Below are positions 1-64,000 of a DNA stretch of 64,000 nt, piece after piece. The position numbers and the translations under genes were made by a program. How positions within the stretch are numbered: position 1 is the first letter of the stretch; each line of letters starts with the position of its first letter. The DNA lies in NCBI GenBank assembly GCA_951406725.2, contig OX597826.1:26474001-26538000 (forward strand). Reading direction: 5' to 3'. Origin of the DNA: Octopus vulgaris (lineage: Eukaryota). The notes beneath the pieces were generated by a model. The model saw nothing but the letters and a program-made list of their open reading frames with translations. It made no database searches and was not told the DNA's origin.

Positions 1-76
1 AAAAAAAAAAAAAGAAACATGAAAAAGAAAAAAGAAACAGATGCATGACAGATATTAGCTTCATTGTACCTCTCAG

Positions 77-122
<46 letters not shown>

Positions 123-1150
123 ATCTGTCGTTTACTGTAAGATGATAATGAACACAAGTAATAAAACACCTGCCATAGTTTTATCAGAGACCCACACCTC
201 TACCACAAAATAAAACTGACCTTTTGTTATGCTGGTCAATTATGGAACCAGTGTTCTATAATACTACTAATACGATCGGTAAATATTCCTCATATTTGCT
301 TTTTTTTATTTGAGAATATCAACGATAAAGAACTGTTATTTTAGCCAATAGTGAAGGATTAATTTAACGTAATATAATGCGTTGCTCTCGTCATAGTTTC
401 GTTTGAAATCGTATCTCCTGTATATTATATAAACCGGTCTTTTAACTCGATTTTCATCAAGATTCAGCCCCGTAAAATCAAGTTGGATTAGGCCTTGCGG
501 TATTGCTGCTAGTCTATTTGAATAAAGATCTTGCGGTTCGAATCTGTATACAGTTTAGTTTCTTATTGTTTATCAGTCTGCTTTCGATTCCGGGTAGACC
601 AATGGGCAAAGATCATTCAATCTAGAAGCAATAACCTCTTTCCTTGAATAATGTATCCGAGTCTAAACAATCCTATATGTTTCCATGCAAGACAACATCG
701 TGTTATGTGTGAGGCATTTGGTTGGTATTTCTAGCAAGGAAAACAACCACGAAGAGGAATCCTTCTCTGGTCCGATACGTTTATTTTTCTATTCTTTTAT
801 ATTGTTCTTATTTCAATCATTGTGCTATGGCGAATATGGGGCAACCCCTTAAAGGGTTTATTGGAACAAATCAACCCCAGAAGTTGGATACTTATTTTAT
901 CGGTTCCTTTTGTTGAGACGCTAGTTACAAGGACCTAAAAAAACCAACACTAAGTCTCAAGCATTTGGTGATGGTTGGGTAAACAATGACATGTACACAC
1001 ACAAATAAATACACACATACACACACACACACACATACATACGCACACATACACACTGAACTCAATCATGGAGCATAGGATGTTCTTGCAAAGCGATTTT
1101 CTTAGCCACCTTGATACAGATTTTTTCACTCAGATACACTACTTAGATTA

Positions 1151-1605
1151 CAGTAATCCTTCGTCATATCGCAGTTGGCCTATCGCGCATTCAGCACGTC
1201 GTGGTTCACGCATCGTGCACTCAGTACATCGCGGATTTTCTGGCTAATTTATATCGCGCATTCTTTAGCATATCATGGGTTTCTGCGGGCGATAGATATT
1301 TAGACTTGTTTAGGTTTTAATTATATCTGTGGTAAAATAAGCATTTTCACTTTTAAAAATTAAAAGATTATTAAATAAAAATGGAGTACAGTACTGCACT
1401 GTATAACACATTAATTAAAATATATTAAAAGAAAATACGTAGTGTAGGAGTAGATGAGAAAACAAAGATTTGCACATACTGTATGGAAAACAAAGCTCAG
1501 GAGGCGACTGAGCGGTATTGCTTTGCATTTATAATAAAATAAATATATGCAAATTATAAAAATGATAAAAAGTGTACAGTACAATACCTTTTCTACACCG
1601 TGAAA
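1151..1605. mobile_element. Second, inverted and one-end-truncated copy of the same MITE
   Basis: TA-cagtaatccttcgtcatatcgc start; interior is the reverse complement of ~8800-9229. Confidence 0.75.
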
Positions 1606-1649
1606 TATAATACATACATACATATATATATATTTATATATATATATGT

Positions 1650-2043
1650 ATGTGCGAGCAAAACGCCCCACCCCGCGTCCAATGGACGATGCTGAGTTGT
1701 CAACATTTAAACCAAATTTTCTCAAAAACAACTTGTCCGACCGTCCCAATTTGTAGCATTATTTCAAGCCAGCCGGCCTTTTTTGCGCAAATTGCACGTG
1801 CAGTTTTTTCGCGTACCCGTAGTATCGATCGCAACAGCTGATGTACTTGCGCGTACAAATGCACGTTCCCACGGCTTTATCGATCCCATTCTCACATGGA
1901 ATCGAGTTTAGTAATTTTTTCAAGACTTATACACGCCCTGATACCGTCGGTATCTACATATCATATCTGAGCGCAATCGGGTGGAGGATGCCCGATAGCC
2001 TAGAAGACACGCAGACAGACAGTACGGATTTTATATAATAGAT
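1650..2043 (+). mobile_element. Putative non-autonomous Helitron/HINE-like element
   Basis: CpG-rich block ending gcaatcgg...cagacagacag...ttttatataatagat, a layout recalled from Lep1/DINE-type elements. Confidence 0.4.
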
Positions 2044-2257
2044 GCACACACATATATACATACAAAAATACTCATATTAGGACTTGAACGTAATGTATAT
2101 ACAACTAACCGCTGCCACAGCATGGCCGCACTCTAATGACTGAAACAAGAAAAAGAAACATAATACATATATATATATATTTATATTTATATAGACACAC
2201 ACACACACATATATATATATATTTATATATACACACACTTAGGGACATACACACATT

Positions 2258-2646
2258 CTTTTCTACTTTAAGCACAAGGCCCGAGATTTTTGGGGAGGGG
2301 GACAGTCGATTAGATCGCCCCGAAATGGTACTTAATTTATCACACCAGAAAAGATGAAAGCGAAGTCGACCTTGGCGGAATTCGAGCTCAGAACGTAAAG
2401 ACAGACAAAATACCTATTTCTTTACTACCCACAAGTGGTTAAACACAGAGAGAACAAACAAGGACAGACAAACGGACTAAGTCGATTATATCGACTCCAG
2501 TGCGTAACTGGTACTTATTTAATCGACCCCGAAAGGATGAAAGGCAAAGTCGACCTCGGTGGAATTTGAACTCAGAACGTAGCGGCAGACGAAATACCGC
2601 AGAGCATTCCGCCCGGCGTGCTAACGTTTCTGCAAGCTCGCCGCCT
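2258..2646 (-). mobile_element. SINE family B partial dimer
   Basis: Same dimer junction (tacctatttctttactacccacaag) as at 41.6 kb, inverted. Confidence 0.78.
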
Positions 2647-2680
2647 CATACATACATACATACATACATGCATACATACA

Positions 2681-2713
<33 letters not shown>

Positions 2714-2714
2714 G

Positions 2715-2754
<40 letters not shown>

Positions 2755-2886
2755 CATACGTATATTACAGATTAATAAATTGAAAATCTGCATTGCACCG
2801 CTGCCCTCTGGTCTTCAACATCCAGTGTTATGAGAATGCATATCAATCCCTCACTCACACATTCACGGAATATATACATACATACA

Positions 2887-2922
<36 letters not shown>

Positions 2923-3538
2923 TATATATACATGTGTGTATGAGTATGCTCGCGCTTGTTTGTGTATGTACATGGCTGAGTACGAGCGTATGTGTAGATG
3001 CGTGTGTATGTATATGCCTGTACGTGTTCATGTACGTATGTGTGTTTGTACGTATGTCTTCAGGAATGTATGCATATATGCCGTCTCCAGGTGAAACAAT
3101 AATACATCAAAAATACGAAGCGACTAGAATTCATTGAAATTTTTCGCGATCTACAAAACCTCGATATTCTATTCTACATTACCACCGACCGGAATGGCTC
3201 ATGCTAAATCCGTGACTCACTTTATTTCTGCATTATTATAAGATATGGATTTCTTACAAACATACAGTGGAGTAGATTTAGATTTACAGTGAAGGAAAAA
3301 ATAGCTTCGTATAGTAGTATTGATTTTCTGTGGCAATGGATTTAACAACGTAAGTAATTTAGCAACGCAAGTAAAATGCAATAAATAAAGCTACTGGCAT
3401 GAGACATTGGTCGATTCACGAAGACTACTGTTAAATTTACCTGGTTTACTTCACCTAACATCTGGGAATATGTAACCGATAATATGCGCCGGTTACTAGC
3501 AGTATAGTAGCATCATGCCTAAGATATCAGTATATATG

Positions 3539-3584
<46 letters not shown>

Positions 3585-3730
3585 GTATATATATGATATA
3601 TAATATATAATATATATATATATATATGTATGTATGTATAGCTGTGCCAGTGTGAGCGTGTGAGCGTTTATATATGTATGTATGTATATTTACATACATG
3701 CATTCTCTCTCTCTCACACACACACGCACT

Positions 3731-3767
<37 letters not shown>

Positions 3768-3984
3768 GTGTGTGTTTGTGTGGATGTATGTATATCACTA
3801 ATCTTGTAACTAGGAAACTAGTGCTAAGCATTGGCCGTTAAAATCTCCTTAAGACTAATAGTAACATTTACGGTGTATTTACTTCAAAAATAAAATAGAT
3901 ATATTCACAAATGAAGTCAGGTGAGTTTACGAGTGATTCACTTTAAAATCCACTGCGGAAATACTTAGTAGGAGCAAGTAGATT

Positions 3985-4559
3985 TGTAAGGCTGTCGGAC
4001 AATATGTCTTGAGGTATTTGTTGTGGCTTGTTACTTCCTTGAGTTCAAATCTCGTCGGAGTCAGCTTTGCCTTTATCATTTCTAGGGCTGATAAAATAAA
4101 GTTAATGTCAGGTAATTGGGATGATATAACAGTGCAATAATATCTTTCCTCAACTAGAAGCCTTTCCCCAACTCACTTGTGCCTATATTGGCTATGTTTA
4201 AGTGCGGTGATAGGTAGTGCCCCGGGCAAAATGCTTAGTAATATTTTTCTGGCGTACAAAATAAAGAACAAATCAAGTTCTGGTTTTGAAGTATTCTAGT
4301 ACCTGTCATCACACAAATTGTTGGCTGTTCACAAAATTGGTGAGCACGCCGGACAATATGCTTAGCAGCATTTTGACCGTTCTTGCGTTCTGAGTTCAAA
4401 CTCCACTTACGTCTACTGTGCTTTTCATTCTTTCGGGGTCGATAAAACAAGTACCATTTGAACACAGGGGTTCGTGAAAATGACATTCCTCCCCAAAACT
4501 TGCTTGGTTTGTGCCAAAATTTGAAACTGATATTTGCTGACCTTAAGCCAAAAATTGGA

Positions 4560-4641
<82 letters not shown>

Positions 4642-5179
4642 GTTATTATTATTATTATTATTATTATTAAAATGTGATGAATTAATAGAATAGGGAGAGT
4701 CTCGAAAAGTGCCTTCTCATTACGTTCTCAGTTGAGATCTCGAGGACAAACTTGCTTTTCATCCTTATTTCTTTATTGCCCACAAGGGGCTGAACGTAGA
4801 GGGGACAAACAAGGACAGACAAAAGAATTAAGTCGATTACATCGACCCCAGTACGTAACTGGTGCTTAATTTATCGACCCCAAAAGAATGAAAGGCAAAG
4901 TCGACCCCAGCGGAATTTGAACCCAGACGAAATACTGCTAAGCATTTTGTCCGGCATGCTAACGTTTCTGCCAGCTCGCCGCCTTTTTACCCTTATCACG
5001 TCAAAGTAAAAGTACCAGTCAAATACTAATCCCACCCCCTCAACATTAAATTAAAATTTAGAACCAATTATTATTATCAGTGAGCTATCAGAATCTTTAG
5101 AGCCTCAGAGAAAATACCTTGTGATATTCCTTATGTTTCGTAACATTCTATATTCAATACTGCCGGGGTCAATTTTCCT

Positions 5180-5180
<1 letters not shown>
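3985..5180. mobile_element. Cluster of nested SINE family B copies with (ATT)n tails
   Basis: Repeated gagttcaaa...ctttcatcc...gataaa modules; minus-strand young copy at ~4765-4985. Confidence 0.65.
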
Positions 5181-5255
<75 letters not shown>

Positions 5256-5276
5256 GCTGGCTATCTGACTATCTAT

Positions 5277-5326
<50 letters not shown>

Positions 5327-6603
5327 CCATCAATTCTTGTGGAATTTATATTTCTAGTATTTTCTTATTATTCATTGGTAATCTAGGTTTAAAACAGTTT
5401 CTGCAATAATATTCCATTATTCTGCAGAAATAGTAATGATTGTCAATAGGCATCTGATGAAGGATCACCTTAATGCCCGTCTGTTTGCGGCATATATTTG
5501 TTTCTCTGGTATATTTCTTTGTGCTTTGTCTATTTCTAATATCACTTGCAATATTATTTCTCAATTACACACACATACCTAAACATATACATGTATATAC
5601 ATATACACACGCACACACATATGCACACAAACATATGCACACACATGTATATATATATTAGATATATGTATATATGTATATATATATATATGACGTATGA
5701 TATTCAGATACTCTTGATAAAGTAGTCTTTTAAATCACCAAATCACAGAGAAAATTCTAATAAAATTGGGTCAACTTTCACGCATTTTATCGAACTACGA
5801 ACCACATAAAAGATTAAATCACATTGAAATCATGTCTTGAAAGCGTATCAAGTTATAAAACAAATAAGAATAAAAATATACAAAAATAAATAAAAATAAT
5901 AAAATTACGCGTTGATGTACGTATATATTTTTTCTATTTTCGTCCAAAGAAAAAAATGTCTTCATAAAAATGCCAAAAAAAAAAGAGGAAAATGTAAAGA
6001 AGGAAAGAATGAAATATTTTATGCGCACAAAGTATAGTTATTTACAGAAAAAATATATTCCATTCAGACAGAACACTTTATGCAGACAAAATCGTTTTAT
6101 TTTGTGTTAATTTTTTTTTTTACTGATCAAATAAAACTTTATACAGACAAACTGCTTTTTCTCTTTGGATAAAAAAACCTCTGTTTCTGTTATGTATTGT
6201 TTCATATGTATGTAACCATAATAAAACTGTAATATTACAGCAAAGAAAAAAATTATAATAAATCTGCCGAATATTGATTTTTTTTTCTAAAGAGACATCG
6301 TATTAGTTATTATATATAAGGAGTAGTGTCTATGGATTTGAGTTTGGTATACAGCTGGTACTTTTGCTAGCGTCGACACCGAGGTTGGGTTGGAAGTAAA
6401 ACAATGTCTGCTTTTTTATGTATTTTAAGATTGTGTTCTATATAAAGGTTTAAGAGAAAACAGTTATATAAAAAGTACAACGCAGTTTGTTTGGCATGTG
6501 GTATCTGTCTTAGTAAAACACCCAGAAAAATTTCACTAACTTTTCGACTTATTTTTTTATCGAGAGAGCGACTGTGAGAAAGAGAAAGAGAAAAAGAAAT
6601 ATC

Positions 6604-6711
6604 GCTTGCTGCCTAACCACGGCAACTTGGGCAAGTGTCTTCTACTATAGCCTCGGGACGACCAAAGCCTTGAGAGAGGATTTGGTAGACGGAAACTGAA
6701 AGATGCTCGTC

Positions 6712-6767
<56 letters not shown>

Positions 6768-6987
6768 ATATTATAAATGTGTGTGTGTCTGTGTGTGTCT
6801 GTATCTGTGTTTGTTCCCCCACTATCGCTTGACAACCAGTGCTTGTGTGTCCTGAAAAATGACCTGTTCGGCAAATGAGACTGATAGAATAAGTACTAGG
6901 CTTACAAAGAAGTCATGGGGGTCAATTTGTTCGACTGAAGGCGGTGCTCCAGCATGGCTGTACTGAAATGACCGAGACAAGAAAAAA
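6604..6987 (+). mobile_element. SINE family A
   Basis: cttgggcaagtgtcttctactatagcc...(TA/TG)n...ggcggtgctccagcatggc matches 39700-40098. Confidence 0.75.
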
Positions 6988-7026
6988 ATGATATATATAT
7001 ACATATATACATATACATCTATATTA

Positions 7027-7087
<61 letters not shown>

Positions 7088-7682
7088 AAGTAAACGCGAA
7101 ATATATTAATGGTTTCAAATGGCCAGAAATTTCGGGGGTAAAGTTAAGAGGATTACTTCGACTCCAGTACTCAACTGGTATTTATTCTCTCGGAAGTGAT
7201 GAAATGTAAAGTCAGCCTCGGTGAAATTTCAAATCAGAATGTAAGGACGGACAAAATGCCTCTAAGCATTTTGTTCGGCGTGCTAACGGTGTCTAGGTGT
7301 CTGAAATAAATATTTGTTAAGCAAACTTAACTCTTTTGGAAAATATGAATATAAACAATGTTTATGTAATAACTATTTTGATCATGATCGAATGAATACT
7401 ACGGAAAAGGCTTGGAAGAATTGACCTCCATGAGAAAGAAACGATTTGATGATATGGTCCTATATATTCGTAGGAGAAGTGAGACATGCTAATAAAAAAT
7501 AAAAAGAATCCGTAAAAACGACAGATTTTGTGTGTCAATGGATGAGCTGTTTTTCGAAGTTGGATTTATGGATTTGGTATATTCGTATATTTGCCTGGTT
7601 AAGAAATAAAAACATTAATGGAAGTATAATGCTTCATAATTGTAGATTAATGATAAACAAGATTTGTATATTACATACAGAG

Positions 7683-8056
7683 TGGAGGCGCAATGGCCCA
7701 GTGGTTAGGGAAGCGGACTCGCGGTCGTAGCATCGCGGTTTCGATTCCCAGATCGAGTTTTGTGAGTGGTTACTGAGAGAAAAAAACCTAAAGCTCCACG
7801 AGGCTCCGGCAGAGGGTGGTGGTGAACACTGCTGTACTCTTTCACCACAACTTTCTTCCATTCTTCCTTCCTGTTTCTGTTGTACTTGTATTTCGAAGGG
7901 CCTGCCTTGTTATACTCTGTGTCATGCTGAATCTCCCCGAGAACTAGGTTAACGGGGGTACACGTGACTGTAGAGTGCATGTTAATTTCACGAGCAGGCT
8001 GTTCCGTTGATCGGATCAACTGTAACCCACGTCGTCATAACCGATGGAGTGCCACC
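7683..8056 (+). mobile_element. tRNA-derived SINE family C
   Basis: A-box tggcccagtggttagg, B-box gtttcgattcc; related pieces at ~9975-10230 and ~41175-41298 (minus). Confidence 0.75.
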
Positions 8057-8088
8057 ATACACACACACACACGCACACGCACACACAT

Positions 8089-8145
<57 letters not shown>

Positions 8146-8167
8146 TATATACACATATATATTAATA

Positions 8168-8572
8168 TTCCTTTCTATTATAGGCAAAAGGCCTAAAATT
8201 TTGTGAAAGAGAGTTGATGTAATCGGCTCTAGTGCTCCACTGGTACTTATTCTATAAACCCTATAAGGATGAAAAGGAAAGACGATTTCGGCGAATTTAA
8301 ACTCAGAAGGTAAAACCTAACGAAATGTTGCTAAGCATTTTTTCCAACGTGCTAACGATTCTGCCAGCTCGCCGATTTAGATTGAAATTTCCAGGAAGAT
8401 GTTAACTGGATTACATCGGTCTCTGTGCATATCTGGTACTTGTATCATCGATACCAAAATGTTGAAAGGCTAAGTGGGCCTCGGTGGAATTTGAACTCAG
8501 AACGTAAAGATGGACGAAATGCCGCTAAACATTTTGCCCGGCGTGCTAACAATTCTGCCGGCTCGTCGACTT
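8168..8572 (-). mobile_element. Two tandem SINE family B copies
   Basis: aactcagaa...gctaagcatttt...gtgctaacgattctgccagctcgcc occurs twice. Confidence 0.7.
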
Positions 8573-8734
8573 TTATACATTTATACTAATAATAATTGCA
8601 GTTTGGCTGAAGACTAGACTGTTCTCTGCATCGTTACGTTTCAACTATGAAACTTACCAATGCATGAAACTATCGCCTCTTCCATCACTTTGTAACACCT
8701 GCCGTTTAGTTATGGTGCACCATATTTATATATA

Positions 8735-9229
8735 CAATAATCACTCGACTATCGCGTGTGTTACGTTCCAACACCCTCCGTGATAGGTGAAAATCCGCGA
8801 AGTAGAAACAGTACCGTACTGTATATATATTTTTGTTATTTTTATAATTTGTATATATTTATTTTATTATAAATGCAAAACAACACTACACACTCGCCTC
8901 TCCACTTTCATTTTTTATACAGTATGTACGATTCCTTGTTTACACATCTATGGTACACTATGTATTTTCTTTTAATATACTTTTAATATACTTTTATTAC
9001 AGTGCAGTACTGTACTCTATTTCTATTTATTAGTTTAATTTTTGGACGTGAAAATGCTTATTTTGCCACAGAAATAATTAAAATCTATAAAAAATCTATA
9101 TACCTATCGGCCGCAGAAACTGGTGACACACTGAGGAGTCCGCATTACAAATATACATATATTAGCCAGAATAATCCGCGATGTACTGAATGCTGGATGG
9201 GTGAAGCGCGATATGGCGAGTGATTACTG
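8735..9229. mobile_element. pogo/Tigger-like MITE with TA target duplication
   Basis: TIRs caataatcactcgactatcgcg / cgcgatatggcgagtgattactg, with TA on both sides; non-coding AT-rich interior. Confidence 0.8.
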
Positions 9230-9295
9230 TACATTCATGATCTGAGTCTTATTTTCCGGCTTGCATCACCAATCCTATGTAGCGCGCGCGTATGT

Positions 9296-9342
<47 letters not shown>

Positions 9343-10549
9343 GGGGTGGGAGCTTAGTTTTATGGGAACCTTTCACTCTAAAGATATTTGAAAGTTTACG
9401 TATTTTATTGCATCTTTGTATGTATACTTTTTATATTCCTACCCGAATGTCATACCTCCTTCACTAACTAATCTCTTTATCTTTCAAACACTAAATATTC
9501 ATGAAGTAGCTCTATTGTTCTCTAAGATATATATATACACAGAGTATATTAATTAACTATAAAATGGCACTCATTTCCATATTGTAGATAATAACGTTTA
9601 ATGGTATTTTACAACGAAATTCCTTGTGTATACATCTCTTTCCCCCCTCTCTCTCTATTTTTTTCTCTATTTCTTTCTCTTCTCCCGTTTCTCTTTTTCT
9701 CTGACCCGATATCTACCTAAACATTTTTCTCTGCAGTTGTCATGATAATAATAATAGTAGATGCATTCATTCTAACCTTTTTTACCACAGTCATTTTTTT
9801 TTCACAAATTCACTGGGAGGTAGCTCTTTCGTCTCCTTCCTCGCTTTTCTCTTCAAGTAGAAAAGTCGTATATCAGCGAAAACGCAGCATTAATATCCGC
9901 AGGTGAAAATTTATCACCACTTAAACGTGGATGTTTTATTAGCACAAACTATACTGTGGTACATGTTTTTGTTTGATCCTTCTCAAGCCATGTCTGGCTC
10001 ATAAGGGCCGGTTTCCCGGTTTCCTTAGCGTATAGGTTTCCCACCTAGACGGGACGCCGGTCCGTTGCAGGTGAGGTGCAAGATGCAGGAGGAAAGAGTG
10101 AGAGAAAGTTGTGGCGAAAGAGTCAGCAGAAGTTCGTCATTACCTTCTGACGGAGCCGCGTAGAGCTTATGTGTTTCGCTCATAAACACATACATCGCTC
10201 GGTCTAACCACTAGGCCATGTGTCTCCACATGTATGCACCTCCATACTGTGGTACATACCATGAGACAAACTCTCATATAGGCTTTTGTTGCAAAATGCC
10301 CTCTTGTTTATATTACTAGCGGGGTGATAAATCCCGACCACTTCAAGCATTGAGACTACCAGACCACGTAATTTCGATCTTCCTAGGTGTTATCAACGAT
10401 GGATTCTCGACCGCTAGAGATAACTGCGACTCATCTCCACGAGGGTAACTTGAATGTTATTTCTAGGAGGTCGCACGTCTGCGCGAAGGTATCCTTCGCT
10501 GGCTCTTTCCTTGGTACTATGTTTTATATTGTCGATCCTATCGTTGTTT

Positions 10550-10595
10550 GCATCATCATCATCATCTTCGTCGTCGTCGTCTTCATCATCATCGA

Positions 10596-10640
<45 letters not shown>

Positions 10641-11060
10641 TACTGTCATTATGTCCTTTGCCAACGAAATAATTATGCTGTCCATCCACCCCTACTGCCA
10701 CCACACAATACCCACCAATATTGCCAATGGATACCCATCATCATGATCCTCCTGATCATCATCCTTAACAATCGCCGTTATGATGAACGCGATGGTAGTG
10801 GTGGTGGTCGTCGTTAACGTGACCGAGTTCGACGCCGTCACCGTCGCCGTCGTCGTCATGGTCAAGAGAGTCAAAGACAAGTAAAGAGACCAACCGTCAA
10901 TGTCATTGTTGATAATTGGATTTGTCGTCCGAAAGGTTTCATTTTGTTGTTGACGGCGATATTTTTCATCGGTGGTGGCGACGACGTTGCTAGTGACGGT
11001 GATGTTGTTGTTGTTGTTGCTGTAGTTATTGATACTATTGTTGTTGTTGATGTTGTTTAT
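10550..11060. repeat. Degenerate (CAT/CGT)n then (GTT/GAT)n microsatellite
   Basis: Directly visible. Confidence 0.85.
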
Positions 11061-12239
11061 AGTGATTCGGTCTCAGTTGTGATAATATTCGTTTTGTTAT
11101 TGAATTTTCTTCCGTCTTCTTTTCGTTTTGATTCTTTATTTTCAATGTTTTGTTTTCCACAATTAAGACGTCGTCTGCCGCTCTAAATTCGAAACTAGTA
11201 CACTGTACTGCTGGTTCTACACACTTTCCCCCCTCATTTCATCCCCATCTCCTGTTTGTTTCCTTCTCAATTTTCATCTGTCTCTTACGTTTCTACATAC
11301 CTAACTCTCTCTTCTTTTCTTTTTCTCTTTTTCCTTCCATCAACCGAACATCTTCCGACAACAAATACCTAATACCATTGAAATTTGCCAAACGACGCTA
11401 GTCTACAACTCAGCAAAGAAACTTGATGGTAATTTGAACTGCTACACATAATTCTATCCATTTAACACTCTCATGGTGAATTATGGAAAACTGCCAACGT
11501 TCTTATATGAAATCAAAGTAAACCGTTTTCTTTATTTGTTTCATTTTATTTTTGATTGCGGTAACGACTTTGAAATAAACAGAACTCATATTTTTGCTTT
11601 TTATTCTTTACAGTTCCATAAGCTGATTTAGACAAATCATATAATGATTTCTATTAACTAAACGCAGACATCTTTATAGCCGGAATGTTTCTTAGTTTTC
11701 TACGTAGAATATGAAGTAAAATATCGTACCAGGCTCAAAATTCGCTTCTGATTCTTTGATTGTCTGAATTCACCAACAGCTTAGTTGTCGCGAATTTTGA
11801 TGTGAAAGTCCCTTACATCAAAACTGTGATTTTTATTTTCCATAGTCTCTCAAGATGACAACACTAAATCATTCTATTGTCATAAGCCAAACACAAATCT
11901 TGTTTTCAAATGCAAAAAGCCAAGCACAATATTGCTTGATACAAAACGAGGAGGCATCGAATTTAGAGAATTATAAAATGGATCAAAGCTACGGCTAGAC
12001 ACTTTCAATGCGTATGAATAAGAAACGCCGATGATATATTTGGAAAGAATTTGCATAAATTCAGTAGAGAATCTATAAATATCGTTTCTGTTAAGCTGAT
12101 GCACGATGACCGCAACAGACAGCAGCCAAATATGGTTTAATGAGGAGAATGGCGCATAGGAAAATAGCTGAGCAAAATATTTGAAAAGCCGAGGTTGAAG
12201 CTCCCTTGAACGTATGTCTAGTTACCAAAGAAAAAAGGA

Positions 12240-12552
12240 GCACTCTGTCAGTTACGACGACGAGGGTCTCAGCTGATACGATCAACGGAACAGCTTGCTC
12301 GTGAAATTAACGTGTAAATGGCTGAGCAATCCACGGGCACGTGTACCCCTAACGTAGTTCTCAGGGAGATTCAGCATGACATAGAATGACAAGGCTGGCC
12401 CTTCGAAGTACAACTTATATTTGCCAGCTGAGTGGACTAGAGCAACGTGAAATAAAGTGTCTTGCTCAAGGACACAGCGCGTCGCCGGGAATTGAACTCA
12501 CGACCTTACAATCGTGAGACGAATGCCCTAACCACTAGGTCACGCGCCTTCA
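12240..12552 (-). mobile_element. tRNA-derived SINE sharing its 3' half with family C
   Basis: Head ggcgcgtgacctagtggttaggg...gagttcaattccc, then tgtccttgagcaagacacttt; 3' half matches ~7900-8050; related head at ~25290-25480. Confidence 0.72.
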
Positions 12553-12943
12553 CTTTTAATGAGGAACGATCTAGGATTAAACAAAATAAAATACAATGTA
12601 GTATATGTAAATGAAATACATATTAAATGCTTCACTACATTTCACAGCATAAATAATACTTAGTCTATATTCCTCGGAAATTCCCTCAGTGGTATTAGGA
12701 GATTTGCATGAATTCTTTAGGCTTATTCATAAAAGTTTTATGAAGTATTTTGGTGTCACATCATTTGTGTAGACTTTGTTCACAAGATATTAGGCCTCAT
12801 TACGGAGGTTGGGTATTTAACATGCCCCATTTCTATTTTGAGATAAGCAGGCATCAACGTTGGCTTGGTTTCAAGAGAAAGTTTTGCTTCAGTTTTTATA
12901 CGTTTCTCTTTTTATTTCTCTTAACTATTCCATCAGGTAATGA

Positions 12944-12975
<32 letters not shown>

Positions 12976-13913
12976 AGGAGAGAGAGAGGAGGGGGGAGTT
13001 TATGCTAGGACTCTAATTAGCTGCGGTTTTTGTTCATCCAAGTTCCGTCTGTGATTGGATAGACATAATACGAAATAAATTCCAGCTATGACCATTTGCC
13101 TATTTGTGAATCTATGATTAAATTGTCCAAAGACAATTTTATTCATTATCACAATGCGACATAAATTTACGGGGCCGGGGGGGGGGTAGGAAGGGAGAGT
13201 TTACCGTGAGAAAATATCTACGATAACTGCGTAAAGGTCCACTAGTTATTATGCGCAGAAATTAATGAAGAATTGTAGAATGAGTTTGCATTTAAGAGCT
13301 GTTTCATAGTATGATATCTGGTGAACGCTGCGCGGTTAAATTTTTATTTTCCTGTCCGTATAATGGCTTTAAATGTTGGTGCAAGTGCAGCAGTTTTTTT
13401 ATGTGAGAGGCAAGTCGATTATACTAAACACCAGTAAGGAAGTGGTGTTTACTTTATCAGCACCGAAAGCATGCAAGGCAAAATCGACCAAGGTGGAATT
13501 CAAACTCAGAACATAAAGACAGACGAAATGCCGATAAGCATTCCGCCACGCCTGGTAACAATACTGCCACATTGTCCTCGTAATATACATGTATGTACAT
13601 ATACATATATATACATATATATAAATACATACATACACACACACACACATACGCACATATATTTATATACTAAATACCATGATCGACCGCTAGTTCCAAA
13701 AGTGTTTTCTATTCTCTCTGTGTTTATTTACTTGTGTTCCTTTCTGTTGAAGAGCGTAGGCTCGAAATGTAAAATACTTTCTTACCTTCCCGAGCGTTAG
13801 ACTAATACACCTATTTGTTTTTTATACACCTGTCTTCGTCTTTGGTTTTTCTGTAAATTTCAACTACATATATATATGTATGTATATATATATATGAATA
13901 TATGAATCTCTCT

Positions 13914-13997
<84 letters not shown>

Positions 13998-14099
13998 ATG
14001 AGTGTGTGTTTGTGCGTGTACACGGGTGTGCATGCGTGCGTGTTTGTGTGCGTGCGTGTCTGTGTGTTTGTGTGTGTCAGTGGGTACGTGCGTCTGTTT

Positions 14100-14310
14100 T
14101 TATCTGTGATTGTCCTTCCACCACAATTTAACTACCAGTTCTGGCTTCTTTACGGTTTCGTAGCCTTGCAGTCCGGCAAAAGAACGGATAGAATAAGTAC
14201 TAGATTTTGTAATACAACAATTAGGATCGATGTCACTGACTAAAACCCTCCAAGGCCGCACCCTAGCATGGCTACAGTCCAATGGCTGAACCAAGCAAAA
14301 GATAAAAGAA
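14100..14310 (+). mobile_element. SINE family A-like 3' half
   Basis: cggcaaaagaacggatagaataagtactag...agcatggctacagtccaatggctgaa. Confidence 0.6.
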
Positions 14311-14723
14311 AAGTCGTAAGTGGCGGCACAGCATAGTTTTGAAAAACGAAAGAAAGAAACGAGAAAGAAGAATAACAACGCCATCGCTACGAAATTCTAT
14401 TGCAACAATAACCATATTAACGCACAATAAACCGCTAAACACAACCACCAAAAACAATGAGAGAACAACAAAAACAGTAGTGTAAAAACTGTAACGACAG
14501 TAACAAAATAAAAGTTTATTAAACGAAGGCATAAAAAACAAAACCTAACAAACAAAAAAGAAAACAAAATCGAACAGAATATACACACAAAAATTATAAA
14601 AATAACACAGTGAATGAAGTAGCAAAAAAAAAAGTAAAAAATAAAATAATCTACAAAGAAACCAATAAATATGTTGTCGTTTGAATAGATTGTTTCGATT
14701 TGAGTGCAAACGACAATATTTAC

Positions 14724-14763
<40 letters not shown>

Positions 14764-15045
14764 GAACATATATGAAAAAATACTTGCGCATATATATATA
14801 TATATATATGAACATATACATGTATAAATACATACATATATATACATACATACATGCATGCATACACCTACTCTCTCTCTCTCTCTCTTTCTCTTTCTCA
14901 CGCACACACTCACACGCACGCACACACGCACACATATATTTAGGAAAGAGCGGAATGTCTAAAACGAAAATATAAAGAAGATGGCGTCGACGCTGAAATA
15001 TAAACAGGGAAAACCAATATGAGCGAACAGAAGCATAATAACACT

Positions 15046-17945
<2,900 letters not shown>

Positions 17946-18127
17946 ATTTAAACAAAACAATGATTCGTTGATTCGACCACAATGAAATTGAGAACGGTAA
18001 GCGTAATGAAGATTGATTCTAGAAAGTTCTCAGTTTTCATCAAGGTTAATTTTAAAGGAAATTGATATTCCGTGTTGGTAATCCACAATAAACACACAAA
18101 GACGCAAAAGGCCTACACATACGTACA

Positions 18128-18161
<34 letters not shown>

Positions 18162-18321
18162 CTTGCGTACATACTTGCATACACAAACACACACACACAT
18201 GTACTTACGTACATACGTACATGGTCAATAGGTTCATCTATTAGAACACATATATACATGCAGAGACATACACACACTCATATATATATGCACATATATA
18301 CAAATATCTGTCTAGCTATCA

Positions 18322-18410
<89 letters not shown>

Positions 18411-18441
18411 TTTTTTTTCCTAGTTTCAGCTCAGAGCTGCG

Positions 18442-18497
<56 letters not shown>

Positions 18498-18898
18498 TAG
18501 ATAGAGAGATAGCTATAGATATTTATATATGTATATACATATAAAGATATATATGTGTATATCTGTATATGCGTATCTCTCTCTCTCTATATATATATAT
18601 AGTAAAATAAATATAAATATATATATATACACATATATACATATATATATATACATAAATGCCTCTTTTTGCATGTATATATGTTCATATAAAAAAAATA
18701 TACAATAACTCCAGATATGTGCATATTGCGTATATTTGAAGATCGACAACGAATAAATATAAATTGAAATGAGTATTGTTGATGATAATTTTTGAAAGTA
18801 TTTTCTCTTTCAAAGAGCCTAATTGTTTTGAATGTTTGTGAGTACATTCACCCCAGACGCTTTAGGGACTGAAAATATCCCTATAACTATATATGTAT

Positions 18899-18947
<49 letters not shown>

Positions 18948-20411
18948 CATATATATATATACATATATATGTGTGTATATATGTGTATATATATAATTTA
19001 TACATATACATATTATTGAATCTCCATTATTTTTGCCCCTTATATATATATATATATATTTATTTATACATACATACATATATATTTATATATATATATA
19101 TATATATATATGGAGAGAGAGAGAGAGAGAGAGACAGACAGAGAGAGATTGATAAGATACACATACATATGCGCATCTATGTATTTGTTTCGATATATAT
19201 TAATCTATATATAAGCATATGTATATCCTATTACGAGACTGATATAAAAGAACAAAATGTATCAAAACATAGAACGCCACAATTATTGGCCATTCCGAAT
19301 CATGCAAATTAGACAGTTAATTAACCCATTATCTTTGCATGCAATGCCTTCATGAAGTTAAGTCCAGTGTTGCTTGATAAACCACAACTCCAATATAATC
19401 CACGAATATCCAACGAACAATGGAACATTAAGCATGGCGTTAAAATATAATTAAAAAAAGCCGAATTTTTTTCTAATACTGATATAATTGTTTCGTTAAA
19501 AGTCCTTGCTTTGATGTAAACATGATATGATCTGGAGTGTGGTATGAGCAATATTCATAAGATAAGTGTAATATGTTACCTAACTTCAACATATCCAGCT
19601 TTCCGAATAAACAAACCAGCAGTGTCATGTTAATTAATCAAGAGACAATGAATATAGACCAAATATCTAATTAGAATTACCAATATTTAAGAAATAGAAA
19701 ATGAATGGGAAAATAATCTCAATTATCAGTTGGGTAGATAGAAGAATTAGTTTGTATATTAAAGGATAGTTGAATGAATTTCTATTCCAAAAATCTCATT
19801 GAACTTTGCAACTTGCTCATATAGGCTGGTACTGGCAAAACATGTTAGTATACCGGCAAATAGAAGGCGCCAAGCATGACATTTGACTCTATGAAAACGT
19901 TCTATGACAGCTGTCAAGGTAGTTAATATAACAACATAAACAGTGTTTAGTATATTGGGAAATCAAAGGCTGAATACATTCCTGCGTTACTTATTCATTT
20001 TCTTAATTCGTCTTGTTTTGATTAATCATTGCAGAACTGATAAAATATTGCGTTAAATTTAGATTTAATTAATGGAGATCCGGCTTATAATTGAGGGAGA
20101 ATAACTTAGAGAATACCGCAGGTAAGCGAAGGTCTCTATGAAAGTTTAGATGAGAAGGAGAGAAAAAGAAGTAGAAGGAAAAGAAAGAATTAAAATTCAA
20201 ATTTTGGCACAAGGCCAGCAATTTCCGCATATTTTATTGACCCTGGCAAAATCGAACTCGGCGGAATAGAAATAAAAGTATATGATAGTGTCAACAAAAA
20301 TAACATATCTAAATCGCACTCATTTGGTATGTATGCACACACATCGAACGCGCGCGTCTACGCGCATCGATATAAATATACATACATACATAAATACATA
20401 CATAAATACGT

Positions 20412-20463
<52 letters not shown>

Positions 20464-20643
20464 TTAGATAGATATATAGATAGATAGATATTCGTCAGAT
20501 TGACTGCTAACTCCAAAAGTATTTTCATTCTCTCAGTTTATTTCCTCGTGTTCCTTTCTGTTGAAAAGCGTCACTAGTATGAATTGGAAGCGATCCCACA
20601 CATCTTATTTTTGCAATAAGTATGCTGACTGATTACACAAAGA

Positions 20644-20931
20644 TACCCACCCTTTTCACTTTATATTTAGGTACTATGATTTCATAGCATAAAATGTGTG
20701 CAATTTTTGCTTAGATTAGTAGATGGTAGTGTGTTTAACTTTTGTAAAGAGAATTTTAACCCTGCACAATATATTGACTATAGAACATATAGTCTAATAT
20801 CAGAGCATATAAACCTCCATAACGGAAAACATGGGTAATGGTACAGGGGATAATAGATTTTCCCTAATAAATGTAACATATTTTCCGGCAAAAAGGATAA
20901 TCCCTAAGTTCAGGAGAAAAATGGGTGGGTA
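20644..20931. mobile_element. Possible small MITE
   Basis: Imperfect inverted ends tacccacccttttc / gaaaaatgggtgggta, bounded by TA. Confidence 0.4.
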
Positions 20932-21144
20932 CATTAGCGTAATTGGTTAGCAAGCAAGAAAGTAATAGCTGTGGGTTCGATTCGCACGCATGCAAAGTCC
21001 CATTGGTTTTTTTCATTACAAGGTATATATGCCTCTAATATTTGATTAGTTTTCTATAGTCAGTATACAGTGAAGGCTTTTAATTTTACTCACAAACATA
21101 TTCCAGTCGAAACCGTCCCCATTTCGTGCAGAAATCACACACAC

Positions 21145-21193
<49 letters not shown>

Positions 21194-21231
21194 TGTATGT
21201 ATGTATCTATCAATCTCTCTGTCTCTCCCTG

Positions 21232-21293
<62 letters not shown>

Positions 21294-21306
21294 ATATATC
21301 CTTTAC

Positions 21307-21667
21307 TAGTTTCAGTAATGACGCTGCGGCCATGCTCCGGCACCGCCTTGAAGAATTTTAGTCGCATAAATCGAACTTTGTACTTTTTCTTAAGCCTGTT
21401 GTTTGTTCTATTGTTTCCTTTTACCGAACTGCTACGTTATTTTGCCGTAAACACACCAACACCAGTTGTCAAACGGTGGAAAAGTAGTAAACAGAGATAC
21501 AAAGATACACACACCCATAGATATACACACATATACACGAAGGGCTTATTACAGTTTCCGTCTACCAACTCCACTCACAGTTAATCAGAGGCTATAGGTT
21601 ACACGCTGTGAGACTGAACACAGAACTTTGTGGTTGGGAAGCAAGCTTCTAACTTCACAGCTACGCC
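21307..21667 (-). mobile_element. SINE family A
   Basis: Collinear with 39700-40098. Confidence 0.7.
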
Positions 21668-21713
<46 letters not shown>

Positions 21714-22807
21714 TGTATGTATGTATGTATGTATGTATGTATGTATGTATGAATATGTGTGTGTGTATGTGAGTGTATCTCCATAAACATGTAAAACAAT
21801 CAAATATATATTATTTTCCTTCTGAAGATATCATACTCAGGTCCTATAAATTTAATATTTACTTAATGCTTACTGAACATTAAGTGAAACAGCTGTAAGG
21901 GATGATGATTAATTTGCTGTTAACAATAAACAATGGTTAACTTCTCAATCTCCATTTTCTTTTTCTTCTCGTGTGTACATATGTATGTACATATATATAT
22001 ATATGTTGTATATGTATATATGATTTCGATTATCATTATTATTATATCAGAATCTCCGAAGCAAAGTAAGTTTAAGATACTAAATGCAATATATAGTTTG
22101 TAATGTAAATTAGAAATACACAGGCAGAAATGCCGCTCTCATTCACAATTAAAGATCACGCGTTATTATCAGGAACTATAATTTTCCCAGTGGGTTTTGA
22201 TACCCATTTAGTAGCGAGTAAGTTTATAGATAACTGAATCAAAATGTACTGAAGAAATTATAAATATTTATATTGAATGATCTAAAAAAATGTATATTAA
22301 TATGTGAAGGATACTCTACTATATTTTAATTGCTAATTCAGTCCCATCAACTAGGTACTATGATCAATGTGCACAAAATCCTGGTTATGCTAACAGCGAA
22401 AAGTGAATTAAATATATTGGTTAGACATCGTATGATTTTAAGTTAGATCAAAGAATTATTTCATCTGTGAATAAATAAATTTGAGATTGTAAACTATAAT
22501 TGATGATGTGAAGAGGACATTCCCAAAACAGAACTAAATTTTCAGAAAGGAATGACTTTGCATCGTCAACAAATGCGAGAACTCGCTTGCAAACAAATGA
22601 CAAATGATGAACATTTACTTTATAATTAGAGGTGCCTCATCCCAGGTTTTCTTTAATTGTGTTAAAATTCTGACGAAACTGTGGATCACAAATGTGTAAA
22701 GAAAGAGTTTCATAATACGAGGTACCACTACAAAAATCACACCTAAATATCACATGACAACAACTTCTAACAAACGACGCACGCAACAACGTACTAAAGG
22801 ATATGTT

Positions 22808-22852
<45 letters not shown>

Positions 22853-23052
22853 AACAGACACTGATACAAGCTGATAGAGATGTAGATGGATTCATATACT
22901 GATCAATGAGTAGATGGGTAGATATATTATATCTAGACTAACTTTATACGCCTTCATTTTCGTCATCAGTATACAAGTTTTATATAGGCTGATTATTGTC
23001 GTTGTTCTTCTTACTGTAATTATTCTTGACAACAACGATGATGATGGCGATG

Positions 23053-23084
<32 letters not shown>

Positions 23085-23269
23085 TTATTTATTTATTTTT
23101 TAAATACATATTTTATCTGTGAATTTGCGTGTGTAATCTGAGAATGCATACAATGAACTTCTCTGCCCTAGGTGTACGGAAAATACTCGCCGAGAAACGG
23201 AAGAAAAATTGAAGAAAGAAGGAAAAAAATAATAATAATGGTGAAACTTTACTTTCTGGAATTACTTAC

Positions 23270-23358
23270 CCACTGCAGTAGAAATGTATCGTTAAAATTT
23301 TACAGAGCAGTATAAAGAGGAAATAATTATATAATGTCTTCTGCTGTACCCAAAACAT
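23270..23358 (-). CDS. Candidate first coding exon with signal-peptide-like sequence (unverified)
   Basis: ATG-MFWVQQKTLYNYFLFILLCKILTIHFYCSG followed by consensus donor GG|GTAAGT, in non-repetitive sequence. Confidence 0.22.
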
Positions 23359-24067
23359 TCAAAGAAAACTTTCCAAAACCGTACGATGACATCTACGTTT
23401 CAGTTTCCACATGAAATCGCTCGGTATTGTTTCTTCTACATTTTCAACGGCAGCAAAAATTGAGACAAAATGGCGTACCGAAAGACAGTTTTGTAAGGAG
23501 CTCAGAATTCCACAATGTTGATATACAGCTTGACATTATATTCAGCCTTAGTGATATGTTTATTTTTATATCCTCTGCATTATATTTTCTTTATTACATT
23601 TAATCAATAAACTTTGACGCAAGAATGTTCTTTGCTTTCGAAATATTTTTTTGCTCGATCGAATTATCAAAATTTAATTACTTTTTCTCCGTGAAATCTG
23701 AGATGTGACCTGTGAGAAGTATATTGGAACTTAAGATATTAAATATGACAAAAATCAAACAAACATAACAAGCAAAAAGAAAGACAACAGAGTGAATATA
23801 AGAAAAGTATAATAATATATGAAAATATATATGATATGAAAATATATTATATGAAATGATATCATATGATGTGAAGTTATATAACAAATTTAAATAAAAA
23901 GTTTATTGAATTATTTACGAATGTAGAAACGAAAACAAAATAAATTTGAATATATAAAAAAATAATTTAAGAATTACGAATTTTCAGTTGCAACATTTAA
24001 TAAATCTAGCGATGGCCAATAACGATTATAATAGAAACAACAACATTAAGGAGAACAACGGAAACCC

Positions 24068-24227
24068 TATCAGCAGCAGCAGCGTTGGCCACGATAGCAA
24101 TTGCTACGGAAACATCGCCACCATCACCAACACCAGCAGCAGCAGCAGCACCACCACCACCACCACCACCACCACCACCACCACCACTATCATCATCATC
24201 GTCGTGGTCATCGTCATCATCACCACC

Positions 24228-24261
<34 letters not shown>

Positions 24262-24370
24262 TCATCACCACCAACATCATCATCGCCACCACCACCACCA
24301 CGATCACCACCACCACTATCATCATCATCATCATTATCATCACCATCATCATCATCATCATCATCATCAA
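24068..24370. repeat. Compound (CAG/CAC/CAT)n microsatellite
   Basis: Directly visible. Confidence 0.9.
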
Positions 24371-24657
24371 TTGGTGCTGCATCAAGGAAAACAACCTCGT
24401 ATACAACTACAATAATGTTGGCTTTATATTCTGACCCAAGGCCAAGAATCTCGGAGGAGCGGGCAAATTCAATTACATGGACCACCACCGATGTTCAACT
24501 GGTTCTCATTTCATCGACCTTGAAAGGATGAAGGGCAATATCAACCTCGGCAGAATTCGAACTCAAAACCTAGAGCCCAATGAAAGGCCGCTAGGGATTT
24601 TGCCTGGCGTAACAGAAATACATGTTTTATCTGCCTGGATATTTTAACCTCGTTTCT

Positions 24658-24713
<56 letters not shown>

Positions 24714-26661
24714 GTATATGTATGTGTGTGTGTGTGTGTGTGTGTACTTATATATGCACCGTATTTTCCTGCATACGTTTCTACATTTCAGATCAAAATT
24801 TACAGCAATGAAGAATAGGCTAACTTAGACACTAAGACGCCTGAGGATGACAACAAATTCCATGTGAAAAGCAGTATAATTTAGAAAGATAATGACGATG
24901 TTTGAATGTTTAGTCTGCATCTCCGCCATGACGGTATAAATATCAAAAATGCTTCTTACCTGTTAAATCTTTATATATATATTAATAGATATACTATTCA
25001 TATAGATGTGGAATTATAATCGTAAATAAAGTCAAAAATAGAAAATAACAATTGCAATAATTAAACATTATTGGAAATGGAAACATGATTAGTTTCACTT
25101 TTTTTTTTATTGTGTTGCGAAATATCTTCTCCTCCGTTCCTTTTGGAATCTCTAGTGACCCATTCTATTCCAATCCCGACAATGTCTCGATTTCTTAATA
25201 AAATTTCTGATTGAAAAAATCATCTAGCATGAGTACAGCTATTAAAATTTATTATTTTTATACTGAAAAATCTAGCTCTACTTAAATAGTGATGGTGCAT
25301 TGCACAGTGGTTAGAGCGTCAGACTCACAACCATGAGGTAGTGACTTCGATTACTAGACTGGGTTGAGTCTTGTGTTCTTGAGCAAGACACTTTATTTCC
25401 TGTTGCTCAAGTTCACTCAGCTATAGAAATGAGTTATGACGTCACTGGTACCAAGGTGTATCGGCCTTTGCCTTTCCCTTTGAACTGGTTTTTAGGCGGT
25501 GAGCTGGCAGAATCCATAACACGCTTGAATATATGCTTACTGGCATTACGCCTGTCTTTACATTTTGATTTCAAATCCCGCCGAGGTCCACTTTGCCTTT
25601 CATTTTCCATAGTGAGCAACCCCTTCCATCAAAATTGCAGGCCTTGTGCCAATAAATGAAAGGCTTATTTTTATGAATTCACTCTTAAGTTGTTCGATTC
25701 TGAACAAGAAGTGAGTCATCTTAGTTGTTTACCTGAATATGAACTAGGTTCGAAGAGAATTATGTTCGAAAGTATTCCGACCATGAGTCGCCCGATTGTC
25801 ACGGTGTATCGCTGAATACATTGTCCATTGCTTCTTGCATTTCTGTCTGGAAGGAAGAATGGGTTGATATTTCTGTTATGAGAACTATATATTTACTTTA
25901 CAAACATCACAAACATCACAAAAATAAATCATTTTGAAGACGGATCAACATTCTATTCGTTCCTTGCCATTTTGAGTTTAGCATCTACCCCATCTCTCTC
26001 AGAATTATTTCCATACGGTTCTTTCATACCTCTTGGATATATCATTGGGAAGCTTAAATATAACCAATACAAAGTGATTTAGATCATAAAAGTATGTTCG
26101 ATATAAAAAGAAGCGCATTTTTTTTCTTGGGACAATTGCCCTGATCTGAAATGAGAACAAATGATTCTGTAAGAGTTCTAAATACGATGCGATATGGTAA
26201 GTTGGCAGACAGGGAACACGAGCGAATGGAAGAAGGATGAAAAGTATAAGCATTGAAGAGATCCAGTAAGTCTAAAGAGGCACACTGTCCTTTGATTTCA
26301 AGGTTTTATGTGGGATAAATGGCTTCCAATTGACTGTTTATATATAGATTTTATTTTTTTGTGAGATGAGTGTGGGGGTATATGGGTGTGTACGTGGATA
26401 TTTGTGTGTGTGTATATGTGTATATGTGTGTGTGCGCGTGTGTAAGTGTGTGTGTGTGTGACATGCATTGAGAGAAAATAGAGCGCAGCCTTTGTCGGGA
26501 TGTCAGTGCTGCACATGCAAAGACACGTAATGGTGCACACAAGCACATATTTAACACAGACACGTGCATTCAAACGGGAACACATATCAACACACACAAA
26601 AACAAATCATATACCCACATATGTATACATATATGCATGCACTCATTGTATATATATACAT

Positions 26662-26757
<96 letters not shown>

Positions 26758-28172
26758 TGTATTTCGGAATGGTCATTTTGCCGGTTTAGCCAATATAATT
26801 ATGTATGTATGCATCTATAAACGTGTAAAGATATACGTCTGTATATGTGTGTGTGTATAAGTATATATATATATATATATATATATAAGGACGCACATAC
26901 ACATATTAACATATACACACACATATATGTATATATATACACATGCACACACACACATACACATAAATGTTTTTATAAATGCATATGCATGTATTATTGT
27001 GTGTATACATACATATATATTTATATTATATATATGTACAAACATATATATATACATACCATTATGTGTATGTAAGTAAGTATATATATACATGTGTGTA
27101 TGTATCATTGCATATTATAAATATACACACAGACGCACCCATATATATTGTTGAATATGTTATATATATTATGAAGCAATATATATTTAATACATACATA
27201 TATGTACACACACACATACATGGACACACACACAGTCACTCATACACATATACACACATACACACACACACACACACAAACGGTTACACCTTTATCACTA
27301 CCTTGTCTCTCTCTGTTAGTTTCATTACCCTTTATTCATCGTTCACGTTCTCATATGTACTGAATGTGTTTGTGTGTAAATATACATGTGTCCATATCAA
27401 GGCATATTCATATTTGAGTTTGTATGTGTATGTGTATGTGCGTGTGTGTGTGTGTTTCTATAGGTGTATGCGTCTGTGTGTATGTGTGTGTGTGTGTGTA
27501 CATTATCACATTACGCATCAATTTTTCCAGCAGGTTTGTTTATCATTGTTTATCACCCAACACTTTATTTCATTAGCTTTATCTAACTCTCTATTTCCGT
27601 TATTTTATTCATAACATTTGCCTTATCTTCCTCTCACATAAGATTCCGGATGTCTATATTCAATAACATTTCTAGGTATTCTTAATTTTCCTATAGAATC
27701 GCTTATATATCTATTTGGATTATAATCATATTTGTTTATATCACTAATAGTCTCGTCTGCGATTTTTTTATTCTGTTTATGACTTTTCTTTGCATTTTTG
27801 ATTTTTATTGACACATGCATCTATCTATCTCCTCCTTTCCTTTTACGCTCATTACAAATCCTTTTCAGGACGTGAATATATTTCACAATCTCAATACTCT
27901 CCCTCTCTGTTTTTTCTCTTTTTTCTCGTTCTGTCTGTTTCTCTCTCTCCTTTCCTGTTCTCTCTCGAGGAATATTACACATGCGAGTCTAAGAGCGTGC
28001 ATGTGAGCGTGCTTCTGAATACGAACGCGTTCACGGACACACCACAAGAATATACACCATGGGCATGCATAGAGAAATATATTCACATATGCATGCATGC
28101 ATATATATATATAAATAAACACACATATGCATATATATACATATATAGACACACATATGTATATATATACAT

Positions 28173-28229
<57 letters not shown>

Positions 28230-28725
28230 CATCTACTTCCATTTCTGTAAGCTTATTCTATTTCACCTCTCACTCTAGACCTCTCCACTATTAGTTTACT
28301 GCTAATTTCTTTCTTTCTCCTCCTTCTTTTTCTATAAACTACCTTTGACGTTATATCTACTAACGATTAAAAAAATCTTGTTAGCGTTCCCTTCATCATA
28401 TACACAGTCATCACATTCTGTTAAAATGTCTTATTGATGTGTTTGGTTTCTTTCTTTCCTTGATGAGAAGATTGCATTGTTTTACACCATTTTGTTCCGT
28501 CTTCGAAACATATGTCGGAAGTAAAATAATTTGAATAACACCGGCGTTTAACTCCATTAATTTATCTATATATATATGTGTACATGTATATATATATATA
28601 TATATAAAATTGCATATGCATTAATTTTTATATACAAACTGATGACAGAATGAAGGATGAACTTTATATGATATATTTTATGTATTTCTGTACGCATTTG
28701 AGTACAAATATGTGCGTGTGTGTGT

Positions 28726-28760
<35 letters not shown>

Positions 28761-28957
28761 TGTGTATATGTGTGTGTTTGTGTGAAAGAGAGAGAGAGAG
28801 AGAGAGTGAGAGATAAAGCATATATGTGTGTGTTTGTTTGTGAGCGTGTGTATGTATAATATATGTTTAAATGTATATGTGTGAATTCATATACATATCT
28901 ATTTGTATCTATATATGCTAATCTAGCTATTTAATTATCTATAACATTATTCTTAAT

Positions 28958-29420
28958 AAGGCAGCGGAAGCTGGCAGAATCGTTAGCACGCCGGGCGAAA
29001 TACTTAGCGATATTTCGTCTACCTCTACGTTCTAAGTTCAAATTCCGCTAAGGTCGACTTTGCCTTTTATCCTTTCTGGGTCGATAAATAAGTACCAGGC
29101 AACTACTGCAGTCGATATAATCGACTATCCCCCTCCCCACCAATTTCAGGCATTGCACCTATAGTAGAAAGGTTCATTAATATTCTTGTTATTATTCGTA
29201 ATGTTATTAGGGCGGCAAGCTGGCTGAATCGTTATCACGGCGGGAAAATGCCTAGCGGCATTTTGTCCATGTTGATGCTCTGAGTTTAAATCCTACCGTG
29301 GTCGGCTTCGCCATTCATCCTTTCAGGGTCGATAAAATAAGTATTAGTTGAACACTACAGCCGATGCAATCCTCTTATCCATTCTCCCGAAAATACTGGT
29401 TTTGTGCTAAAATTTGAACC

Positions 29421-29425
<5 letters not shown>
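28958..29425 (+). mobile_element. Two tandem SINE family B copies followed by (ATT)n
   Basis: agctggcagaatcgttagcacg... occurs twice; tail aaatttgaacc-(tat)n. Confidence 0.7.
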
Positions 29426-29471
<46 letters not shown>

Positions 29472-30044
29472 CTCCTTCCTTCATTTTTGTTTTCATTTCT
29501 TGAGGAGTGTCTTCCCAACACATAGGGCAAAGAAATTGACTATATACAACTGTAGGCCTTATTACTATTATTATTATTATTATTATTGTTGTTGTTGTTG
29601 TTGTTTTTGTCGTCGTCATCGTCGTTATTATATTAGCCACGTTTGGATTTGGCTGACTGTGAATTTCTGGGTTTTCCAAAGTGCAAGAAGGAATAAGATT
29701 CTTTTCTAGAAATATGACAGTGCACCGCACATGGAAGTTTCCAGTTACGAAACCATCAGTCACATTCTTTGAACAGATGAGAACCAATAGCGCTTGACGC
29801 TACTTTCTTCGCAGGGTTTGCTAGCTCATAAAATCTGAGCAGATTTCGAAGAATGTCTCACCGAACGACCTATAACTTCAGCCGGTCAACGGCTGTGATT
29901 CCTCCTTTTCCTTTTTGTAGACTGTGAAGACAAGAAATGCAAAGTTAATCTTTTTTTATGTGTCTTTATTCGGTAGGAGAAGCAGTGTTCATGACATTAT
30001 ATAGGGCCTCCATGACTGGAGAGAAAAATATTTTCTTACTTTTT

Positions 30045-30216
30045 TTCAGTCGTTCGACTGCGGCCTTGCTGGGGTACATCTTGAAAGGTTTTAGCTGAAG
30101 AAATTGACAACAGGGCTTATTTTTTCTGTAAGCCTGATACTCAAGCTATCGACTCTTGCAGAACCGCCGAATTACGGAAAGTAAACATGTTAGCACCAGT
30201 TGTCAGGTGGAGGACA
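30045..30216 (-). mobile_element. SINE family A 3' half, abutting the RTE break
   Basis: ttcagtcgttcgactgcggccttgctgggg...gcaccagttgtca..ggacaaa. Confidence 0.6.
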
Positions 30217-32560
30217 AATCAGGTGTCCTTTTGATCCCAAAAGATGAACATTGCACGCTGTTGTTTCGGACACTTCTCCTGGAGTTGACGGGCACGAACG
30301 ATCATATCAATTGTGCCTCGAGAAGTTCGAATACCACACTGAGACTCAGGGAGTACGTTTTCTGCGAGGATGAGGAAGCGATTGGGTAGGATACGGGTGA
30401 AGATCTTACTTCCAATACTCAAGAGAGATGTCCCGATAGTTGTTGCAATCCTCTCAGTCTCCCTGCTTGTAGATGGTGATGATAGTTGCATCGCGGAAGT
30501 CGTTCGGGGGGGGGAGGGTTCTTGCTTTTCCAGATCCTGATGATAAGGAGCATCAAATGATTTGTCAGCTGAGGACCTCTGTGCATGAAAAACTCAAACG
30601 GGATGTTGTCTGGTCCTGGAGCTTTCTCCGGCATCATGTGCGCAAGTGCTTTGTTGATCTCATGGCTTGAGGGTGGCAGGGACATCCGATTGCGGATGGG
30701 GAGCTGTGGGGTGTTTTGGAGGAGATCATCAGGAGTGCGTATGTGGTCGTTAAGTATGCACTCGAAATGGGACTTCCAGCGATCGAGGTTTCCATGGGTG
30801 TCGGTTATAGTAGAGCCAGCTGCGTTCTTCAGGTCATCCACTAATGACCTTGTAGGGCCGAAGATCTTGGTTGCAGCATAAAAGCTGTGCAATGGTCCGG
30901 ATAGTTTTGAGTCTCCCATGGCACAGATATTATGAGCTTCTCAAATCCCTCGCTGGCATTCCGTTGATGCTTGCTGGTGTTTACTTTTGTTCTCCGCAGT
31001 GGCATGGTTCTCGGAATTTGGTTTAGAAAACATGGGAGATGGTTTCATCATTCTCGTCAAACCAGTCTTGGTCCTTCTTTCGGGCAAGGCCGATTTCCTC
31101 CTCGGCGACAGCGGTCATTGCTTCACGAAGGCTGGTCCAGCGATTCTCAATAGAGCTTGGCTCTGGGAGGTTCATCAGATGTATCTCAATAGATTCCCTG
31201 AAGTCTTGGGATGCCTATGAGATCCGGTGTTTGGCGCAATCGAAGCGTCAATACGGGATACTTCCTGTGACCCGCTTTGGTGGACTGCAGATGTGATGGT
31301 AAGAAATAAGAAGGCGGTGGTCCATCATCTGTATCAGGCATGGAGCGGGTGATACGTACATCTCCTCTGTCACTGTCACTGGATCTTGTTAGAAAGTGGT
31401 CGAGAATGTACCAGTGTTTAGACAATGGGTGTTTTCAGGTTTTTTTGTCGGGTAGGGAGACGAAATATGCAGTTGGTCATGACGAGTTCGTGCTCGCCGT
31501 AAGGCCCAAGAGGAACTAGCCATCGGCATTGCATTTCCCAATGGCGTGGTGACCAAGAATGCCATTCCACAAACAATGGTCACTGCCGACTCTGCCGTTA
31601 AAGTTCCCCAGCACGACGTGTTTGTCATGTGCAGGTACTGTCTGGATGGTGCGGTCTAGCAGGTTGTAGAACGAAGTTTTGATGTCGTCTTCAGATGTGA
31701 GTGTAGGGGCATACACAGATATCAGCCTAAGGAATCTGTCCCGAAAGAGTGAGATCCGAATAGTCATCAGGCGCTAACTGACAGCAGTTGGGACGAGTCT
31801 GTGTTGATCCAAGAGTTGCGTTTTGATGGCAGAGCCAACTCCATGGATGCGTGGTTCATTAGCATTCTTCCCCTTCCAAAATATGGTGGATTTGGAGCCA
31901 GCTTCTCTGATGCTGCCTTCTCCAGGAAGCCTAGTCTCGCTCAAGTCTGCCACATCGATGTTGAAGCCGTCAAGTACCTTGCTGACGTGGGCTGTATGTC
32001 ACTCTGTTCGATTAATGTCACTCTTGTCCTGAAGTGTGCGGATGTTCCAGGCCACGAAATTGAGAAGTTGTGAAACAGAGGATTTAATTGAGTTCAGACC
32101 GCTAAGTGGGAGGTCCGCCAGCAACGGTATGCTGGCTAGATCGAGTTGCCGTGTCCGATGTTTACACCACCTTTTCTAGGGTCTTCCCCTTGAGGGGTGG
32201 GCTGCGGCTATCCTAAGGGCCCAGCCCAGTCACGACTCTAGCTGCCGAACTCCAATATCACGGCTATTCACTGGAGAGCGACTGAGATCCGCCGCCAATG
32301 TGTGGTCACGGACTAGAGGCTTCCAGCTTTCCAGACCTGCCTCTGGTCCCCACGATACCATCGACATTGGGCGTTTTGAGACAGATTAGAAAGATGAAGG
32401 AATTCATGGAGTAAATTGTTTATAAGTGATCGTGTAAATAAGTGATCGTGGCTGCACTTGGCCAGGAATGTCTCCATGGCGGATCAAGTATCAATGGAAC
32501 ACACAATCTTTTGGAATCACTGGAACACGCAAGCTCTTCCACCACAAGGGACGACCATCA
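30217..32560 (-). mobile_element. Decayed RTE-clade LINE (5' UTR, AP endonuclease, start of RT)
   Basis: Minus-strand NFVAWNIRTL, DLSETRLPGEGS, MTIRISL..ISVYAPT, LGNFNGRVG, KHWYILDHFL, KAPGPDNIP and LPESQCGIR..RGTIDMI..ARQLQEKC. RTE-like 5' motif ccttgtggtggaagagcttgcgtg near 32530-32550. Multiple frameshifts. Confidence 0.9.
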
Positions 32561-34981
32561 GAAGAAATATATATGTTTGTGATGTGTGCATGTGCGCTCG
32601 TGTGTGTGTGTGTGTGTACGATTATTTATCAATCCGTTATTAACTACTACTTGATTACATAGTAGTACTGCAACACCAAGTTTCTCTTGTAAAAGTCAAT
32701 AAAGTAACAGGAAGTTTCTTCGCCATTGGAATTCTGTTGAAATTTCTTGCATAGTTTAGAATCCTGTTGTGCAATCTGTTTTATAGTTCTTGCATTTGTT
32801 GCATATAGCTGTTGATATGCAGTATTTGATAAAGTGTTAAAATTAATCATGACGAAGGATATACCAAGAGATTAATATCTTCAGTTATCCCAGGAAAATT
32901 TCTCGATTAGGATCGTTTAATACTTGTCATGTCTTCATGAAAGAAGTTTCGTTCTTGAAGACCGGTCTGATTGATGAAATTGAAATTCGGACTACATATT
33001 GTATCATCCACTCATCCGGTCGAGCGCCTTGCGCGGCCCAATATACCTCTTTCAGACTAAGTGACCCGATCAAGTGACACACAACATGGAAGTCTGGCTC
33101 GAGTTCTTTTCATATTGGTATCTTAATAACTGAAATTAACTGCGCACGTCATATCTACAGCAGTTCGCTAACTGAATTTGTTGAAACTGGCCGTTGGCAG
33201 TTTGTTTTCTCTTCATCCGCTCAGTTTCCATTAATTCCATAAATTCATTTGCCGAATTAATTCGAATTCATCATACTGTTTTCCACGATTTCAACGTACG
33301 TTGTTTCTTTTTATTTGTTACCTGTTAGTTATACCACAGCAGAGACGTTAACAGGTGCTACTACTAGCCCAAGTAGACCGGCTAAGAAGTTGTTCAGCTC
33401 TCCCCAAAACTTTGAATTTCCTTACCAGGGCCTCACTACATGATACGGTTTTAAAACATACCCAGGATGAGAATCGTGGGAGGGAAAGTAATTGCTGGAG
33501 AACTATGGGTTATGTTTGAATACGGGTAATGTTCTAATAAACTGTTTACTATGGGTAATGTTTGAATAAATTGTTTACCAATAGAGGGATGAGAAGAAAC
33601 GGAAACACGGTCGTGTAGGTTGGTATTAATGCATGAATTATATAACCTACTAGAATCGCTGAGGAAGTAACCGGAAACATAGAAAAGCGCCGAGGATCCA
33701 TATTCTAAAATGCAATACATTGAGCCAGAAATTGTATCCTATTCGCGGCTCTATGCATTGATGGAGATGTTGTCCAATATGTTATTCCTAACGTTATTGA
33801 ATTCTCGTGGAGACATGCTTTGGTGGTATTGTATTCTCGTGTTATTTTGTTTTGTTAGTGTTTCACACAGCTAGTTCTGTGCTTTGAATGTATTGTTTCC
33901 TCGTGGTGCCGTATCCAGGGGACGTTGCTTTTCTAGATGTCATATTCCGGTGGTATTATATTTTTTGTGTTGTAAAGGTCTGGTGACGCTATATTCTGGA
34001 AATCTAAGTCGGCGTGTCGGCAGAACCATTAGAATTTCGGAGAAAATACTTGTCCGAGTGTTTTTACATATTTGTACCCAAATCGAATCAGTGCTAACTT
34101 TGCCTTTCATACCCGTAGGGCTTATATTACTAAAGCACGAATCAAGAACTGCTAGGTAATGTTGATTAGCCCTCTAGGTTAGAAGCAATCTGTTCTAGAA
34201 GAACTGAGACATGTAAGTTTCTCCTAATCTGCAGATTGACCATCTCATTCATTTATCGTCTTTCACAAGCTTGTATCATATTTAAGCTGGTAGGATATAA
34301 TTCAAGGGAGATTCGGCTGTTGTTTCAAGCAGCCACATATATTCTCGTCGTCTATCAACTCGGTGTTATTTATTCCAGAACTTCTATCTCATCAAACAAT
34401 AAAAAAACGAACGCTCTCCTCAGTGCCCTGGCAATATATTTAATCTTAGAATAACTACAGCGAGTGCAAGTCCAAATGCTACAGATATTAATCTGTGGTT
34501 AGCGTTAGATCCTTAAATTTGAATGTTTAGGGTCCTTACTCTAATTAAATTGCAATGATGCAGTGCAGAGTGAATCCGAATATCTTTTCTTCTCTTTCTA
34601 TAATACCCACATTTTTTCTCGTTCATTTTATTTTTCCTGTCCATTCCTATTTCTCCCAGTTGGATAATATATTCAACTAAAAAGCATAAGGGGTCGCAGG
34701 TTTATATTCAACGTAGGAATAACAATCAGGCTCTGGGTAAGATAATTGATTCAAGCTAACTCATTTCGCTTATCTCAGGGAATAATATAAGATCTTTTGG
34801 GGAATGTTATATACAATCAACTAGAATTCTATCCACAGGGAAATTTATCTCAAGGATGTAGCTACATGAAAGATTAAATAAACTACAGGCGCACCGAATC
34901 CTTGCGGATCATGTGACTGTTTATAAGATTATGTATGTATGTATGTATGTATGTATGTATGTATGTATGTATGTATGTATG

Positions 34982-35029
<48 letters not shown>

Positions 35030-35569
35030 CCTCTCTACCTTCCAATAGTAAATATGTAAGCGCACTCGTGTGTATGTATGTATATGGGCATCATTATGTA
35101 GTTAACTAGCTTGATCTGCAATCACGTTGTTTCGAGATCATTCCCACTGCGCGGTACCTGGTCCAATGTACCCGGATTAACCAAATGACCTGTGAGTGAA
35201 TTTTTTAGACGTCGTACATATGTGCAAACACACACACATATATATATATATATAAATATACATACATACACACACGCACGCACATATATATGTTTAACTT
35301 TGTGTTTGTCATTCATTACAGTATGACACCCGTTGTTGCTTTGTTGATGTCCCTGTAGCCTGGCAGTGTGACAGGAGAGTCTCAAAAATTAAGTACCACA
35401 CTTGAATAATTACTTGGGTCGAATATCTGAAAAAAGAATACGAAAGAAATTATGTGTATTCATCTATCCATATGGTATGATTTAAGTATATCATTGTTGA
35501 ATTGCTACATGATGGTTCTTCTCTAATATACATACATAGATACATATATATACATACATACAAACATTC

Positions 35570-35605
<36 letters not shown>

Positions 35606-36013
35606 TTATACACACACACGCACACATATATGCATTCAATATGTATATATGTGCGTGTGTTTGTGTATGTAGGTATATATGTATATATGTATGTATATAT
35701 GTATACGAGTGTGACAGCTGGTAAAATAGAAATGACTGTACGTGAGATCGGGATAGAAAGTCTCAAAACAGCGAAAAGCTAGATTCGAACACGAATATAC
35801 TGAGATTATGTACGTTACGATTGTGTGTTAGATTCCATTACTAAAGCAAAATATTACTCCCCCCCCCACACTTCTCTTCGTCTTTTATTCCTTTCAGTTG
35901 TGTTTTTTACTTCATTATTTAACAATAAATACATCCTTTCGAAATTACCCTTTCTTTAGCCTCGCACAACACTCCGGAACGAGGAACATTCACCACAACA
36001 TTTTTGTTATTGT

Positions 36014-36055
<42 letters not shown>

Positions 36056-36479
36056 GTTCGGTATTGTAACGGTCTTGTTATATTTTTTAATGGGGTTGGT
36101 GTAGGGTCGCTGGTATTTTTGTTCAATGTTGTTTTTCTTTGACGGTTTCGGGTAAAAATGCAAAGAAAAAAACACCCCCAAAAAGCCTACAACATACAAC
36201 AAAAAACCTCAAGCATACATTGGAGCAAATATTAACAAACAAACAAACAAAATTTTGTACCCCATTCATTGTTTGTTGTGCTGAGATGAGTTGGTGTTCG
36301 CTTGTGTGTGCTGTTAGGTTGTTGTTGTTCTTGATGATGTTGTTACTGGTGTAGTAGTAGTAGTGGCAGTAGTTGTTGTTGTTGATCGTTGTGGTTTGTG
36401 TCTATGAAGCTGTACTTTGTACAGCCACACAGACCCTTATTCATAAACAACTCACCACGTAAGAGTGAGGGAGAGAGAG

Positions 36480-36565
36480 AGACGTGTGTGTAGATATAAT
36501 ATATATAAGTGTTTGCGTGTGTGTGTGTGTGTGTGCATATACATATAAATATACATACGCATATT

Positions 36566-36597
<32 letters not shown>

Positions 36598-36622
36598 AAT
36601 CCATCCCCACGCTATTTATTTC

Positions 36623-36689
<67 letters not shown>

Positions 36690-36768
36690 CCAACCTCTAT
36701 GAAGCTATGATCATATACGCACATAACATACATAGACGATTTTTAGGGTAGATGGAAAATACGCAAAT

Positions 36769-36824
<56 letters not shown>

Positions 36825-36868
36825 TATGTATATATATACATATATATATATGTATGTGTATATATATG

Positions 36869-36911
<43 letters not shown>

Positions 36912-36987
36912 ATACACATATGTATACATACATATATACATATATATACATACATATATAAATACATATATATATATACATACATAT

Positions 36988-37028
<41 letters not shown>

Positions 37029-37045
37029 CATACATATATATCGGA
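36480..37045. repeat. (AT/AC)n microsatellite field, one of many
   Basis: Directly visible; comparable fields at ~18.1-19.2, 26.4-28.2, 37.9-39.0 and 57.1-58.9 kb. Confidence 0.9.
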
Positions 37046-38059
37046 ATACACATACAAAATCTACCCAATTCATTGTTTGTTGAATTGCATTGGGTTAGTA
37101 TTTTGTTGTTTGGTTTAGATACATTCTCGTAGTTGTTGCCGTTTTTGTTGTTGTGCCTGCTGTTGCTGTTGCTGTTTTTTTTTTGGTTTTGTTGTTGTTG
37201 TTACTGCTGGCATTGTTGTTGCTGTTGGAGCTGTTATTATTGTTGTTTGTGTTGTTGTTGTTTGTGTCTATGAAGATGTCTTGCACAGCCATACATAACC
37301 TTATTTATATCCATCTCACTCGCTGATATTTGATTTAAAAAGCCATGTACAAGATAACGAAGAAAACCACGGTATAATTCAGTTAGCCAATGTAATTTGC
37401 GCACATTGATGACAATAAACATTGTTCCGTGGTGTGGGCTGCGTACCGAGGGAAGGGTTGGAAATTAAATTAAGCAAAGAAATGGTAGCGGCTCTGTATT
37501 CTATCTATACGTCGCCGTGCGTTGGTATTCAGTATGTACTTATCTGTATCTCTACATATGTATGTATCTGTGATCGTGTGTTCAGATGAAGGGGAAATTT
37601 TTTTTATGTATTTTATTTGTAGTGAAATGATAGTGAGAGTGGTCATGTGAAGGCTGAGTAATTTTTGCGCTTCTCTATACTAAAGAATAACTCTGCCACA
37701 GCATTAGTTTACATCAAGGAATCTAACATAAAAACAACACAATATAAACAGTTGGTAAAAACCTTTCATCATAAATAGGTTTGTATCGATAACGATTTCG
37801 ACATTTTCAATCCGCCATGTTACAAACTCTTGGCCGAATGCTTGTTCATTTTTATCGCCTGGCTAGCATATACAAGCTTACACAATCACAAACATACATA
37901 CGCATGTATATATCTATACACACAAACCTAAATTCATGCATATATGTCTGTATGTATATATATATATATGAATATATATATTTATATATATATATATACA
38001 TATATATATATACATACATATATATAAATGTACAGATGTGTATATATATGTATATGTGA

Positions 38060-38106
<47 letters not shown>

Positions 38107-38252
38107 TATATACAATCATCGTCCCATTATATATATATAATGATTTTTATACAACTTTCTACACGCATCTCTGCGTTTTATATACATGCGTACACGTATA
38201 TATATTCATACGTGAAACATAATGCATGGATATATGCATATATATATATATG

Positions 38253-38286
<34 letters not shown>

Positions 38287-38889
38287 TATTTGCATATATT
38301 TATGTGTGTGTCCATATATATATATGTATAAATGTACATGAATGTATATATACACATGTTCATATGTTTATGGTAATATATATAGATACACTCACACATA
38401 CATGAAAAAATACATACGTATATATATATATGTGTATGTGTAAGTGCTTGTATGTATGTGCGCATACAACTTGAAGTCTTACCCCATGCTACCTTTTTGA
38501 TATTAATGTATATTCTGAAGTGTAAATAAAATTGGTCCCAATTCTTGTTACATTTATCTCAGTGCAGTAATCATAGGATCCAACTCAACCGTTTCCAGTT
38601 TTACTAAATCATCACGAATAAAATATAAAAACGCTCTCTGGACACGCTGTTTCGAAGTATCTCTGTAAAAACCGGAGCCTTATTTGCATCGCAGTACATG
38701 CGCTGACAGCGGGATAGTTTAATTAATTTGATGTGATTTTAGATAATTTGAAATGCAAAATATGCATTTTTTAAAATGGCCTTACAATTTTAGCCTCACT
38801 TTGAAATATAAACGATGTAATTGTTCCATTCTAATTTTGTTTTATGCACTCGCACACACATACACATTTGTACATACGTAGTGACATAT

Positions 38890-38960
<71 letters not shown>

Positions 38961-39699
38961 CATACATATGTACATATATATGTGTGTGTATATATATATA
39001 TATATGTATGTATTGAAATATTGGGTTAGAACATCCTCGAAGGCAACCTGCAATATTTACACGCTATTATTTATTACATTTTTGTGATGTGCTTCGAGAT
39101 CTACCGTTCCAAGAAATAATTATTTCACATTCTCTGGTAAGTTTATAAATTTCTTATGAAGTCAACAAAAATACACACACAAACACACGTACACAAGCAC
39201 ACGCAAACACACACACACACAAGCCCACACACACAAGCATGCACGCGTATATTTGTATGCATATTTATATATATATTCTGCGGTGCGTATATGCGTATCT
39301 ATATTAATCTCTCATCAAGTACTTCACAAATGATTAATAGCTTATAATTATTTATGGTGTAGGCACACGAAATCTGATCTAAAACGATCAGCAGATTATT
39401 AGTGTATGTATGTACATATGTATGATCGTATGTCTGTACATATGTATACATCTATGTATATATATCTAAGTATATATATGTGGTTATATAAGTATATGTG
39501 TATATATATATATGTATATATATATATGAATATATATATATATATATATATGGAGGCGCGCGCATGGCTCAGTTGAAGCGTCGAACTTACGGTCGAGAGG
39601 TTATGAGTTCGCTGGTGAAGCGACTTTCTGCCTCCACTTTTACCTCGCATGGTCAATCGTAACCGACGGAGTTGTTAAGACATATATATAGACTTTTAC

Positions 39700-40098
39700 T
39701 CATATACTTGTTTCAGTCATTTGACTGCGGCCATGCTGAAGCGCCGCCTTTTAGTCGAGCAAATCGATCCCAGGACTTATTCTTTGTAAGCCCAGTACTT
39801 ATTCTGTCGGTCTACTTTGCCGAACCGCTAGGTGACAGGGACATTAACACACCAGCATCAGTTGTCAAGCAATGCTAGGGGGACAAACACAGACACAGAA
39901 ACATACACACGCACACACATATATACGACCCGCACACACATATGTACGACGGGCTTCTTTGAGTTTCCTTCTACCAAATCCACTCACAAGGCTTTAGTCG
40001 GCCCGAGGCTATAGTAGAAGACAATTGCCCAAGGTACCACGCAGTGGGACTAAACTCGGAACCATATGGTTGGTAAGCAAGCTACTTACCACACAGCT
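39700..40098 (-). mobile_element. tRNA-derived SINE family A, full length
   Basis: Minus-strand head gctgtgtggtaagtagcttgc...ggttccgagtttagtccc (A/B-box-like), internal (TG/TA)n, tail ggcgcttcagcatggccgcagtcaaatgactgaaac; many copies in the window. Confidence 0.8.
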
Positions 40099-40099
40099 G

Positions 40100-40165
<66 letters not shown>

Positions 40166-40495
40166 GCTAGCTAGGACAGGATGCTTCATTTTGCAATCAT
40201 ATGTACTTTAAACTACCAAGTAAATAAGGGGTTCGAAAGACAATACTGTGATTTACTTTTGTGTTAACAGTGTGTTGCTCTTATATGTAAGTTATCTGGC
40301 TCTCAACATTATAGAGTAATCTGGAGAGTTAAACTTTGAAATGCCTCTATTTAGCTTTGAATTGTTTAGGTCACTAGACTGCAGCCATGCTGGGGCATCG
40401 CCTTGAATTATTCTAGTCGAACGAATTGACCCCAGTAAATTCATTTATATTTTTTAAGCCCAATAAGAACCAAAAGATGAAGGAACAACAAAAAG

Positions 40496-41174
40496 GTGAG
40501 TTATAGAGTAAACAAATTTTTACAGTGGGAACCGTAGTAAAAACAGGGAGAGAGAAATTGTATTATCAACAATAAAAGGGTAAAATAAATTAATTATTAA
40601 TTAATTTCACCAATTAGTGTTCAGTATGTAAAAGGACCATTCAAGGTATATTTAAAATATTACGTTATATAATTAGGGCTCAGTAAAATAATATACTTTA
40701 CCAGACACTGAAACTTTTAGAAATAGCAGCCAAAAAGTTTTATTAGCTATTTCTTCTACTATAAGAAAAGTCTCCCAGATAGTGTTTACTCAAAAATAAT
40801 TCACGCAGATATGGAGGGAAAAATAACAAATTATCACATGTACAAAGATCATTTGAGAACGTTAACGTTTCTAGATTAGTTGAATTTAAAACTCAACACA
40901 ATACAATTTCTCTCTCTCAGTTTTTACTACGGTTCTCACTGTAAAAATTTGTTAACTCTATAACTCACGTGGATGGAAGCGGGAGGAATGCAGAGCCTCA
41001 TTCGTACTTTTTGAATTTGCTGGTACTGGCAGTTGAAAATGGTTTGTCTGAGATTACTCATATCAGATGGGTATGTTCGATTTTTAGTGCTCTCAAATCC
41101 AAATATAAGAAATATTGAGCTGACGAAGGAAGTGTTGAGTTTTAAATTCAACTAATCTAGAAACGTTAACGTTC
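40496..41174. mobile_element. Hammerhead-bearing inverted/permuted element, copy 1
   Basis: Interleaved inverted pairs ~40496-40564/40900-40968 and ~40857-40899/41132-41174; homologous to the 59 kb element. Confidence 0.75.
41115..41174 (+). ncRNA. Type I hammerhead-like ribozyme truncated just after its cleavage site
   Basis: TTGAG-CTGACGA-A-GGA-agt-GTTGAGT-tttaa-ATTCAAC-taa-TCT-A-GAAA-CG-ttaa-CGT-T. The missing stem I 3' strand (CTCAA) is seen in the inverted copy near 40852-40857. Confidence 0.65.
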
Positions 41175-41402
41175 ACCGTTACCTCCTGCCAGAGCCGCGT
41201 GGAACTTAGGTATTTTGCTCATAAACACCCACATCACCTGGTTTGCAATTAGAACCCGCGAGACCGCTGCTCTAGCCAATAGGCCATGTGCCTCCACTTA
41301 CATATACACACACACAGACATACACATACATACACACAGACACACACACACATTTATGTTGTACGTCTGTATACATAAATATAGGTTATATACACCATGC
41401 GT

Positions 41403-41823
41403 AAGGCGGCGAGCTGGCAGAATCTTTAGCACGGCGGGTGAAATGCTTGACGGTATTTCGTCTGCCGCTACGTTCTGAGCTCAAATTCCGCCGAGGTTGA
41501 CTTTGCCTTCCATCATTTCGGGTTCGATAAATTAAGGACCAGTTACGCACTGGGGTCGATGTAATCCACTTAATCCATTTGTCTGTCCTTGTTTCTCCTC
41601 TCTGTGTTTAGCCCCTTGTGGGTAGTAAAGAAATAGGTATTTCGTCCGTCTTTACTTTTGGAGTTCAAATTCTGCTGAGGTAGACTTTGCCTTTCATCCT
41701 TTCTGGATCGATAAATTAAGTACCAGTTACTCAGTGGAGTCGATGTATTCGACTTAATCCCTTTGTCTGACCTTGTTTATCTCGTCTATGTTTAGATAAA
41801 CATATTGTGGGCAATAAAGAAAT
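41403..41823 (+). mobile_element. SINE family B partial dimer
   Basis: A full unit followed directly by a second unit starting at ggtatttcgtc. Confidence 0.8.
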
Positions 41824-42449
41824 ATAAATATACATCATGCATAAAAATGTATCATACAAACTATGAAATCATCGTTATTTACAGACCCATATTGTGTGCT
41901 TACAAATGTACCAAGACGTGATATAAATAAATGCACATTACGATGTGTGTTTCTTCCTGTACAGCGAAGGTTAATATCTCAGCACATTTATATTTTTAAC
42001 CAATTTTAAAGTTCCTCTTTTTAAAAATAAATCTTTCTTGAATATGTGTGGGGTAAAAACCTTAGCGCCTCCTACAGGGTACGTGAGGTCAAAAGAAGTT
42101 ATAATATCCAAGTGTTATGTAGAGAGCGATTAAATTCATAATTGGCTCATGTATACAACAATTTCGTTCACACGCACGCACACACACACACACACGTATA
42201 CACACACATACACAAACACACACAGACACACACATATACAAGCTCATACACAATGATATACTTCTGCTTAATATATAAGCATACTACACACACATATATA
42301 TATATACATATATACACATATGTATATTTGTATATATTTATGTACGTATATTAGTGATCGGTGTAATATATACGAATATATACAAATTATAAGCTGATGC
42401 ATAGATACGTGTATCTCTTTAGTATATGCAAATTACACACACACGCATA

Positions 42450-42529
<80 letters not shown>

Positions 42530-42533
42530 TATA

Positions 42534-43190
42534 ACAAAAGAAAAATTCTAATGCCATATATGCCGAAAAAAAGACAAAATTGTCAATAACCATTATAATT
42601 TATGCGCCTCGAAACAAACCGATAGAAATTTCTAAAAATTCCGTTATTACCGTATTGGTCCCAATTTCGGGGTTAATTCATAAGAAGTTTTCGAAAAAAG
42701 AAATTTTTCCTACATTGGTTGTAAATTTAATAGTGTTCACTTCCGGATTCTCTCTCTCTGTGAAAGTTTCTAGATCGAATCACACGTGTCTCGAGATGTG
42801 CCGAAGATTTTCTATCTTTTATATATTTGGGGTACTTAGGTCTGCTCAGGACTTAGTGCTTGCTTTTTCCATGGGTATGAGTAAGTATTCCATTTATGTC
42901 TTACGTATTTATCGCTGAAGAGGGGAAAATTCTTATGAATTAACCCCGAAATTAGGACCAATACGGTAATAATGGATTTTTTAGAAATTTCTATCGGTTT
43001 GTTTCGAGGCGCATAAATTATAATGGTTATTGACAATTTTGTATTTTTTTCGGCATATTTGGCATTAGAATTTTTCTTTTGCCCTTATTTTGTAAGTTAT
43101 TAATAAATTTAACCTTTAAATGTATTTTTTTATATGCTGGCCATTGATAAATTTTTTTTTTCGAAAAATAAAATTTATCCTACATTAGTT
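42534..43190. mobile_element. Hammerhead-bearing inverted/permuted element, copy 2, inside (AT)n
   Basis: Inverted arms ~42534-42690/42925-43082; direct 30 bp redundancy 42691-42720/43161-43190; (AT)n on both flanks. Confidence 0.8.
42909..42969 (+). ncRNA. Type I hammerhead ribozyme
   Basis: Stem I TTATCG/CGGTAA; core CTGAAGA; stem II GGGG-aaa-ATTC-ttat-GAAT-taa-CCCC; GAAA; stem III ATT(a/g)-ggac-CAAT (fully paired in the inverted copy); predicted cleavage after ATA at 42963. Confidence 0.8.
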
Positions 43191-44139
43191 ATATATATAT
43201 ATATATATATACATTTGTCTCTCCCTATATAGTAAATATTTAATTCAAAAGTTCTAAAAGAAACAGGAACATTTTATATCGAAATATACCAACATAGTAA
43301 AATTTAAACCAAAATTAAATGCATTTTGAAAAATTTAAGCAGTATTTATATAACAATTTCTGGATTGTGGATTCTAATCTCATTGTTGATAATATCACAA
43401 ATGTTTTTCACGGTTTTGGTAATATTTGTTTTACTTGGTATTGGTAACTGTGTTTAATATGGCCAACTGTTTCAAACTCATTCTGGTTTCGATCCCATTC
43501 TGTGACATCTTGAGTAAGTAACTTTTACTATAAGACTAGGTTTAACCAAAATCTTTTCAGTAAAAATTGGTTGACGGAAATTCGGTTGGGGTTTGCCGCC
43601 TGTAAGCGTAATACAATATAAACCTGATAGACTGTATCCGTGATTTGTAGGTCCCAGCGTTATTACACATTCTGCCGTGGAAGTTCTCCGGAACAATCAC
43701 TTTAAGGATATATGTATCTGTGGAATACTTTCAACGCTGATTCCATACGCAGACATTTTAATTCGTCGAACAAATAAATATTCTTCGTCGATAGTGAAAA
43801 TCCATTGCAAAAAGTAAGTAGTGGTGTCGCAATGTAAGAAGTCCTTATTTACAGCAGTCTCAGTAAGCTACTTCTATGTGACACGCAACCTGCAAAAATT
43901 ATATGCGTAAGAGAATACTGCTACAGGTAAAATATGTCCGAAAGTATGATGTAGTAGACACGGCAGGAACGCCTTTGTCCAATTACCTGCTCTGCTCCAT
44001 CAGGAGCTGCCAGGAATTGCGCATGGAAAAAACCATAAAGCAATTGTTATATATATATCAGGGAAGTGCAAAGGAGAGGAAGGGGTGGAAACAATTGTTT
44101 TAATTTCTTGCATGCGTATTGTTTGTTTTTGATTTTGTC

Positions 44140-44945
44140 GAATACAGAGTATAGTAGGGTCAGTTTGGGCTCCATCTGTGAGAAAAACGGCACCACGACG
44201 CAATTCATTTTGCCAGGAATTTGGAAGCGACATACTGTACTGCTTGACATTCGCGTCGAAAGCTCCAATACGAACGATTAAAAGTGTTTGGTTGTCATCC
44301 AGAGGACAGTGGAGTCTGAGGACATGTACCGAGAGTGATAAAAATCAAACATCCAGTCAACATCATGGTGTTTGGAGTGATCACTACTGATGGCGACGTT
44401 ATGCTTGCATTCATCTTCCCGCATGAACTCAGACTCAAAACGGAGAACTACATCAAGTTCCTGGAGGACGTAATGCTGCCAGGGTTCAAGAGGGTGGCTG
44501 CTGGAAGAACCCATGACTGGCACAGGATTCTGCACCATGTTACATAAGCAAGAGAACCCAGTCATGGCTGTCAGATAATTTCTGTGACCACATCAACCCC
44601 AACATCTGGCGATCTAACTTCCCAGACTGAAACCCCCTTGATTATTATGTGTGAGGCGCAGTTAAGCGAGAGACCAACACAATCTTTGTAACACCAATGA
44701 TGAATGAAGGCAATAATTTTGGCAGCATTCACCAACTTAAACAAGAATTTCCAAAATAGTTGCAGGAGATTCCGAAGACCTCTGGAGGCCTTGGTAAAAA
44801 GCCAATGGTGATGTTATTGAATAAATTTACTGTTTAGTATTTCAAGATATTTTTATGCAAGTTTGGTAAATATTTCTGTTAAAATGAGATGTCAGTGTTA
44901 TTTTCATTCGTAATTTAGACGACAAAATATTCACCGCACTCTGTA
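44140..44945 (+). mobile_element. Tc1/mariner-superfamily transposon relic (maT/DD37D-like)
   Basis: KHPVNIMVFGVITTDG...YIKFLEDVMLP...QDSAPCY.SKRTQSWL..NF...W..NFPD*NPLDYYV. Right end ...caccgcactctg-TA. Left TIR not evident. Confidence 0.8.
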
Positions 44946-45163
44946 TGTATTGTGTGTGTGTGTGTGTGTTTGTGTGTATGTGTATGTATATATATATATA
45001 TATAATATATTCATAGATATAAACAAATATATAAATATATATATAAATATATATTTATATAACTATATATATAAGTATATATTCATAAATATATATAAAC
45101 ATTCATAAATATAAATATATAACTATATATTCGTGCATTTGCATCTGTGCTTTTGTTGTGTGT

Positions 45164-45215
<52 letters not shown>

Positions 45216-46197
45216 TATAATTAACTATAATATTTAAGTGTACATCTAATTGTCCTGGAGCCACCTGTTCTTCTGAGAGATATGGCTATCTTACCATCTA
45301 TTGTGCTCTTTTATGAATTTTGCAGGACTTGTCACAGTTTGAAATAGAATCTTCATTTTGGGAGCTGTGAATGCATTAAATTTATTTATTTCTCATGAGT
45401 GCTTGTCGACATGATACTGGGGAACTTTGTAAACGAATAAAAACGTGGGCGTTTAGCTCTAGAGATAGTGAAATTAATGGAAAGTTTATGAATATATTGA
45501 TATTACTTTAATCAAGGTCTTATTTCGTTGAAGAGTGGTAGACAGACGCGTTTCACACACGCTAAGATGGGAAAAGAGAACTATACTAGTTTCTTATATT
45601 GTTGTTTAGCAACAAACAGAAAGTGTCATAATTTTAATTGGAAAAAAATATAAACCCTTCGTGTTCAAACGAACGAATCTGGTTGATTAAAATGAAACGT
45701 GTAAACGAGAAGATGCCTATTATATATATATATGGAAAGAAAGAAAAATGAAAAAAAAAAGCTAAAGAAAGAAAGGAAGTAAAGAAGTGAGGGATAGATA
45801 ATGAAATAAGAAGCGAAAGAAAATGGGTGAAACGACATTTGAAATGCATACAAAGACCGGATGAAAGCAAATCAGGCAAATTCCATTATCGTCTTGGCAT
45901 TATTGTATATATTGCTTATGCATTATAAATAGTGTTATGATAGTGTAAAATGATATTCTCAACTAAATAATTGCTACACGATTTCTACTTAAACGTCCAG
46001 CCTGAGGTGTTTTTAGTATTCTCATGTATTACTGGAACTAGTAGGAGAGGCAGAGATTGGTCAAAACATCATACCAAGTAAAGGTAGTTTATTCATCTAT
46101 GTAATTGAAATAGTGTAGCCATGCTGCTATCGCTTTTAACCCGCAATGTTTCTTTTTAGATAAATAAGTTAGGAGGTGATATACTTAAAGACGTATG

Positions 46198-46293
<96 letters not shown>

Positions 46294-46486
46294 CATAGGC
46301 TAACTGAATTGAAATATCTCTCTCCTTTGTTACATAATAACATAATAAATTCTTTATATAACTATATACCCGTCTCACTTACTGCAGCTTTTCTTTACTC
46401 TCTAACAATATTTCCGTCAGTCGACTGTGGACCTGCTGTGGCGCTTTTTCGAAATGTTTAGTAGGTCGTGTACCTAAAGATGTACG

Positions 46487-46536
<50 letters not shown>

Positions 46537-46649
46537 AAATGAATTGAAATATCCCTCCCCCTTTGTTACATAATAAGTTCTTTATATAAATATCAAATAT
46601 ACCACTGTCTCAATTATTGGGCTTAGCTTTTATTCTCTAACAATATTTC

Positions 46650-46990
46650 AACGATTAGACTGCGACCATACTGTGGCACTTCCTTGAAGTGTTTAGTGAA
46701 ACAAATCGACGCCATTATTTTCTTTAAGCCCGGTGCATATTCAGTTGGTTTGTTTTTGGTGAGCCCCCAATTTGCAGGGGGGTAAACAATCCGTAACCTC
46801 ATATCAAACGTGATGGCATATATAGGTCCATATACGACAGACTTCTTCGCAGTTTCTGTCTACTGGATTCACTCAAGACGGTACGAAGTATTGGCCATCC
46901 TGGGGATACATCAGAAGATACATTTCCAAGATACTATAAAGCGGGACTGAACCTGAAACCAACTGTTTGCGAGGCGAACTAATCACGCAG
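46650..46990 (-). mobile_element. SINE family A, diverged
   Basis: gactgcgaccatactg...cagtttctgtctact...gggactgaacctgaaacc. Confidence 0.6.
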
Positions 46991-48278
46991 TCAGGTTAAT
47001 TCTATTTTTAATTATACAAAATTACATTCGTCCAAATTTCTTCACATGTTTTTTTTTATATGTACATAAAATATCTTTGTTAGCATATCAAAGCAAACTG
47101 GAGATGCAGTAGGCTTTTCTATTGAGTTTCAATATATCGGAACATGCCTGTAACTGTTAAATTGCCAGCTAATATATGTGAAATAAAATACAATGAGAGC
47201 CGCTAAATTAGTTGACAAATATATTCATCACTCTTTGTCCCGTACTATGCGAGCTGTGGATGAGGAAGATCATGTCTCTTTTAAACTGATTAAAGACACT
47301 TACTAGTAGTTGTTTTTGTTGCCATAATACTTCAGTGAATTTAATTATAGCAGTTGCTAAATTAAACGGACTCGGTACAATGACTGGAGAAATTATACTT
47401 TCTTACATTGTCGGTGAAACAAAAGCCTTAGCAGTAGATAAGTAGATGCAATCATTTATTCATAACAATCGATCAAAACAAATACATCTGTTCCTATTTT
47501 CTGAATCTAACAATAAATCTTTTACAAGATTGCACAGCTTTTGATAATGCAACAGCAACTGTACATAAAGCAACATCACGGGTTTACACGAGACCCTTTC
47601 TAACTACTGAAGTTAGTAATGCCCGTGAAATATATTAACTTTTATAGTTTAAGAAAGCTCTTTCTTATAAAACCCCTCCGACTATTTCAACATTTCACGT
47701 TAGATTATATATGATCTCTTCGTTTTCCTAATTCAAATGTGTACTTGCCTTTTGCATATAATTCATCCTGGAATTGCTAATACTTTTACAAATGCTAGAG
47801 GCTTATTCGAATTTCGCGTATGTCACTTCTTAAATGACAAGGAAGACAAGGCTTCTACAAGCGATGTAGCTTGGTCTCCGAGGACGCTAGGAATATCAGA
47901 ATCTATCAGTTGCGAGAATTCGTCCGGTTAAAACTGATGTAGAAAATAAACCATATGCTATTTAAGGAGATTGTGAATAGATAAAAACAAGTTTACTTCC
48001 AGTAATACGCTTACACCTATATGATATAACATTAATATTACCAAATACAGTTAATCCTAGGGACCATCGACCAATGTGGAGAGCAACAAGAATTCCGGGA
48101 AGATAAATTTTAAAATTCAAAATTCAAGGTTAATATTTTGTAATTGTAATCTTTCGATTGGATGCATCATATTAATGTTATAATAAATTACCAAAGTGAA
48201 TTTGTAAATTGAAAACCATTATATTGTAAATATGACGAATAAAATAAAGAAATTCATTTAATATTTTTATATACTCGA

Positions 48279-48310
<32 letters not shown>

Positions 48311-49164
48311 CATATATATACATATAATTTATATGTAATATAGGATAAAGACACCTTCAGTCATGAATGACCATAGGATTGTACCGAGAAAGTTCCCTAC
48401 CGTAGTATATATTGTTGCAGGCGTTTGCTCAGAGAACTCACTGCTAGGAAGGACTCTGTCAAGTATCACGACCGGTCTTGGAAGAGTTCTTTCAATCCAA
48501 TGCCTTGAATTTATACTTCATTTGGCGATCGCGATCTTTGCTTTGAACTCAGATTTCAAAGATTATGGATAAATACTGCGTGGCTTTCTATTGAACACTG
48601 AACGATATTATCAATTCGCTGCCTTGTATTAATATACTGATGTGACACCTTTTATACGTAATTTACAGGAATTTTGGTTTTTAAATTTACTTTTCCTTTC
48701 CCCTTTCATTATGTAACAACCTGTACGTACACTGCTTTGCTGTGGGTGGATAGCAATAATTCCATAGCAGTGGCGCATTCACCTTGTAGCCGTTCGTGGT
48801 AACACAACATCATAATCAAAAATAAAAGTTTTACATTCCGTATGGCAGTTATCGTGACTCAAATATAAACAACCCTATCGTTGACTTGAAAGAAGATAAA
48901 GTTCAAATACGGTAGTTGTATACGTATCATAATTTTATATTTGCATAATTCATTCCACCATATTGCCAGTCTATTATATTTACGTTCACAGTGACAGAAA
49001 ATGTTCCGTACAAATCCATTTTACAATATCTCTCTATAAAAGAATGATGAAACAACTTAAATTTGCCTTACTCAACTATAAAACATACTTGTAAAATAGA
49101 GGTGAGTTTTATGCGACACCTCGTAATATACACCGGAAAATGCGGCATATATATAAGTAAATGC

Positions 49165-49260
<96 letters not shown>

Positions 49261-50049
49261 AGTATGCATGTGTATGTATCTTTATGTGGATATGTGTAAG
49301 TTAAAGATTTGAGTATTAGCTTGCTATCGTGAGTGTATGTGTAAATGCATTGTTCAAACTCTACACTGGTTTCTAGCGTTCTAAATAAGGCAGAGAAACA
49401 TTAAACTTTTTTCCATCGTCCATCCTATAATTATATCATAACATATTTTGTCTGTTGTATATAATGTTGTGGAAGAACTGTTTCAATACGCCATCGACTC
49501 CTAAACAGTGGATAGGCAATGAATGTCGTAGAATCTAAATGGATCGATATGTAGCTATAAATATTCAATTATTCTCAAATGAAAATCAATAATAGCTATT
49601 AAAATCGACAGATCAATATACGTTGTTATTGAAGGATTGCTAGTAAAAAAAATCAATGCATGGTTTGAGCCAAAATGGGAAAAACACAAGCTACTGAGTC
49701 ATTAAAATTTAAAGATCGATTCATAACTATTGAAGCGTGAATAAATCGAATCGATACACGTCTAGTGGGAAGTTTGTCAATTCCAATAAGAATAACAATA
49801 ACAAGCGACAAAATTAATCAATCAATGCAGAATCAATGATGCCTTAAGCTTGAGACATGACATTAAATCTTGTATATTAATAAAGCCTATACTACACTAA
49901 TTATACACATACACACGTAAATGCAGTATTTACGCACAAGCACACAAAATGGAAATTTGTTTGGTAGTTTGGTAGTACTCAATACATGACATGATATATA
50001 TATATATATATATATGCATCATTTTCATTTGAGAATAATTGAATGTGTA

Positions 50050-50101
<52 letters not shown>

Positions 50102-50105
50102 TATG

Positions 50106-50156
<51 letters not shown>

Positions 50157-50403
50157 GTATATATGTGTATAAATATATATATATAAATTGATAGATATGC
50201 ATGTATGCATGTATATATATATATATATAGCTTATTTATGTATCTATCTAATTTTTAGTGGGTAGAAAGTGACTCAAGGGCCGAGTGTTTCGTGCATGGT
50301 ACTTACAGATTTCTAGCGGTTATATACGAATTTCTCAGTCATTGAAGACGTTTACGTTTTGTAAATATCTGCCGTTTATAAATGATAACAGCGATAATAA
50401 TAA

Positions 50404-50670
50404 TGTGGCTGCTGATAGGAAAGAACAAGAAAAAACAATAGAAAAATACCAAAATTTGGCTAGGGGAATGCGAAAATCGTAAAGGATGTCTGAAAAATAA
50501 TCCAGTAGTTATAGCCGTCCTAGTTACCATTAGCAACAGACCTACTAGTGTTTCTTATCGAGATAGGGCGTAAGTGCGAGAGTTGCGTCAACAGAGAAAT
50601 ATATTCTATCATGAAGAGTAAAGATTGATCGGAAGGTGTTCGATATTTAAGGAATTTAGTTGCAATTCGC
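50404..50670 (+). mobile_element. Short RLE C-terminal fragment after a short (AAT)n
   Basis: EKTIEKYQNLARGMRK, IIPVVI-like and RKVFDI* segments resemble the C-terminus of the 52-54 kb element. Confidence 0.55.
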
Positions 50671-50724
50671 TATGAAGGACGTTGATTCCGAATGTAACAT
50701 TTGTGAATACCATTAGAAAAAAAT

Positions 50725-51485
50725 AACGGCATGATGCAATACATCTTATTTCTTTACTGCCCACAAGGGGCTAAACACAGAGAGGATAAACAAGGACAGA
50801 CAAACGGATTAAGTCGATTATATCGATCCAGTGCGTAACTGGTACTTATTTAATCTACCCCGAAAGGATGAAAGGCAAAGTCGACCTCAGCGGAATTTGA
50901 ACTCAGAACGTAGCGGCGGACGAAATACCGCTAAGCATTTCGCCCGGCATGCTAACGATTCTGCCAGCTCGCCGTCTTCTTGATGCAGTACCAAGCAATG
51001 GTTCTCATGGCTTATGATCTTAACTGATTGGATATTTCGTTTGGTGTAGAAGATAGGCTACGGCAAATATTCTGCTCGATACGGCAGATTTGCTTGTTAG
51101 TTGCTTGGCCTTAACCAGTCGATCTTACCTCTTTGTGACTGACTATATGTGCATCTCTGATCACGAGTAGGAGTAGTAGGAGAGCATCATAGCCATGTGT
51201 TGTGAGAGATTCTTTGGAGTTTGGATAATGTATCCCTGGAAATATGGGTCTTTCATTCATCGTTAAACAACCCTTATTCAGGGAAATTTTGATTGGGATG
51301 GGCTACTTGATCTGAAGAAAATTCTTACCGGACTCCAATTTCAAGGTCATACGCTGTTTATTTTGATATGGTATCATTATGTTGCGCACATATGGTTGTG
51401 ATGCATGTGCCTGGGCTACTCTTATGAGACAGGTGGTCATTCCAGCATCATTTTGATAGCATCTGTTGCTCATGTTCTCTCGCTC
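50725..51485. mobile_element. Older copy of the ~540 bp (AAT)n-embedded element, with a SINE inserted near its left end
   Basis: tgatgcagtacc...gatcttaactgattgga...ctctcgctc-(AAT)n matches 51575-52118. Confidence 0.7.
50745..50976 (-). mobile_element. SINE family B
   Basis: Reverse complement of 55683-55917; probable TSD tgatgca(a/g)tac at 50732-50742/50981-50991. Confidence 0.8.
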
Positions 51486-51498
51486 AATAATAATGATG

Positions 51499-51574
<76 letters not shown>

Positions 51575-51576
<2 letters not shown>

Positions 51577-52118
51577 GCCCTGATGCAGTACCATGCAGTG
51601 GCTCTCATGGCTTCTGATCTTAACTGATTGGAAGTGCTATCATGTACATTGTTTTGTATAAAAGATGGGCTACAGCAAATATTCTGCTCAATACCACAGA
51701 TTTGCTAGTCAGTTGTTTAACCTTAACCAGTTGACCATGTCCCTTGGTGGATGACGATATGTGCATCTCTGATCACGAGCAGAAGTAGTGGGGGAGCATC
51801 ATAGCCATGTGTTGAAAGCAATTCTTAGAGGTTTGGGTAATTCACCTTAGGAAACACGGGTGATTCGTTCAACGTCCTTAAACAATTCAGGGACCTTTTG
51901 AGCGGGATGGGCTACTCGACCAGAAGAAAATTCTAACTGGGCCCCACCTGCAAGGTCATGTGCTGTTTATCTTGATATGAGATCACCATGTCGCGCACAT
52001 ATGGTTGTGATGCATGTGTCTGGTGTACCCTTATCATACAGGTAGTCATGATGGGTATACTGGGCTTTGTATATTTTACCCCAGTGTCACTTTGATGGCA
52101 TGCACTGCTCTCTCACTC
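51575..52118. mobile_element. ~540 bp non-coding interspersed element embedded in (AAT)n
   Basis: Sharp boundaries with (AAT)n on both sides; collinear with a second copy at ~50725-51485. Confidence 0.75.
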
Positions 52119-52165
<47 letters not shown>

Positions 52166-52181
52166 TAATAATAATAATAAT

Positions 52182-54208
52182 ATATCACAAAGGCTGAACA
52201 AGCACCTGGACGAAAACAAACTGTTCCCAGAAGAGCAGAAAGGATGCCGCAAAGGCTCATATGGCTGTAAAGATCAACTAATGATTAATAAAGCCATAAC
52301 TAAAGACAGCCACAGAAAGAAGAAAGGCCTCAGTATGGCCTGGATTGACTACAAAAAGGCGTTTGAAAGCATCCCCCACACATGGATCCTCGAAACACTA
52401 GCCATTAACAAAGTAACACCAACAATCATAAAATTCATAGAGCACTCTATGAATAAATGGCAAACAGTCCTACACCTCCAAACAAAAGACGGACTCATGA
52501 AAACCAAAGACATCCCCATTAGAAGAGGAATATTCCAGGGAGACACGCTCTCTCCACTCCTTTTCTGCTTGGCACTGTCACCTCTATCTGATATGCTAAA
52601 TAGAACTGGATGCGGATATAAATGTTACGGGAAAACGATCAGCCACCTTTTATATATGGATGACCTAAAACTATACGCTGCAAATGACAAACAGCTGGAA
52701 ACACTATTAAAGACAGTTCATGGATTTACCAAAGAAATAGATATGAAATTTGGATTAGAAAAATGCGCCAAAGTAACCCTGAAAAGAGGAAAACTAGTTA
52801 AGAGTAACAACATCACACTAGATAAAACAAATGAAATAAAAGAATTAGACCAAAGCCAAACTTACAAATACTTAGGAATCCATGAACTAGATAAGACACA
52901 ACACACACAAATGAAAGAGAAAATAAAAAAAGAATATTATAGACGAGTTAGATCAATACTAAACACAGAGCTCAATGCTAAAAACAAGATAATAGGTATC
53001 AACACTTTAGCTGTCCCAGTTATAAGTTACAGCTACAATATCCTTAACTGGACACGAAATGAACTGACCAAAATAGATAGGAAAACAAGAAAAATAATGA
53101 CAGGATCTAGGATGCATCACCCAAAATCTGACATAGAAAGACTATATATACAACGTATAGAAGGTGGTAGAGGCCTTATACAGCTGGAAAACTACTATAA
53201 AATAACCACCATAGGACTGCAAAAATATCTACTTCAGAAGGAAGGAAAACTGATCCAGATAGCGGCAAAACACGAGCAAAACAAAAAACTGTTCTCAGTA
53301 TTTAAGGAAGCTGACAAATACAAACAAGAAATCATACCACCGAATAAACATGAAGAAGAAGAAGATGAAGAAACAACAAAAGCTATAAAACAAATGAAAT
53401 CCAAACTAAAAATAGAACAGCAACGAACCATGATAAAACGATGGCAAGAAAAACCCCTTCATGGTAAATACTGGACTAAACTAAACGCAAAAGAAATAGA
53501 CAAAGAAAAATCCCAGCAATGGTTGAGAAGCTCAGGACTCAAAGCAGAAACAGAGGGATTTTTAATTGCAGCACAAGACCAAAGCCTCCCCACCAGAAAT
53601 TACCAAAAACATGTAATAAAAAGAAATATTACAAGTAACTGCAGAATATGTGGAGATGGACAAGAAACAATAAATCATATTATCTCTAGCTGCCCAGTCT
53701 TGGCTAAGAAGGAATATATTCAGAGACATGACAGAGTTGGAACCTACATACATTGGAAGCTATGCCAACATTATGGAATAACAACAGAAAAAAGATGGTA
53801 TAGGCACACACCAGAAAAGGTCACAGAAAACGAGAAAGCAACCATACTCTGGGATATGCCGATACACACAGATAGAGAAATTAAGGCCAACAGACCAGAT
53901 ATAGTTGTCAGAGATCATGAAAAAAAAAATGCTTTCTAATTGATGTATCAATACCGGCTGATGACAACGTGTCTCTAACAGAAATGGAGAAACTCTCAAA
54001 ATACAAAGACCTGGAAATAGAGGTAACTAGAATGTGGAATCTGAAAACAGAAACAATTCCTATCATAGTAGGTGCATTAGGCATGATAAAAAAATATTCA
54101 GACAAATACATAACAAAAACACCAGGACTTACAAACACATATAACATACAGAAAATTGCACTACTAGGCACTGCACACATCCTACGCAGAACACTTTCCA
54201 TACAATAA
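52182..54208 (+). pseudogene. RT/RLE polyprotein, N-terminally truncated, single frameshift in the A10 run at 53920-53929
   Basis: About 580 uninterrupted codons, then a frame change that rejoins ORF 53969-54208. The ORF-track start at 52014 is upstream non-coding sequence plus AAT repeat. Confidence 0.88.
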
Positions 54209-54302
54209 CCATCAGAGCATCACAACAAATCACAGCACATACCCAAGGCACACAGAGCTGTGCTCGGTAGTGAAGTGAAAGAACGCTATAAAAATAAAAC
54301 TA

Positions 54303-54305
<3 letters not shown>
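52182..54305 (+). mobile_element. 5'-truncated non-LTR retrotransposon with RT, CCHC zinc knuckle and restriction-like endonuclease (R4/Dong-like), inserted in (AAT)n
   Basis: ORF 52014-53939 has RT motifs (EEQKGCRKG, WIDYKKAFESIPH, GIFQGDTLSPLLF, HLLYMDDLKL, KYLG), CRICGDGQETINHIISSC, RHD and RPDIV. After a frameshift it continues LIDVSIP...EKLSKYKDL...LRRTLSIQ* (54208). A ~97 nt 3' UTR follows. (AAT)n lies on both sides. Confidence 0.93.
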
Positions 54306-54394
<89 letters not shown>

Positions 54395-54396
<2 letters not shown>

Positions 54397-55505
54397 GAAA
54401 GACAAGGTCATTATTGCATATTTGAAGCGCCTCAAACCTCTCTTGAAATCAAAATTCAACTCAAAGAACCGCGTGACTGGCACCAGCGTTTGAACTGTTG
54501 CTGTAGCCCGCTACAGTGCACTACAATGACAATGCATGGGGCCCTCCACCCTAATGCGAACGTACGCAGACTTTACATGAAGAGGTATAAGGGTCGATGT
54601 GTGTTGATTAGCATACGGAAGTGCATCAAGAGTGAAAAAAGAAACATGGCGGAATCTTTGGTAAACAGTAAACAAGACCTGCTACAGTCTGCTGCTAATG
54701 CAGAAGGATTTACAAAAAAAAATGGAATTGAGAGTGCTTATGAATTCCGATCACTAATAGCCAGCGAGTGAGAAGAAACCCTACTCCGTATGGAATTACA
54801 TGGTCAGTTCCACAGTGAAACTAACTTAAAAGATCAGGAAGCATCATGTAGGTGGCTCAGTAAGGATGACCTAAAAGAGAAAACTGTAAGCTTAATCCTC
54901 GCTGCTCAGGACCAGACATTGAACAGTAACTCAGTGAAAAGAGATATATGACACACAAGTGCAATGAACCTTTGCAGAATGTGCGGAAAGAGGGTCGAAA
55001 GCGTGACACGTTGTTAGGGCCTGTGAAAGTCTTGCATATAAAAAGTATAAACACAGACACCGCAAGGTAGGCCAAAACCTTCACTGGCTACTATTCCGGA
55101 AGTATGGATACGAGGTAAAGCGTGTTTGGTACCAACATACACCGGAAAAGGTAATGAACGAAGAGGAGGAGGCAAAATCGAAAGCCTGATATGGTAACCA
55201 TTAAGAGCTACAAACAAGAGGGCCTAATAACTGACGTGGCAGTGCCAGGGGATCAACATATTATCATGAAAGAAAAAGAAAAGATTAATAAATATGGAAA
55301 CCTGTAAACTGTGATCACCAAGATGTGACAGCTACGAGAGTCAAACATAAAGTTTGTCCCTATTGTCCATTGGAGCATTAGTTTCAATACCACCCAACCT
55401 GAAAACATCTGGAAACTTTAGAAATGCCCTACAATCGAGGTGTATTGCAAAAATCGGCATTACTTGGAACTGCACGCATATTGCGTAAAGTATTGTCTGT
55501 CTGAC
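54395..55505 (+). mobile_element. Older, decayed RLE-type non-LTR retrotransposon fragment (thumb, CCHC, endonuclease)
   Basis: Translations MKDKVIIAYLKRLKPLLKSKFNSKN, MHGALHPNANVRRLYMKR, CRMCGKRVES and LQKSALLGTARILRKVLSV* are collinear with the upstream element. Many stops and frameshifts. Starts directly after (AAT)n. Confidence 0.85.
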
Positions 55506-55594
55506 ACAATATCTCAATCAACGACATCGCGATATTGGATATTGAGCGGCGTCTTAAATGATAATATCTATTGATATCAACATAGGTTGTAATA

Positions 55595-56140
55595 GAAAAT
55601 GAAAAGTTACAAGATCTTTTGGGATTTCTCTATAATGACGGAACACACAACTGATGCAGGTATACCGGATATGGTATACCTGCTTGGCGAGCTTGGCAGA
55701 AACGTTAGCACGCCGGGCGAAATGCTTAGCGGTATTTCGTCTGCCGCTACGTTCTGAGTTCAAATTCCACCGAGGTCGACTTTGCCTTTCATCCTTTCGG
55801 GGTAGATTAAATAAGTACCAGTTACGCACTGGGGTCGATATAATCGACTGAATCCGTTTGTCTGTCCTTGTTTGTCCCCTCTGTGTGTAGCCCCTTGTGG
55901 GCAGTAAAGAAATAGGTATACCAGATATGATCATAAAAGACAAAATAAATAAACGGTGTAAGATCAAAGATTTTTCAATCGCTTCAAATAATAGAGCTGA
56001 TACTATGAAGTTGGAAAACCTGTTAAATATCAGGATCCAGCCAAAGAAATGAGAAGATTGTGGAAGACAATGACAATTACTTTTCCTGTAGTAATTGGTG
56101 CAATTGGAGCAACACCCAAAATTCGATGTAAAAGACTGAA
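55595..56140 (+). mobile_element. RLE endonuclease-domain fragment interrupted by a SINE
   Basis: KIFWDFSIMTEH...PDM before the SINE; PDMIIKDK...EMRRLWKTMTITFPVVIGAIGATPK after it. Confidence 0.7.
55683..55917 (+). mobile_element. SINE family B, young copy
   Basis: ggcgagc(t)tggcagaaacgttagcacg...gagttcaaattcc (B-box)...gcctttcatcctttcggggt...gtaaagaaatag; probable TSD aggtatacc(g/a)gatatg at 55658-55673/55914-55929. Confidence 0.8.
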
Positions 56141-56936
56141 AGCTTCAGCTCTGCCTAAGAGCACGAATTATGTTAGGTCTGTCATAAAACCGGAGTAATT
56201 GTTTTCCATAATGCACATTGTAACTAAGATCAGAACATTTTCTTTTGGACGTGACGCCGCTTCGTCTCAGAATTAACCCCGCAGCATTAAACCCGCATTT
56301 AACTTCTGAATTTGAAATGAAGAATTTTTTCTCAGGAGCACTGTGCACTGCGGAGTCTTGGAGATCGAAACCGCAATCGCCAGATCATAGATACAATACA
56401 CTAACTGTCAGATCACGCGCATTTATTTGTAACATGTAACAATATAAATTTCTCTCTATTTACTATGTAAAAAAAACAAACTAGTCCATTAAACGATGTT
56501 CTATAAGCGGTGGGGAGCCACAACTACCCTCGTGATAGTTATTTATTGATGCTTGCAATCTCAGTTTCTATAAAATATTAGAAATTGTAGAGATTTTCAT
56601 GTAATTCTAATAGTTTATTTAATTACAATTCCTGTAAAATGCAGCAAATACATTTTCGAGTGATTACTTGATATTTCAAAACATGGACGACGCTCTTAAA
56701 TGTGAAATGCTCCTGTGTTTTTCCCTTCGTTCACATTTCATTGCATACCAAGTATTTTAATATTTTAGTATATATTTTAGTATCGATGCGTCAGGGAGAT
56801 TGCATATTTATTTATCTATTATTTACATATATATTTATATGTTTATTTATTGATTTATATATTCATTTAATATTTTACATGAAAATCAAACATTAGTGTT
56901 CACTTATTCACGCTGTCTCTCTTAATCTGCCTTTTC

Positions 56937-57008
<72 letters not shown>

Positions 57009-57012
57009 GTCA

Positions 57013-57044
<32 letters not shown>

Positions 57045-57166
57045 GTCTATCTATCTGTCTCTCCACCTACATAACTATCTGTTATGTCCTTACTTCACTC
57101 TTCCTCTGTGCCTTTTTCTTTTCTACTCTACTTTTTACGTTGTGCATATTTCTACATATTTCTACG

Positions 57167-57218
<52 letters not shown>

Positions 57219-57477
57219 TATGTAGGTATGTATATATATATACATATGAATGCATATATAAAGAGAAAAAGAGGGGTATACATTATACAATCATACACGC
57301 TCGCTCATATATTGTTATAAAGAAAATAACATATACGGGGAGTACAATTGTGTGTTTGTATATGTATATGTGTATGTATGTATGAATGTATGTATGAATG
57401 TATGTATGTATCTATGTATGTATATATATGTATATATATATATGTATACATACACACCATACACACATACATACATA

Positions 57478-57525
<48 letters not shown>

Positions 57526-58251
57526 TTTACATACCTATATATACACATATACGATTGTATACATACATATACGTGCACATGTTTGTGTCTCTACATAAAT
57601 ATACATACATGCATATATATGCACCCACACATATTCTTATAAGTAGTACGCCCAAGTATGTATATTTATACTTAAACAAGACAATATGAATTATGTGTAT
57701 GGTATCCATTTAAATTTTACTGCATTGGGGGAAATGTTGTTGGTGGCTAACGATCAATAGGGTCGTAGATGTGATTTGGCAGTCACGCTGGCTAAACGCA
57801 ATCCACAGCAACTGTCTAAATCTGAATTGGTAGCGAAATATCAAGATAATGTTATATCTAGCAAGTGAAGCGTACATACAATATAGAAGAGCATATTATA
57901 TCGCCCGTTATCTCACTGCCTGCTTACCCGCACACCACATGTCAATATATGCGTATAATATACGCATATAATATACTTTCGAAGGCTCATAGACAAGACG
58001 TGTAGAGAAATGTTTTGTTCGAAACACACGCATGCATATTAAGCACACTGTGAGACAACCATACCCACACACAAGACAAAACACACACACACATATTTGT
58101 ACGCCTATGAACACGTCAGAGAGGTACTGGCGACAGACACATCGACGCATACATGCATATATATACACGGGTGTAATGTAAGATAAAGTGGAATACACAT
58201 GCATACACAAATGTGTTTGCACGTAAATACATTTACGTATATATGTATATA

Positions 58252-58308
<57 letters not shown>

Positions 58309-58852
58309 GTATATGCTGGGGTGTTCTGAAATGTGAATATATGTATGCATATATATATATGAATGTTTTTCCTTTCCTTCAAACAATGTATCTATCTACG
58401 TGTATGTGTGTATTTGTGTGCGTTGAATAAATGAGAAAATTGGTGTGACATGTATTGTGTACATATATTCTCACAAATGCTGCACGTCACAAGACATTCG
58501 CATGCATTACCACGTACACGCATACGTAGATGAATAGATGAATAGATGCATACATACATATATACATTCATACATAAATGCATATATACTTACACACACA
58601 TACACACACACATATATATATAGAAATATATACATACATGAACACACACACATGTGTGATTTTAGGATATGTATATAAATTCATATCTATAAATGCATAT
58701 GTAGGTGAGTGTGTATGTCTGCGTGCGTATATATACATACACATAGAGGTGAGCGTGCATACACACACATACACAAACACACACAGAGAAACATTAATAT
58801 ATATAAACATATATACATATACATGCGTACATATACATATATATTATAAAAG

Positions 58853-58926
<74 letters not shown>

Positions 58927-59003
58927 GGGGAAACGATACGTAGCTGTATGGTAAGATACTTGCCTCCCAACCACATGGTCTGGGTTCATTCCCTTTGCGA
59001 CTG

Positions 59004-59054
<51 letters not shown>

Positions 59055-59240
59055 TAACAATGAGGGTCTTTGCAACAGGTTGCTAGACCACATACAGAAA
59101 GCATTAGAAATAGCAGCCAGACGACTGTTATTTCTTTTACTACAATAATAAGTGTCCCACAGACAAACGGTATTTGTAACTCACTATGGCAAAAAAAAAA
59201 ACAACGAAGAAAAACAACGAAATCAAACAGTGTCCGGTCA

Positions 59241-59300
59241 ATTATGGACGCATACGTTTCTGGATTAGAATCAGGGATTCATTTCCTTCATCAACATAAT
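59241..59300 (-). ncRNA. Type I hammerhead-like ribozyme (inverted copy)
   Basis: Reverse complement of the motif at 59647-59704, with stem III ACG-tatg-CGT and a GTC site. Confidence 0.7.
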
Positions 59301-59646
59301 ATTCCGATAAATAAATCTAGAAATGCTAGGAAATCTTACCCTCCATATTCCGAACATGCGAAATCGGGGCATACAGAAGCTAATCAGCATATCCACATTT
59401 ATATAGACAAGTGAATTCGTATCTCCCTCCAGAATTTCTCCCACGTGAGTCACAAATAATACTGCCGAAAATGAATTCGTAGTTCCGTCATATGGGGAGT
59501 AAAATAATCAATACAGATAAAGGGTGAAATATAATTCATTTAATGAAATCAACAAATTTCACCAAGTAGTTTTTCGGTATGGAAAAGGACCATATTCGGT
59601 ATGGAGGGTAAGATTTCCTAGCATTTCTAGATTTATTTATCGGAAT

Positions 59647-59704
59647 ATTATGTTGATGAAGGAAATGAATCCCTGATTCTAATCCAGAAACGTGCGTCCA
59701 TAAT
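59647..59704 (+). ncRNA. Type I hammerhead-like ribozyme (variant core)
   Basis: Stem I ATTATG/CATAAT; core TTGATGA plus A; stem II GGA-aat-GAATC-cct-GATTC-taa-TCC; A-GAAA; stem III ACG-tg-CGT; GTC site at 59698. Confidence 0.7.
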
Positions 59705-60238
59705 TGACCGGACACTGTTTGATTTCGTTATTTTTCTTCGTTTTTTTGCCATAGTGAGTTACAAATACTGTTGTCTGTGGGACATATTTTTGTAGTAAAA
59801 GAAATAACAGTCGTCTGGCTGCTATTTCTAATACTTTCGGTATGTGGTCTAGCAACCTGTTGCAAAGACCCTCATTGTTATAATCATATATAATTTTACC
59901 GAATATGGTCCTTTTCCATACCGAAAAACTACTTGGTGAAATTTGTTGATTTTATTAAATTAATTATATTTCACCCTTTATCTGTATACATGTGATACCT
60001 ACAATCACTACAGTAACATATATAGCTTAAACATAGAAAGAAGTCACTATTTTCCTATCATCGTAATCGTTTGTATGGTCTTATCTCTTCTTGTACCCTA
60101 TTTCTATCATCTATACTAAGCATCGCATTCAACATTTCAGATAATTTTGAATCTCAGAACATAGTCCTTCCGTAACGCATCCTCTCTCTGTTTTCGCTAG
60201 AAGCATTAAGTAACAAAATTTAAACTGATCACCAAGGG

Positions 60239-60312
60239 CACCATCTTTACCATTCTGAACTGAGCTTGCTAAAGCCACCATCATTACCACTCTGAAATGA
60301 GTTTGCTAAAGC
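60239..60312 (+). repeat. 37 bp tandem duplication
   Basis: caccatc(t/a)ttacca(t/c)tctgaa(c/a)tgag(c/t)ttgctaaagc occurs twice. Confidence 0.85.
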
Positions 60313-60843
60313 CACGGGCGCTGTCACTGATTTTCTTGTCATATTCAACGTAATTGGATCCAATGCAAATTCCTTGTAATCAGAGCCAAGCGTGTTATCT
60401 GGTTAGATACTTTATGTTTCTATAGATAGCTAAAATTAAGCATCCGCTTCTGTGGAATTGACAATAATTGATGGAGAAGAATTCCATAGTATCCCGTACA
60501 GAAAATAAAGTAACTAATTTTAATAAAATAACGTATATATAGTAGTTTTGTTTCTAAAATATCTCTGGAGATATTTTTGAAGATATACGTGTCTGACAAA
60601 CATAATGGTAATAGATTTATGTACGAGTATATATATACATATAATCCTCACACGACATAAATACAAATAAGTAAATATATATATATATATATACACACAT
60701 ATAAATATATGTACGTATTTATACATATGAATATATTTATATGAATATATATATATATATAGATACATAGAAATATATAGATATAAATATATATATATAG
60801 ATAGATACAAACATATACATATATATATATACATATATATATG

Positions 60844-60874
<31 letters not shown>

Positions 60875-60987
60875 GTATTTATATGCATATATGTCTACAC
60901 ACGCATACACATATATAACCAACCATACACACATATGTATATGTCTATCTAGCTAACCGTTTCTGTCTCAGTCTCTATGACCCTCCC

Positions 60988-61060
<73 letters not shown>

Positions 61061-61074
61061 TTATATACAAACTT

Positions 61075-61758
61075 AGAGTCAGTGTGTTTGGCCTGGGAAT
61101 CCACATGAGCAACGACGCAACGTTCCATGTGCACAGTGTTCAAATGGCAGCACTATGCAGGTAGGTGGCAGGTTGGATCCTTAGATCCTTCAGGACCAGG
61201 AACAGGAACACAGTGCTTCTGCTTTGGCAAAGCTTTGTCCTTAGTCGCCCGGATTACTGTTCGCGGTGTGGTCCCCATATGGTACAAAACTAATTGCGGC
61301 ACAAGAAGCGATCCAACGCTTAAAGAAGATAGACTCTGGAAAACACATGGGCTACTGTGAGAGATTGAAGGAACTGGGACTCTACTCCGTAGAGAGGAGA
61401 CGTGAGAGAATACATAAAGGATTTGGCTCCAAATTTCGGAATTGAAATCTACAATAATTCCCGAACTGGACGGCACTGCACTGTACCAAAGATCCCATCT
61501 CCATCGAGGATATGTACTGAATATAGTAATTCAGAACATCAGTGATCTGCAGGGTGTAGACATGAAAGTCTTCAAAAAACTTTTAGACAGTTTTTTTCAT
61601 CTGCAGTTCCGGATGAATCTACATCGCGACAGGAGACACAAAGAAAGCGGCAACGTCCAACTCGCTACTTCACCAGAAGCAATACTAGATAAAATCCCCG
61701 GATGCAGTAATGGTGGCGCACCAGCATGGCCTCATCCTCTGGCTGACACCCATTAAAT
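61075..61758 (+). mobile_element. CR1-type LINE 3' fragment
   Basis: [15 protein letters not shown]...GWILRSFRTRN..VLLLWQSFVLSRPDYCS and ERLKELGLYSVERRRE are typical of CR1-clade RT C-termini; stops and frameshifts are present. Confidence 0.82.
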
Positions 61759-61846
61759 ATAGAAGATAAAAGATTTAAGTTACACATACATACATAAATA
61801 TGTGTACATATGTATGTATATGTATCCATATGTTCACGTATAATTG

Positions 61847-61884
<38 letters not shown>

Positions 61885-61927
61885 TAGATAAGAAAGTTGG
61901 TTTGTGAAAGCACGTGGTTGAATATAT

Positions 61928-62246
61928 AGAAAATAGTAAAAAGTGAAAAAACTACAGAAGGCTTAAAGGTTAAAAAATATATATATTTGCGTCAATATGT
62001 CTGAAGAATATTAAAAAAATTTGTTTTCTTACAATGACATAGTTTAGAAGAAAGACCGGTTTCGCGTTTAGCTTTTCAAATTTCTTACGACGTAAGAAAT
62101 TTGAAAAGCTAAACGCGAAACCGGTCTTTCTTCTAAACTATGTCATTGTAAGGAAAAAAATTTTTTTAATATTCTTCAGACATATTGACGCAAATATATA
62201 TATTTTTTAACCTTTAAGCCTTCTGTAGTTTTTTCACTTTATACTA

Positions 62247-62252
<6 letters not shown>
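61928..62252. repeat. Near-perfect 325 bp palindrome (162 bp arms, 1 nt loop at 62090)
   Basis: Arms are reverse complements with only a few mismatches; right flank is (CT)n(AT)n. Confidence 0.92.
62091..62133 (+). ncRNA. 3' half of a hammerhead ribozyme (stem II, GAAA, stem III, GTC), mirrored on the minus strand
   Basis: CGT-aag...taa-ACG-C-GAAAC-CG-GTC; the CTGANGA part is absent at the hairpin apex. Confidence 0.5.
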
Positions 62253-62342
<90 letters not shown>

Positions 62343-62498
62343 ATATACATACATACATACATACATATATATGTGTGAGTATTTGTATGTGTGAATGCAT
62401 AATTGAATGTGTCTGTGTGTGTGTGTGTGTGTCTTAGAATATTCCTCGAAATGGGAGATGTGCAAACTTAATTATCTGTGCGTGTCTGAGTGAGACCA

Positions 62499-62720
62499 TA
62501 CTGCAGGGTTGGGCTGAAAGTCATTGACTTCAAGGATGTCGCGAAGGGCCTGGTTGGAGTCCCTCTCTTTCGCGTCATTTTACAGACCTTAGAAAAACTG
62601 AAGGACTGCTGCAACAAGTGTGTGAATCTGAGAATGGATTATGTTGACTAAAATCATGAAAAACCAATCCTCCTGTATTTTCTTTTAGCCAAAGCCAGGA
62701 AGTTTTCAACCCCCATCGTA
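62499..62720 (+). mobile_element. Internally deleted mariner relic
   Basis: EKLKDCCNKCVNLRMDYVD* resembles a mariner transposase C-terminus. Loose TIRs (gggttgggctgaaag / ttttcaaccccc) end in TA. Confidence 0.55.
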
Positions 62721-63387
62721 TATGAATCATATGAATGTGTATTTTGTAGTGTAGAAAAAGGAAGTTTGAATTTTAGATTTGTTCATATGGGTATATTATA
62801 TACCACATAGTTTATTTATACTGTATATATTTTATATATATATATTTAATAGATATATATTTAATATATATTAAATATATATATGTATATATATGTATAA
62901 AATATATACGGACTTCAACCAGACTGGCCCAGAAAAAAAAATCCTTTTGATTCCACATTGCTATTCCTCCCGCCAGCCAACTTCCCACACTATCCCTTAA
63001 AATAGCAAACATTCCTTAGCTACACACAAGACAGAAAATGTCCGACAGACAAGTCAGTTATTCCTCTCCATTTTTTTGTAAATTCTTAAATATATTTCCT
63101 TCCATATATATATGTTACCAAACAAACGTGATTTTTATTGAACTCAAAATTACTTATTGTAGTCCCGTTCTAGAATACTTTCTTGAATACTTTGTTGTAA
63201 ACTGTTTTTAACATTTTCTTATCATTATCAAAGATTGTATAACTGTATTTTAATGCAATTGTGATAACCAGTGCATAAAACAACAAAGCCTTTACATTTT
63301 ACTTTTGATACTCTAAAAGTCCTTTGCCTTTTCAAATCTTCTTTCAGATATATTTTCACTCGTGCGGTACCTTACAACTTTACTTTG

Positions 63388-63424
<37 letters not shown>

Positions 63425-64000
63425 TATATATATCGTAACACAGTTTGAAGATTACAACGACAATGAAGGCAGTGGTGATAATGTAATGATAGTATGATGA
63501 GCATGTTGATGATGATAATGAGGATTTTTTGATGATGATTTCCAGAGGATGGATATTCTATCAATTATTCTTTAACGGTTTTTCGCAATGGCACACGCAA
63601 AGACACACACACACACACATACACACACACACATACATACATACACATACACGTGTATATATATATATATGTTTATTTATATACACATGAACATATATAT
63701 ATATATATATCTTTATATGTATGTCTGTGATTTTCTCTTCGCCCATGTTTGTCCGTCTGCTTCCCTCTACGCAGATAACCATGAGATAAAGCGTGGTCAA
63801 TTTTTTTGTAGCCCATGAGAAAATAATAGTATCACGTGTGTATGTACATTCGGGTATATTTTGATGCACTCCTATTGCAATGGTCGGCTACGGCCTTCTG
63901 CACTAAAGAATTTACCAGAGTTACCTATTTTCCTCTCTTTGAACATGAGGAATAATTTGACCTCATCAGAACTAGGGTTGGGTTCGGGGTCACTAGAGTC

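Follow-up and report, generated by a model that had tools for sequence, protein, structure and literature searches.

Hammerhead-bearing fold-back insertions of Octopus vulgaris as probable 5′-truncated ends of Penelope-like elements

Results

The window, which is the whole stretch of 64,000 nt analysed here, comes from Octopus vulgaris (GCA_951406725.2, OX597826.1, 26,474,001-26,538,000, forward strand) and contains four insertions, labelled A (~40.5 kb), B (~42.5 kb), C (~59 kb) and D (~61.9 kb). Self-alignment agreed with a preliminary description of the locus that all four are fold-backs at the places claimed, with their arms joined 5′-to-5′ relative to the ribozyme strand. Identity between the two arms was 96% over 156 nt in B, 93% over 316 nt in C, 92% in the self-inverted sequence of D, and 94-100% in two blocks of A. 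The same description had placed them in a single diverse family. According to a genome search, they belong to four separate high-copy families, with 1,145-2,861 first-look candidates per family, and only A and C had sequence in common (70% over ~200 nt). A, B and C are closed non-coding units of 565, 467 and 552 nt, respectively, which run head-to-tail into themselves. The insertions had all been described as non-coding, and this holds for the A, B and C units; the family of D is protein-coding elsewhere in the genome. A repeat search of the window was flooded by microsatellite matches, as was its Rfam scan.

The inverted arm of A (40496..40899, minus strand) runs from unit position 231 to 563 and through the unit junction to position 65, and it has only the 3′ half of a hammerhead. 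The forward arm (40900..41174, plus strand) covers unit positions ~1-270 and ends in a hammerhead that lacks the 3′ strand of stem I (41115..41174, plus strand; core CTGACGA at 41120 and GAAA at 41160, palindromic stem III). In B, the inverted arm (42535..42690, minus strand; unit 200-354) has a hammerhead 3′ half, and its outer end lies ~30 nt short of a fixed short site, with a (TA)n flank. The forward arm (42688..43196, plus strand) consists of ~36 nt of a previous unit followed by a full 467-nt unit, and terminates in (TA)n at the long site, the one with the tail; this tail (43112..43196, plus strand) is the ~83 nt between two fixed 3′ ends. The type I hammerhead of this arm (42909..42969, plus strand; core CTGAAGA at 42915), which has one stem III mismatch compared to its family, has a predicted cut after 42963.

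The inverted arm of C (59043..59601, minus strand) runs from unit position 461 to 552, over the junction and from 1 to 456, ending at the short site in (TA)n, and it includes a hammerhead (59241..59300, minus strand) with core TTGATGA and a U3-G8 pair. Overlapping it by 7 nt at the fold-back junction, the forward arm (59595..59987, plus strand; unit 155-552) terminates at the long site with a tail of ~96 nt (59893..59987, plus strand). The hammerhead of the forward arm (59647..59704, plus strand), with a predicted cut after 59698, would lie within an intron predicted from a GT donor at 59608 and an AG acceptor at ~59795. In D, a Neptune-type pseudo-LTR (pLTR), the inverted arm (61886..62093, minus strand) has a 42-nt tail (61886-61927) and a complete variant hammerhead (62048-62086). 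The forward arm (62087..62252, plus strand) is tail-less, terminates in (CT)n(TA)n, and has an ATG at 62140 and a predicted 81-nt intron at 62148-62228. Its variant hammerhead (62094..62132, plus strand; predicted cut after 62126) has a 6-bp stem I and a palindromic stem III.

Hammerhead motifs were present beyond chance, since a relaxed type I descriptor (core C3-A9, G12-A15.1, U16.1-H17 and three stems) gave 7 matches in the window, compared to a mean of 0.05 (maximum 1) in 100 block-wise dinucleotide shuffles. Five of the 7 fall in B, C and D. The descriptor was satisfied by 15 of 27 copies of A, 22 of 30 of B, 18 of 29 of C and 25 of 28 of D; the core of family B fits the published consensus for hammerheads of Penelope-like elements (PLEs), and A, C and D are core variants. 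The stem I pairs quoted in the preliminary description (TTATCG/CGGTAA, ATTATG/CATAAT and TTGAG/CTCAA) were all found in the sequence, with the two strands of TTGAG/CTCAA on opposite arms of the window copy of A. Each insertion was said to have a type I hammerhead or its 3′ half. Neither arm of window A has a complete ribozyme, which is present in 15 of 27 copies of its family elsewhere, and both arms of D have a complete variant motif rather than a 3′ half, with stem I AAGAAA/TTTCTT, an extra U, core TTGAAAA giving U3-A8, and a 2-bp stem II. The forward arm of window A is truncated at the cleavage site by fusion to the neighbouring downstream repeat. Because the flank is the middle of that repeat, joined at a 4-nt microhomology, an end made by ribozyme cleavage was rejected.

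Stems that differ in sequence and still pair, as had been proposed, were confirmed as covariation between families, in few events rather than many: stem I of A and C differs by two compensatory pairs, the core 3-8 pair is C-G, U-G or U-A, and 97% of cells were paired, compared to 30-44% for slid partners. The suggested check with Rfam hammerhead models gave 0 matches at gathering score in 4 natural copies. Rfam scans of the window and of element B had no hammerhead among the matches listed, those of the window being mostly microsatellite and miRNA artefacts. The short-stem variants of A-D fall outside the curated Rfam models. The core variants (A.A at 10.1-11.1 in A and C, the extra U in D) may lower activity, and monomer folding of C and D did not yield the active fold.

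Judged by its sequence, family D is the 3′ end, or pLTR, of an autonomous Neptune-type PLE, with the clade called by motifs. A search for copies joined to a Penelope RT/GIY-YIG ORF had been suggested, and homology to the D ORF, which encodes RT and GIY-YIG, was found immediately upstream in 15 of 28 loci of D, as against 0 of 27 for A, 1 of 57 for B and 1 of 54 for C. The two exceptions are separate fragments, set off by microsatellite or other DNA. RT/EN fragments next to three loci (L014, L086 and L158) were rejected as linked ORFs, being mere neighbours. The D ORF, with a natural frame of 695 aa, gave weak Pfam matches to RVT_1 (E 4.5e-4) and GIY-YIG (E 0.04), both below cut-off, and a CX4CxxC linker and a CCHH-type endonuclease motif are visible in its translations; a CX2-5CxxC linker with a CCHH-type endonuclease is the definition of Neptune among EN+ PLEs (PMC8557442). 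No full-length D copy was found among 9 extended loci, and tblastn of PLE protein pieces against the 64-kb window gave no match. D resembles Neptune-clade EN+ PLEs (PMC8557442; PMC4209133) in its ORF with RT, CX4CxxC linker and C-terminal GIY-YIG, its 5′ truncation and inverted 5′ copy, the palindromic stem III of its pLTR hammerhead, its microsatellite target and the tail at one end (42 nt, compared to ~40 nt), and differs from them in the U3-A8 core, the extra U before the core and a stem II of only 2 bp. The preliminary description had noted that novelty would drop if the units were terminal repeats of autonomous PLEs, and D is such a case. An optional tail, an inverted 5′-truncated copy and a microsatellite target, the marks of EN+ PLEs, are present in all four families.

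For A, B and C, no linked ORF was found in 138 loci (27 A, 57 B and 54 C). In 51 of these, the unit was preceded on its 5′ side by a copy of its own 3′ end, and the period was constant (~564 nt in A, ~467 in B and ~550 in C), which leaves no room for an ORF; the unit junction was crossed by at least 15 nt in 16 of 27 A, 29 of 57 B and 6 of 54 C loci. Tandem copies with two whole ribozymes were found at L166, L053 and L296, and none of 60 tail-anchored loci had an ORF after the tail. The constant period, the tandems and the tail-anchored loci all argue against A, B and C being simply the amplified, truncated ends (pLTRs) of autonomous PLEs that are extinct or low in copy number. D behaves exactly so, pLTR-like ATG and splice-donor motifs are retained in 22 of 27 copies of A and 29 of 30 of B, and the 138 loci were drawn from thousands of copies; even so, we regard this explanation as distinctly improbable. 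The splice-donor pattern for C as written matched only 7 of 29 copies and was not taken as support.

No autonomous partner sharing A, B or C sequence was found among ~100 endonuclease loci or in two related families, where the best 40-150 of thousands of candidates were scored per search. Searches with the GIY-YIG family and Hydra-type EN, together with 40 extra loci, found several Neptune and Hydra-type families, which had no sequence in common with A, B or C beyond neighbouring insertions. The diverged relatives B2 and A2 were rejected as partners, both being further non-coding units. Contigs from sequencing runs, which are RNA only by guess and in which a seamless circle looks the same as a DNA tandem, contained no splice joint.

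Because of the two fixed 3′ ends, the (TA)n targets, the head-to-head arms and the lack of a linked ORF in these loci, A, B and C are likely non-autonomous PLEs, or animal retrozymes, for which mobilisation in trans is the best reading of the sequences. The earlier proposal of mobilisation in trans by a Penelope-like RT is thus retained for A, B and C and dropped for D, the pLTR of an autonomous element. Compared here from genomic copies, they resemble metazoan non-LTR retrozymes and non-autonomous PLEs (PMC7229834; bioRxiv 10.64898/2026.07.22.740005; MRC1-type, PMC8557442): the units are non-coding and in tandem, they carry a type I hammerhead, most copies are scattered as monomers or partial tandems, and autonomous PLEs occur alongside them. 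Unlike in those retrozymes, the PLE signature of two fixed ends, fold-backs and (TA)n is read from the non-coding copies themselves, tails measure 83-110 nt, a predicted intron encloses the ribozyme, and only short arrays occur. No mollusc is included in the sampling of the bioRxiv preprint.

Type I hammerheads, tandem units and a low GC content, all features of the elements in PMC7229834, would also fit classical rolling-circle retrozymes, in which monomers cut by the ribozyme form circles that are an obligatory template, and a circle allows the many copies that read through cut site and unit junction. A read-through multimer from a partial tandem accounts for the same data, however, the longest arrays reach ~2.6 units within 3-kb loci, and the units are longer than the 170-400 nt circles of that study, so that we consider an obligatory circle possible but rather doubtful. 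Unit position 1 was rejected as a template-jump junction: the long ends extend a few nt beyond it, and the template is thus continuous.

In 161 of 166 loci, the main arm terminates at either of two fixed sites, and single-arm insertions likewise end at one or the other. Of 75 fold-backs whose ends both lie at fixed sites, 74 have one tailed and one tail-less arm. These comprise all 55 classifiable A-D fold-backs and, in two further families, 19 of 20, with a single long+long exception (L307); an end at neither fixed site was seen in 21 of 76 and 4 of 24 fold-backs, respectively. Tails are 42 nt in D and 83-96 nt in A-C; lengths of 83-110 nt, and of 156 nt in a Hydra-type family, are above the published 30-40 nt. 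Among the 55, the arm extending further 5′ is the tail-less one in 28 cases and the tailed one in 22, with no difference in 5; arms overlap by 1-10 nt at the junction in 35, and microsatellite is present at both flanks in 45 and at one flank in 10. In family C, 3 of 25 5′ ends lie within 5 nt of the predicted cut site, which counts against ends independent of the ribozyme. In 39 of 48 tests, the distance to the partner arm fell below the median of the family, and in only 18 of 48 was the partner arm the closest copy, a pattern that fits either one or two templates.

Discussion

Taken together, A-D are very probably 5′-truncated, head-to-head PLE ends, with D derived from an autonomous element, A, B and C likely copied in trans, and dual priming as the proposed mechanism. 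The pairing of one tailed with one tail-less arm, together with the finding that either arm can be the longer, points to both target-DNA ends being primed at two internal RT starts. An RNA continuous across the unit junction (a read-through multimer or circle, mostly not ribozyme-cut) would be bound by PLE protein, which would cut both strands of a (TA)n target. Each target 3′-OH would then start cDNA synthesis inside the RNA, at either of two fixed sites separated by the length of the tail. The two cDNAs would extend 5′-ward over independent distances and be joined at a few nt of microhomology, so that precisely one arm of the resulting fold-back is tailed. The hammerheads, with their short palindromic stems III, are predicted to be weak and to act as dimers or with help from protein in transcript processing, and would not set insertion ends.

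Both target ends also prime cDNA in LINE-1 twin priming, in which the inversion is joined at microhomology as in the fold-backs here. LINE-1 arms copy non-overlapping parts of the RNA; in the fold-backs, the same 3′ region is the source of both arms, which are copied from two fixed starts.

In vitro, the RT of the Poseidon element PAc initiates at two internal sites that lie downstream of the hammerhead and define the tail (PMC11167929). The target is AT-rich, with cleavage and extension of both its strands; the main substrate is uncut RNA, the ribozyme cut does not set the ends, and the protein is a predicted dimer. A-D share the AT-rich target and would share the two start sites and the ends not set by the ribozyme cut; the tail there is 30-40 nt, and in the accessible part of that study the two sites are not assigned to the two arms of inverted insertions.

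In a different route, a palindrome would be copied from a single folded-back cDNA or from a self-priming antisense RNA, and the endonuclease would then trim the tail of one arm; this draws on the self-priming proposed in PMC3846280 and the attribution of the tail to EN resolution in PMC8557442. The closeness of the arms relative to the family median and near-perfect hairpin junctions, such as the one common to window D and L106, agree with it. Simple snap-back from a tail-primed cDNA requires, however, that the tail-less arm be the 5′-shorter one, and it is the longer in 28 of 55; a rescue needs re-cutting of an arm already joined to the target, and the use of either site by single-arm insertions and RT starts at both sites in vitro (PMC11167929) also speak against it. 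We thus hold fold-back copying to be unlikely. For dual priming, we lean slightly towards a near-absolute rule in which each target cut end is primed at a different internal RT start by a dimeric RT-EN, a rule that at least five non-coding hammerhead loop families would exploit, with clade-specific tails of ~40 to 156 nt.

Hammerheads of PLEs that occur as opposite-strand pairs, head-to-head arms, the one-sided tail and the view of retrozymes as non-autonomous PLEs are already published, and the core variants or a priming model may also be in earlier literature. The route to tandem and inverted Penelope insertions is stated as unresolved (PMC8557442), and self-priming is the published model (PMC3846280). 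What is added is the one-tailed-arm rule in 74 of 75 fold-backs, with either arm longer and tails above the published length. Dual priming, if true, would explain the head-to-head structure and the one-sided tail in one step, and the rule, with its independent arm lengths, can be tested directly with the in vitro system that already exists. Additionally, families A-D supply natural variants of the hammerhead core, and the minimal cis-templates of 470-600 nt may help in finding the features recognised by PLE RT. A, B and C give genomic evidence, in an invertebrate, for animal retrozymes that are likely moved by PLE machinery.

Fold-back elements and hammerhead motifs in the window

Self-BLAST of the window, which is AT-rich with abundant microsatellites throughout, confirmed the four fold-back insertions of the preliminary description: A (40.5-41.2 kb), B (42.5-43.2 kb), C (59.04-59.99 kb) and D (61.89-62.25 kb). 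They had been taken for a single family, but only A and C are related in sequence (70% over ~200 nt). A relaxed descriptor found 7 type I hammerhead motifs, whereas 100 block-wise dinucleotide shuffles of the window averaged 0.05 and never gave more than 1. C and D hold two each and B one; the remaining two lie at 28.46 kb and 21.8 kb, the latter being weak. The preliminary description gave each insertion a type I hammerhead or its 3′ half; in D both arms carry a complete variant motif. No complete motif is present in window copy A, since a 4-nt microhomology joins its forward arm to the interior of a different repeat. Rfam models did not detect the hammerhead motifs of these elements.

The fifth hammerhead element (28306-28590, plus strand, core at 28460) is the truncated 3′ end of a Hydra-type Penelope-like element (PLE); it has a U3-G8 core, terminates in (TA)n, and matches two genomic copies (L289/L284) at 73% over 330 nt, in which its counterpart sits after the endonuclease frame. 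The weak match at 21814-21893 (plus strand), with a 2-bp stem II and a long loop, may be due to chance. A 642-aa open frame at 52011-53939 (plus strand), flanked by (AAT)n, encodes a non-LTR retrotransposon RT, not a Penelope one, and more LINE fragments occur near 30.2-30.9 and 61.1-61.7 kb.

Closed non-coding units and autonomous PLE families

We searched the 2.8 Gb genome (227 contigs; the window is G000:C13:26474001-26538000), where first-look candidates numbered 1,145 for A, 2,861 for B, 2,159 for C and 1,859 for D. For each family the best 40 candidates were scored and 30 loci returned, and a further 60 B and C loci came from searches anchored in the tail. After dropping 14 duplicates, 166 loci remained (A 27, B 57, C 54, D 28), which are the best matches to the queries rather than a random sample.

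At 15 of 28 D loci, the ribozyme strand has PLE ORF homology that ends upstream at a distance of 700 nt or less, so the non-autonomous reading proposed earlier is not supported for this family, and D is, judged from its sequence, an autonomous PLE. Nine extended D loci give an element of up to ~2.7 kb, 95-98% identical and 5′-truncated, several with long inverted arms. A natural 695-aa D frame has weak, below cut-off matches to RVT_1 and GIY-YIG, together with a CX4CxxC linker and CCHH-type residues, and by this layout, described for Neptune elements in PMC8557442, it is assigned to the Neptune type. Two further PLE families were observed: a recently active Neptune family (L196, L201, L215 and many further copies), in which 781-aa frames are numerous, the hammerhead has a U3-A8 core, the tail measures ~37 nt and the 3′ UTR contains tandem CCAAT/TGACGTC-like repeats, and a young Hydra-type family (L270, L271; G000:C14:27820000-27826200 and C5:7065700-7071900) with intact 899-aa frames, a hammerhead and a 156-nt tail, L270 having a tail-less 5′ inverted arm. 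Endonucleases of the latter type gave 18,392 first-look candidates.

The same test gave upstream ORF homology at 0/27 A, 1/57 B and 1/54 C loci, the single B and C cases being detached neighbours; the search for copies joined to a Penelope ORF, suggested in the preliminary description, returned no linked ORF for A, B or C at these loci. Each unit is preceded by its own 3′ end, the repeat period being ~564 nt in A, ~467 nt in B and ~550 nt in C, and the unit junction is crossed by at least 15 nt at 16/27 A, 29/57 B and 6/54 C loci. A, B and C are therefore closed non-coding units. Diverged relatives B2 (~510 nt; 1,874 candidates; exemplar L296, ~2.6 tandem units) and A2 (~602 nt; 2,059 candidates; exemplar L315) have the same architecture, the long stem II of A2 being missed by the descriptor. 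A family A variant (L046/L053, G000:C14:42437087-42440950) has a period of 661 nt instead of ~564 and two tandem ribozymes. Since ATG and splice-donor motifs have been retained 5′ of the ribozyme (A 22/27, B 29/30), the ribozyme of A/B/C probably lies within an intron inherited from a pLTR; introns of Penelope pLTRs are described in PMC2377424. No autonomous partner of A/B/C was found among ~100 endonuclease loci examined of 6,136 and 18,392 candidates. The palindrome CACGTG, a possible promoter element, occurs ~55-65 nt past the tailed end in A, B and C (window 40966, 42783 and 59442), despite B having no sequence relation to A/C.

Ribozyme structure and covariation

The descriptor was satisfied by 15/27 A, 22/30 B, 18/29 C and 25/28 D copies, and the ribozymes of A-D are predicted hammerheads. 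The earlier observation that stems stay paired while differing in sequence held: when 19 copies of C were aligned with 11 of A, pairing was kept in 97.1% of cells (slid controls 30-44%), and two stem I pairs were fully compensated between A and C. This covariation reflects a small number of inherited changes and should not be counted as 21 independent ones. The core 3-8 pair in this alignment was U-G in 14, C-G in 9 and U-A in 5 copies. All families share a short, palindromic stem III, as in the dimer-type design of PMC4209133, where a U3-A8 core and opposite-strand hammerhead pairs 100-700 bp apart are also reported. A and C have A.A in place of the usual G10.1-C11.1, and D has an extra U adjoining position 3; insertions next to this position reduced hammerhead activity in PMC3088659.

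Two fixed 3′ ends and their pairing in fold-backs

At 161 of 166 loci the main arm ends at one of two fixed 3′ sites, a long (tailed) and a short (tail-less) end, and a microsatellite follows. The tail between the sites spans 88 nt in A, 83 in B, 96 in C and 42 in D, and ~100 in B2, ~110 in A2, ~37 in the second Neptune family and 156 in the Hydra-type family. All 55 classifiable fold-backs (A 7, B 20, C 21, D 7) combine one long with one short end; they come from 76 fold-back loci, the other 21 being set aside for an end off the fixed sites. In B2 and A2, examined after A-D, 19 of 20 classifiable fold-backs were long plus short and one long plus long, with 4 further fold-backs set aside. Short main arms had a long partner in 26/26 cases and long main arms a short partner in 48/49; query bias therefore does not explain the rule.

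Among the 55, junction overlaps of 1-10 nt occurred in 35 and microsatellites on both flanks in 45. In 39 of 48 tests the partner arm was nearer to its mate than the median copy of the family, but in only 18 was it the closest copy. The arm reaching further 5′ was tail-less in 28, tailed in 22, and equal in 5. Simple snap-back from a tailed cDNA offers no route to a longer tail-less arm, but such an arm can arise if snap-back is followed by endonuclease trimming, which is the main rival explanation. The D junction (window 62080-62100) falls at a natural quasi-palindrome a short way upstream of stem I; L106, on a different contig, has the same junction, which is either a hotspot or a copied fold-back.

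The family structure, two fixed ends, pairing rule and independent arm lengths are directly supported. As to mechanism, we propose that each target end would prime at one of two internal sites, and that the two cDNAs would be joined by microhomology. According to PMC11167929, a purified Poseidon protein, which is a predicted dimer, cleaves AT-rich DNA on both strands and extends each; its reverse transcription, mainly of uncut RNA, begins at two internal positions, and these set the limits of the tail. 5′ ends did not pile up at the predicted ribozyme cut (B 0/27, C 3/25), and 18/27 B ends extended past it.

Relation to known elements

Inverted 5′-truncated copies and a 30-40-bp tail at one end are described in PMC8557442 and in PMC3846280, the latter with the tail "optionally" on one inverted pLTR and with a self-priming model. 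Retrozymes are treated in PMC7229834 and reviewed in PMC6765202, their origin from PLEs is addressed, in vertebrates, insects and a coral, in bioRxiv 10.64898/2026.07.22.740005, and Penelope expansion in octopus is reported in PMC8967140. The literature searched, in which subscription journals were thinly covered, yielded no paper on cephalopod hammerhead families and no counted one-tail rule or twin priming in PLEs. The A-D elements are real and are members of already known kinds; these results are of value for the counted end-pairing rule, for the long tails and for the core variants, and not for showing that such a system exists.

Follow-up and report, generated by a model that had tools for sequence, protein, structure and literature searches.

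Two inverted arms of a short hammerhead-bearing unit in Octopus vulgaris, with likeness to retrozymes and to Penelope-like insertions

The element at 40496–41174 and its neighbours

Within a 64,000-nt stretch of Octopus vulgaris DNA (contig OX597826.1; hereafter the window, in which all positions are counted), positions 40496–41174 hold two inverted arms of one short repeat, which we refer to as the 40 kb element. The feature is real, and an observation first made in a sequence-only reading of the window was confirmed. Arm ends are numbered relative to c, the predicted cleavage nucleotide of a hammerhead motif. The left arm (40496–40899, minus strand, 404 nt) runs from 40899 to 40496, or c-41 to c+362; its 5′ end lies inside hammerhead stem II, it crosses the cleavage site at 40858^40857, and its 3′ end points outward. 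The right arm (40900–41174, plus strand, 275 nt) begins at c-273, equivalent to c+294 on the unit, and its 3′ end falls at the cleavage site (c-3 to c+1). At the inner junction, 40899/40900, the arms abut bluntly by their 5′ ends. Two stretches are covered by both arms and therefore appear as inverted repeats: 40496–40564 with 40900–40968 (69 nt, 4 differences, 94%), which closes one side of the unit, and 40857–40899 with 41132–41174 (43 nt, identical, 100%), which closes it across the ribozyme. These overlaps of 69 and 43 nt yield a closed unit of 567 nt, counted from one cleavage site to the next. The arms differ at 4 of the 112 overlapping positions, and RNA editing of the template was rejected as a source of these differences, which carry no A/G excess.

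A related element lies at 59043–59987 (the 59 kb element), with a minus arm at 59601–59043 and a plus arm at 59600–59987. It has two complete hammerhead motifs with U3, (TA)n at its left end, and a unit of 553 nt, or 565 nt with the left copy. The sequence-only reading had called the 40 kb element a diverged relative of this one, with shared blocks, the same cyclic order, a unit of about 565 nt and different breakpoints, and our analysis bore out each of these points. Every block it had named is present at the expected place. The two elements have in common a 16-nt exact word (40717–40732), further exact words at 40603–40613 and 40630–40640, the likewise exact block ccacgtgagt (40963–40972, minus strand) and a block with one mismatch (40865–40879). 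The units agree in length (567 nt versus 553–565 nt), and the breakpoints differ (c-41/c+362 and c-273/c+1 versus c-354/c+204 and c-98/c+289). Aligned end to end, the rebuilt monomers are collinear, with 357 identities in 604 columns (59%; 69% of aligned bases) and a score of 176 versus -47 ± 15 in 300 dinucleotide shuffles (best 4; z about 14). The reverse-complement alignment scores -60, and z is 11.6 when the hammerhead is left out. In five blocks of 120 columns, 0, 0, 0, 3 and 0 of the 300 shuffles matched or beat the observed score; since each block beats at least 297 of 300 shuffles, the collinearity spans the whole unit. By this alignment, the two elements are diverged members of the same family.

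A third element of similar build, from a distant family with a 470-nt unit, occupies 42535–43189 (the 42.5 kb element). Its minus arm (42692–42535) is an inverted arm of 156 nt, its plus arm (42688–43189) comprises one unit plus about 31 nt, and (TA)n flanks it on both sides. It has a canonical hammerhead core at 42915, with an AUA triplet and a G-C base of stem II, and its unit shows weak similarity to the other two (z 2–3). An nhmmer search of the window for more copies returned the known arms only, plus one internal self-match (E 2.1). The GC content of the units is low (31–35%), and none of the three has a protein-like reading in any of its six frames, the longest open stretch being 71 codons in the 567-nt unit.

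The surrounding window is AT-rich animal DNA, dense with microsatellites and with SINEs that we take to resemble octopus families; tRNA-type SINE heads in which the A and B boxes can be recognised lie at 7686 (+), 25300 (+) and 12542 (-), and a SINE-like repeat at 41452–41795 contains a partial tandem duplication (period 184 nt, 83%). A LINE-type reading frame at 52011–53936, beside (AAT)n runs, matched Pfam RVT_1 and zf-RVT and presumably resembles Dong/R4 elements. Its reverse transcriptase (RT) has homologues in at least 120 proteins; most of the named matches listed come from corals, arthropods and a fish, and there is no cephalopod among those listed. A broken LINE RT fragment at 30222–30940 (-) gave a weak RVT_1 match. 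RT matches in the window were limited to two fragments that look like ordinary LINEs. No autonomous Penelope-like element (PLE) was found in the window, where a Pfam search of 138 frames (8 + 130, for the most part the longest among 175 frames that had high complexity and at least 60 codons) yielded no GIY-YIG match, and phage and plasmid collections gave no match.

The hammerhead motif and the predicted RNA fold

The right arm ends in a predicted type I hammerhead motif (41115–41174, plus strand), judged by the core consensus in the available part of PMC3088659. It consists of the 5′ strand of stem I (41115–41119), the core CUGACGA (41120–41126), a long, interrupted stem II (41128–41158) with one unpaired A on either side, GAAA (41160–41163), stem III (41162–41173), which is a perfect 12-nt palindrome, and a GUU triplet with the predicted cut at 41173^41174. 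All core residues are in place: C3 U G A N G A9 at 41120–41126, G12 A A A15.1 at 41160–41163 and U16.1 H17 at 41172–41173. The 3′ strand of stem I (40853–40857, minus strand) is present in the left arm only. As a full stem I requires both arms, neither genomic arm holds the whole ribozyme; in the rebuilt unit, stems I, II and III can form around the core, and the constrained fold costs 2.5 kcal/mol. Stem III of the 40 kb copy is predicted to pair far more strongly as a self-dimer (-13.4 kcal/mol) than as a hairpin (-0.5 kcal/mol), and the self-dimer is the stronger in 6 of 6 copies. A long stem II, an extra nucleotide after A9 and a palindromic stem III that pairs as a dimer are also traits of PLE hammerheads, as described in the part of PMC4209133 available to us.

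The pair 10.1–11.1 beside the core, which served as a filter in PMC3088659 (available part), is lacking in the 40 kb and 59 kb elements, where A stands opposite A, and is G-C in the 42.5 kb element. In the 59 kb hammerhead copies, U3 stands opposite G8. Cleavage is doubtful because of the A opposite A in the 40 kb element and the U3 opposite G8 in the 59 kb copies; among predicted Xenopus retrozymes, 8 of 9 did not cleave in vitro, according to the accessible text of a preprint (bioRxiv 10.64898/2026.07.22.740005). A hammerhead descriptor gave 6 matches in the window, 4 of them within the three elements, and 2 matches in 10 shuffled windows combined. The other two matches, at 28460 and 37406 (+), have U3 and no inverted repeat around them and are probably due to chance. 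Rfam as a whole had 0 matches at gathering score in the 64 kb window, and between 40300 and 41400 there were 17 weak Rfam matches, none to a hammerhead or other ribozyme.

Folded as circles, the units gave z scores of -3.7 (40 kb) and of -5.2 and -5.0 for the other two (40 shuffles each). As 2 of 26 control windows (10 shuffles each, drawn from the first 34 kb only) fold as strongly as z -3.7, the folding z alone was rejected as proof. The strongest-folding control, 20623–21096 (z -5.9), contains two inverted-repeat pairs of 76%, one of 45 nt and one of 34 nt, spaced by about 265 nt, and is possibly an old MITE or a rearranged insertion.

Predicted independently of each other, the 40 kb unit and the 59 kb unit have parallel folds: first a long-range stem, next four or five internal helices, then a long hairpin and the ribozyme. 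A counterpart at most 3 alignment columns away exists for 141 of the 186 predicted pairs, with exact coincidence in only 43 of the 186. Under a neutral-divergence null in which the differing letters were permuted, including a version with the substitution matrix preserved, 300 runs gave mean pair counts of 10–21 and maxima of 30–54, and the observed energy was never reached. On the sequence-only alignment the alifold conservation index was low (0.27), with a consensus energy of -37.3 versus -21.8 ± 5.7 in 25 column shuffles. In the hairpin and ribozyme region of the three elements, 19 of 41 consensus pairs have changed on both sides, compared with 8.3 in letter shuffles and 1–5 in slid controls, a test that leans toward structure because the structure was derived from those three sequences. 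The long predicted hairpin lies just upstream of the ribozyme (41015–41098, plus strand) and occurs in all three elements with low sequence identity. The long-range stem is predicted to join its 3′ strand (40965–40994, plus strand) to 40798–40830 (minus strand) in the left arm. In 29 of the modelled pairs, one base lies in sequence exclusive to the left arm and the other in sequence exclusive to the right arm, and this speaks for the rebuilt unit as a single RNA. The predicted fold fits circular and linear RNA alike and leaves the ribozyme domain largely free, at 2.5 kcal/mol to open the core. A fold common to the 40 kb and 59 kb units along their whole length, despite 69% identity, is what these models indicate, and it is new here.

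Motifs of the kind known from animal promoters lie 130–250 nt upstream of the ribozyme (40926–40971, 59442–59448, 42746–42800): an E-box, CACGTG, in all three elements, and ZNF143-like and ETS-like words. These motifs are base-paired in the predicted fold. Since TCACGTG is paired in this way and is not enriched in the window (4 matches versus 4.6 expected), we make no promoter claim for it. A bacterial promoter scan, which is not applicable to animal DNA, gave results at chance level.

Breakpoints, flanks and the right end

In all three elements the two arms have the same outward polarity relative to the ribozyme, with 3′ ends outward. The insertions amount to 1.2–1.7 units, the inverted arms overlap by up to 316 nt, and at the inner junctions the arms overlap by 0, 2 and 5 nt. 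The two 5′ ends lie 232–256 nt apart on the unit in 3 of 3 elements, or 0.41–0.50 unit (40899/40900, 42688–42692 and 59600–59601); this half-unit spacing has a nominal p of 0.006, post hoc and with n = 3, and loss of short-spacer inverted repeats could contribute to it. The inner breakpoints are nearly equal in different families, at c-41/c-273 in the 40 kb element and c-39/c-275 in the 42.5 kb element, and the left arms of these two stop in hammerhead stem II. Within the family, the 3′ ends are scattered (c+1, +204, +289 and +362) rather than placed at two fixed sites 30–40 nt apart. The stagger is 85–108 nt in the two neighbours by our end table, a measure that does not apply to the 40 kb copy. 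As regards AT-rich or microsatellite targets, (TA)n adjoins 3 of the 6 ends overall and 0 of 2 in the 40 kb copy. The right-arm 5′ end of the 40 kb element (40900) aligns about 5 nt from the right-arm 3′ end of the 59 kb element (59987), a coincidence that possibly marks a natural opening point of the unit.

Both flanks of the 40 kb element are broken repeats. On the right is a tRNA-type SINE head (41171–41300, minus strand) that lacks its 3′ part and has 4 nt in common with the element's end; on the left, a fragment of a different SINE-like repeat (40350–40465) is followed by about 30 A-rich nt. The match of the right arm to the unit ends at 41174, 1 nt beyond the predicted cut, which is where the sequence-only reading had placed the stop; however, the window's two intact SINE paralogues agree with 41171–41174 as well, so the true boundary may lie anywhere from c-3 to c+1. 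The extra C past the cut site is explained by this overlap of the element's end with the SINE. The left flank, tested as a continuation of the right-flank SINE, gave no such continuation (p 0.63–0.77), the reconstruction of an empty site was rejected, and no target-site duplication was found at the 40 kb element. Because the SINE has kept its head and lost its 3′ part, the flank is discontinuous and there is no duplication, DNA was lost here, at insertion or later, and an earlier caveat that a later deletion could have set this boundary was a fair one. The SINE is 78–80% identical to its paralogues; as the divergence between the arms is far lower, the SINE is probably older than the insertion.

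Of the six arms in the three elements, five continue across an intact cleavage site and one stops with its 3′ end at the cut; a 5′ end at c+1 occurs in none of them. The probability that at least 1 of 6 ends falls by chance in a 5-nt window is about 5.5%, calculated post hoc. The earlier proposal that the right arm stops as a self-cleaved RNA 3′ end would is supported in part, in that the boundary interval contains the cut, but it is weakened by the five arms that read through and by the SINE overlap, which blurs the end.

We judge the chances about even between two accounts of this end. In one, the right arm was primed at the self-cleaved 3′ end of a linear monomer, the remainder of the SINE was deleted at insertion and the copy is complete. 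The position of the boundary, the tiling of one unit by two arms with small overlaps and a SINE that probably predates the insertion all agree with this account, and in the available parts of the respective papers linear monomers exist for other retrozymes (PMC7229834) and weak priming at a template 3′ end was seen in vitro (PMC11167929). Against it are the single end out of six at the cut site, the coincidence required for the fourth base in common with the SINE, the atypical ribozyme core and the anole data, in which, as far as the accessible text of PMC11167929 goes, no read stops at the cut site. In the other account, the arm ends where it does through internal priming on uncut RNA, or through a later microhomology deletion in which the remainder of the arm was lost together with the 3′ part of the SINE. 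This accounts fully for the 4-nt overlap and agrees with the truncated SINE, the lack of a duplication, the broken repeat on the left and the absence of (TA)n from both ends of the copy, but the break must then have fallen, out of about 530 nt, within the very 5 nt at the cut site.

Classification, mechanism and meaning

Judged by its unit, the 40 kb element has the features of a non-LTR retrozyme: it is short and non-coding, with one type I hammerhead, no LTR and no Pfam match in the frames scanned. Its low GC content, a predicted RNA that is strongly self-paired (z -3.7, equalled by 2 of 26 control windows, with a fold common to its relative) with the ribozyme largely free, and a presumed dependence on PLEs likewise recall metazoan non-LTR retrozymes as described in the available parts of PMC7229834 and bioRxiv 10.64898/2026.07.22.740005. 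In the same sources, retrozymes are tandem hammerhead repeats that are expressed as circles and probably moved by PLEs, and the preprint argues that they derive from PLE terminal repeats. Unlike these, the octopus elements are dispersed insertions of 1.2–1.7 units in two inverted arms instead of head-to-tail arrays, and the stem II base of the 40 kb element is atypical. No head-to-tail array with at least two complete ribozymes occurs in the window, the longest same-strand run being 1.07 units. The units of 470–567 nt are longer than the 170–400 nt of invertebrate retrozyme RNAs and within the range of 51–972 bp in the preprint, as given in its accessible text.

Judged by its insertion, the element resembles a PLE. 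All three elements contain an inverted, 5′-truncated copy placed head to head with 3′ ends outward, and PLE insertions often have such a copy, a tail and a microsatellite target (PMC8557442 and PMC8969392, available parts). Ends that are staggered, (TA)n beside 3 of the 6 ends (though not in the 40 kb copy), the lack of a clear target duplication and templates that read through the cut site may be further points of likeness to EN+ PLEs and pLTR hammerheads in the parts consulted of PMC8557442, PMC4209133 and PMC11167929. Unlike EN+ PLEs, there is no RT/GIY-YIG ORF (none between pLTRs was found in the frames scanned), the unit is self-closing, and the stagger, where it applies, is about 95–110 nt or more versus 30–40 nt. 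Pairs of minimal hammerheads in Schistosoma mansoni, in which two copies lie 100–700 bp apart on opposite strands, are also similar, but those are tied to truncated PLEs, and neither a closed unit nor a conserved fold is reported for them in the available part of PMC4209133. The 40 kb element would work like a non-LTR retrozyme and is inserted like a PLE; with no tandem array in the window, no PLE ORF and no 10.1–11.1 pair, it is a canonical member of neither class. Twin priming of L1 also joins an inverted 5′ piece to a sense piece, often via short microhomology. The octopus elements differ from such insertions in having no poly(A), no target duplication, and arms whose overlap reaches 316 nt and whose combined length is more than one unit.

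We consider it probable that the 40 kb element is one insertion of an ORF-less, non-autonomous RNA of about 565 nt and of non-LTR-retrozyme type, mobilised in trans by a PLE. We infer four steps. Transcription of a source locus would yield a folded RNA at least one unit long. A PLE RT-endonuclease would nick both strands of an AT-rich target and extend both 3′ ends, starting internally on the RNA. As 5 of 6 arms read through the cleavage junction, most templates would have had it intact, as an uncut precursor, a multimer or a re-ligated circle. Finally, two incomplete cDNAs would be joined at their growing ends, bluntly in the 40 kb copy and via overlaps of 2–5 nt in the other two elements, to give a head-to-head insertion of 1.2–1.7 units. 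The right arm of the 40 kb copy may have been primed at a self-cleaved end that paired with the SINE over 3 nt, or may reflect internal priming or a microhomology deletion. According to the available part of PMC11167929, the anole PLE protein, the single Penelope-like protein examined in vitro, can cleave both strands and extend both, initiates internally and does not need hammerhead cleavage.

It is unlikely, in our estimate, that the pieces are instead terminal repeats of an autonomous PLE, with the closed unit remade at each insertion and no independent non-autonomous family. The route would be an internal start in the upstream repeat, extension to the RNA 5′ end and a jump to a second RNA. 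Internal initiation just downstream of the hammerhead was shown for the anole PLE (PMC11167929, in the part available), the 5′ end at c+294 aligns about 5 nt from the 59 kb 3′ end at c+289, and the predicted helices fit a linear RNA opened at c+289/c+294. However, both diverged elements align continuously there (blocks 240–360 and 360–480), arms cross the region seamlessly (the left arm here to c+362, and the 59 kb left arm from c+211), and no start or end of an ORF is apparent in six frames or by Pfam. A DNA-level element of MITE or foldback type, or a satellite unit reshuffled by template switching during replication, with the hammerhead incidental, would suit the long inverted arms beside TA runs in the 59 kb and 42.5 kb elements, but we regard it as highly improbable, given that the inverted repeats are staggered by 95–110 nt or internal rather than fixed and terminal with a target duplication, that breakpoints differ between relatives, that the polarity relative to the ribozyme is the same in three elements, and that it is the ribozyme strand on which the RNA fold is conserved (MFE as a circle -130, versus -88 antisense).

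The preferred reading, a retrozyme-type RNA moved by a PLE, differs from the tandem known kind in that the element is dispersed and inverted, and pipelines requiring two consecutive tandem units would for this reason miss such elements. In a literature search that covered few subscription papers, we found no paper on cephalopod retrozymes or on closed, ORF-less units inserted as inverted arms. The families may already be catalogued as non-autonomous Penelope or unknown repeats; the Octopus vulgaris repeat annotation lists Penelope-like, Dong-R4, RTE and SINE families, and neither ribozyme nor retrozyme is mentioned in the available part of PMC13282606. Movement of animal retrozymes by PLEs has been proposed from co-occurrence and pLTR similarity, with no mechanism given in the accessible parts of PMC7229834 and bioRxiv 10.64898/2026.07.22.740005. 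Short closed units with a PLE insertion signature link retrozymes and Penelope-like proteins directly. As every copy preserves two sites of priming and two of stopping on its unit of about 565 nt, a genome-wide table of ends could decide whether the templates are RNAs with self-cleaved ends, uncut precursors or circles, a question that concerns the role of PLE hammerheads. The conserved fold outside the ribozyme suggests RNA elements that are possibly recognised by a PLE protein.

A bolder reading, which we hold to be doubtful though conceivable, is that the 40 kb copy is the intact footprint of two PLE reverse transcriptases on one retrozyme RNA, and that the family consists of abundant, folded circular RNAs with a dimer-dependent hammerhead. 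If so, priming would have taken place at the ribozyme junction for one enzyme and on the far side for the other, with each overrunning its partner by 40–70 nt and the arms together tiling exactly one circle. With 3 elements in 64 kb, the class would then be abundant; its multi-domain structure would be conserved and its hammerhead atypical, tandem-repeat searches would have missed its inverted spread, and the half-unit spacing of 5′ ends would be a signature of the mechanism.

Follow-up and report, generated by a model that had tools for sequence, protein, structure and literature searches.

The 64,000-nucleotide stretch of the Octopus vulgaris genome analysed here (contig OX597826.1, positions 26,474,001 to 26,538,000; hereafter the window, whose numbering is used throughout) carries a hammerhead ribozyme motif at 42535-43190, within a rearranged sequence set between two runs of alternating A and T. 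What kind of element does this sequence represent, how did it enter a microsatellite and is its ribozyme likely to function? Our analysis points to a single inserted unit, already aged, of a non-coding repeat that is 470 nt long, occurs in many copies and carries a type I hammerhead motif. The repeat is likely a non-autonomous Penelope-like element (a non-LTR retrozyme), and a Penelope-type RT/endonuclease (RT/EN) would have written the window copy into (TA)n from both cut DNA ends. We assign this reading a probability of roughly 80%.

Anatomy of the insertion

The element is flanked by a (TA)n microsatellite on the left (42455-42533) and by 21 nt of (AT)n on the right (43191-43211), in agreement with a preliminary description of the locus that had placed it inside (AT)n. 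Its plus arm consists of one complete non-coding 470-nt unit (42721-43190) with a GC content of 31% and a highly structured predicted fold (z -4.9), preceded on the same strand by the last 30 nt of a preceding unit (42691-42720). The terminal 30-nt stretches of this arm lie 470 nt apart and are identical at 26 of 30 positions, or at 29 of 33 if the TTTTC overlap is included, so that 42691-43190 indeed represents slightly more than one turn of a 470-nt unit as originally described. The second arm (42535-42690, minus strand) is a 156-nt copy of unit positions 42926-43081, matches their reverse complement with 96% identity and does not include the CUGANGA core of the hammerhead. Both arms have TTTTC in common at their joint (42688-42692), a microhomology located at the center of the unit's 3' hairpin. 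This agrees with the inverted piece of ca. 157 nt joined through TTTTC that had been noted before.

The 3' part of the unit contains the two sites that define the ends of the family discussed below. Site B, the second fixed 3' end, is internal in the plus arm (43095-43100), and an A/T hairpin (43146-43179) is located directly ahead of site A (43180-43190), the main fixed 3' end at 43190. Upstream of the hammerhead, both subfamilies of the repeat possess a splice-donor-like GTAAGT motif (42881-42886, plus strand); unit-covering contigs that we guess to be RNA-derived contain no spliced joint. Two open reading frames were considered and rejected as coding, namely a 127-codon chance frame spanning the inversion and a short frame inside the unit that is common to both subfamilies and whose changes are, as judged by eye, mostly non-synonymous. 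No RT/EN similarity was matched within the window.

A dispersed family with two fixed 3' ends

To the preliminary description, a lack of other genomic copies would have been fatal. Searching the genome (2.8 Gb, 227 contigs), we identified 3,541 first-look candidates for the unit, 40 of which were scored, and 3,043 exact matches to a 20-mer of the unit (1,520 + 1,523) compared to 0 for a control, a number that does not equal the number of copies since many insertions contain the word twice. Copies are dispersed and mostly adjoin (TA)n, and upstream extensions of copies consist of another unit. A second subfamily is ca. 79% identical to the first, and sequence related to the unit is present in sequencing runs from four organisms. 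At ten loci, two same-strand cores are found 460-476 nt apart, representing tandem units that each carry a hammerhead.

The 5' ends of the insertions vary while their 3' ends do not. 174 mapped 5' breakpoints are spread around the entire unit. They cluster mildly at the 3' hairpin, the place at which the window copy also breaks, and this cluster is partly an effect of the query. The terminal redundancy previously regarded as a feature of the element consequently has to be abandoned as such, and the 30 nt at 42691-42720 mark a 5' truncation point instead of a fixed feature. The fixed features of the family are its 3' ends, of which there are two: 43190 (site A) and, ca. 90 nt upstream, ca. 43095-43100 (site B). 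Among 46 two-armed insertions, drawn from a sample whose end counts are biased because the first 60 loci were picked with queries ending at site A, 30 combine A with B, one combines A with A, two combine B with B and 13 possess at least one end elsewhere. To accommodate the second subfamily in this count, the limits of site B were extended to 393-424 and those of site A to at least 485, and L150, which duplicates L149, was left out. Among the two-armed insertions retrieved by a hammerhead-centered query, A+B pairing is observed in 9 of 12 cases. The window copy combines site A with an inverted arm whose outer end stops 15-20 nt before site B and is counted among the 13.

Several hallmarks of Penelope-like insertions are found in the family, including partial tandem copies, 5' truncation, an adjacent inverted copy and a microsatellite target without clear target-site duplication. 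The unit is non-coding and its GC content of 31% lies below 45%.

A type I hammerhead with compensatory changes in all three stems

The hammerhead of the window copy spans 42909-42969 on the plus strand. Stem I is formed by 42909-42914 and 42964-42969 and encloses the core sequence CTGAAGA (42915-42921), stem II with GGGG/CCCC pairing and a 5-bp extension (42922-42947), GAAA (42948-42951), stem III (42951-42962) and an AUA triplet with a predicted cut after 42963. The CUGANGA, GAAA and NUH elements thus occur in type I order, and the core is as fully canonical as had been claimed. Rfam returned no hammerhead match to the window motif, neither at the gathering score nor at E ≤ 10, which leaves core pattern and covariation, and not a library match, as the basis of the assignment.

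Covariation was assessed in an alignment of 54 of 82 extracted hammerhead segments (52 distinct), mostly one per locus, from which gapped segments were dropped and 10 further pieces without the anchor motif were left out. Across the 52 distinct rows, 96.7% of cells are paired compared to 27-49% in slid controls. Double changes are found at pairs 18-68, 26-51, 28-49, 57-64 and 14-72 and cover all three stems. They mostly reflect a single split between the two subfamilies, amounting to about five events, and the count of pairs with a double change did not beat a shuffle control (79 of 500). Core position 7 is variable (A, G, C or U) and the other core bases are constant between the subfamily majorities. 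When the whole unit was folded jointly for both subfamilies, only three double changes were present, all of them within the hammerhead. Retention of the core combined with compensatory changes in all three stems of two subfamilies indicates selection for the hammerhead fold in the source elements.

The A/T-rich, hairpin-rich character of the sequence and its location in a microsatellite might instead suggest that the tandem and inverted pieces arose through DNA-level events after insertion, such as slippage or fold-back, and that the hammerhead is a chance motif. One locus (L102), where two units have 7 rare variants in common, looks as expected from later duplication. However, thousands of dispersed copies share two fixed ends, A+B pairings outnumber same-site pairings 30 to 3 and compensatory changes are confined to the hammerhead. 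The end statistics and covariation already largely refute this explanation, and we consider it hardly tenable.

How readily the selected fold would form was investigated by folding predictions. Even for intact copies, energy minimization failed to recover the three-way fold, and in the alignment fold, CUGA pairs with the 5' strand of stem III instead, representing a rival pairing. Stem III is near-palindromic with predicted dimer duplexes of -12.3 and -15.0 kcal/mol, and good dimer pairing via stem III has been described for tandem hammerheads (PMC4209133). Source elements are likely to self-cleave, perhaps best as dimers or with the help of a protein.

Condition and age of the window copy

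The window copy carries a G-to-A change relative to the family majority at 42954 (plus strand), leading to an A·C mismatch in stem III. The break in stem III at this position had already been pointed out and is confirmed by comparison with the family: the fourth pair is disrupted, and 27 of 29 other aligned copies possess G or a one-G-shorter run, while A is found in L018 (by eye). A42954 is also predicted to strengthen the rival pairing of the CUGA core. According to nearest-neighbor calculations that omit tertiary contacts, the active fold would cost 9.1 kcal/mol in the window copy and 5.8 kcal/mol with the majority base restored at 42954, compared to 3.2-5.1 kcal/mol in eight other natural copies. 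The stem III dimer duplex of the window copy is predicted at -4.7 kcal/mol, substantially weaker than the two values given above.

A full core without any stem mismatch is present in 24 of the 54 aligned segments, and the window copy is not one of them. Its earlier designation as the best candidate for activity is consequently supported only with respect to the window, where it possesses the sole intact CUGA among the hammerhead-like motifs seen (those at 28460 and ca. 59652 read UUGA). Within the family, the stem III mismatch and stronger rival pairing place it behind the fully intact copies. Nonetheless, the copy retains every core base, stems I and II and three pairs of stem III, and many natural hammerheads contain a stem III of just 1-2 bp (PMC4209133), which would be in line with a window copy that is still an efficient self-cleaving ribozyme. 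The predicted folding cost, which exceeds that of the eight other copies even with the majority base, and the weakened dimer duplex make this unlikely. We regard the window copy as a poor candidate for activity that is predicted to be impaired and is probably inert. With a single core, it could also not release unit-length RNA.

At non-diagnostic sites, the window copy differs from the family majority by 2.2%, and its two arms differ from each other at 6 of 154 positions. Based on an octopus calibration in which a distance of 0.09 corresponds to 25 million years (PMC13282606), the insertion would be roughly 5-6 million years old. An insertion of this age is likely fixed, and the empty (AT)n alleles proposed as a test in the preliminary description are unlikely to be found in other individuals given that the arms have drifted apart at 6 of 154 positions since insertion. 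Contigs from sequencing runs break at (TA)n.

The template and its priming

Both arms of the window copy run across the predicted cut site. A pattern search for insertions starting at the cut site returned 43 matches with ca. 6 expected by control. Upon inspection by eye, 5 of these are family-flanked insertions whose start lies within 0-1 nt of the cut, and another 3 are ambiguous. The positions 13 nt and 15 nt upstream of the cut are each the start of 5-6 insertions as well, and the 5-8 cut-site starts have to be compared with 1,874 candidates for the hammerhead query, representing at most a weak excess. Arms that cross the cut site combined with few starts at this site argue against a cleaved linear monomer as the usual template.

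Subfamily alleles offer a second view of the template. Within an insertion, allele mismatches are found at 1 of 47 comparisons between inverted arms (18 pairs) and 20 of 201 between tandem units (37 pairs), with a mismatch of 47% between loci and a background of 4.5%. In the window copy, both arms have a rare G at 43009 in common. A template in the form of a circle, or of a homogeneous multimer that was not cleaved, is compatible with such allele sharing between arms. The tandem units of L101, L105 and L107 show linked haplotype differences and would therefore not derive from one monomer circle without template switching or later conversion. In L102, the 7 rare variants common to both tandem units include a change at the cleavage triplet, which may represent either a cleavage-dead RNA copied twice or a later duplication of the locus.

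The structure of the window copy can be accounted for by the following sequence of events. A Penelope-type enzyme would nick both strands of (TA)n. One DNA end would prime at site A and copy back across a complete unit plus 30 nt of the following one, while the other would prime near site B and copy 156 nt. The two cDNAs would then join at TTTTC. The template for both would be a ligated circle or an uncleaved multimer. A more specific proposal, to which we give slightly less than even odds, is that two-armed insertions record Penelope-type priming of two cut ends on a single retrozyme RNA circle, at two fixed sites separated by ca. 90 nt and with copying through the re-ligated hammerhead, and that L101, L105 and L107 result from dimeric circles or template switches. 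If this is true, the family would constitute a genomic read-out of animal retrozyme mobilization.

Search for an autonomous partner

The genome contains Penelope-like genes with 781-codon RT and GIY-YIG open frames that, like the 470-nt family, end in (TA)n. Among the loci examined, which were extracted with 1.5 kb of flank only, none contained an autonomous partner that shares the unit. A pattern derived from loose contig ends led no further in this respect, as its 9 matches were all ordinary point variants. The 781-codon family was rejected as a partner as it shows no similarity to the unit beyond independent neighboring insertions. This family (L051-L060) is young, with protein identities of 98-99.5% in most copies and 95% in L052 and L060, and encodes a separate upstream frame of ca. 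350 codons in addition to the 781-codon frame. It possesses pseudo-LTRs (pLTRs) and a minimal hammerhead that is degenerate, together with a tail of ca. 30-35 nt that is optional. RT/EN fragments near L009, L113, L125, L142 and L183 were likewise dismissed, being inverted, distant or separated by a microsatellite (L110 was left out). In L025, a GIY-YIG endonuclease fragment is located directly upstream of the unit, joined to it through a short inverted piece (locus positions 1962-2333). This arrangement was rejected as a partner and represents a chimera with another Penelope-like family, which could stem from a template switch inside one RT complex.

An alternative to a non-autonomous element is that the unit is the solo pLTR of a Penelope-like element that is itself autonomous and is represented outside our sample by full-length copies. 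The anatomy of the unit matches that of pLTRs, the donor-like GTAAGT ahead of the hammerhead is reminiscent of Penelope 5' introns (PMC8557442) and the 1.5 kb flanks together with the endonuclease fragment immediately upstream of one copy, L025, leave room for such a partner. However, the family of the L025 fragment has its own 3' end and is followed by the unit in 0 of 29 other copies, upstream extensions lead into another unit, with up to about four pieces in L143, and a family profile run against the RT/EN genes in loci L031-L095 gave no adjacent pLTR match. We consider a solo pLTR quite improbable and favor a non-autonomous element mobilized by a Penelope-type enzyme.

Other elements in the window and genome

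Additional repeats with related features are present in the window. A two-armed element at 59043-59987 adjoins (TA)n, possesses inverted arms of 93-98% identity and contains a hammerhead-like motif with a UUGAUGA core at ca. 59652; it likely belongs to a separate family of this kind. In the hammerhead-like motif at 28450-28520, UUGAUGA and GAAA occur together with a long stem II and a stem III formed by the palindrome CAUAUG; the motif ends near (TA)n and resembles minimal Penelope hammerheads. Further short-range inverted repeats are located at 40496-41174, with A/T-rich ends similar to those of the 59 kb element, and at 61781-62387. LINE-type sequences are represented by a frame of 642 codons that matches RVT_1 and zf-RVT (52011-53939) and by broken RT fragments (30219-30940). 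Elsewhere in the genome, a distant family (L195-L224, 1,694 candidates) carries its own type I hammerhead motif, the stem III of which is palindromic, and also shows a similar 3' tail motif together with two ends and inverted arms.

Comparison with known systems

We found no description of the 470-nt family in the main texts of the literature searched; it may be listed in supplements or repeat databases. The word Octopus is absent from the main text, as far as available, of two studies of metazoan retrozymes (PMC7229834; 10.64898/2026.07.22.740005), and the corresponding text of the octopus repeat annotation (PMC13282606) mentions no hammerhead, ribozyme or retrozyme. A literature search on retrozymes in cephalopods led only to PMC8557442. 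The window copy itself is ordinary and the family of modest importance. Its insertions do, however, carry a Penelope footprint directly, for a mobilization so far proposed and supported by phylogeny, and its two subfamilies represent natural compensatory variants for cleavage work.

Metazoan non-LTR retrozymes, as characterized in PMC7229834 and 10.64898/2026.07.22.740005, are similar to the octopus family in consisting of non-coding, low-GC tandem units that each carry a type I hammerhead and in occurring as monomers, dimers and short multimers. In contrast to their ca. 170-400 nt monomers, a range that is descriptive and not a strict boundary, the octopus unit is 470 nt long. The octopus family mostly comprises one to two turns whereas metazoan non-LTR retrozymes form long arrays, and the window copy, known here from DNA, is a solo insertion with one core. 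Penelope-like elements have been proposed as the mobilizer of animal retrozymes (PMC7229834), a proposal backed by phylogeny (10.64898/2026.07.22.740005).

Penelope-like insertions and their pLTRs, as described in PMC8557442, share with the octopus family partial tandems, 5' truncation and an inverted, likewise 5'-truncated copy next to them, as well as a tail at a single end and the use of microsatellites as targets. A hammerhead within the repeat is another common feature, and a non-autonomous pLTR-forming element, MRC1, has been described (PMC8557442; PMC4209133). Unlike autonomous Penelope-like elements, the octopus unit is found without an RT/GIY-YIG gene within 1.5 kb flanks. Its one-ended tail is ca. 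90 nt long compared to 30-40 nt in Penelope-like elements (PMC8557442), and its near-palindromic stem III contains 4 bp whereas Penelope-like hammerheads are minimal (PMC4209133).

The closest biochemical counterpart is PAc (Poseidon), for which in vitro work reports cleavage and extension of both DNA strands at AT-rich sites, two RT start sites that define the tail, uncleaved RNA as the main template and a hammerhead that requires protein (PMC11167929). PAc is autonomous and its RT starts lie inside its ORF, in contrast to the non-coding octopus unit. Transferring the PAc mechanism to A+B pairing is our inference by analogy, and a different start site for each DNA end is suggested by the genomic ends and not taken from the PAc study. 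From A+B pairing, in turn, a prediction follows that can be tested on the two RT start sites observed in vitro (PMC11167929).

What the first reader, a model, noticed from the sequence alone, without database searches (positions are those of the whole stretch)
59051..59987. Two inverted arms are different circular permutations of one ~560 nt unit
The left piece reads A-x-B; the right piece, reverse-complemented, reads B-y-A. Both orders can only come from a circular or tandem template B-y-A-x (~560 nt by hand count) with one hammerhead per unit. That is what a self-cleaved, circularised RNA monomer would give. The junction at ~59600 has ttcgg/ta microhomology.
Basis: partly seen in the sequence, partly recalled or inferred. 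Interest (0 to 1): 0.8.

Follow-up and report, generated by a model that had tools for sequence, protein, structure and literature searches.

The report
Head-to-head Penelope-type hammerhead retroelement insertion
This is one copy of an abundant non-coding repeat with a predicted self-cutting RNA motif, present as two back-to-back arms beside a TA microsatellite and likely pasted in by a Penelope-type enzyme; it is a new member of a known kind, and it does not by itself show a circular RNA.

Summary
Left arm 59051-59601 and right arm 59600-59987 are inverted, start at different points of one 551-563 nt non-coding unit, meet 5'-to-5' with microhomology, and each carries a type I hammerhead-like motif. 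Two further elements in the window are built the same way. Contigs of other copies in public runs bridge all three unit junctions and show similar head-to-head joints elsewhere, so misassembly is unlikely. The circle is allowed but not required: a linear B-x-A-y-B RNA (1.15 units) explains both orders. This is the published Penelope-like (PLE) insertion pattern: partial tandem, inverted 5'-truncated copy, optional tail, microsatellite target. Best reading: a non-autonomous PLE-mobilised element (animal retrozyme kind), likely primed from both ends of one break. Cleavage, expression, circles and the partner enzyme are untested. The scan has reported this architecture before on other DNA. New member of a known kind; interest 0.35.

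The parts
59051..59601 (-). Left arm, read B-x-A on the minus strand; 551 nt, one unit less about 4-12 nt; its 3' end runs into (TA)n
59600..59987 (+). Right arm, read A-y-B on the plus strand; 388 nt
59043..59347 (-). Segment A, left copy (59043-59050 is overlap between the unit's TA-rich stretch and the microsatellite)
59348..59510 (-). Segment x, 163 nt, present only in the left arm
   Evidence: bridged to A and to B in other copies, table 8
59511..59601 (-). Segment B, left copy (5' start of the left arm)
59594..59601 (.). Head-to-head (5'-to-5') junction with 2-nt TA overlap and adjacent 5-nt match
   Evidence: sequence; alignment
59600..59892 (+). Segment A, right copy
59647..59704 (+). 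Type I hammerhead-like motif: 6-bp stem I, core with U3, extra A on each side of the stem II base, 2-bp stem III; predicted cut after 59698
59241..59300 (-). Second copy of the hammerhead-like motif; predicted cut after 59247; 2 nt longer loop III
59880..59896 (+). TA-rich stretch including y; equivalent to the left arm's 3' end (inferred priming site 1)
   Evidence: family letter at 59885 is T; one other copy ends here in (TA)n
59897..59987 (+). Segment B, right copy; tail-like extension whose end is the commonest listed 3' end of the family (inferred priming site 2)
   Evidence: table 7; table 7
59020..59050 (.). (TA)n microsatellite at the left boundary, inferred target
   Evidence: sequence

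Best explanation
The stretch is two inverted, differently phased copies of one ~560-nt non-coding unit with a hammerhead-like motif, likely inserted in one event by a borrowed Penelope-like (PLE) reverse transcriptase-endonuclease. Inferred mechanism: both strands of a (TA)n target are cut; each 3' end primes reverse transcription at one of two preferred internal sites about 100 nt apart (the TA-rich stretch and the end of B); the two cDNAs grow towards each other, stop at different places and are joined 5'-to-5' by microhomology. Both arms read through the predicted ribozyme cut, so the template was intact there. I commit, narrowly, to an uncut linear more-than-unit transcript (B-x-A-y-B is enough). 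Shown: geometry, junctions in other copies, clustering of 3' ends, motif and its compensatory changes. Inferred: enzyme, two-ended priming, template form. Confidence in the class (non-autonomous PLE-type hammerhead element) is about 0.9; the number given is for the whole statement.
For: Head-to-head geometry recurs in two other elements in the window, 40496-41174 (unit 567) and 42535-43190 (unit 470, (TA)n on both sides). In other copies 8 of 14 listed joints run from the left arm into the right arm, the same antisense-to-sense geometry at other positions; 4 more are 'opposite strands' of unstated orientation (table 5). Loose ends behind 59986-59988 with a (TA)n consensus: X1 14 contigs, X4 12+13, X7 6; X4 5 more at the left-arm equivalent 59504 (24 of 436 rows shown). 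Summed depth is about tenfold higher over the last 180 nt than over the hammerhead and x. Outer ends show 8-nt and 3-nt overlaps with TA. The arms carry the same minority letter at 11 of 12 listed majority-difference rows and differ by 8 substitutions in 384 columns. Stems I and II covary among the three elements (read by eye). Literature: PLE insertions have a partial tandem, an inverted 5'-truncated copy, an optional tail and microsatellite bias (PMC8557442); head-to-head is the commonest inverted form (PMC3846280); hammerhead pairs 100-700 bp apart on opposite strands, U3-A8 cores, an extra base after position 9 and palindromic short helix III are PLE features (PMC4209133); a purified PLE protein cuts and extends both strands, starts at two internal sites and mostly uses uncleaved RNA (PMC11167929).
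Against: No autonomous PLE partner was identified (no genome held). The two 3' ends are about 100 nt apart, longer than the 30-40 nt PLE tail. The element at 40496-41174 does not end at these sites or at (TA)n. X3 shows no row at 59986-59988 among those listed, and support for the site in y rests on this arm plus one contig. Most joints have short sides (21-47 nt) at 88% likeness, and depth is not a copy number. The shared-letter count is biased, because positions where the left arm has the majority letter tend not to be listed for the right arm. Frangieh et al. found priming without homology, whereas these ends show short overlaps. Rfam finds no hammerhead family even at E 10. A purely linear cycle does not explain how more-than-unit copies are regenerated over time.
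Confidence: 0.45

Rival explanations
1. Same enzyme and two-ended priming, but the template is a self-cleaved and re-ligated ~560-nt circular RNA.
For: Both arms read through the predicted cut; the left arm is one round less 4-12 nt and the long arm at 42691-43190 is one round plus about 30 nt. The unit folds more stably than shuffles on the sense strand (z -4.2, 0 of 100 shuffles; antisense z -1.7). Animal non-LTR retrozymes of coral, mussel and axolotl do give circRNAs, and a circle as PLE template has been proposed (PMC7229834; PMC4209133).
Against: A linear 1.15-unit RNA explains the locus. The long pairing that flanks the hammerhead is no better than with shuffled partners (z -0.2, 0.4, -0.8), and 1 of 12 background windows reached z -4.4. 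PLE-type hammerheads with a very short helix III cleave poorly in vitro, and 8 of 9 Xenopus retrozyme dimers did not cleave.
Confidence: 0.35
2. The template is a self-cleaved linear monomer, and the enzyme jumps from its 5' end to a 3' end across the cut.
For: One of the 4 indels between the arms lies in loop III, about 6 nt before the predicted cut. The right arm of the element at 40496-41174 ends 1 nt past its predicted cut. Lead from earlier AI note e1-8664908.
Against: No substitution or indel row at the cut among the rows listed (40 of 84 substitution rows, 12 of 48 indel rows; 40 of 55 and 12 of 26). The end at 41174 abuts another repeat that starts at about 41171, so it may be a later break.
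Confidence: 0.1
3. A partial-tandem copy inserted first and the inverted arm arose later at DNA level (replication template switch or repair), or gene conversion made the arms alike.
For: Junction microhomology and shared private letters fit any copying from one source.
Against: Each arm holds sequence the other lacks (x, y) and each ends at a family-typical 3' end; the geometry recurs in three elements of one window and in other copies.
Confidence: 0.07
4. Local misassembly.
For: No listed contig crosses the central junction; contigs at the right flank reach only 29 and 26 letters into the element, under the tool's 31-letter bridging rule.
Against: Arms differ by 8 substitutions and 4 indels and are permuted, not a mirror fold-back; the architecture recurs.
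Confidence: 0.03

Closest known systems
Animal non-LTR retrozymes (Cervera and de la Pena 2020, PMC7229834: passages and Discussion read; Li, Clavereau and Pollet 2026, bioRxiv 10.64898/2026.07.22.740005: parts 1-3 of 5 read, supplements not seen)
   Same: Non-coding, low-GC unit within the reported size range (51-972 bp), one type I hammerhead motif per unit, high copy number, PLE proposed as mobiliser.
   Different: This locus has no two consecutive complete units in tandem (Li et al.'s criterion for an active retrozyme); it is a head-to-head pair. The hammerhead has PLE-type features. Circles and cleavage are not shown.
EN+ Penelope-like elements and their pLTR/tail/inverted-copy insertions (PMC8557442 and PMC3846280: passages read; PMC11167929: parts 1-2 of 4 read)
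   Same: Partial tandem plus inverted 5'-truncated copy, head-to-head junction with microhomology, two preferred 3' ends, microsatellite target, hammerhead in the repeated part.
   Different: No ORF or RT/GIY-YIG sequence (longest stop-free frames about 120 codons); the tail-like segment is about 100 nt; sequence homology to an autonomous PLE was not tested.
PLE hammerhead variants (Cervera and de la Pena 2014, PMC4209133: parts 1-2 of 4 read)
   Same: Extra base between 9 and 10.1, G10.1-C11.1, long helix II, tiny near-palindromic helix III, U3 with A8 in part of the family, motif pairs on opposite strands a few hundred bases apart.
   Different: A second unpaired A between 11.1 and G12, kept in the 65%-identical element at 41120; U3 faces G8 in this copy.
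LINE-1 twin priming (recalled, not read here)
   Same: Second target end primes internally and gives a 5'-to-5' inverted junction.
   Different: In L1 the two cDNAs cover adjacent parts of one RNA from a poly(A) end; here they overlap by about 290 nt plus B and there is no poly(A) tail.

Membership tests
Animal non-LTR retrozyme | Non-coding unit of about 50-1000 nt | tested here: met
   551-563 nt, stops in all six frames
Animal non-LTR retrozyme | One type I hammerhead motif per unit | tested here: met
   Descriptor hit in each arm, 0 hits in 100 shuffles; compensatory stems across three elements; no Rfam match
Animal non-LTR retrozyme | Head-to-tail organisation of units | tested here: inconclusive
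   All three unit junctions bridged in other copies (table 8), but no locus with two consecutive complete units was seen; this locus is not one
Animal non-LTR retrozyme | Self-cleavage and circular RNA | not testable with these tools
   Only assembled contigs were available, none on record as RNA
Animal non-LTR retrozyme | Dispersed, high-copy family | tested here: met
   440-1193 contigs laid per run in 4 of 4 DNA-like runs, 4 coded organisms
Autonomous EN+ PLE | ORF with RT and GIY-YIG endonuclease | tested here: not met
   No such ORF in 59043-59990
PLE-mobilised non-autonomous element | Inverted 5'-truncated copy joined head-to-head | tested here: met
PLE-mobilised non-autonomous element | Two preferred 3' ends (tail signature) | tested here: inconclusive
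   End of B well supported in 3 of 4 runs; the y site rests on the left arm plus one contig; spacing about 100 nt, not 30-40
PLE-mobilised non-autonomous element | AT-rich or microsatellite target | tested here: met
   (TA)n at the left boundary and behind other copies
PLE-mobilised non-autonomous element | Homology to the pLTR of an autonomous PLE in the same genome | not testable with these tools
   No genome held
Rfam hammerhead families | Match at gathering score | tested here: not met
   0 matches in the window; none at E up to 10

The most novel reading that the evidence does not exclude
The locus is the footprint of a ~560-nt circular ribozyme RNA copied by a Penelope-type enzyme from both ends of one DNA break, from two fixed sites on the circle, the long arm stopping after about one round. 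That would explain the PLE inversion, tail and partial tandem in one mechanism, and the family would carry a hammerhead variant with an A-A insertion at the base of stem II.
Probability: 0.3. Interest if true: 0.65.

Novelty: new member of a known kind. Interest (0 to 1): 0.35.

Why it matters
How Penelope-like elements make their inverted ends, tails and more-than-unit copies, and whether animal retrozymes are moved by them through RNA circles, is proposed but not shown. Short, abundant non-coding families like this one allow those models to be tested by counting ends and arm-to-arm differences over many insertions. This single, somewhat aged copy adds one family and one example; it does not settle the template question.

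Tried and rejected
Whole genome: none held. Rfam: 0 matches at gathering, only chance matches at E up to 10. MFE folding of the 86-nt motif alone: z about -0.1, no support by energy. Exact-pattern scan of metagenome contigs: 0 hits; the pattern later proved to include letters private to this locus, so the blank means nothing; the second scan was not used. No RNA holder listed; four runs guessed to be RNA hold short pieces only (9-131 contigs laid), which says nothing on expression, strand, ends or circles. Rod-like viroid structure: global z -4.1 to -4.2 but the flanking duplex is not sequence-specific, so not used as support. Coding element: rejected. nhmmer found no further copies of the three units in the window. 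Look-ups of earlier findings by sequence and by relatives: nothing. Paper searches: 'Penelope-like' + 'twin priming' 3 papers, none on this by title or abstract start; 'octopus' + 'hammerhead ribozyme' 5 papers, 4 listed, none describing such a family; 'octopus' + 'Penelope' + 'non-autonomous' 3 papers (PMC8967140 passages only say Penelope is abundant in coleoids); one search was uninformative (4,965 papers, 12 listed, none with 'retrozyme'); some searches gave the papers cited. Subscription papers and Repbase/Dfam were not searchable.

Full report
Setting. The window is AT-rich, microsatellite-laden DNA. A reverse-transcriptase ORF at 52011-53939 has as nearest atlas cluster a eukaryotic one, commonest phylum Mollusca. 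That the host is an octopus is my recall of its repeats plus unverified earlier AI notes, not a tested result. No whole genome is held.

Observation. Self-BLAST confirms two inverted matches: A, 59043-59347 with 59600-59892, and B, 59511-59601 with 59897-59987. Global alignment gives 6 substitutions and 4 indels in 293 columns for A and 2 substitutions in 91 for B. x (163 nt) is only in the left arm and y (4-12 nt) only in the right. The implied unit is 551-563 nt. Taking the hammerhead strand as sense, the left arm runs leftward (B-x-A) and the right arm rightward (A-y-B), so they meet 5'-to-5' at about 59600 and their 3' ends face outward. Relative to the predicted cut the left arm spans -354 to +196 and the right arm -98 to +289. 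Their union is a linear B-x-A-y-B stretch of 1.15 units. No frame is open across the unit.

The hammerhead motif. Each arm has a type I motif with a 6-bp stem I, a core starting with U in place of C3, an extra A after A9, a G-C-closed stem II with an internal loop, an extra A before G12, and a 2-bp stem III with a near-palindromic loop. A strict descriptor finds 3 sites in the window and none in 100 of 100 shuffles. Rfam finds nothing and the isolated motif does not fold better than shuffles. Comparison with the two other elements shows, by eye, double-sided changes in stem I and wholly different but paired distal stem II sequences. In runs, position 8 reads A in roughly half the depth at 59289 in X1 and X3, the U3-A8 variant described for PLEs (PMC4209133). 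That paper also reports motif pairs 100-700 bp apart on opposite strands, and low in vitro activity. Cleavage here is untested.

Recurrence. The window holds two more elements of the same build. One at 40496-41174 is about 65% identical, unit 567, head-to-head junction at 40899/40900, and spans the A-y-B junction independently. One at 42535-43190 is another family, unit 470, with (TA)n on both sides. Twenty of 24 listed public runs, from four coded organisms, hold part of the stretch, none half of its words. In four DNA-like runs 440-1193 contigs were laid. Contigs of other copies bridge B-x (X1 record 3), x-A (X4 record 18, X7 records 26, 27) and A-y-B (X1 record 6, X3 records 15, 16). Of 14 listed joints, 8 go from the left arm into the right arm, that is the same antisense-to-sense geometry at other positions, 4 are opposite-strand joints of unstated orientation and 2 are internal skips; sides are short (21-47 nt). 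This locus's own central junction is not spanned by any of the 32 listed pieces (3429 not shown).

Ends are not scattered. Among the 24 listed loose-end rows (412 not shown), those behind 59986-59988 have a (TA)n consensus and are among the largest in X1 (14 contigs), X4 (12 and 13) and X7 (6); X3 has no such row listed. One search adds four single contigs ending at 59979-59985 in TA runs and one running into (TA)n at the y site (24 of 71 rows shown). Summed depth is about tenfold higher over the last 180 nt than over the hammerhead and x; the tool warns this is not a copy number, and sharing of B with other families may contribute (loose ends before 59894-59896). The right arm ends at the B site with a 3-nt overlap with TA; the left arm ends at the y site with an 8-nt overlap. 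The two 3' ends of the 470-nt element are 109 nt apart, similar to about 100 here; the 567-nt element does not fit this pattern.

One source. At 11 of the 12 listed right-arm positions where X1 shows another letter in 49% or more of depth, the left arm has the same minority letter; at 59672 the remaining depth in X1 (about 53) equals the flank depth (52). The selection is biased towards shared letters, and gene conversion could also do this, but it fits both arms being copied from one source and drifting about 2% since.

Mechanism. Published PLE insertions are partial tandems with an inverted 5'-truncated copy, an optional tail and microsatellite bias (PMC8557442, passages); head-to-head is the usual inverted form and was there ascribed to self-priming on an antisense template (PMC3846280, passages). 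A purified PLE protein cuts and extends both strands, starts at two internal sites, and mostly uses uncleaved RNA (PMC11167929). I infer two-ended target priming at two preferred sites, with the cDNAs joined by microhomology. The template had to be intact across the ribozyme cut. An uncut linear more-than-unit RNA (0.45) and a closed circle (0.35) both fit; a jump across the cut (0.10), DNA-level rearrangement (0.07) and misassembly (0.03) fit less well. For the circle: long arms of about one round, sense-strand folding z -4.2, and circRNAs shown for other animal retrozymes (PMC7229834). Against leaning on the fold: the flanking duplex is not sequence-specific and 1 of 12 background windows scored as low. 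RNA data could not be tested.

Comparison and novelty. It works like a non-autonomous PLE derivative of the animal retrozyme kind (bioRxiv 10.64898/2026.07.22.740005; its supplements were not seen and could list similar families). Membership is met for a non-coding unit, motif and copy number; inconclusive for tandem arrays; untested for cleavage, circles and pLTR homology. I found no paper on this family or on two-ended priming by PLEs, which cover open-licence papers only. The scan's own notes already describe the same architecture on another genome and for several other unit sizes in this genome; these are unchecked and are not counted as support. Verdict: real, new member of a known kind, interest 0.35.

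Noticed in passing
window 40496-41174: Second head-to-head element, about 65% identical to the finding, unit 567 nt, hammerhead core with C3 at +41120; right arm ends 1 nt past the predicted cut, next to another repeat starting about 41171.
   Followed up: partly
window 42535-43190: Third head-to-head element of another family, unit 470 nt, canonical-looking hammerhead at +42915, (TA)n on both sides, long arm one unit plus about 30 nt.
   Followed up: partly
window 40899/40900 and 42690/42691: In both other elements the arms start at nearly the same distances before the predicted cut (-41 and -273; -37 and -272) although the families differ. Unexplained; may be chance.
   Followed up: no
window 59660, 59686 and 41127-41159: An unpaired A on both sides of the stem II base is kept in two elements 35% apart, and all three motifs share the 3' side of the stem II internal loop.
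   Followed up: partly
window 28460, + strand: A further hammerhead-like descriptor hit (5-bp stem I, palindromic loop III) unrelated to the three elements.
   Followed up: no
window 59894-59896 and 59816-59848: Many contigs join B to other upstream sequence, and a 33-nt block in A is shared by contigs with different flanks: probably related subfamilies or an autonomous partner.
   Followed up: no
window 52011-53939, + strand: 642-codon reverse transcriptase (RVT_1) frame of a non-LTR retrotransposon; nearest atlas cluster mostly Mollusca.
   Followed up: partly
window 30219-30940 and 61153-61756: Fragmentary frames resembling other non-LTR retrotransposon proteins (resemblance recalled, not tested).
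   Followed up: no

What the first reader, a model, noticed from the sequence alone, without database searches (positions are those of the whole stretch)
61928..62252. Perfect 162 bp-arm hairpin whose apex cuts a hammerhead at the base of stem II
The palindrome has a 1 nt loop. Each arm begins CGT...ACGC-GAAACCGGTC, a ribozyme lacking CTGANGA. It looks like the limiting case of the same mechanism (cDNA fold-back, or two cDNAs stopped at the same point). It could extrude a cruciform, or form long dsRNA that is an ADAR/Dicer substrate if transcribed.
Basis: partly seen in the sequence, partly recalled or inferred. Interest (0 to 1): 0.7.

Follow-up and report, generated by a model that had tools for sequence, protein, structure and literature searches.

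The report
Zero-spacer head-to-head Penelope insertion
The mirror-image stretch is real and consists of two back-to-back copies of the end of a common repeat, likely pasted in by a Penelope-like jumping gene that copied the same RNA twice; it holds only half of a hammerhead-ribozyme motif, so it is predicted to be catalytically dead genomic debris of a known kind.

Summary
The palindrome is real: 61928-62252, apex A62090, 159 of 162 pairs match. Each arm is the end of a multi-copy repeat. The left arm alone carries a further 38-nt family 'tail' (61890-61927), and both ends sit in TA-rich microsatellites. That is the published signature of head-to-head Penelope-like (PLE) insertions. The arm's start matches the 3' half of the Hydra-1_Obim type I hammerhead at 23 of 25 positions (by eye), so the half-ribozyme reading stands. 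No CUGANGA box lies on the sense strand, so the locus should not self-cleave. The one-sided tail favours two cDNAs primed from both target strands and joined by a 3-nt microhomology over simple fold-back. Low-depth contig cover across the apex in 3 of 4 runs argues against an artefact. No host gene was found in the window; editing and dicing are untested. Verdict: a new example of a known structure. One lead remains: two other inverted pairs in this window also start just 3' of CUGANGA.

The parts
61854..61889 (.). Left target: (AT)n run grading into (AGAT)n microsatellite
   Evidence: sequence
61890..61927 (-). 38-nt one-sided extension ('tail') of the repeat family, present only beyond the left arm; distal boundary set by the start of the microsatellite (+/- a few nt)
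   Evidence: table 7: contigs that run past the arm end at 62252 continue into this sequence in X2 (13 contigs, agreement 0.72, two letters differ) and X4 (8 contigs, 0.85); only its first 25 nt are shown there
61928..62089 (-). Left arm: inverted copy of the repeat's 3' end (long-end copy, continuous with the tail)
62054..62064 (-). 3' half of a type I hammerhead motif (C-GAAA, palindromic stem III ACCGGT, GUC cleavage triplet), left-arm copy
   Evidence: comparison with File S2 of PMC8557442
62087..62093 (.). Apex micro-palindrome ACG-A-CGT; family contigs with a different upstream sequence already match from 62087, so the ACG is shared with other copies (3-nt microhomology, inferred)
   Evidence: table 7: loose ends before 62087 in 14, 14, 6 and 4 contigs of X1, X2, X4, X7
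62091..62252 (+). Right arm: copy of the repeat's 3' end that stops at the family's short end (no tail)
   Evidence: X1: 19 contigs go from 62252 into (AT)n
62116..62126 (+). 3' half of a type I hammerhead motif, right-arm copy; no CUGANGA partner on this strand
62127..62141 (+). Predicted 3' strand of hammerhead stem I and adjacent bases shared with Hydra-1_Obim (T-rich run, then CTAAACTAT)
   Evidence: by-eye comparison
62253..62326 (.). Right target: (CT)16 followed by (AT)n
   Evidence: sequence

Best explanation
This is a head-to-head pair of copies of one repeat end, likely made in a single insertion by a Penelope-like (probably Hydra-type) reverse transcriptase/endonuclease that would nick both strands of a TA microsatellite and prime two cDNAs on the same RNA. 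Step 1 (shown): the arms share minority family alleles, so they come from one template lineage. Step 2 (shown anatomy, inferred cause): one arm ends at the family's short end and the other about 38 nt further out, the spacing of the two reverse-transcription start sites found in vitro for a PLE. Step 3 (inferred): both cDNAs stopped at the 5' base of hammerhead stem II, just before reaching CUGANGA. Step 4 (inferred): their 3' ends annealed through ACG/CGT and repair filled in the duplex, leaving no spacer. Consequence (shown for sequence, predicted for activity): neither arm has the CUGANGA box and the remaining half-motif would be locked in a 162-bp duplex, so the locus is predicted not to self-cleave and is most likely inert debris a few million years old.
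For: Multi-copy family: 1591, 710, 557 and 198 contigs laid on one arm in four runs, with summed depth 1e4-1e6 against 0-60 on the apex-only bins (not a copy number). One-sided tail and TA targets match Fig. 2 and the text of PMC8557442; Hydra elements insert into (TA)n. The PLE of the green anole cleaves and extends both target strands and starts at two sites whose spacing is the tail (PMC11167929). Arm start matches the Hydra-1_Obim ribozyme 3' half at 23 of 25 with one 3-nt gap. The reverse complement of the upstream loose end matches the sequence just 5' of that ribozyme at 14 of 16 (X2), 13 of 16 (X1) and 12 of 16 (X7); p about 0.005 for 14 of 16 after 3600 placements. Both arms have C at 62212/61968 where 82-94% of family depth has A. 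Palindromes at inverted PLE junctions are described in PMC3846280.
Against: No sense-strand CTGANGA continuation among the 24 of 151 loose-end rows shown, so the stop at the base of stem II is inferred. No PLE coding sequence was linked to this family: none among 116 window ORFs scanned, and six family motifs found no match to it in the Craig 2021 supplement. Hydra-1_Obim ends about 30 nt after stem I, this family about 115 nt, so it is not that element. The same CATA-ACG junction recurs in four runs, which could mean it is inherited from a master copy and not made anew. At 62153 the arms differ at a site where both letters are common in the family (G 20-25% of depth). Target-site duplication cannot be read inside microsatellites.
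Confidence: 0.62

Rival explanations
1. Single-cDNA fold-back (self-priming): one PLE cDNA with the tail stopped at ACG-N-CGT, folded on itself and copied itself; the endonuclease or repair trimmed the second arm at the short end.
For: Self-priming is the published reading of palindromes at inverted Penelope junctions (PMC3846280). The apex is a micro-palindrome and the arms share rare alleles. PMC8557442 suggests that the tail comes from endonuclease-mediated resolution.
Against: A 2-3 bp stem with a 1-3 nt loop is a poor primer. The copy would have to stop 38 nt before its template's end, exactly at the family's short end. A short-end cDNA cannot supply the tail by copying itself. In vitro the tail equals the distance between two start sites.
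Confidence: 0.15
2. Spacer loss: the insertion began as the family's common form (longer inverted partner holding the whole ribozyme, joined to the truncated copy) and later lost the roughly 50-nt spacer by deletion between two ACG direct repeats.
For: The common junction has ACG before the apex base, and the inverted partner would carry a second ACG where its shared part ends (inferred). Microhomology-mediated deletions are common in Penelope copies (PMC3846280).
Against: The spacer sequence with CTGANGA was not seen. Deleting a spacer makes a less stable, perfect palindrome (general knowledge). No run showed a joint at this locus (table 5: none).
Confidence: 0.1
3. A foldback DNA element (MITE) with 162-bp terminal inverted repeats and no interior; the hammerhead likeness is chance.
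For: Palindromic shape and TA flanks. The half-motif alone arises in 336 of 5000 shuffles. Rfam gave no hammerhead hit.
Against: The two ends differ by a family-encoded tail. The apex is low-depth while the arm is high-depth, so the palindrome is not the replicating unit. The 23 of 25 match to a PLE ribozyme flank is far beyond the bare motif. Rfam also missed complete hammerhead-like motifs at 59653 and 59294.
Confidence: 0.06
4. A fold-back read or assembly artefact.
For: Only contig-level support; no listed piece spans the whole stretch; X2 has zero depth over the apex-only bins; one of the runs may be the source of the assembly.
Against: Three arm mismatches; the mirror stops at the family's short end and does not include the flanks; apex-only bins 62070-62083 are covered at low depth in X1 (60), X4 (12-19.5) and X7 (5.5-6.4), two studies and three organism labels.
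Confidence: 0.03

Closest known systems
Head-to-head inverted insertions of endonuclease-positive Penelope-like elements (Adineta Pen2/Pen2a/Pen3a, PMC3846280, passages read; general scheme in PMC8557442 Fig. 2 legend, passages)
   Same: Inverted 5'-truncated copy joined at the 5' end, palindrome at the junction, 30-40 nt tail on one end only, AT-rich target.
   Different: Here both arms are equally truncated, there is no spacer, no ORF and no complete pLTR; the palindrome is the whole insertion (162-bp arms against 18-38 bp junction palindromes in Adineta).
Hydra-1_Obim and the Hydra clade of C-terminal-EN PLEs (PMC8557442; passages, supplement parts 2, 52, 53)
   Same: Hammerhead 3' half and stem I flank (23 of 25), upstream flank on the inverted partner (12-14 of 16), (TA)n targets.
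   Different: Different stem II region, stem III of 6 nt against 9 nt, about 115 nt against about 30 nt between stem I and the element end; no coding sequence tied to this family.
Poseidon of the green anole, PAc (PMC11167929; passages and second half of the main text)
   Same: Two reverse-transcription start sites a tail-length apart, both target strands nicked and extended, AT-rich targets; the tail here is 61% A+C and PAc starts in an AC-rich stem-loop.
   Different: Different clade and host; the in vitro work does not describe inverted products or where cDNAs stop; the tail here folds only weakly (-0.7 kcal/mol).
Metazoan non-LTR retrozymes and minimal PLE hammerheads (PMC7229834, passages; PMC4209133, parts 1-2 of 4; bioRxiv 10.64898/2026.07.22.740005, part 1 of 5)
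   Same: Type I hammerhead with short palindromic stem III in a non-coding, AT-rich repeat; PMC4209133 already notes hammerhead pairs 100-700 bp apart on opposite strands.
   Different: No tandem units and no complete ribozyme at this locus; whether the family is a retrozyme or the end of a coding PLE was not determined.

Membership tests
PLE head-to-head insertion | Inverted 5'-truncated copy joined 5' end to 5' end | tested here: met
   Arms diverge from the apex in the ribozyme's sense direction
PLE head-to-head insertion | 30-40 nt family tail at one end only | tested here: met
   38 nt at 61890-61927; first 25 nt seen as a family continuation in X2 and X4; absent on the right
PLE head-to-head insertion | Insertion into AT-rich or (TA)n sequence | tested here: met
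PLE head-to-head insertion | Target-site duplication | tested here: inconclusive
   Both flanks are microsatellite
Autonomous PLE (Hydra clade) | RT plus C-terminal GIY-YIG ORF linked to the repeat | tested here: not met
   No ORF in the insertion; 116 of 159 filtered window ORFs scanned gave only LINE-type RVT_1 hits at 30222 and 52011. Linkage elsewhere in the genome could not be searched (no whole genome held)
Type I hammerhead ribozyme | GAAA box, stem III and UH cleavage site | tested here: met
   62116-62126; same gaa-ac-cg-gt-c layout as Chlamys-2_cBra in File S2
Type I hammerhead ribozyme | CUGANGA box and 5' strand of stem I upstream on the same strand (this locus) | tested here: not met
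   Absent from both arms
Type I hammerhead ribozyme | CUGANGA directly upstream of CGT in other family copies | tested here: inconclusive
   Not among 24 of 151 loose-end rows; loose ends are cut at 30 letters; depth step of 4.5-12-fold between bins 62084-90 and 62091-97 hints that many copies differ from the window just there
Type I hammerhead ribozyme | Self-cleavage | not testable with these tools
   No assay; predicted inactive at this locus
Non-circularly permuted (knotted) hammerhead | C, G and S segments on one strand with three complementary stems in any order | tested here: not met
   Any-order scan: none on the sense strand; one weak 11-bp GSC arrangement on the antisense strand of tail plus left arm. 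The scan found 3 of 5 control motifs, so it is not fully sensitive
Non-LTR retrozyme | Tandem units each with a complete type I hammerhead | tested here: not met
   Single inverted pair at this locus; family-level organisation not testable here
MITE / foldback DNA transposon | Identical inverted ends, palindromic element as the multi-copy unit | tested here: not met
   Ends differ by the tail; apex depth 0-60 against arm depth 1e4-1e6

The most novel reading that the evidence does not exclude
The hammerhead core sets where Penelope-type reverse transcription stops: cDNAs end at the 5' base of stem II, so inverted arms across unrelated families start within about 10 nt of CUGANGA, and this palindrome is the case where both cDNAs stopped there. 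A large family may even spread from a master that has only the half-ribozyme on its sense strand, fused to an antisense complete copy. That would give the PLE hammerhead, dispensable for insertion in vitro, a structural role in forming inverted insertions.
Probability: 0.22. Interest if true: 0.55.

Novelty: new member of a known kind. Interest (0 to 1): 0.22.

Why it matters
By itself the locus is ordinary PLE debris. Its use is as a clean footprint: equal truncation, a one-sided tail and a 3-nt junction homology in one 363-nt insertion fit a twin-priming route to the inverted PLE structure, whose origin is still open in the papers read. If arms in many families start just 3' of CUGANGA, that would tie the hammerhead fold to cDNA termination, a testable role for a motif whose function in PLEs is unclear. 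Such palindromes would also be ready ADAR substrates if transcribed (PMC5625713, passages, reports high near-perfect dsRNA potential in octopus and heavy editing of lizard Penelope), but nothing here shows that this locus is transcribed.

Tried and rejected
No further copy of the arm or tail in the window by blastn or nhmmer, and none of the upstream loose-end motifs in a family context. Pattern scans gave 0 hits: genome contigs, viral contigs, metagenome contigs. Rfam: 0 hits at gathering score in the window; 62 sub-threshold hits in 59000-62400, mostly miRNA hairpin models matching any palindrome or microsatellite, no hammerhead family. No RNA holder listed among the runs; this says nothing about expression. 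Family motifs found no matching element in the supplements of PMC8557442 (three chance hits in other elements) or PMC13282606 (the repeat library is not in the held file). Look-ups of earlier findings near this place or by sequence gave nothing. The CTGAAGA at 62001(+)/62179(-) is on the antisense strand and forms no type I fold. A native long perfect stem II as the apex was rejected because family depth falls to 0-60 left of 62084. Paper searches for Penelope+hammerhead+truncat+stem II (5 papers), Penelope/twin priming/inversion/microhomolog (42 papers, 15 listed) and octopus+hammerhead ribozyme (5 papers) showed no title or abstract on a stop point at stem II; listings only, and most subscription papers are not in the library. 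bioRxiv supplements could not be seen and may list related retrozymes.

Full report
Observation. With A62090 as centre, 159 of 162 pairs are complementary and pairing fails from position 163. The mismatches are 61939/62241, 62023/62157 and 62027/62153; the inner 62 pairs are exact. It folds at -239.7 kcal/mol as RNA (z = -40, 0 of 100 shuffles as stable) and -174.9 kcal/mol as DNA with flanks, with a 3-nt loop. The window is 28-49% GC by 2-kb bin and full of AT microsatellites. It looks like octopus DNA; that label is my inference from composition and from the match to an Octopus element below, and no call named the organism.

The arm is a repeat. No second copy lies in the window and no whole genome is held. 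I therefore laid contigs of four public runs (X1, X2, X4, X7; four organism labels, three studies; 4 of the 24 listed) on 62070-62255. 1591, 710, 557 and 198 contigs were laid, with summed depth of 1e4 to 1e6 over the arm. This is not a copy number, but it is thousands of times the depth over the apex-only bins 62070-62083: 60 (X1), 0 (X2), 12-19.5 (X4), 5.5-6.4 (X7). So the arm is a multi-copy family, and the palindromic junction is rare or single-locus and is covered in 3 of 4 runs from two studies. The spanning records were not listed individually, and one run could be the source of the assembly.

Outer ends. Contigs leave the arm at 62252. In X1 the consensus of 19 goes into (AT)n. In X2 (13 contigs, agreement 0.72) and X4 (8 contigs, 0.85) the consensus continues with the first 25 nt of the sequence that flanks the left arm in the window; the X2 version differs at two letters, and X2 lacks the apex, so this comes from other loci. 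No such row was among the six shown for X7. The 38 nt at 61890-61927 are thus a family extension present on the left arm only, and both ends lie in TA-rich microsatellite. PMC8557442 describes exactly this for PLEs: an inverted 5'-truncated copy at the 5' end and a 30-40 bp tail often at one end only (passages). PMC11167929 shows in vitro that a PLE protein nicks and extends both target strands and starts reverse transcription at two sites whose distance is the tail.

Is it a hammerhead half? The bare motif is weak: 336 of 5000 shuffles of the arm contain Y-GAA, a palindrome of 6-10 nt and H, and Rfam finds nothing. The stronger evidence is a published relative. File S2 of PMC8557442 lists the type I ribozyme of Hydra-1_Obim. 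By eye its 3' half and flank match 62117-62141 at 23 of 25 positions with one 3-nt gap. One search gives about 1e-6 for 23 of 24 after 324,000 placements; for 23 of 25 this is of order 1e-5 (scaled by hand). The elements are not the same family: stem II differs and Hydra-1_Obim ends about 30 nt after stem I, this repeat about 115 nt. At this locus there is no CUGANGA on the sense strand of either arm; the CTGAAGA at 62001/62179 is antisense. An any-order scan for knotted hammerheads, prompted by earlier notes of this scan, found none on the sense strand and one weak 11-bp arrangement on the antisense strand; it recovered 3 of 5 control motifs.

What lies upstream in other copies. Of 151 loose-end rows 24 were shown, and none has it. 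The best-supported upstream continuation starts before 62087 (14, 14, 6 and 4 contigs) and ends in CATA; variants occur before 62085 and 62094. Its reverse complement matches the sequence just 5' of the Hydra-1_Obim ribozyme at 14 of 16 (X2), 13 of 16 (X1) and 12 of 16 (X7); the X4 consensus is too short to compare. For 14 of 16, p is about 0.005 after 3600 placements. I read it as an inverted partner copy that starts some tens of bases upstream of the ribozyme, so other insertions of this family are also head-to-head, with a longer partner. Because those contigs match from 62087, the ACG of the apex is shared with them: the junction there and here is ACG-N-CGT. The prediction is therefore neither confirmed nor refuted.

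One template. At 13 sites compared, the arms agree at 10; both carry C at 62212/61968 where 82-94% of family depth has A. The left arm has two letters not listed as family variants, and the right arm has the less common G at 62153. Three differences in 162 give a JC distance of 0.019; with the calibration of 0.09 per 25 million years quoted in PMC13282606 (passage) this is about 2.6 million years (0.5-7.5, Poisson), if the arms were identical at birth and not homogenised since.

Mechanism. Most likely both strands of a TA run were nicked, two cDNAs were primed on the same RNA at the two start sites, both stopped at the CGT that would begin stem II, and their 3' ends joined through ACG/CGT. The anatomy is shown; each enzymatic step is inferred. 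Fold-back, the published reading of Penelope junction palindromes (PMC3846280, passages), remains possible but needs a 2-3 bp primer stem and a second event to stop the copy at the short end. Loss of a spacer between two ACG repeats from the common form would give the same apex. A MITE and an artefact fit poorly, for the reasons listed under the rivals.

Context in the window. Three other inverted pairs carry hammerhead-like motifs. At 42535-43081 one arm has CTGAAGA (42915) and the other starts 3-8 nt after it. At 40857-41174 one arm has CTGACGA (41120) and the other starts 5 nt after it. At 59043-59987 both arms keep the whole motif. With the present locus that is 2 seen and 1 inferred of 4 pairs starting just 3' of the box: too few to call a rule, but the basis of the novel case. 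My paper searches (listings only) showed no report of such a stop point.

Function. Pfam on 116 of 159 filtered ORFs found LINE-type reverse transcriptases at 52011-53936 and 30222-30593 and no host gene, so there is no evidence that the hairpin lies in a transcript; short exons would be missed. If transcribed it would be a good ADAR substrate by general knowledge and by PMC5625713 (passages). Cruciform extrusion was not tested.

Earlier notes of this scan describe many head-to-head hammerhead insertions with a short-end/long-end rule in this genome and pointed me to the Hydra clade. They are unchecked AI notes and are not counted as support; I tested the end rule and the Hydra likeness for this locus only.

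Verdict. Observation confirmed, interpretation partly supported, a new example of a known structure. Interest 0.22; the stem II stop-point idea would merit about 0.55 at a probability of about 0.22.

Noticed in passing
window 42535-43081: Inverted pair (156 nt, 96%) with a hammerhead-like motif at 42915 on one arm; the other arm starts 3-8 nt after the CTGAAGA box and runs into (TA)n at its outer end.
   Followed up: partly
window 40857-41174 and 40496-40968: Interleaved inverted pairs; hammerhead-like motif at 41120 (CTGACGA, long stem II, palindromic stem III); the inverted arm starts 5 nt after the box.
   Followed up: partly
window 59043-59987: Inverted and partly tandem repeat (316 nt at 93%, 91 nt at 98%) with a type I hammerhead-like motif in both arms (59653+, 59294-), both with TTGATGA in place of CTGATGA and A opposite A at the base of stem II.
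   Followed up: partly
window 21822-21900 and 28460-28520: Two further single type I hammerhead-like motifs; the first has 56 nt between the two boxes, the second has TTGATGA.
   Followed up: no
window 52011-53936: 642-codon open frame with RVT_1 (E 1.8e-25) and zf-RVT, a non-LTR retrotransposon.
   Followed up: no
window 30222-32000 (- strand): Broken non-LTR retrotransposon frames; weak RVT_1 hit at 30222-30593.
   Followed up: no
window 2410-2642, 4766-4985, 41403-41840, 50747-50977, 55686-55919: A ~230-nt SINE-like interspersed repeat in many copies, 80-95% alike.
   Followed up: no
window 61080-61760 and 62420-62650: Higher-GC blocks on either side of the insertion that look like LINE and mariner remnants (recalled likeness; no Pfam hit).
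   Followed up: no
window 62126-62127 (table 4): In about 1-9% of family depth an A is inserted right after the GUC cleavage triplet, in all four runs.
   Followed up: no
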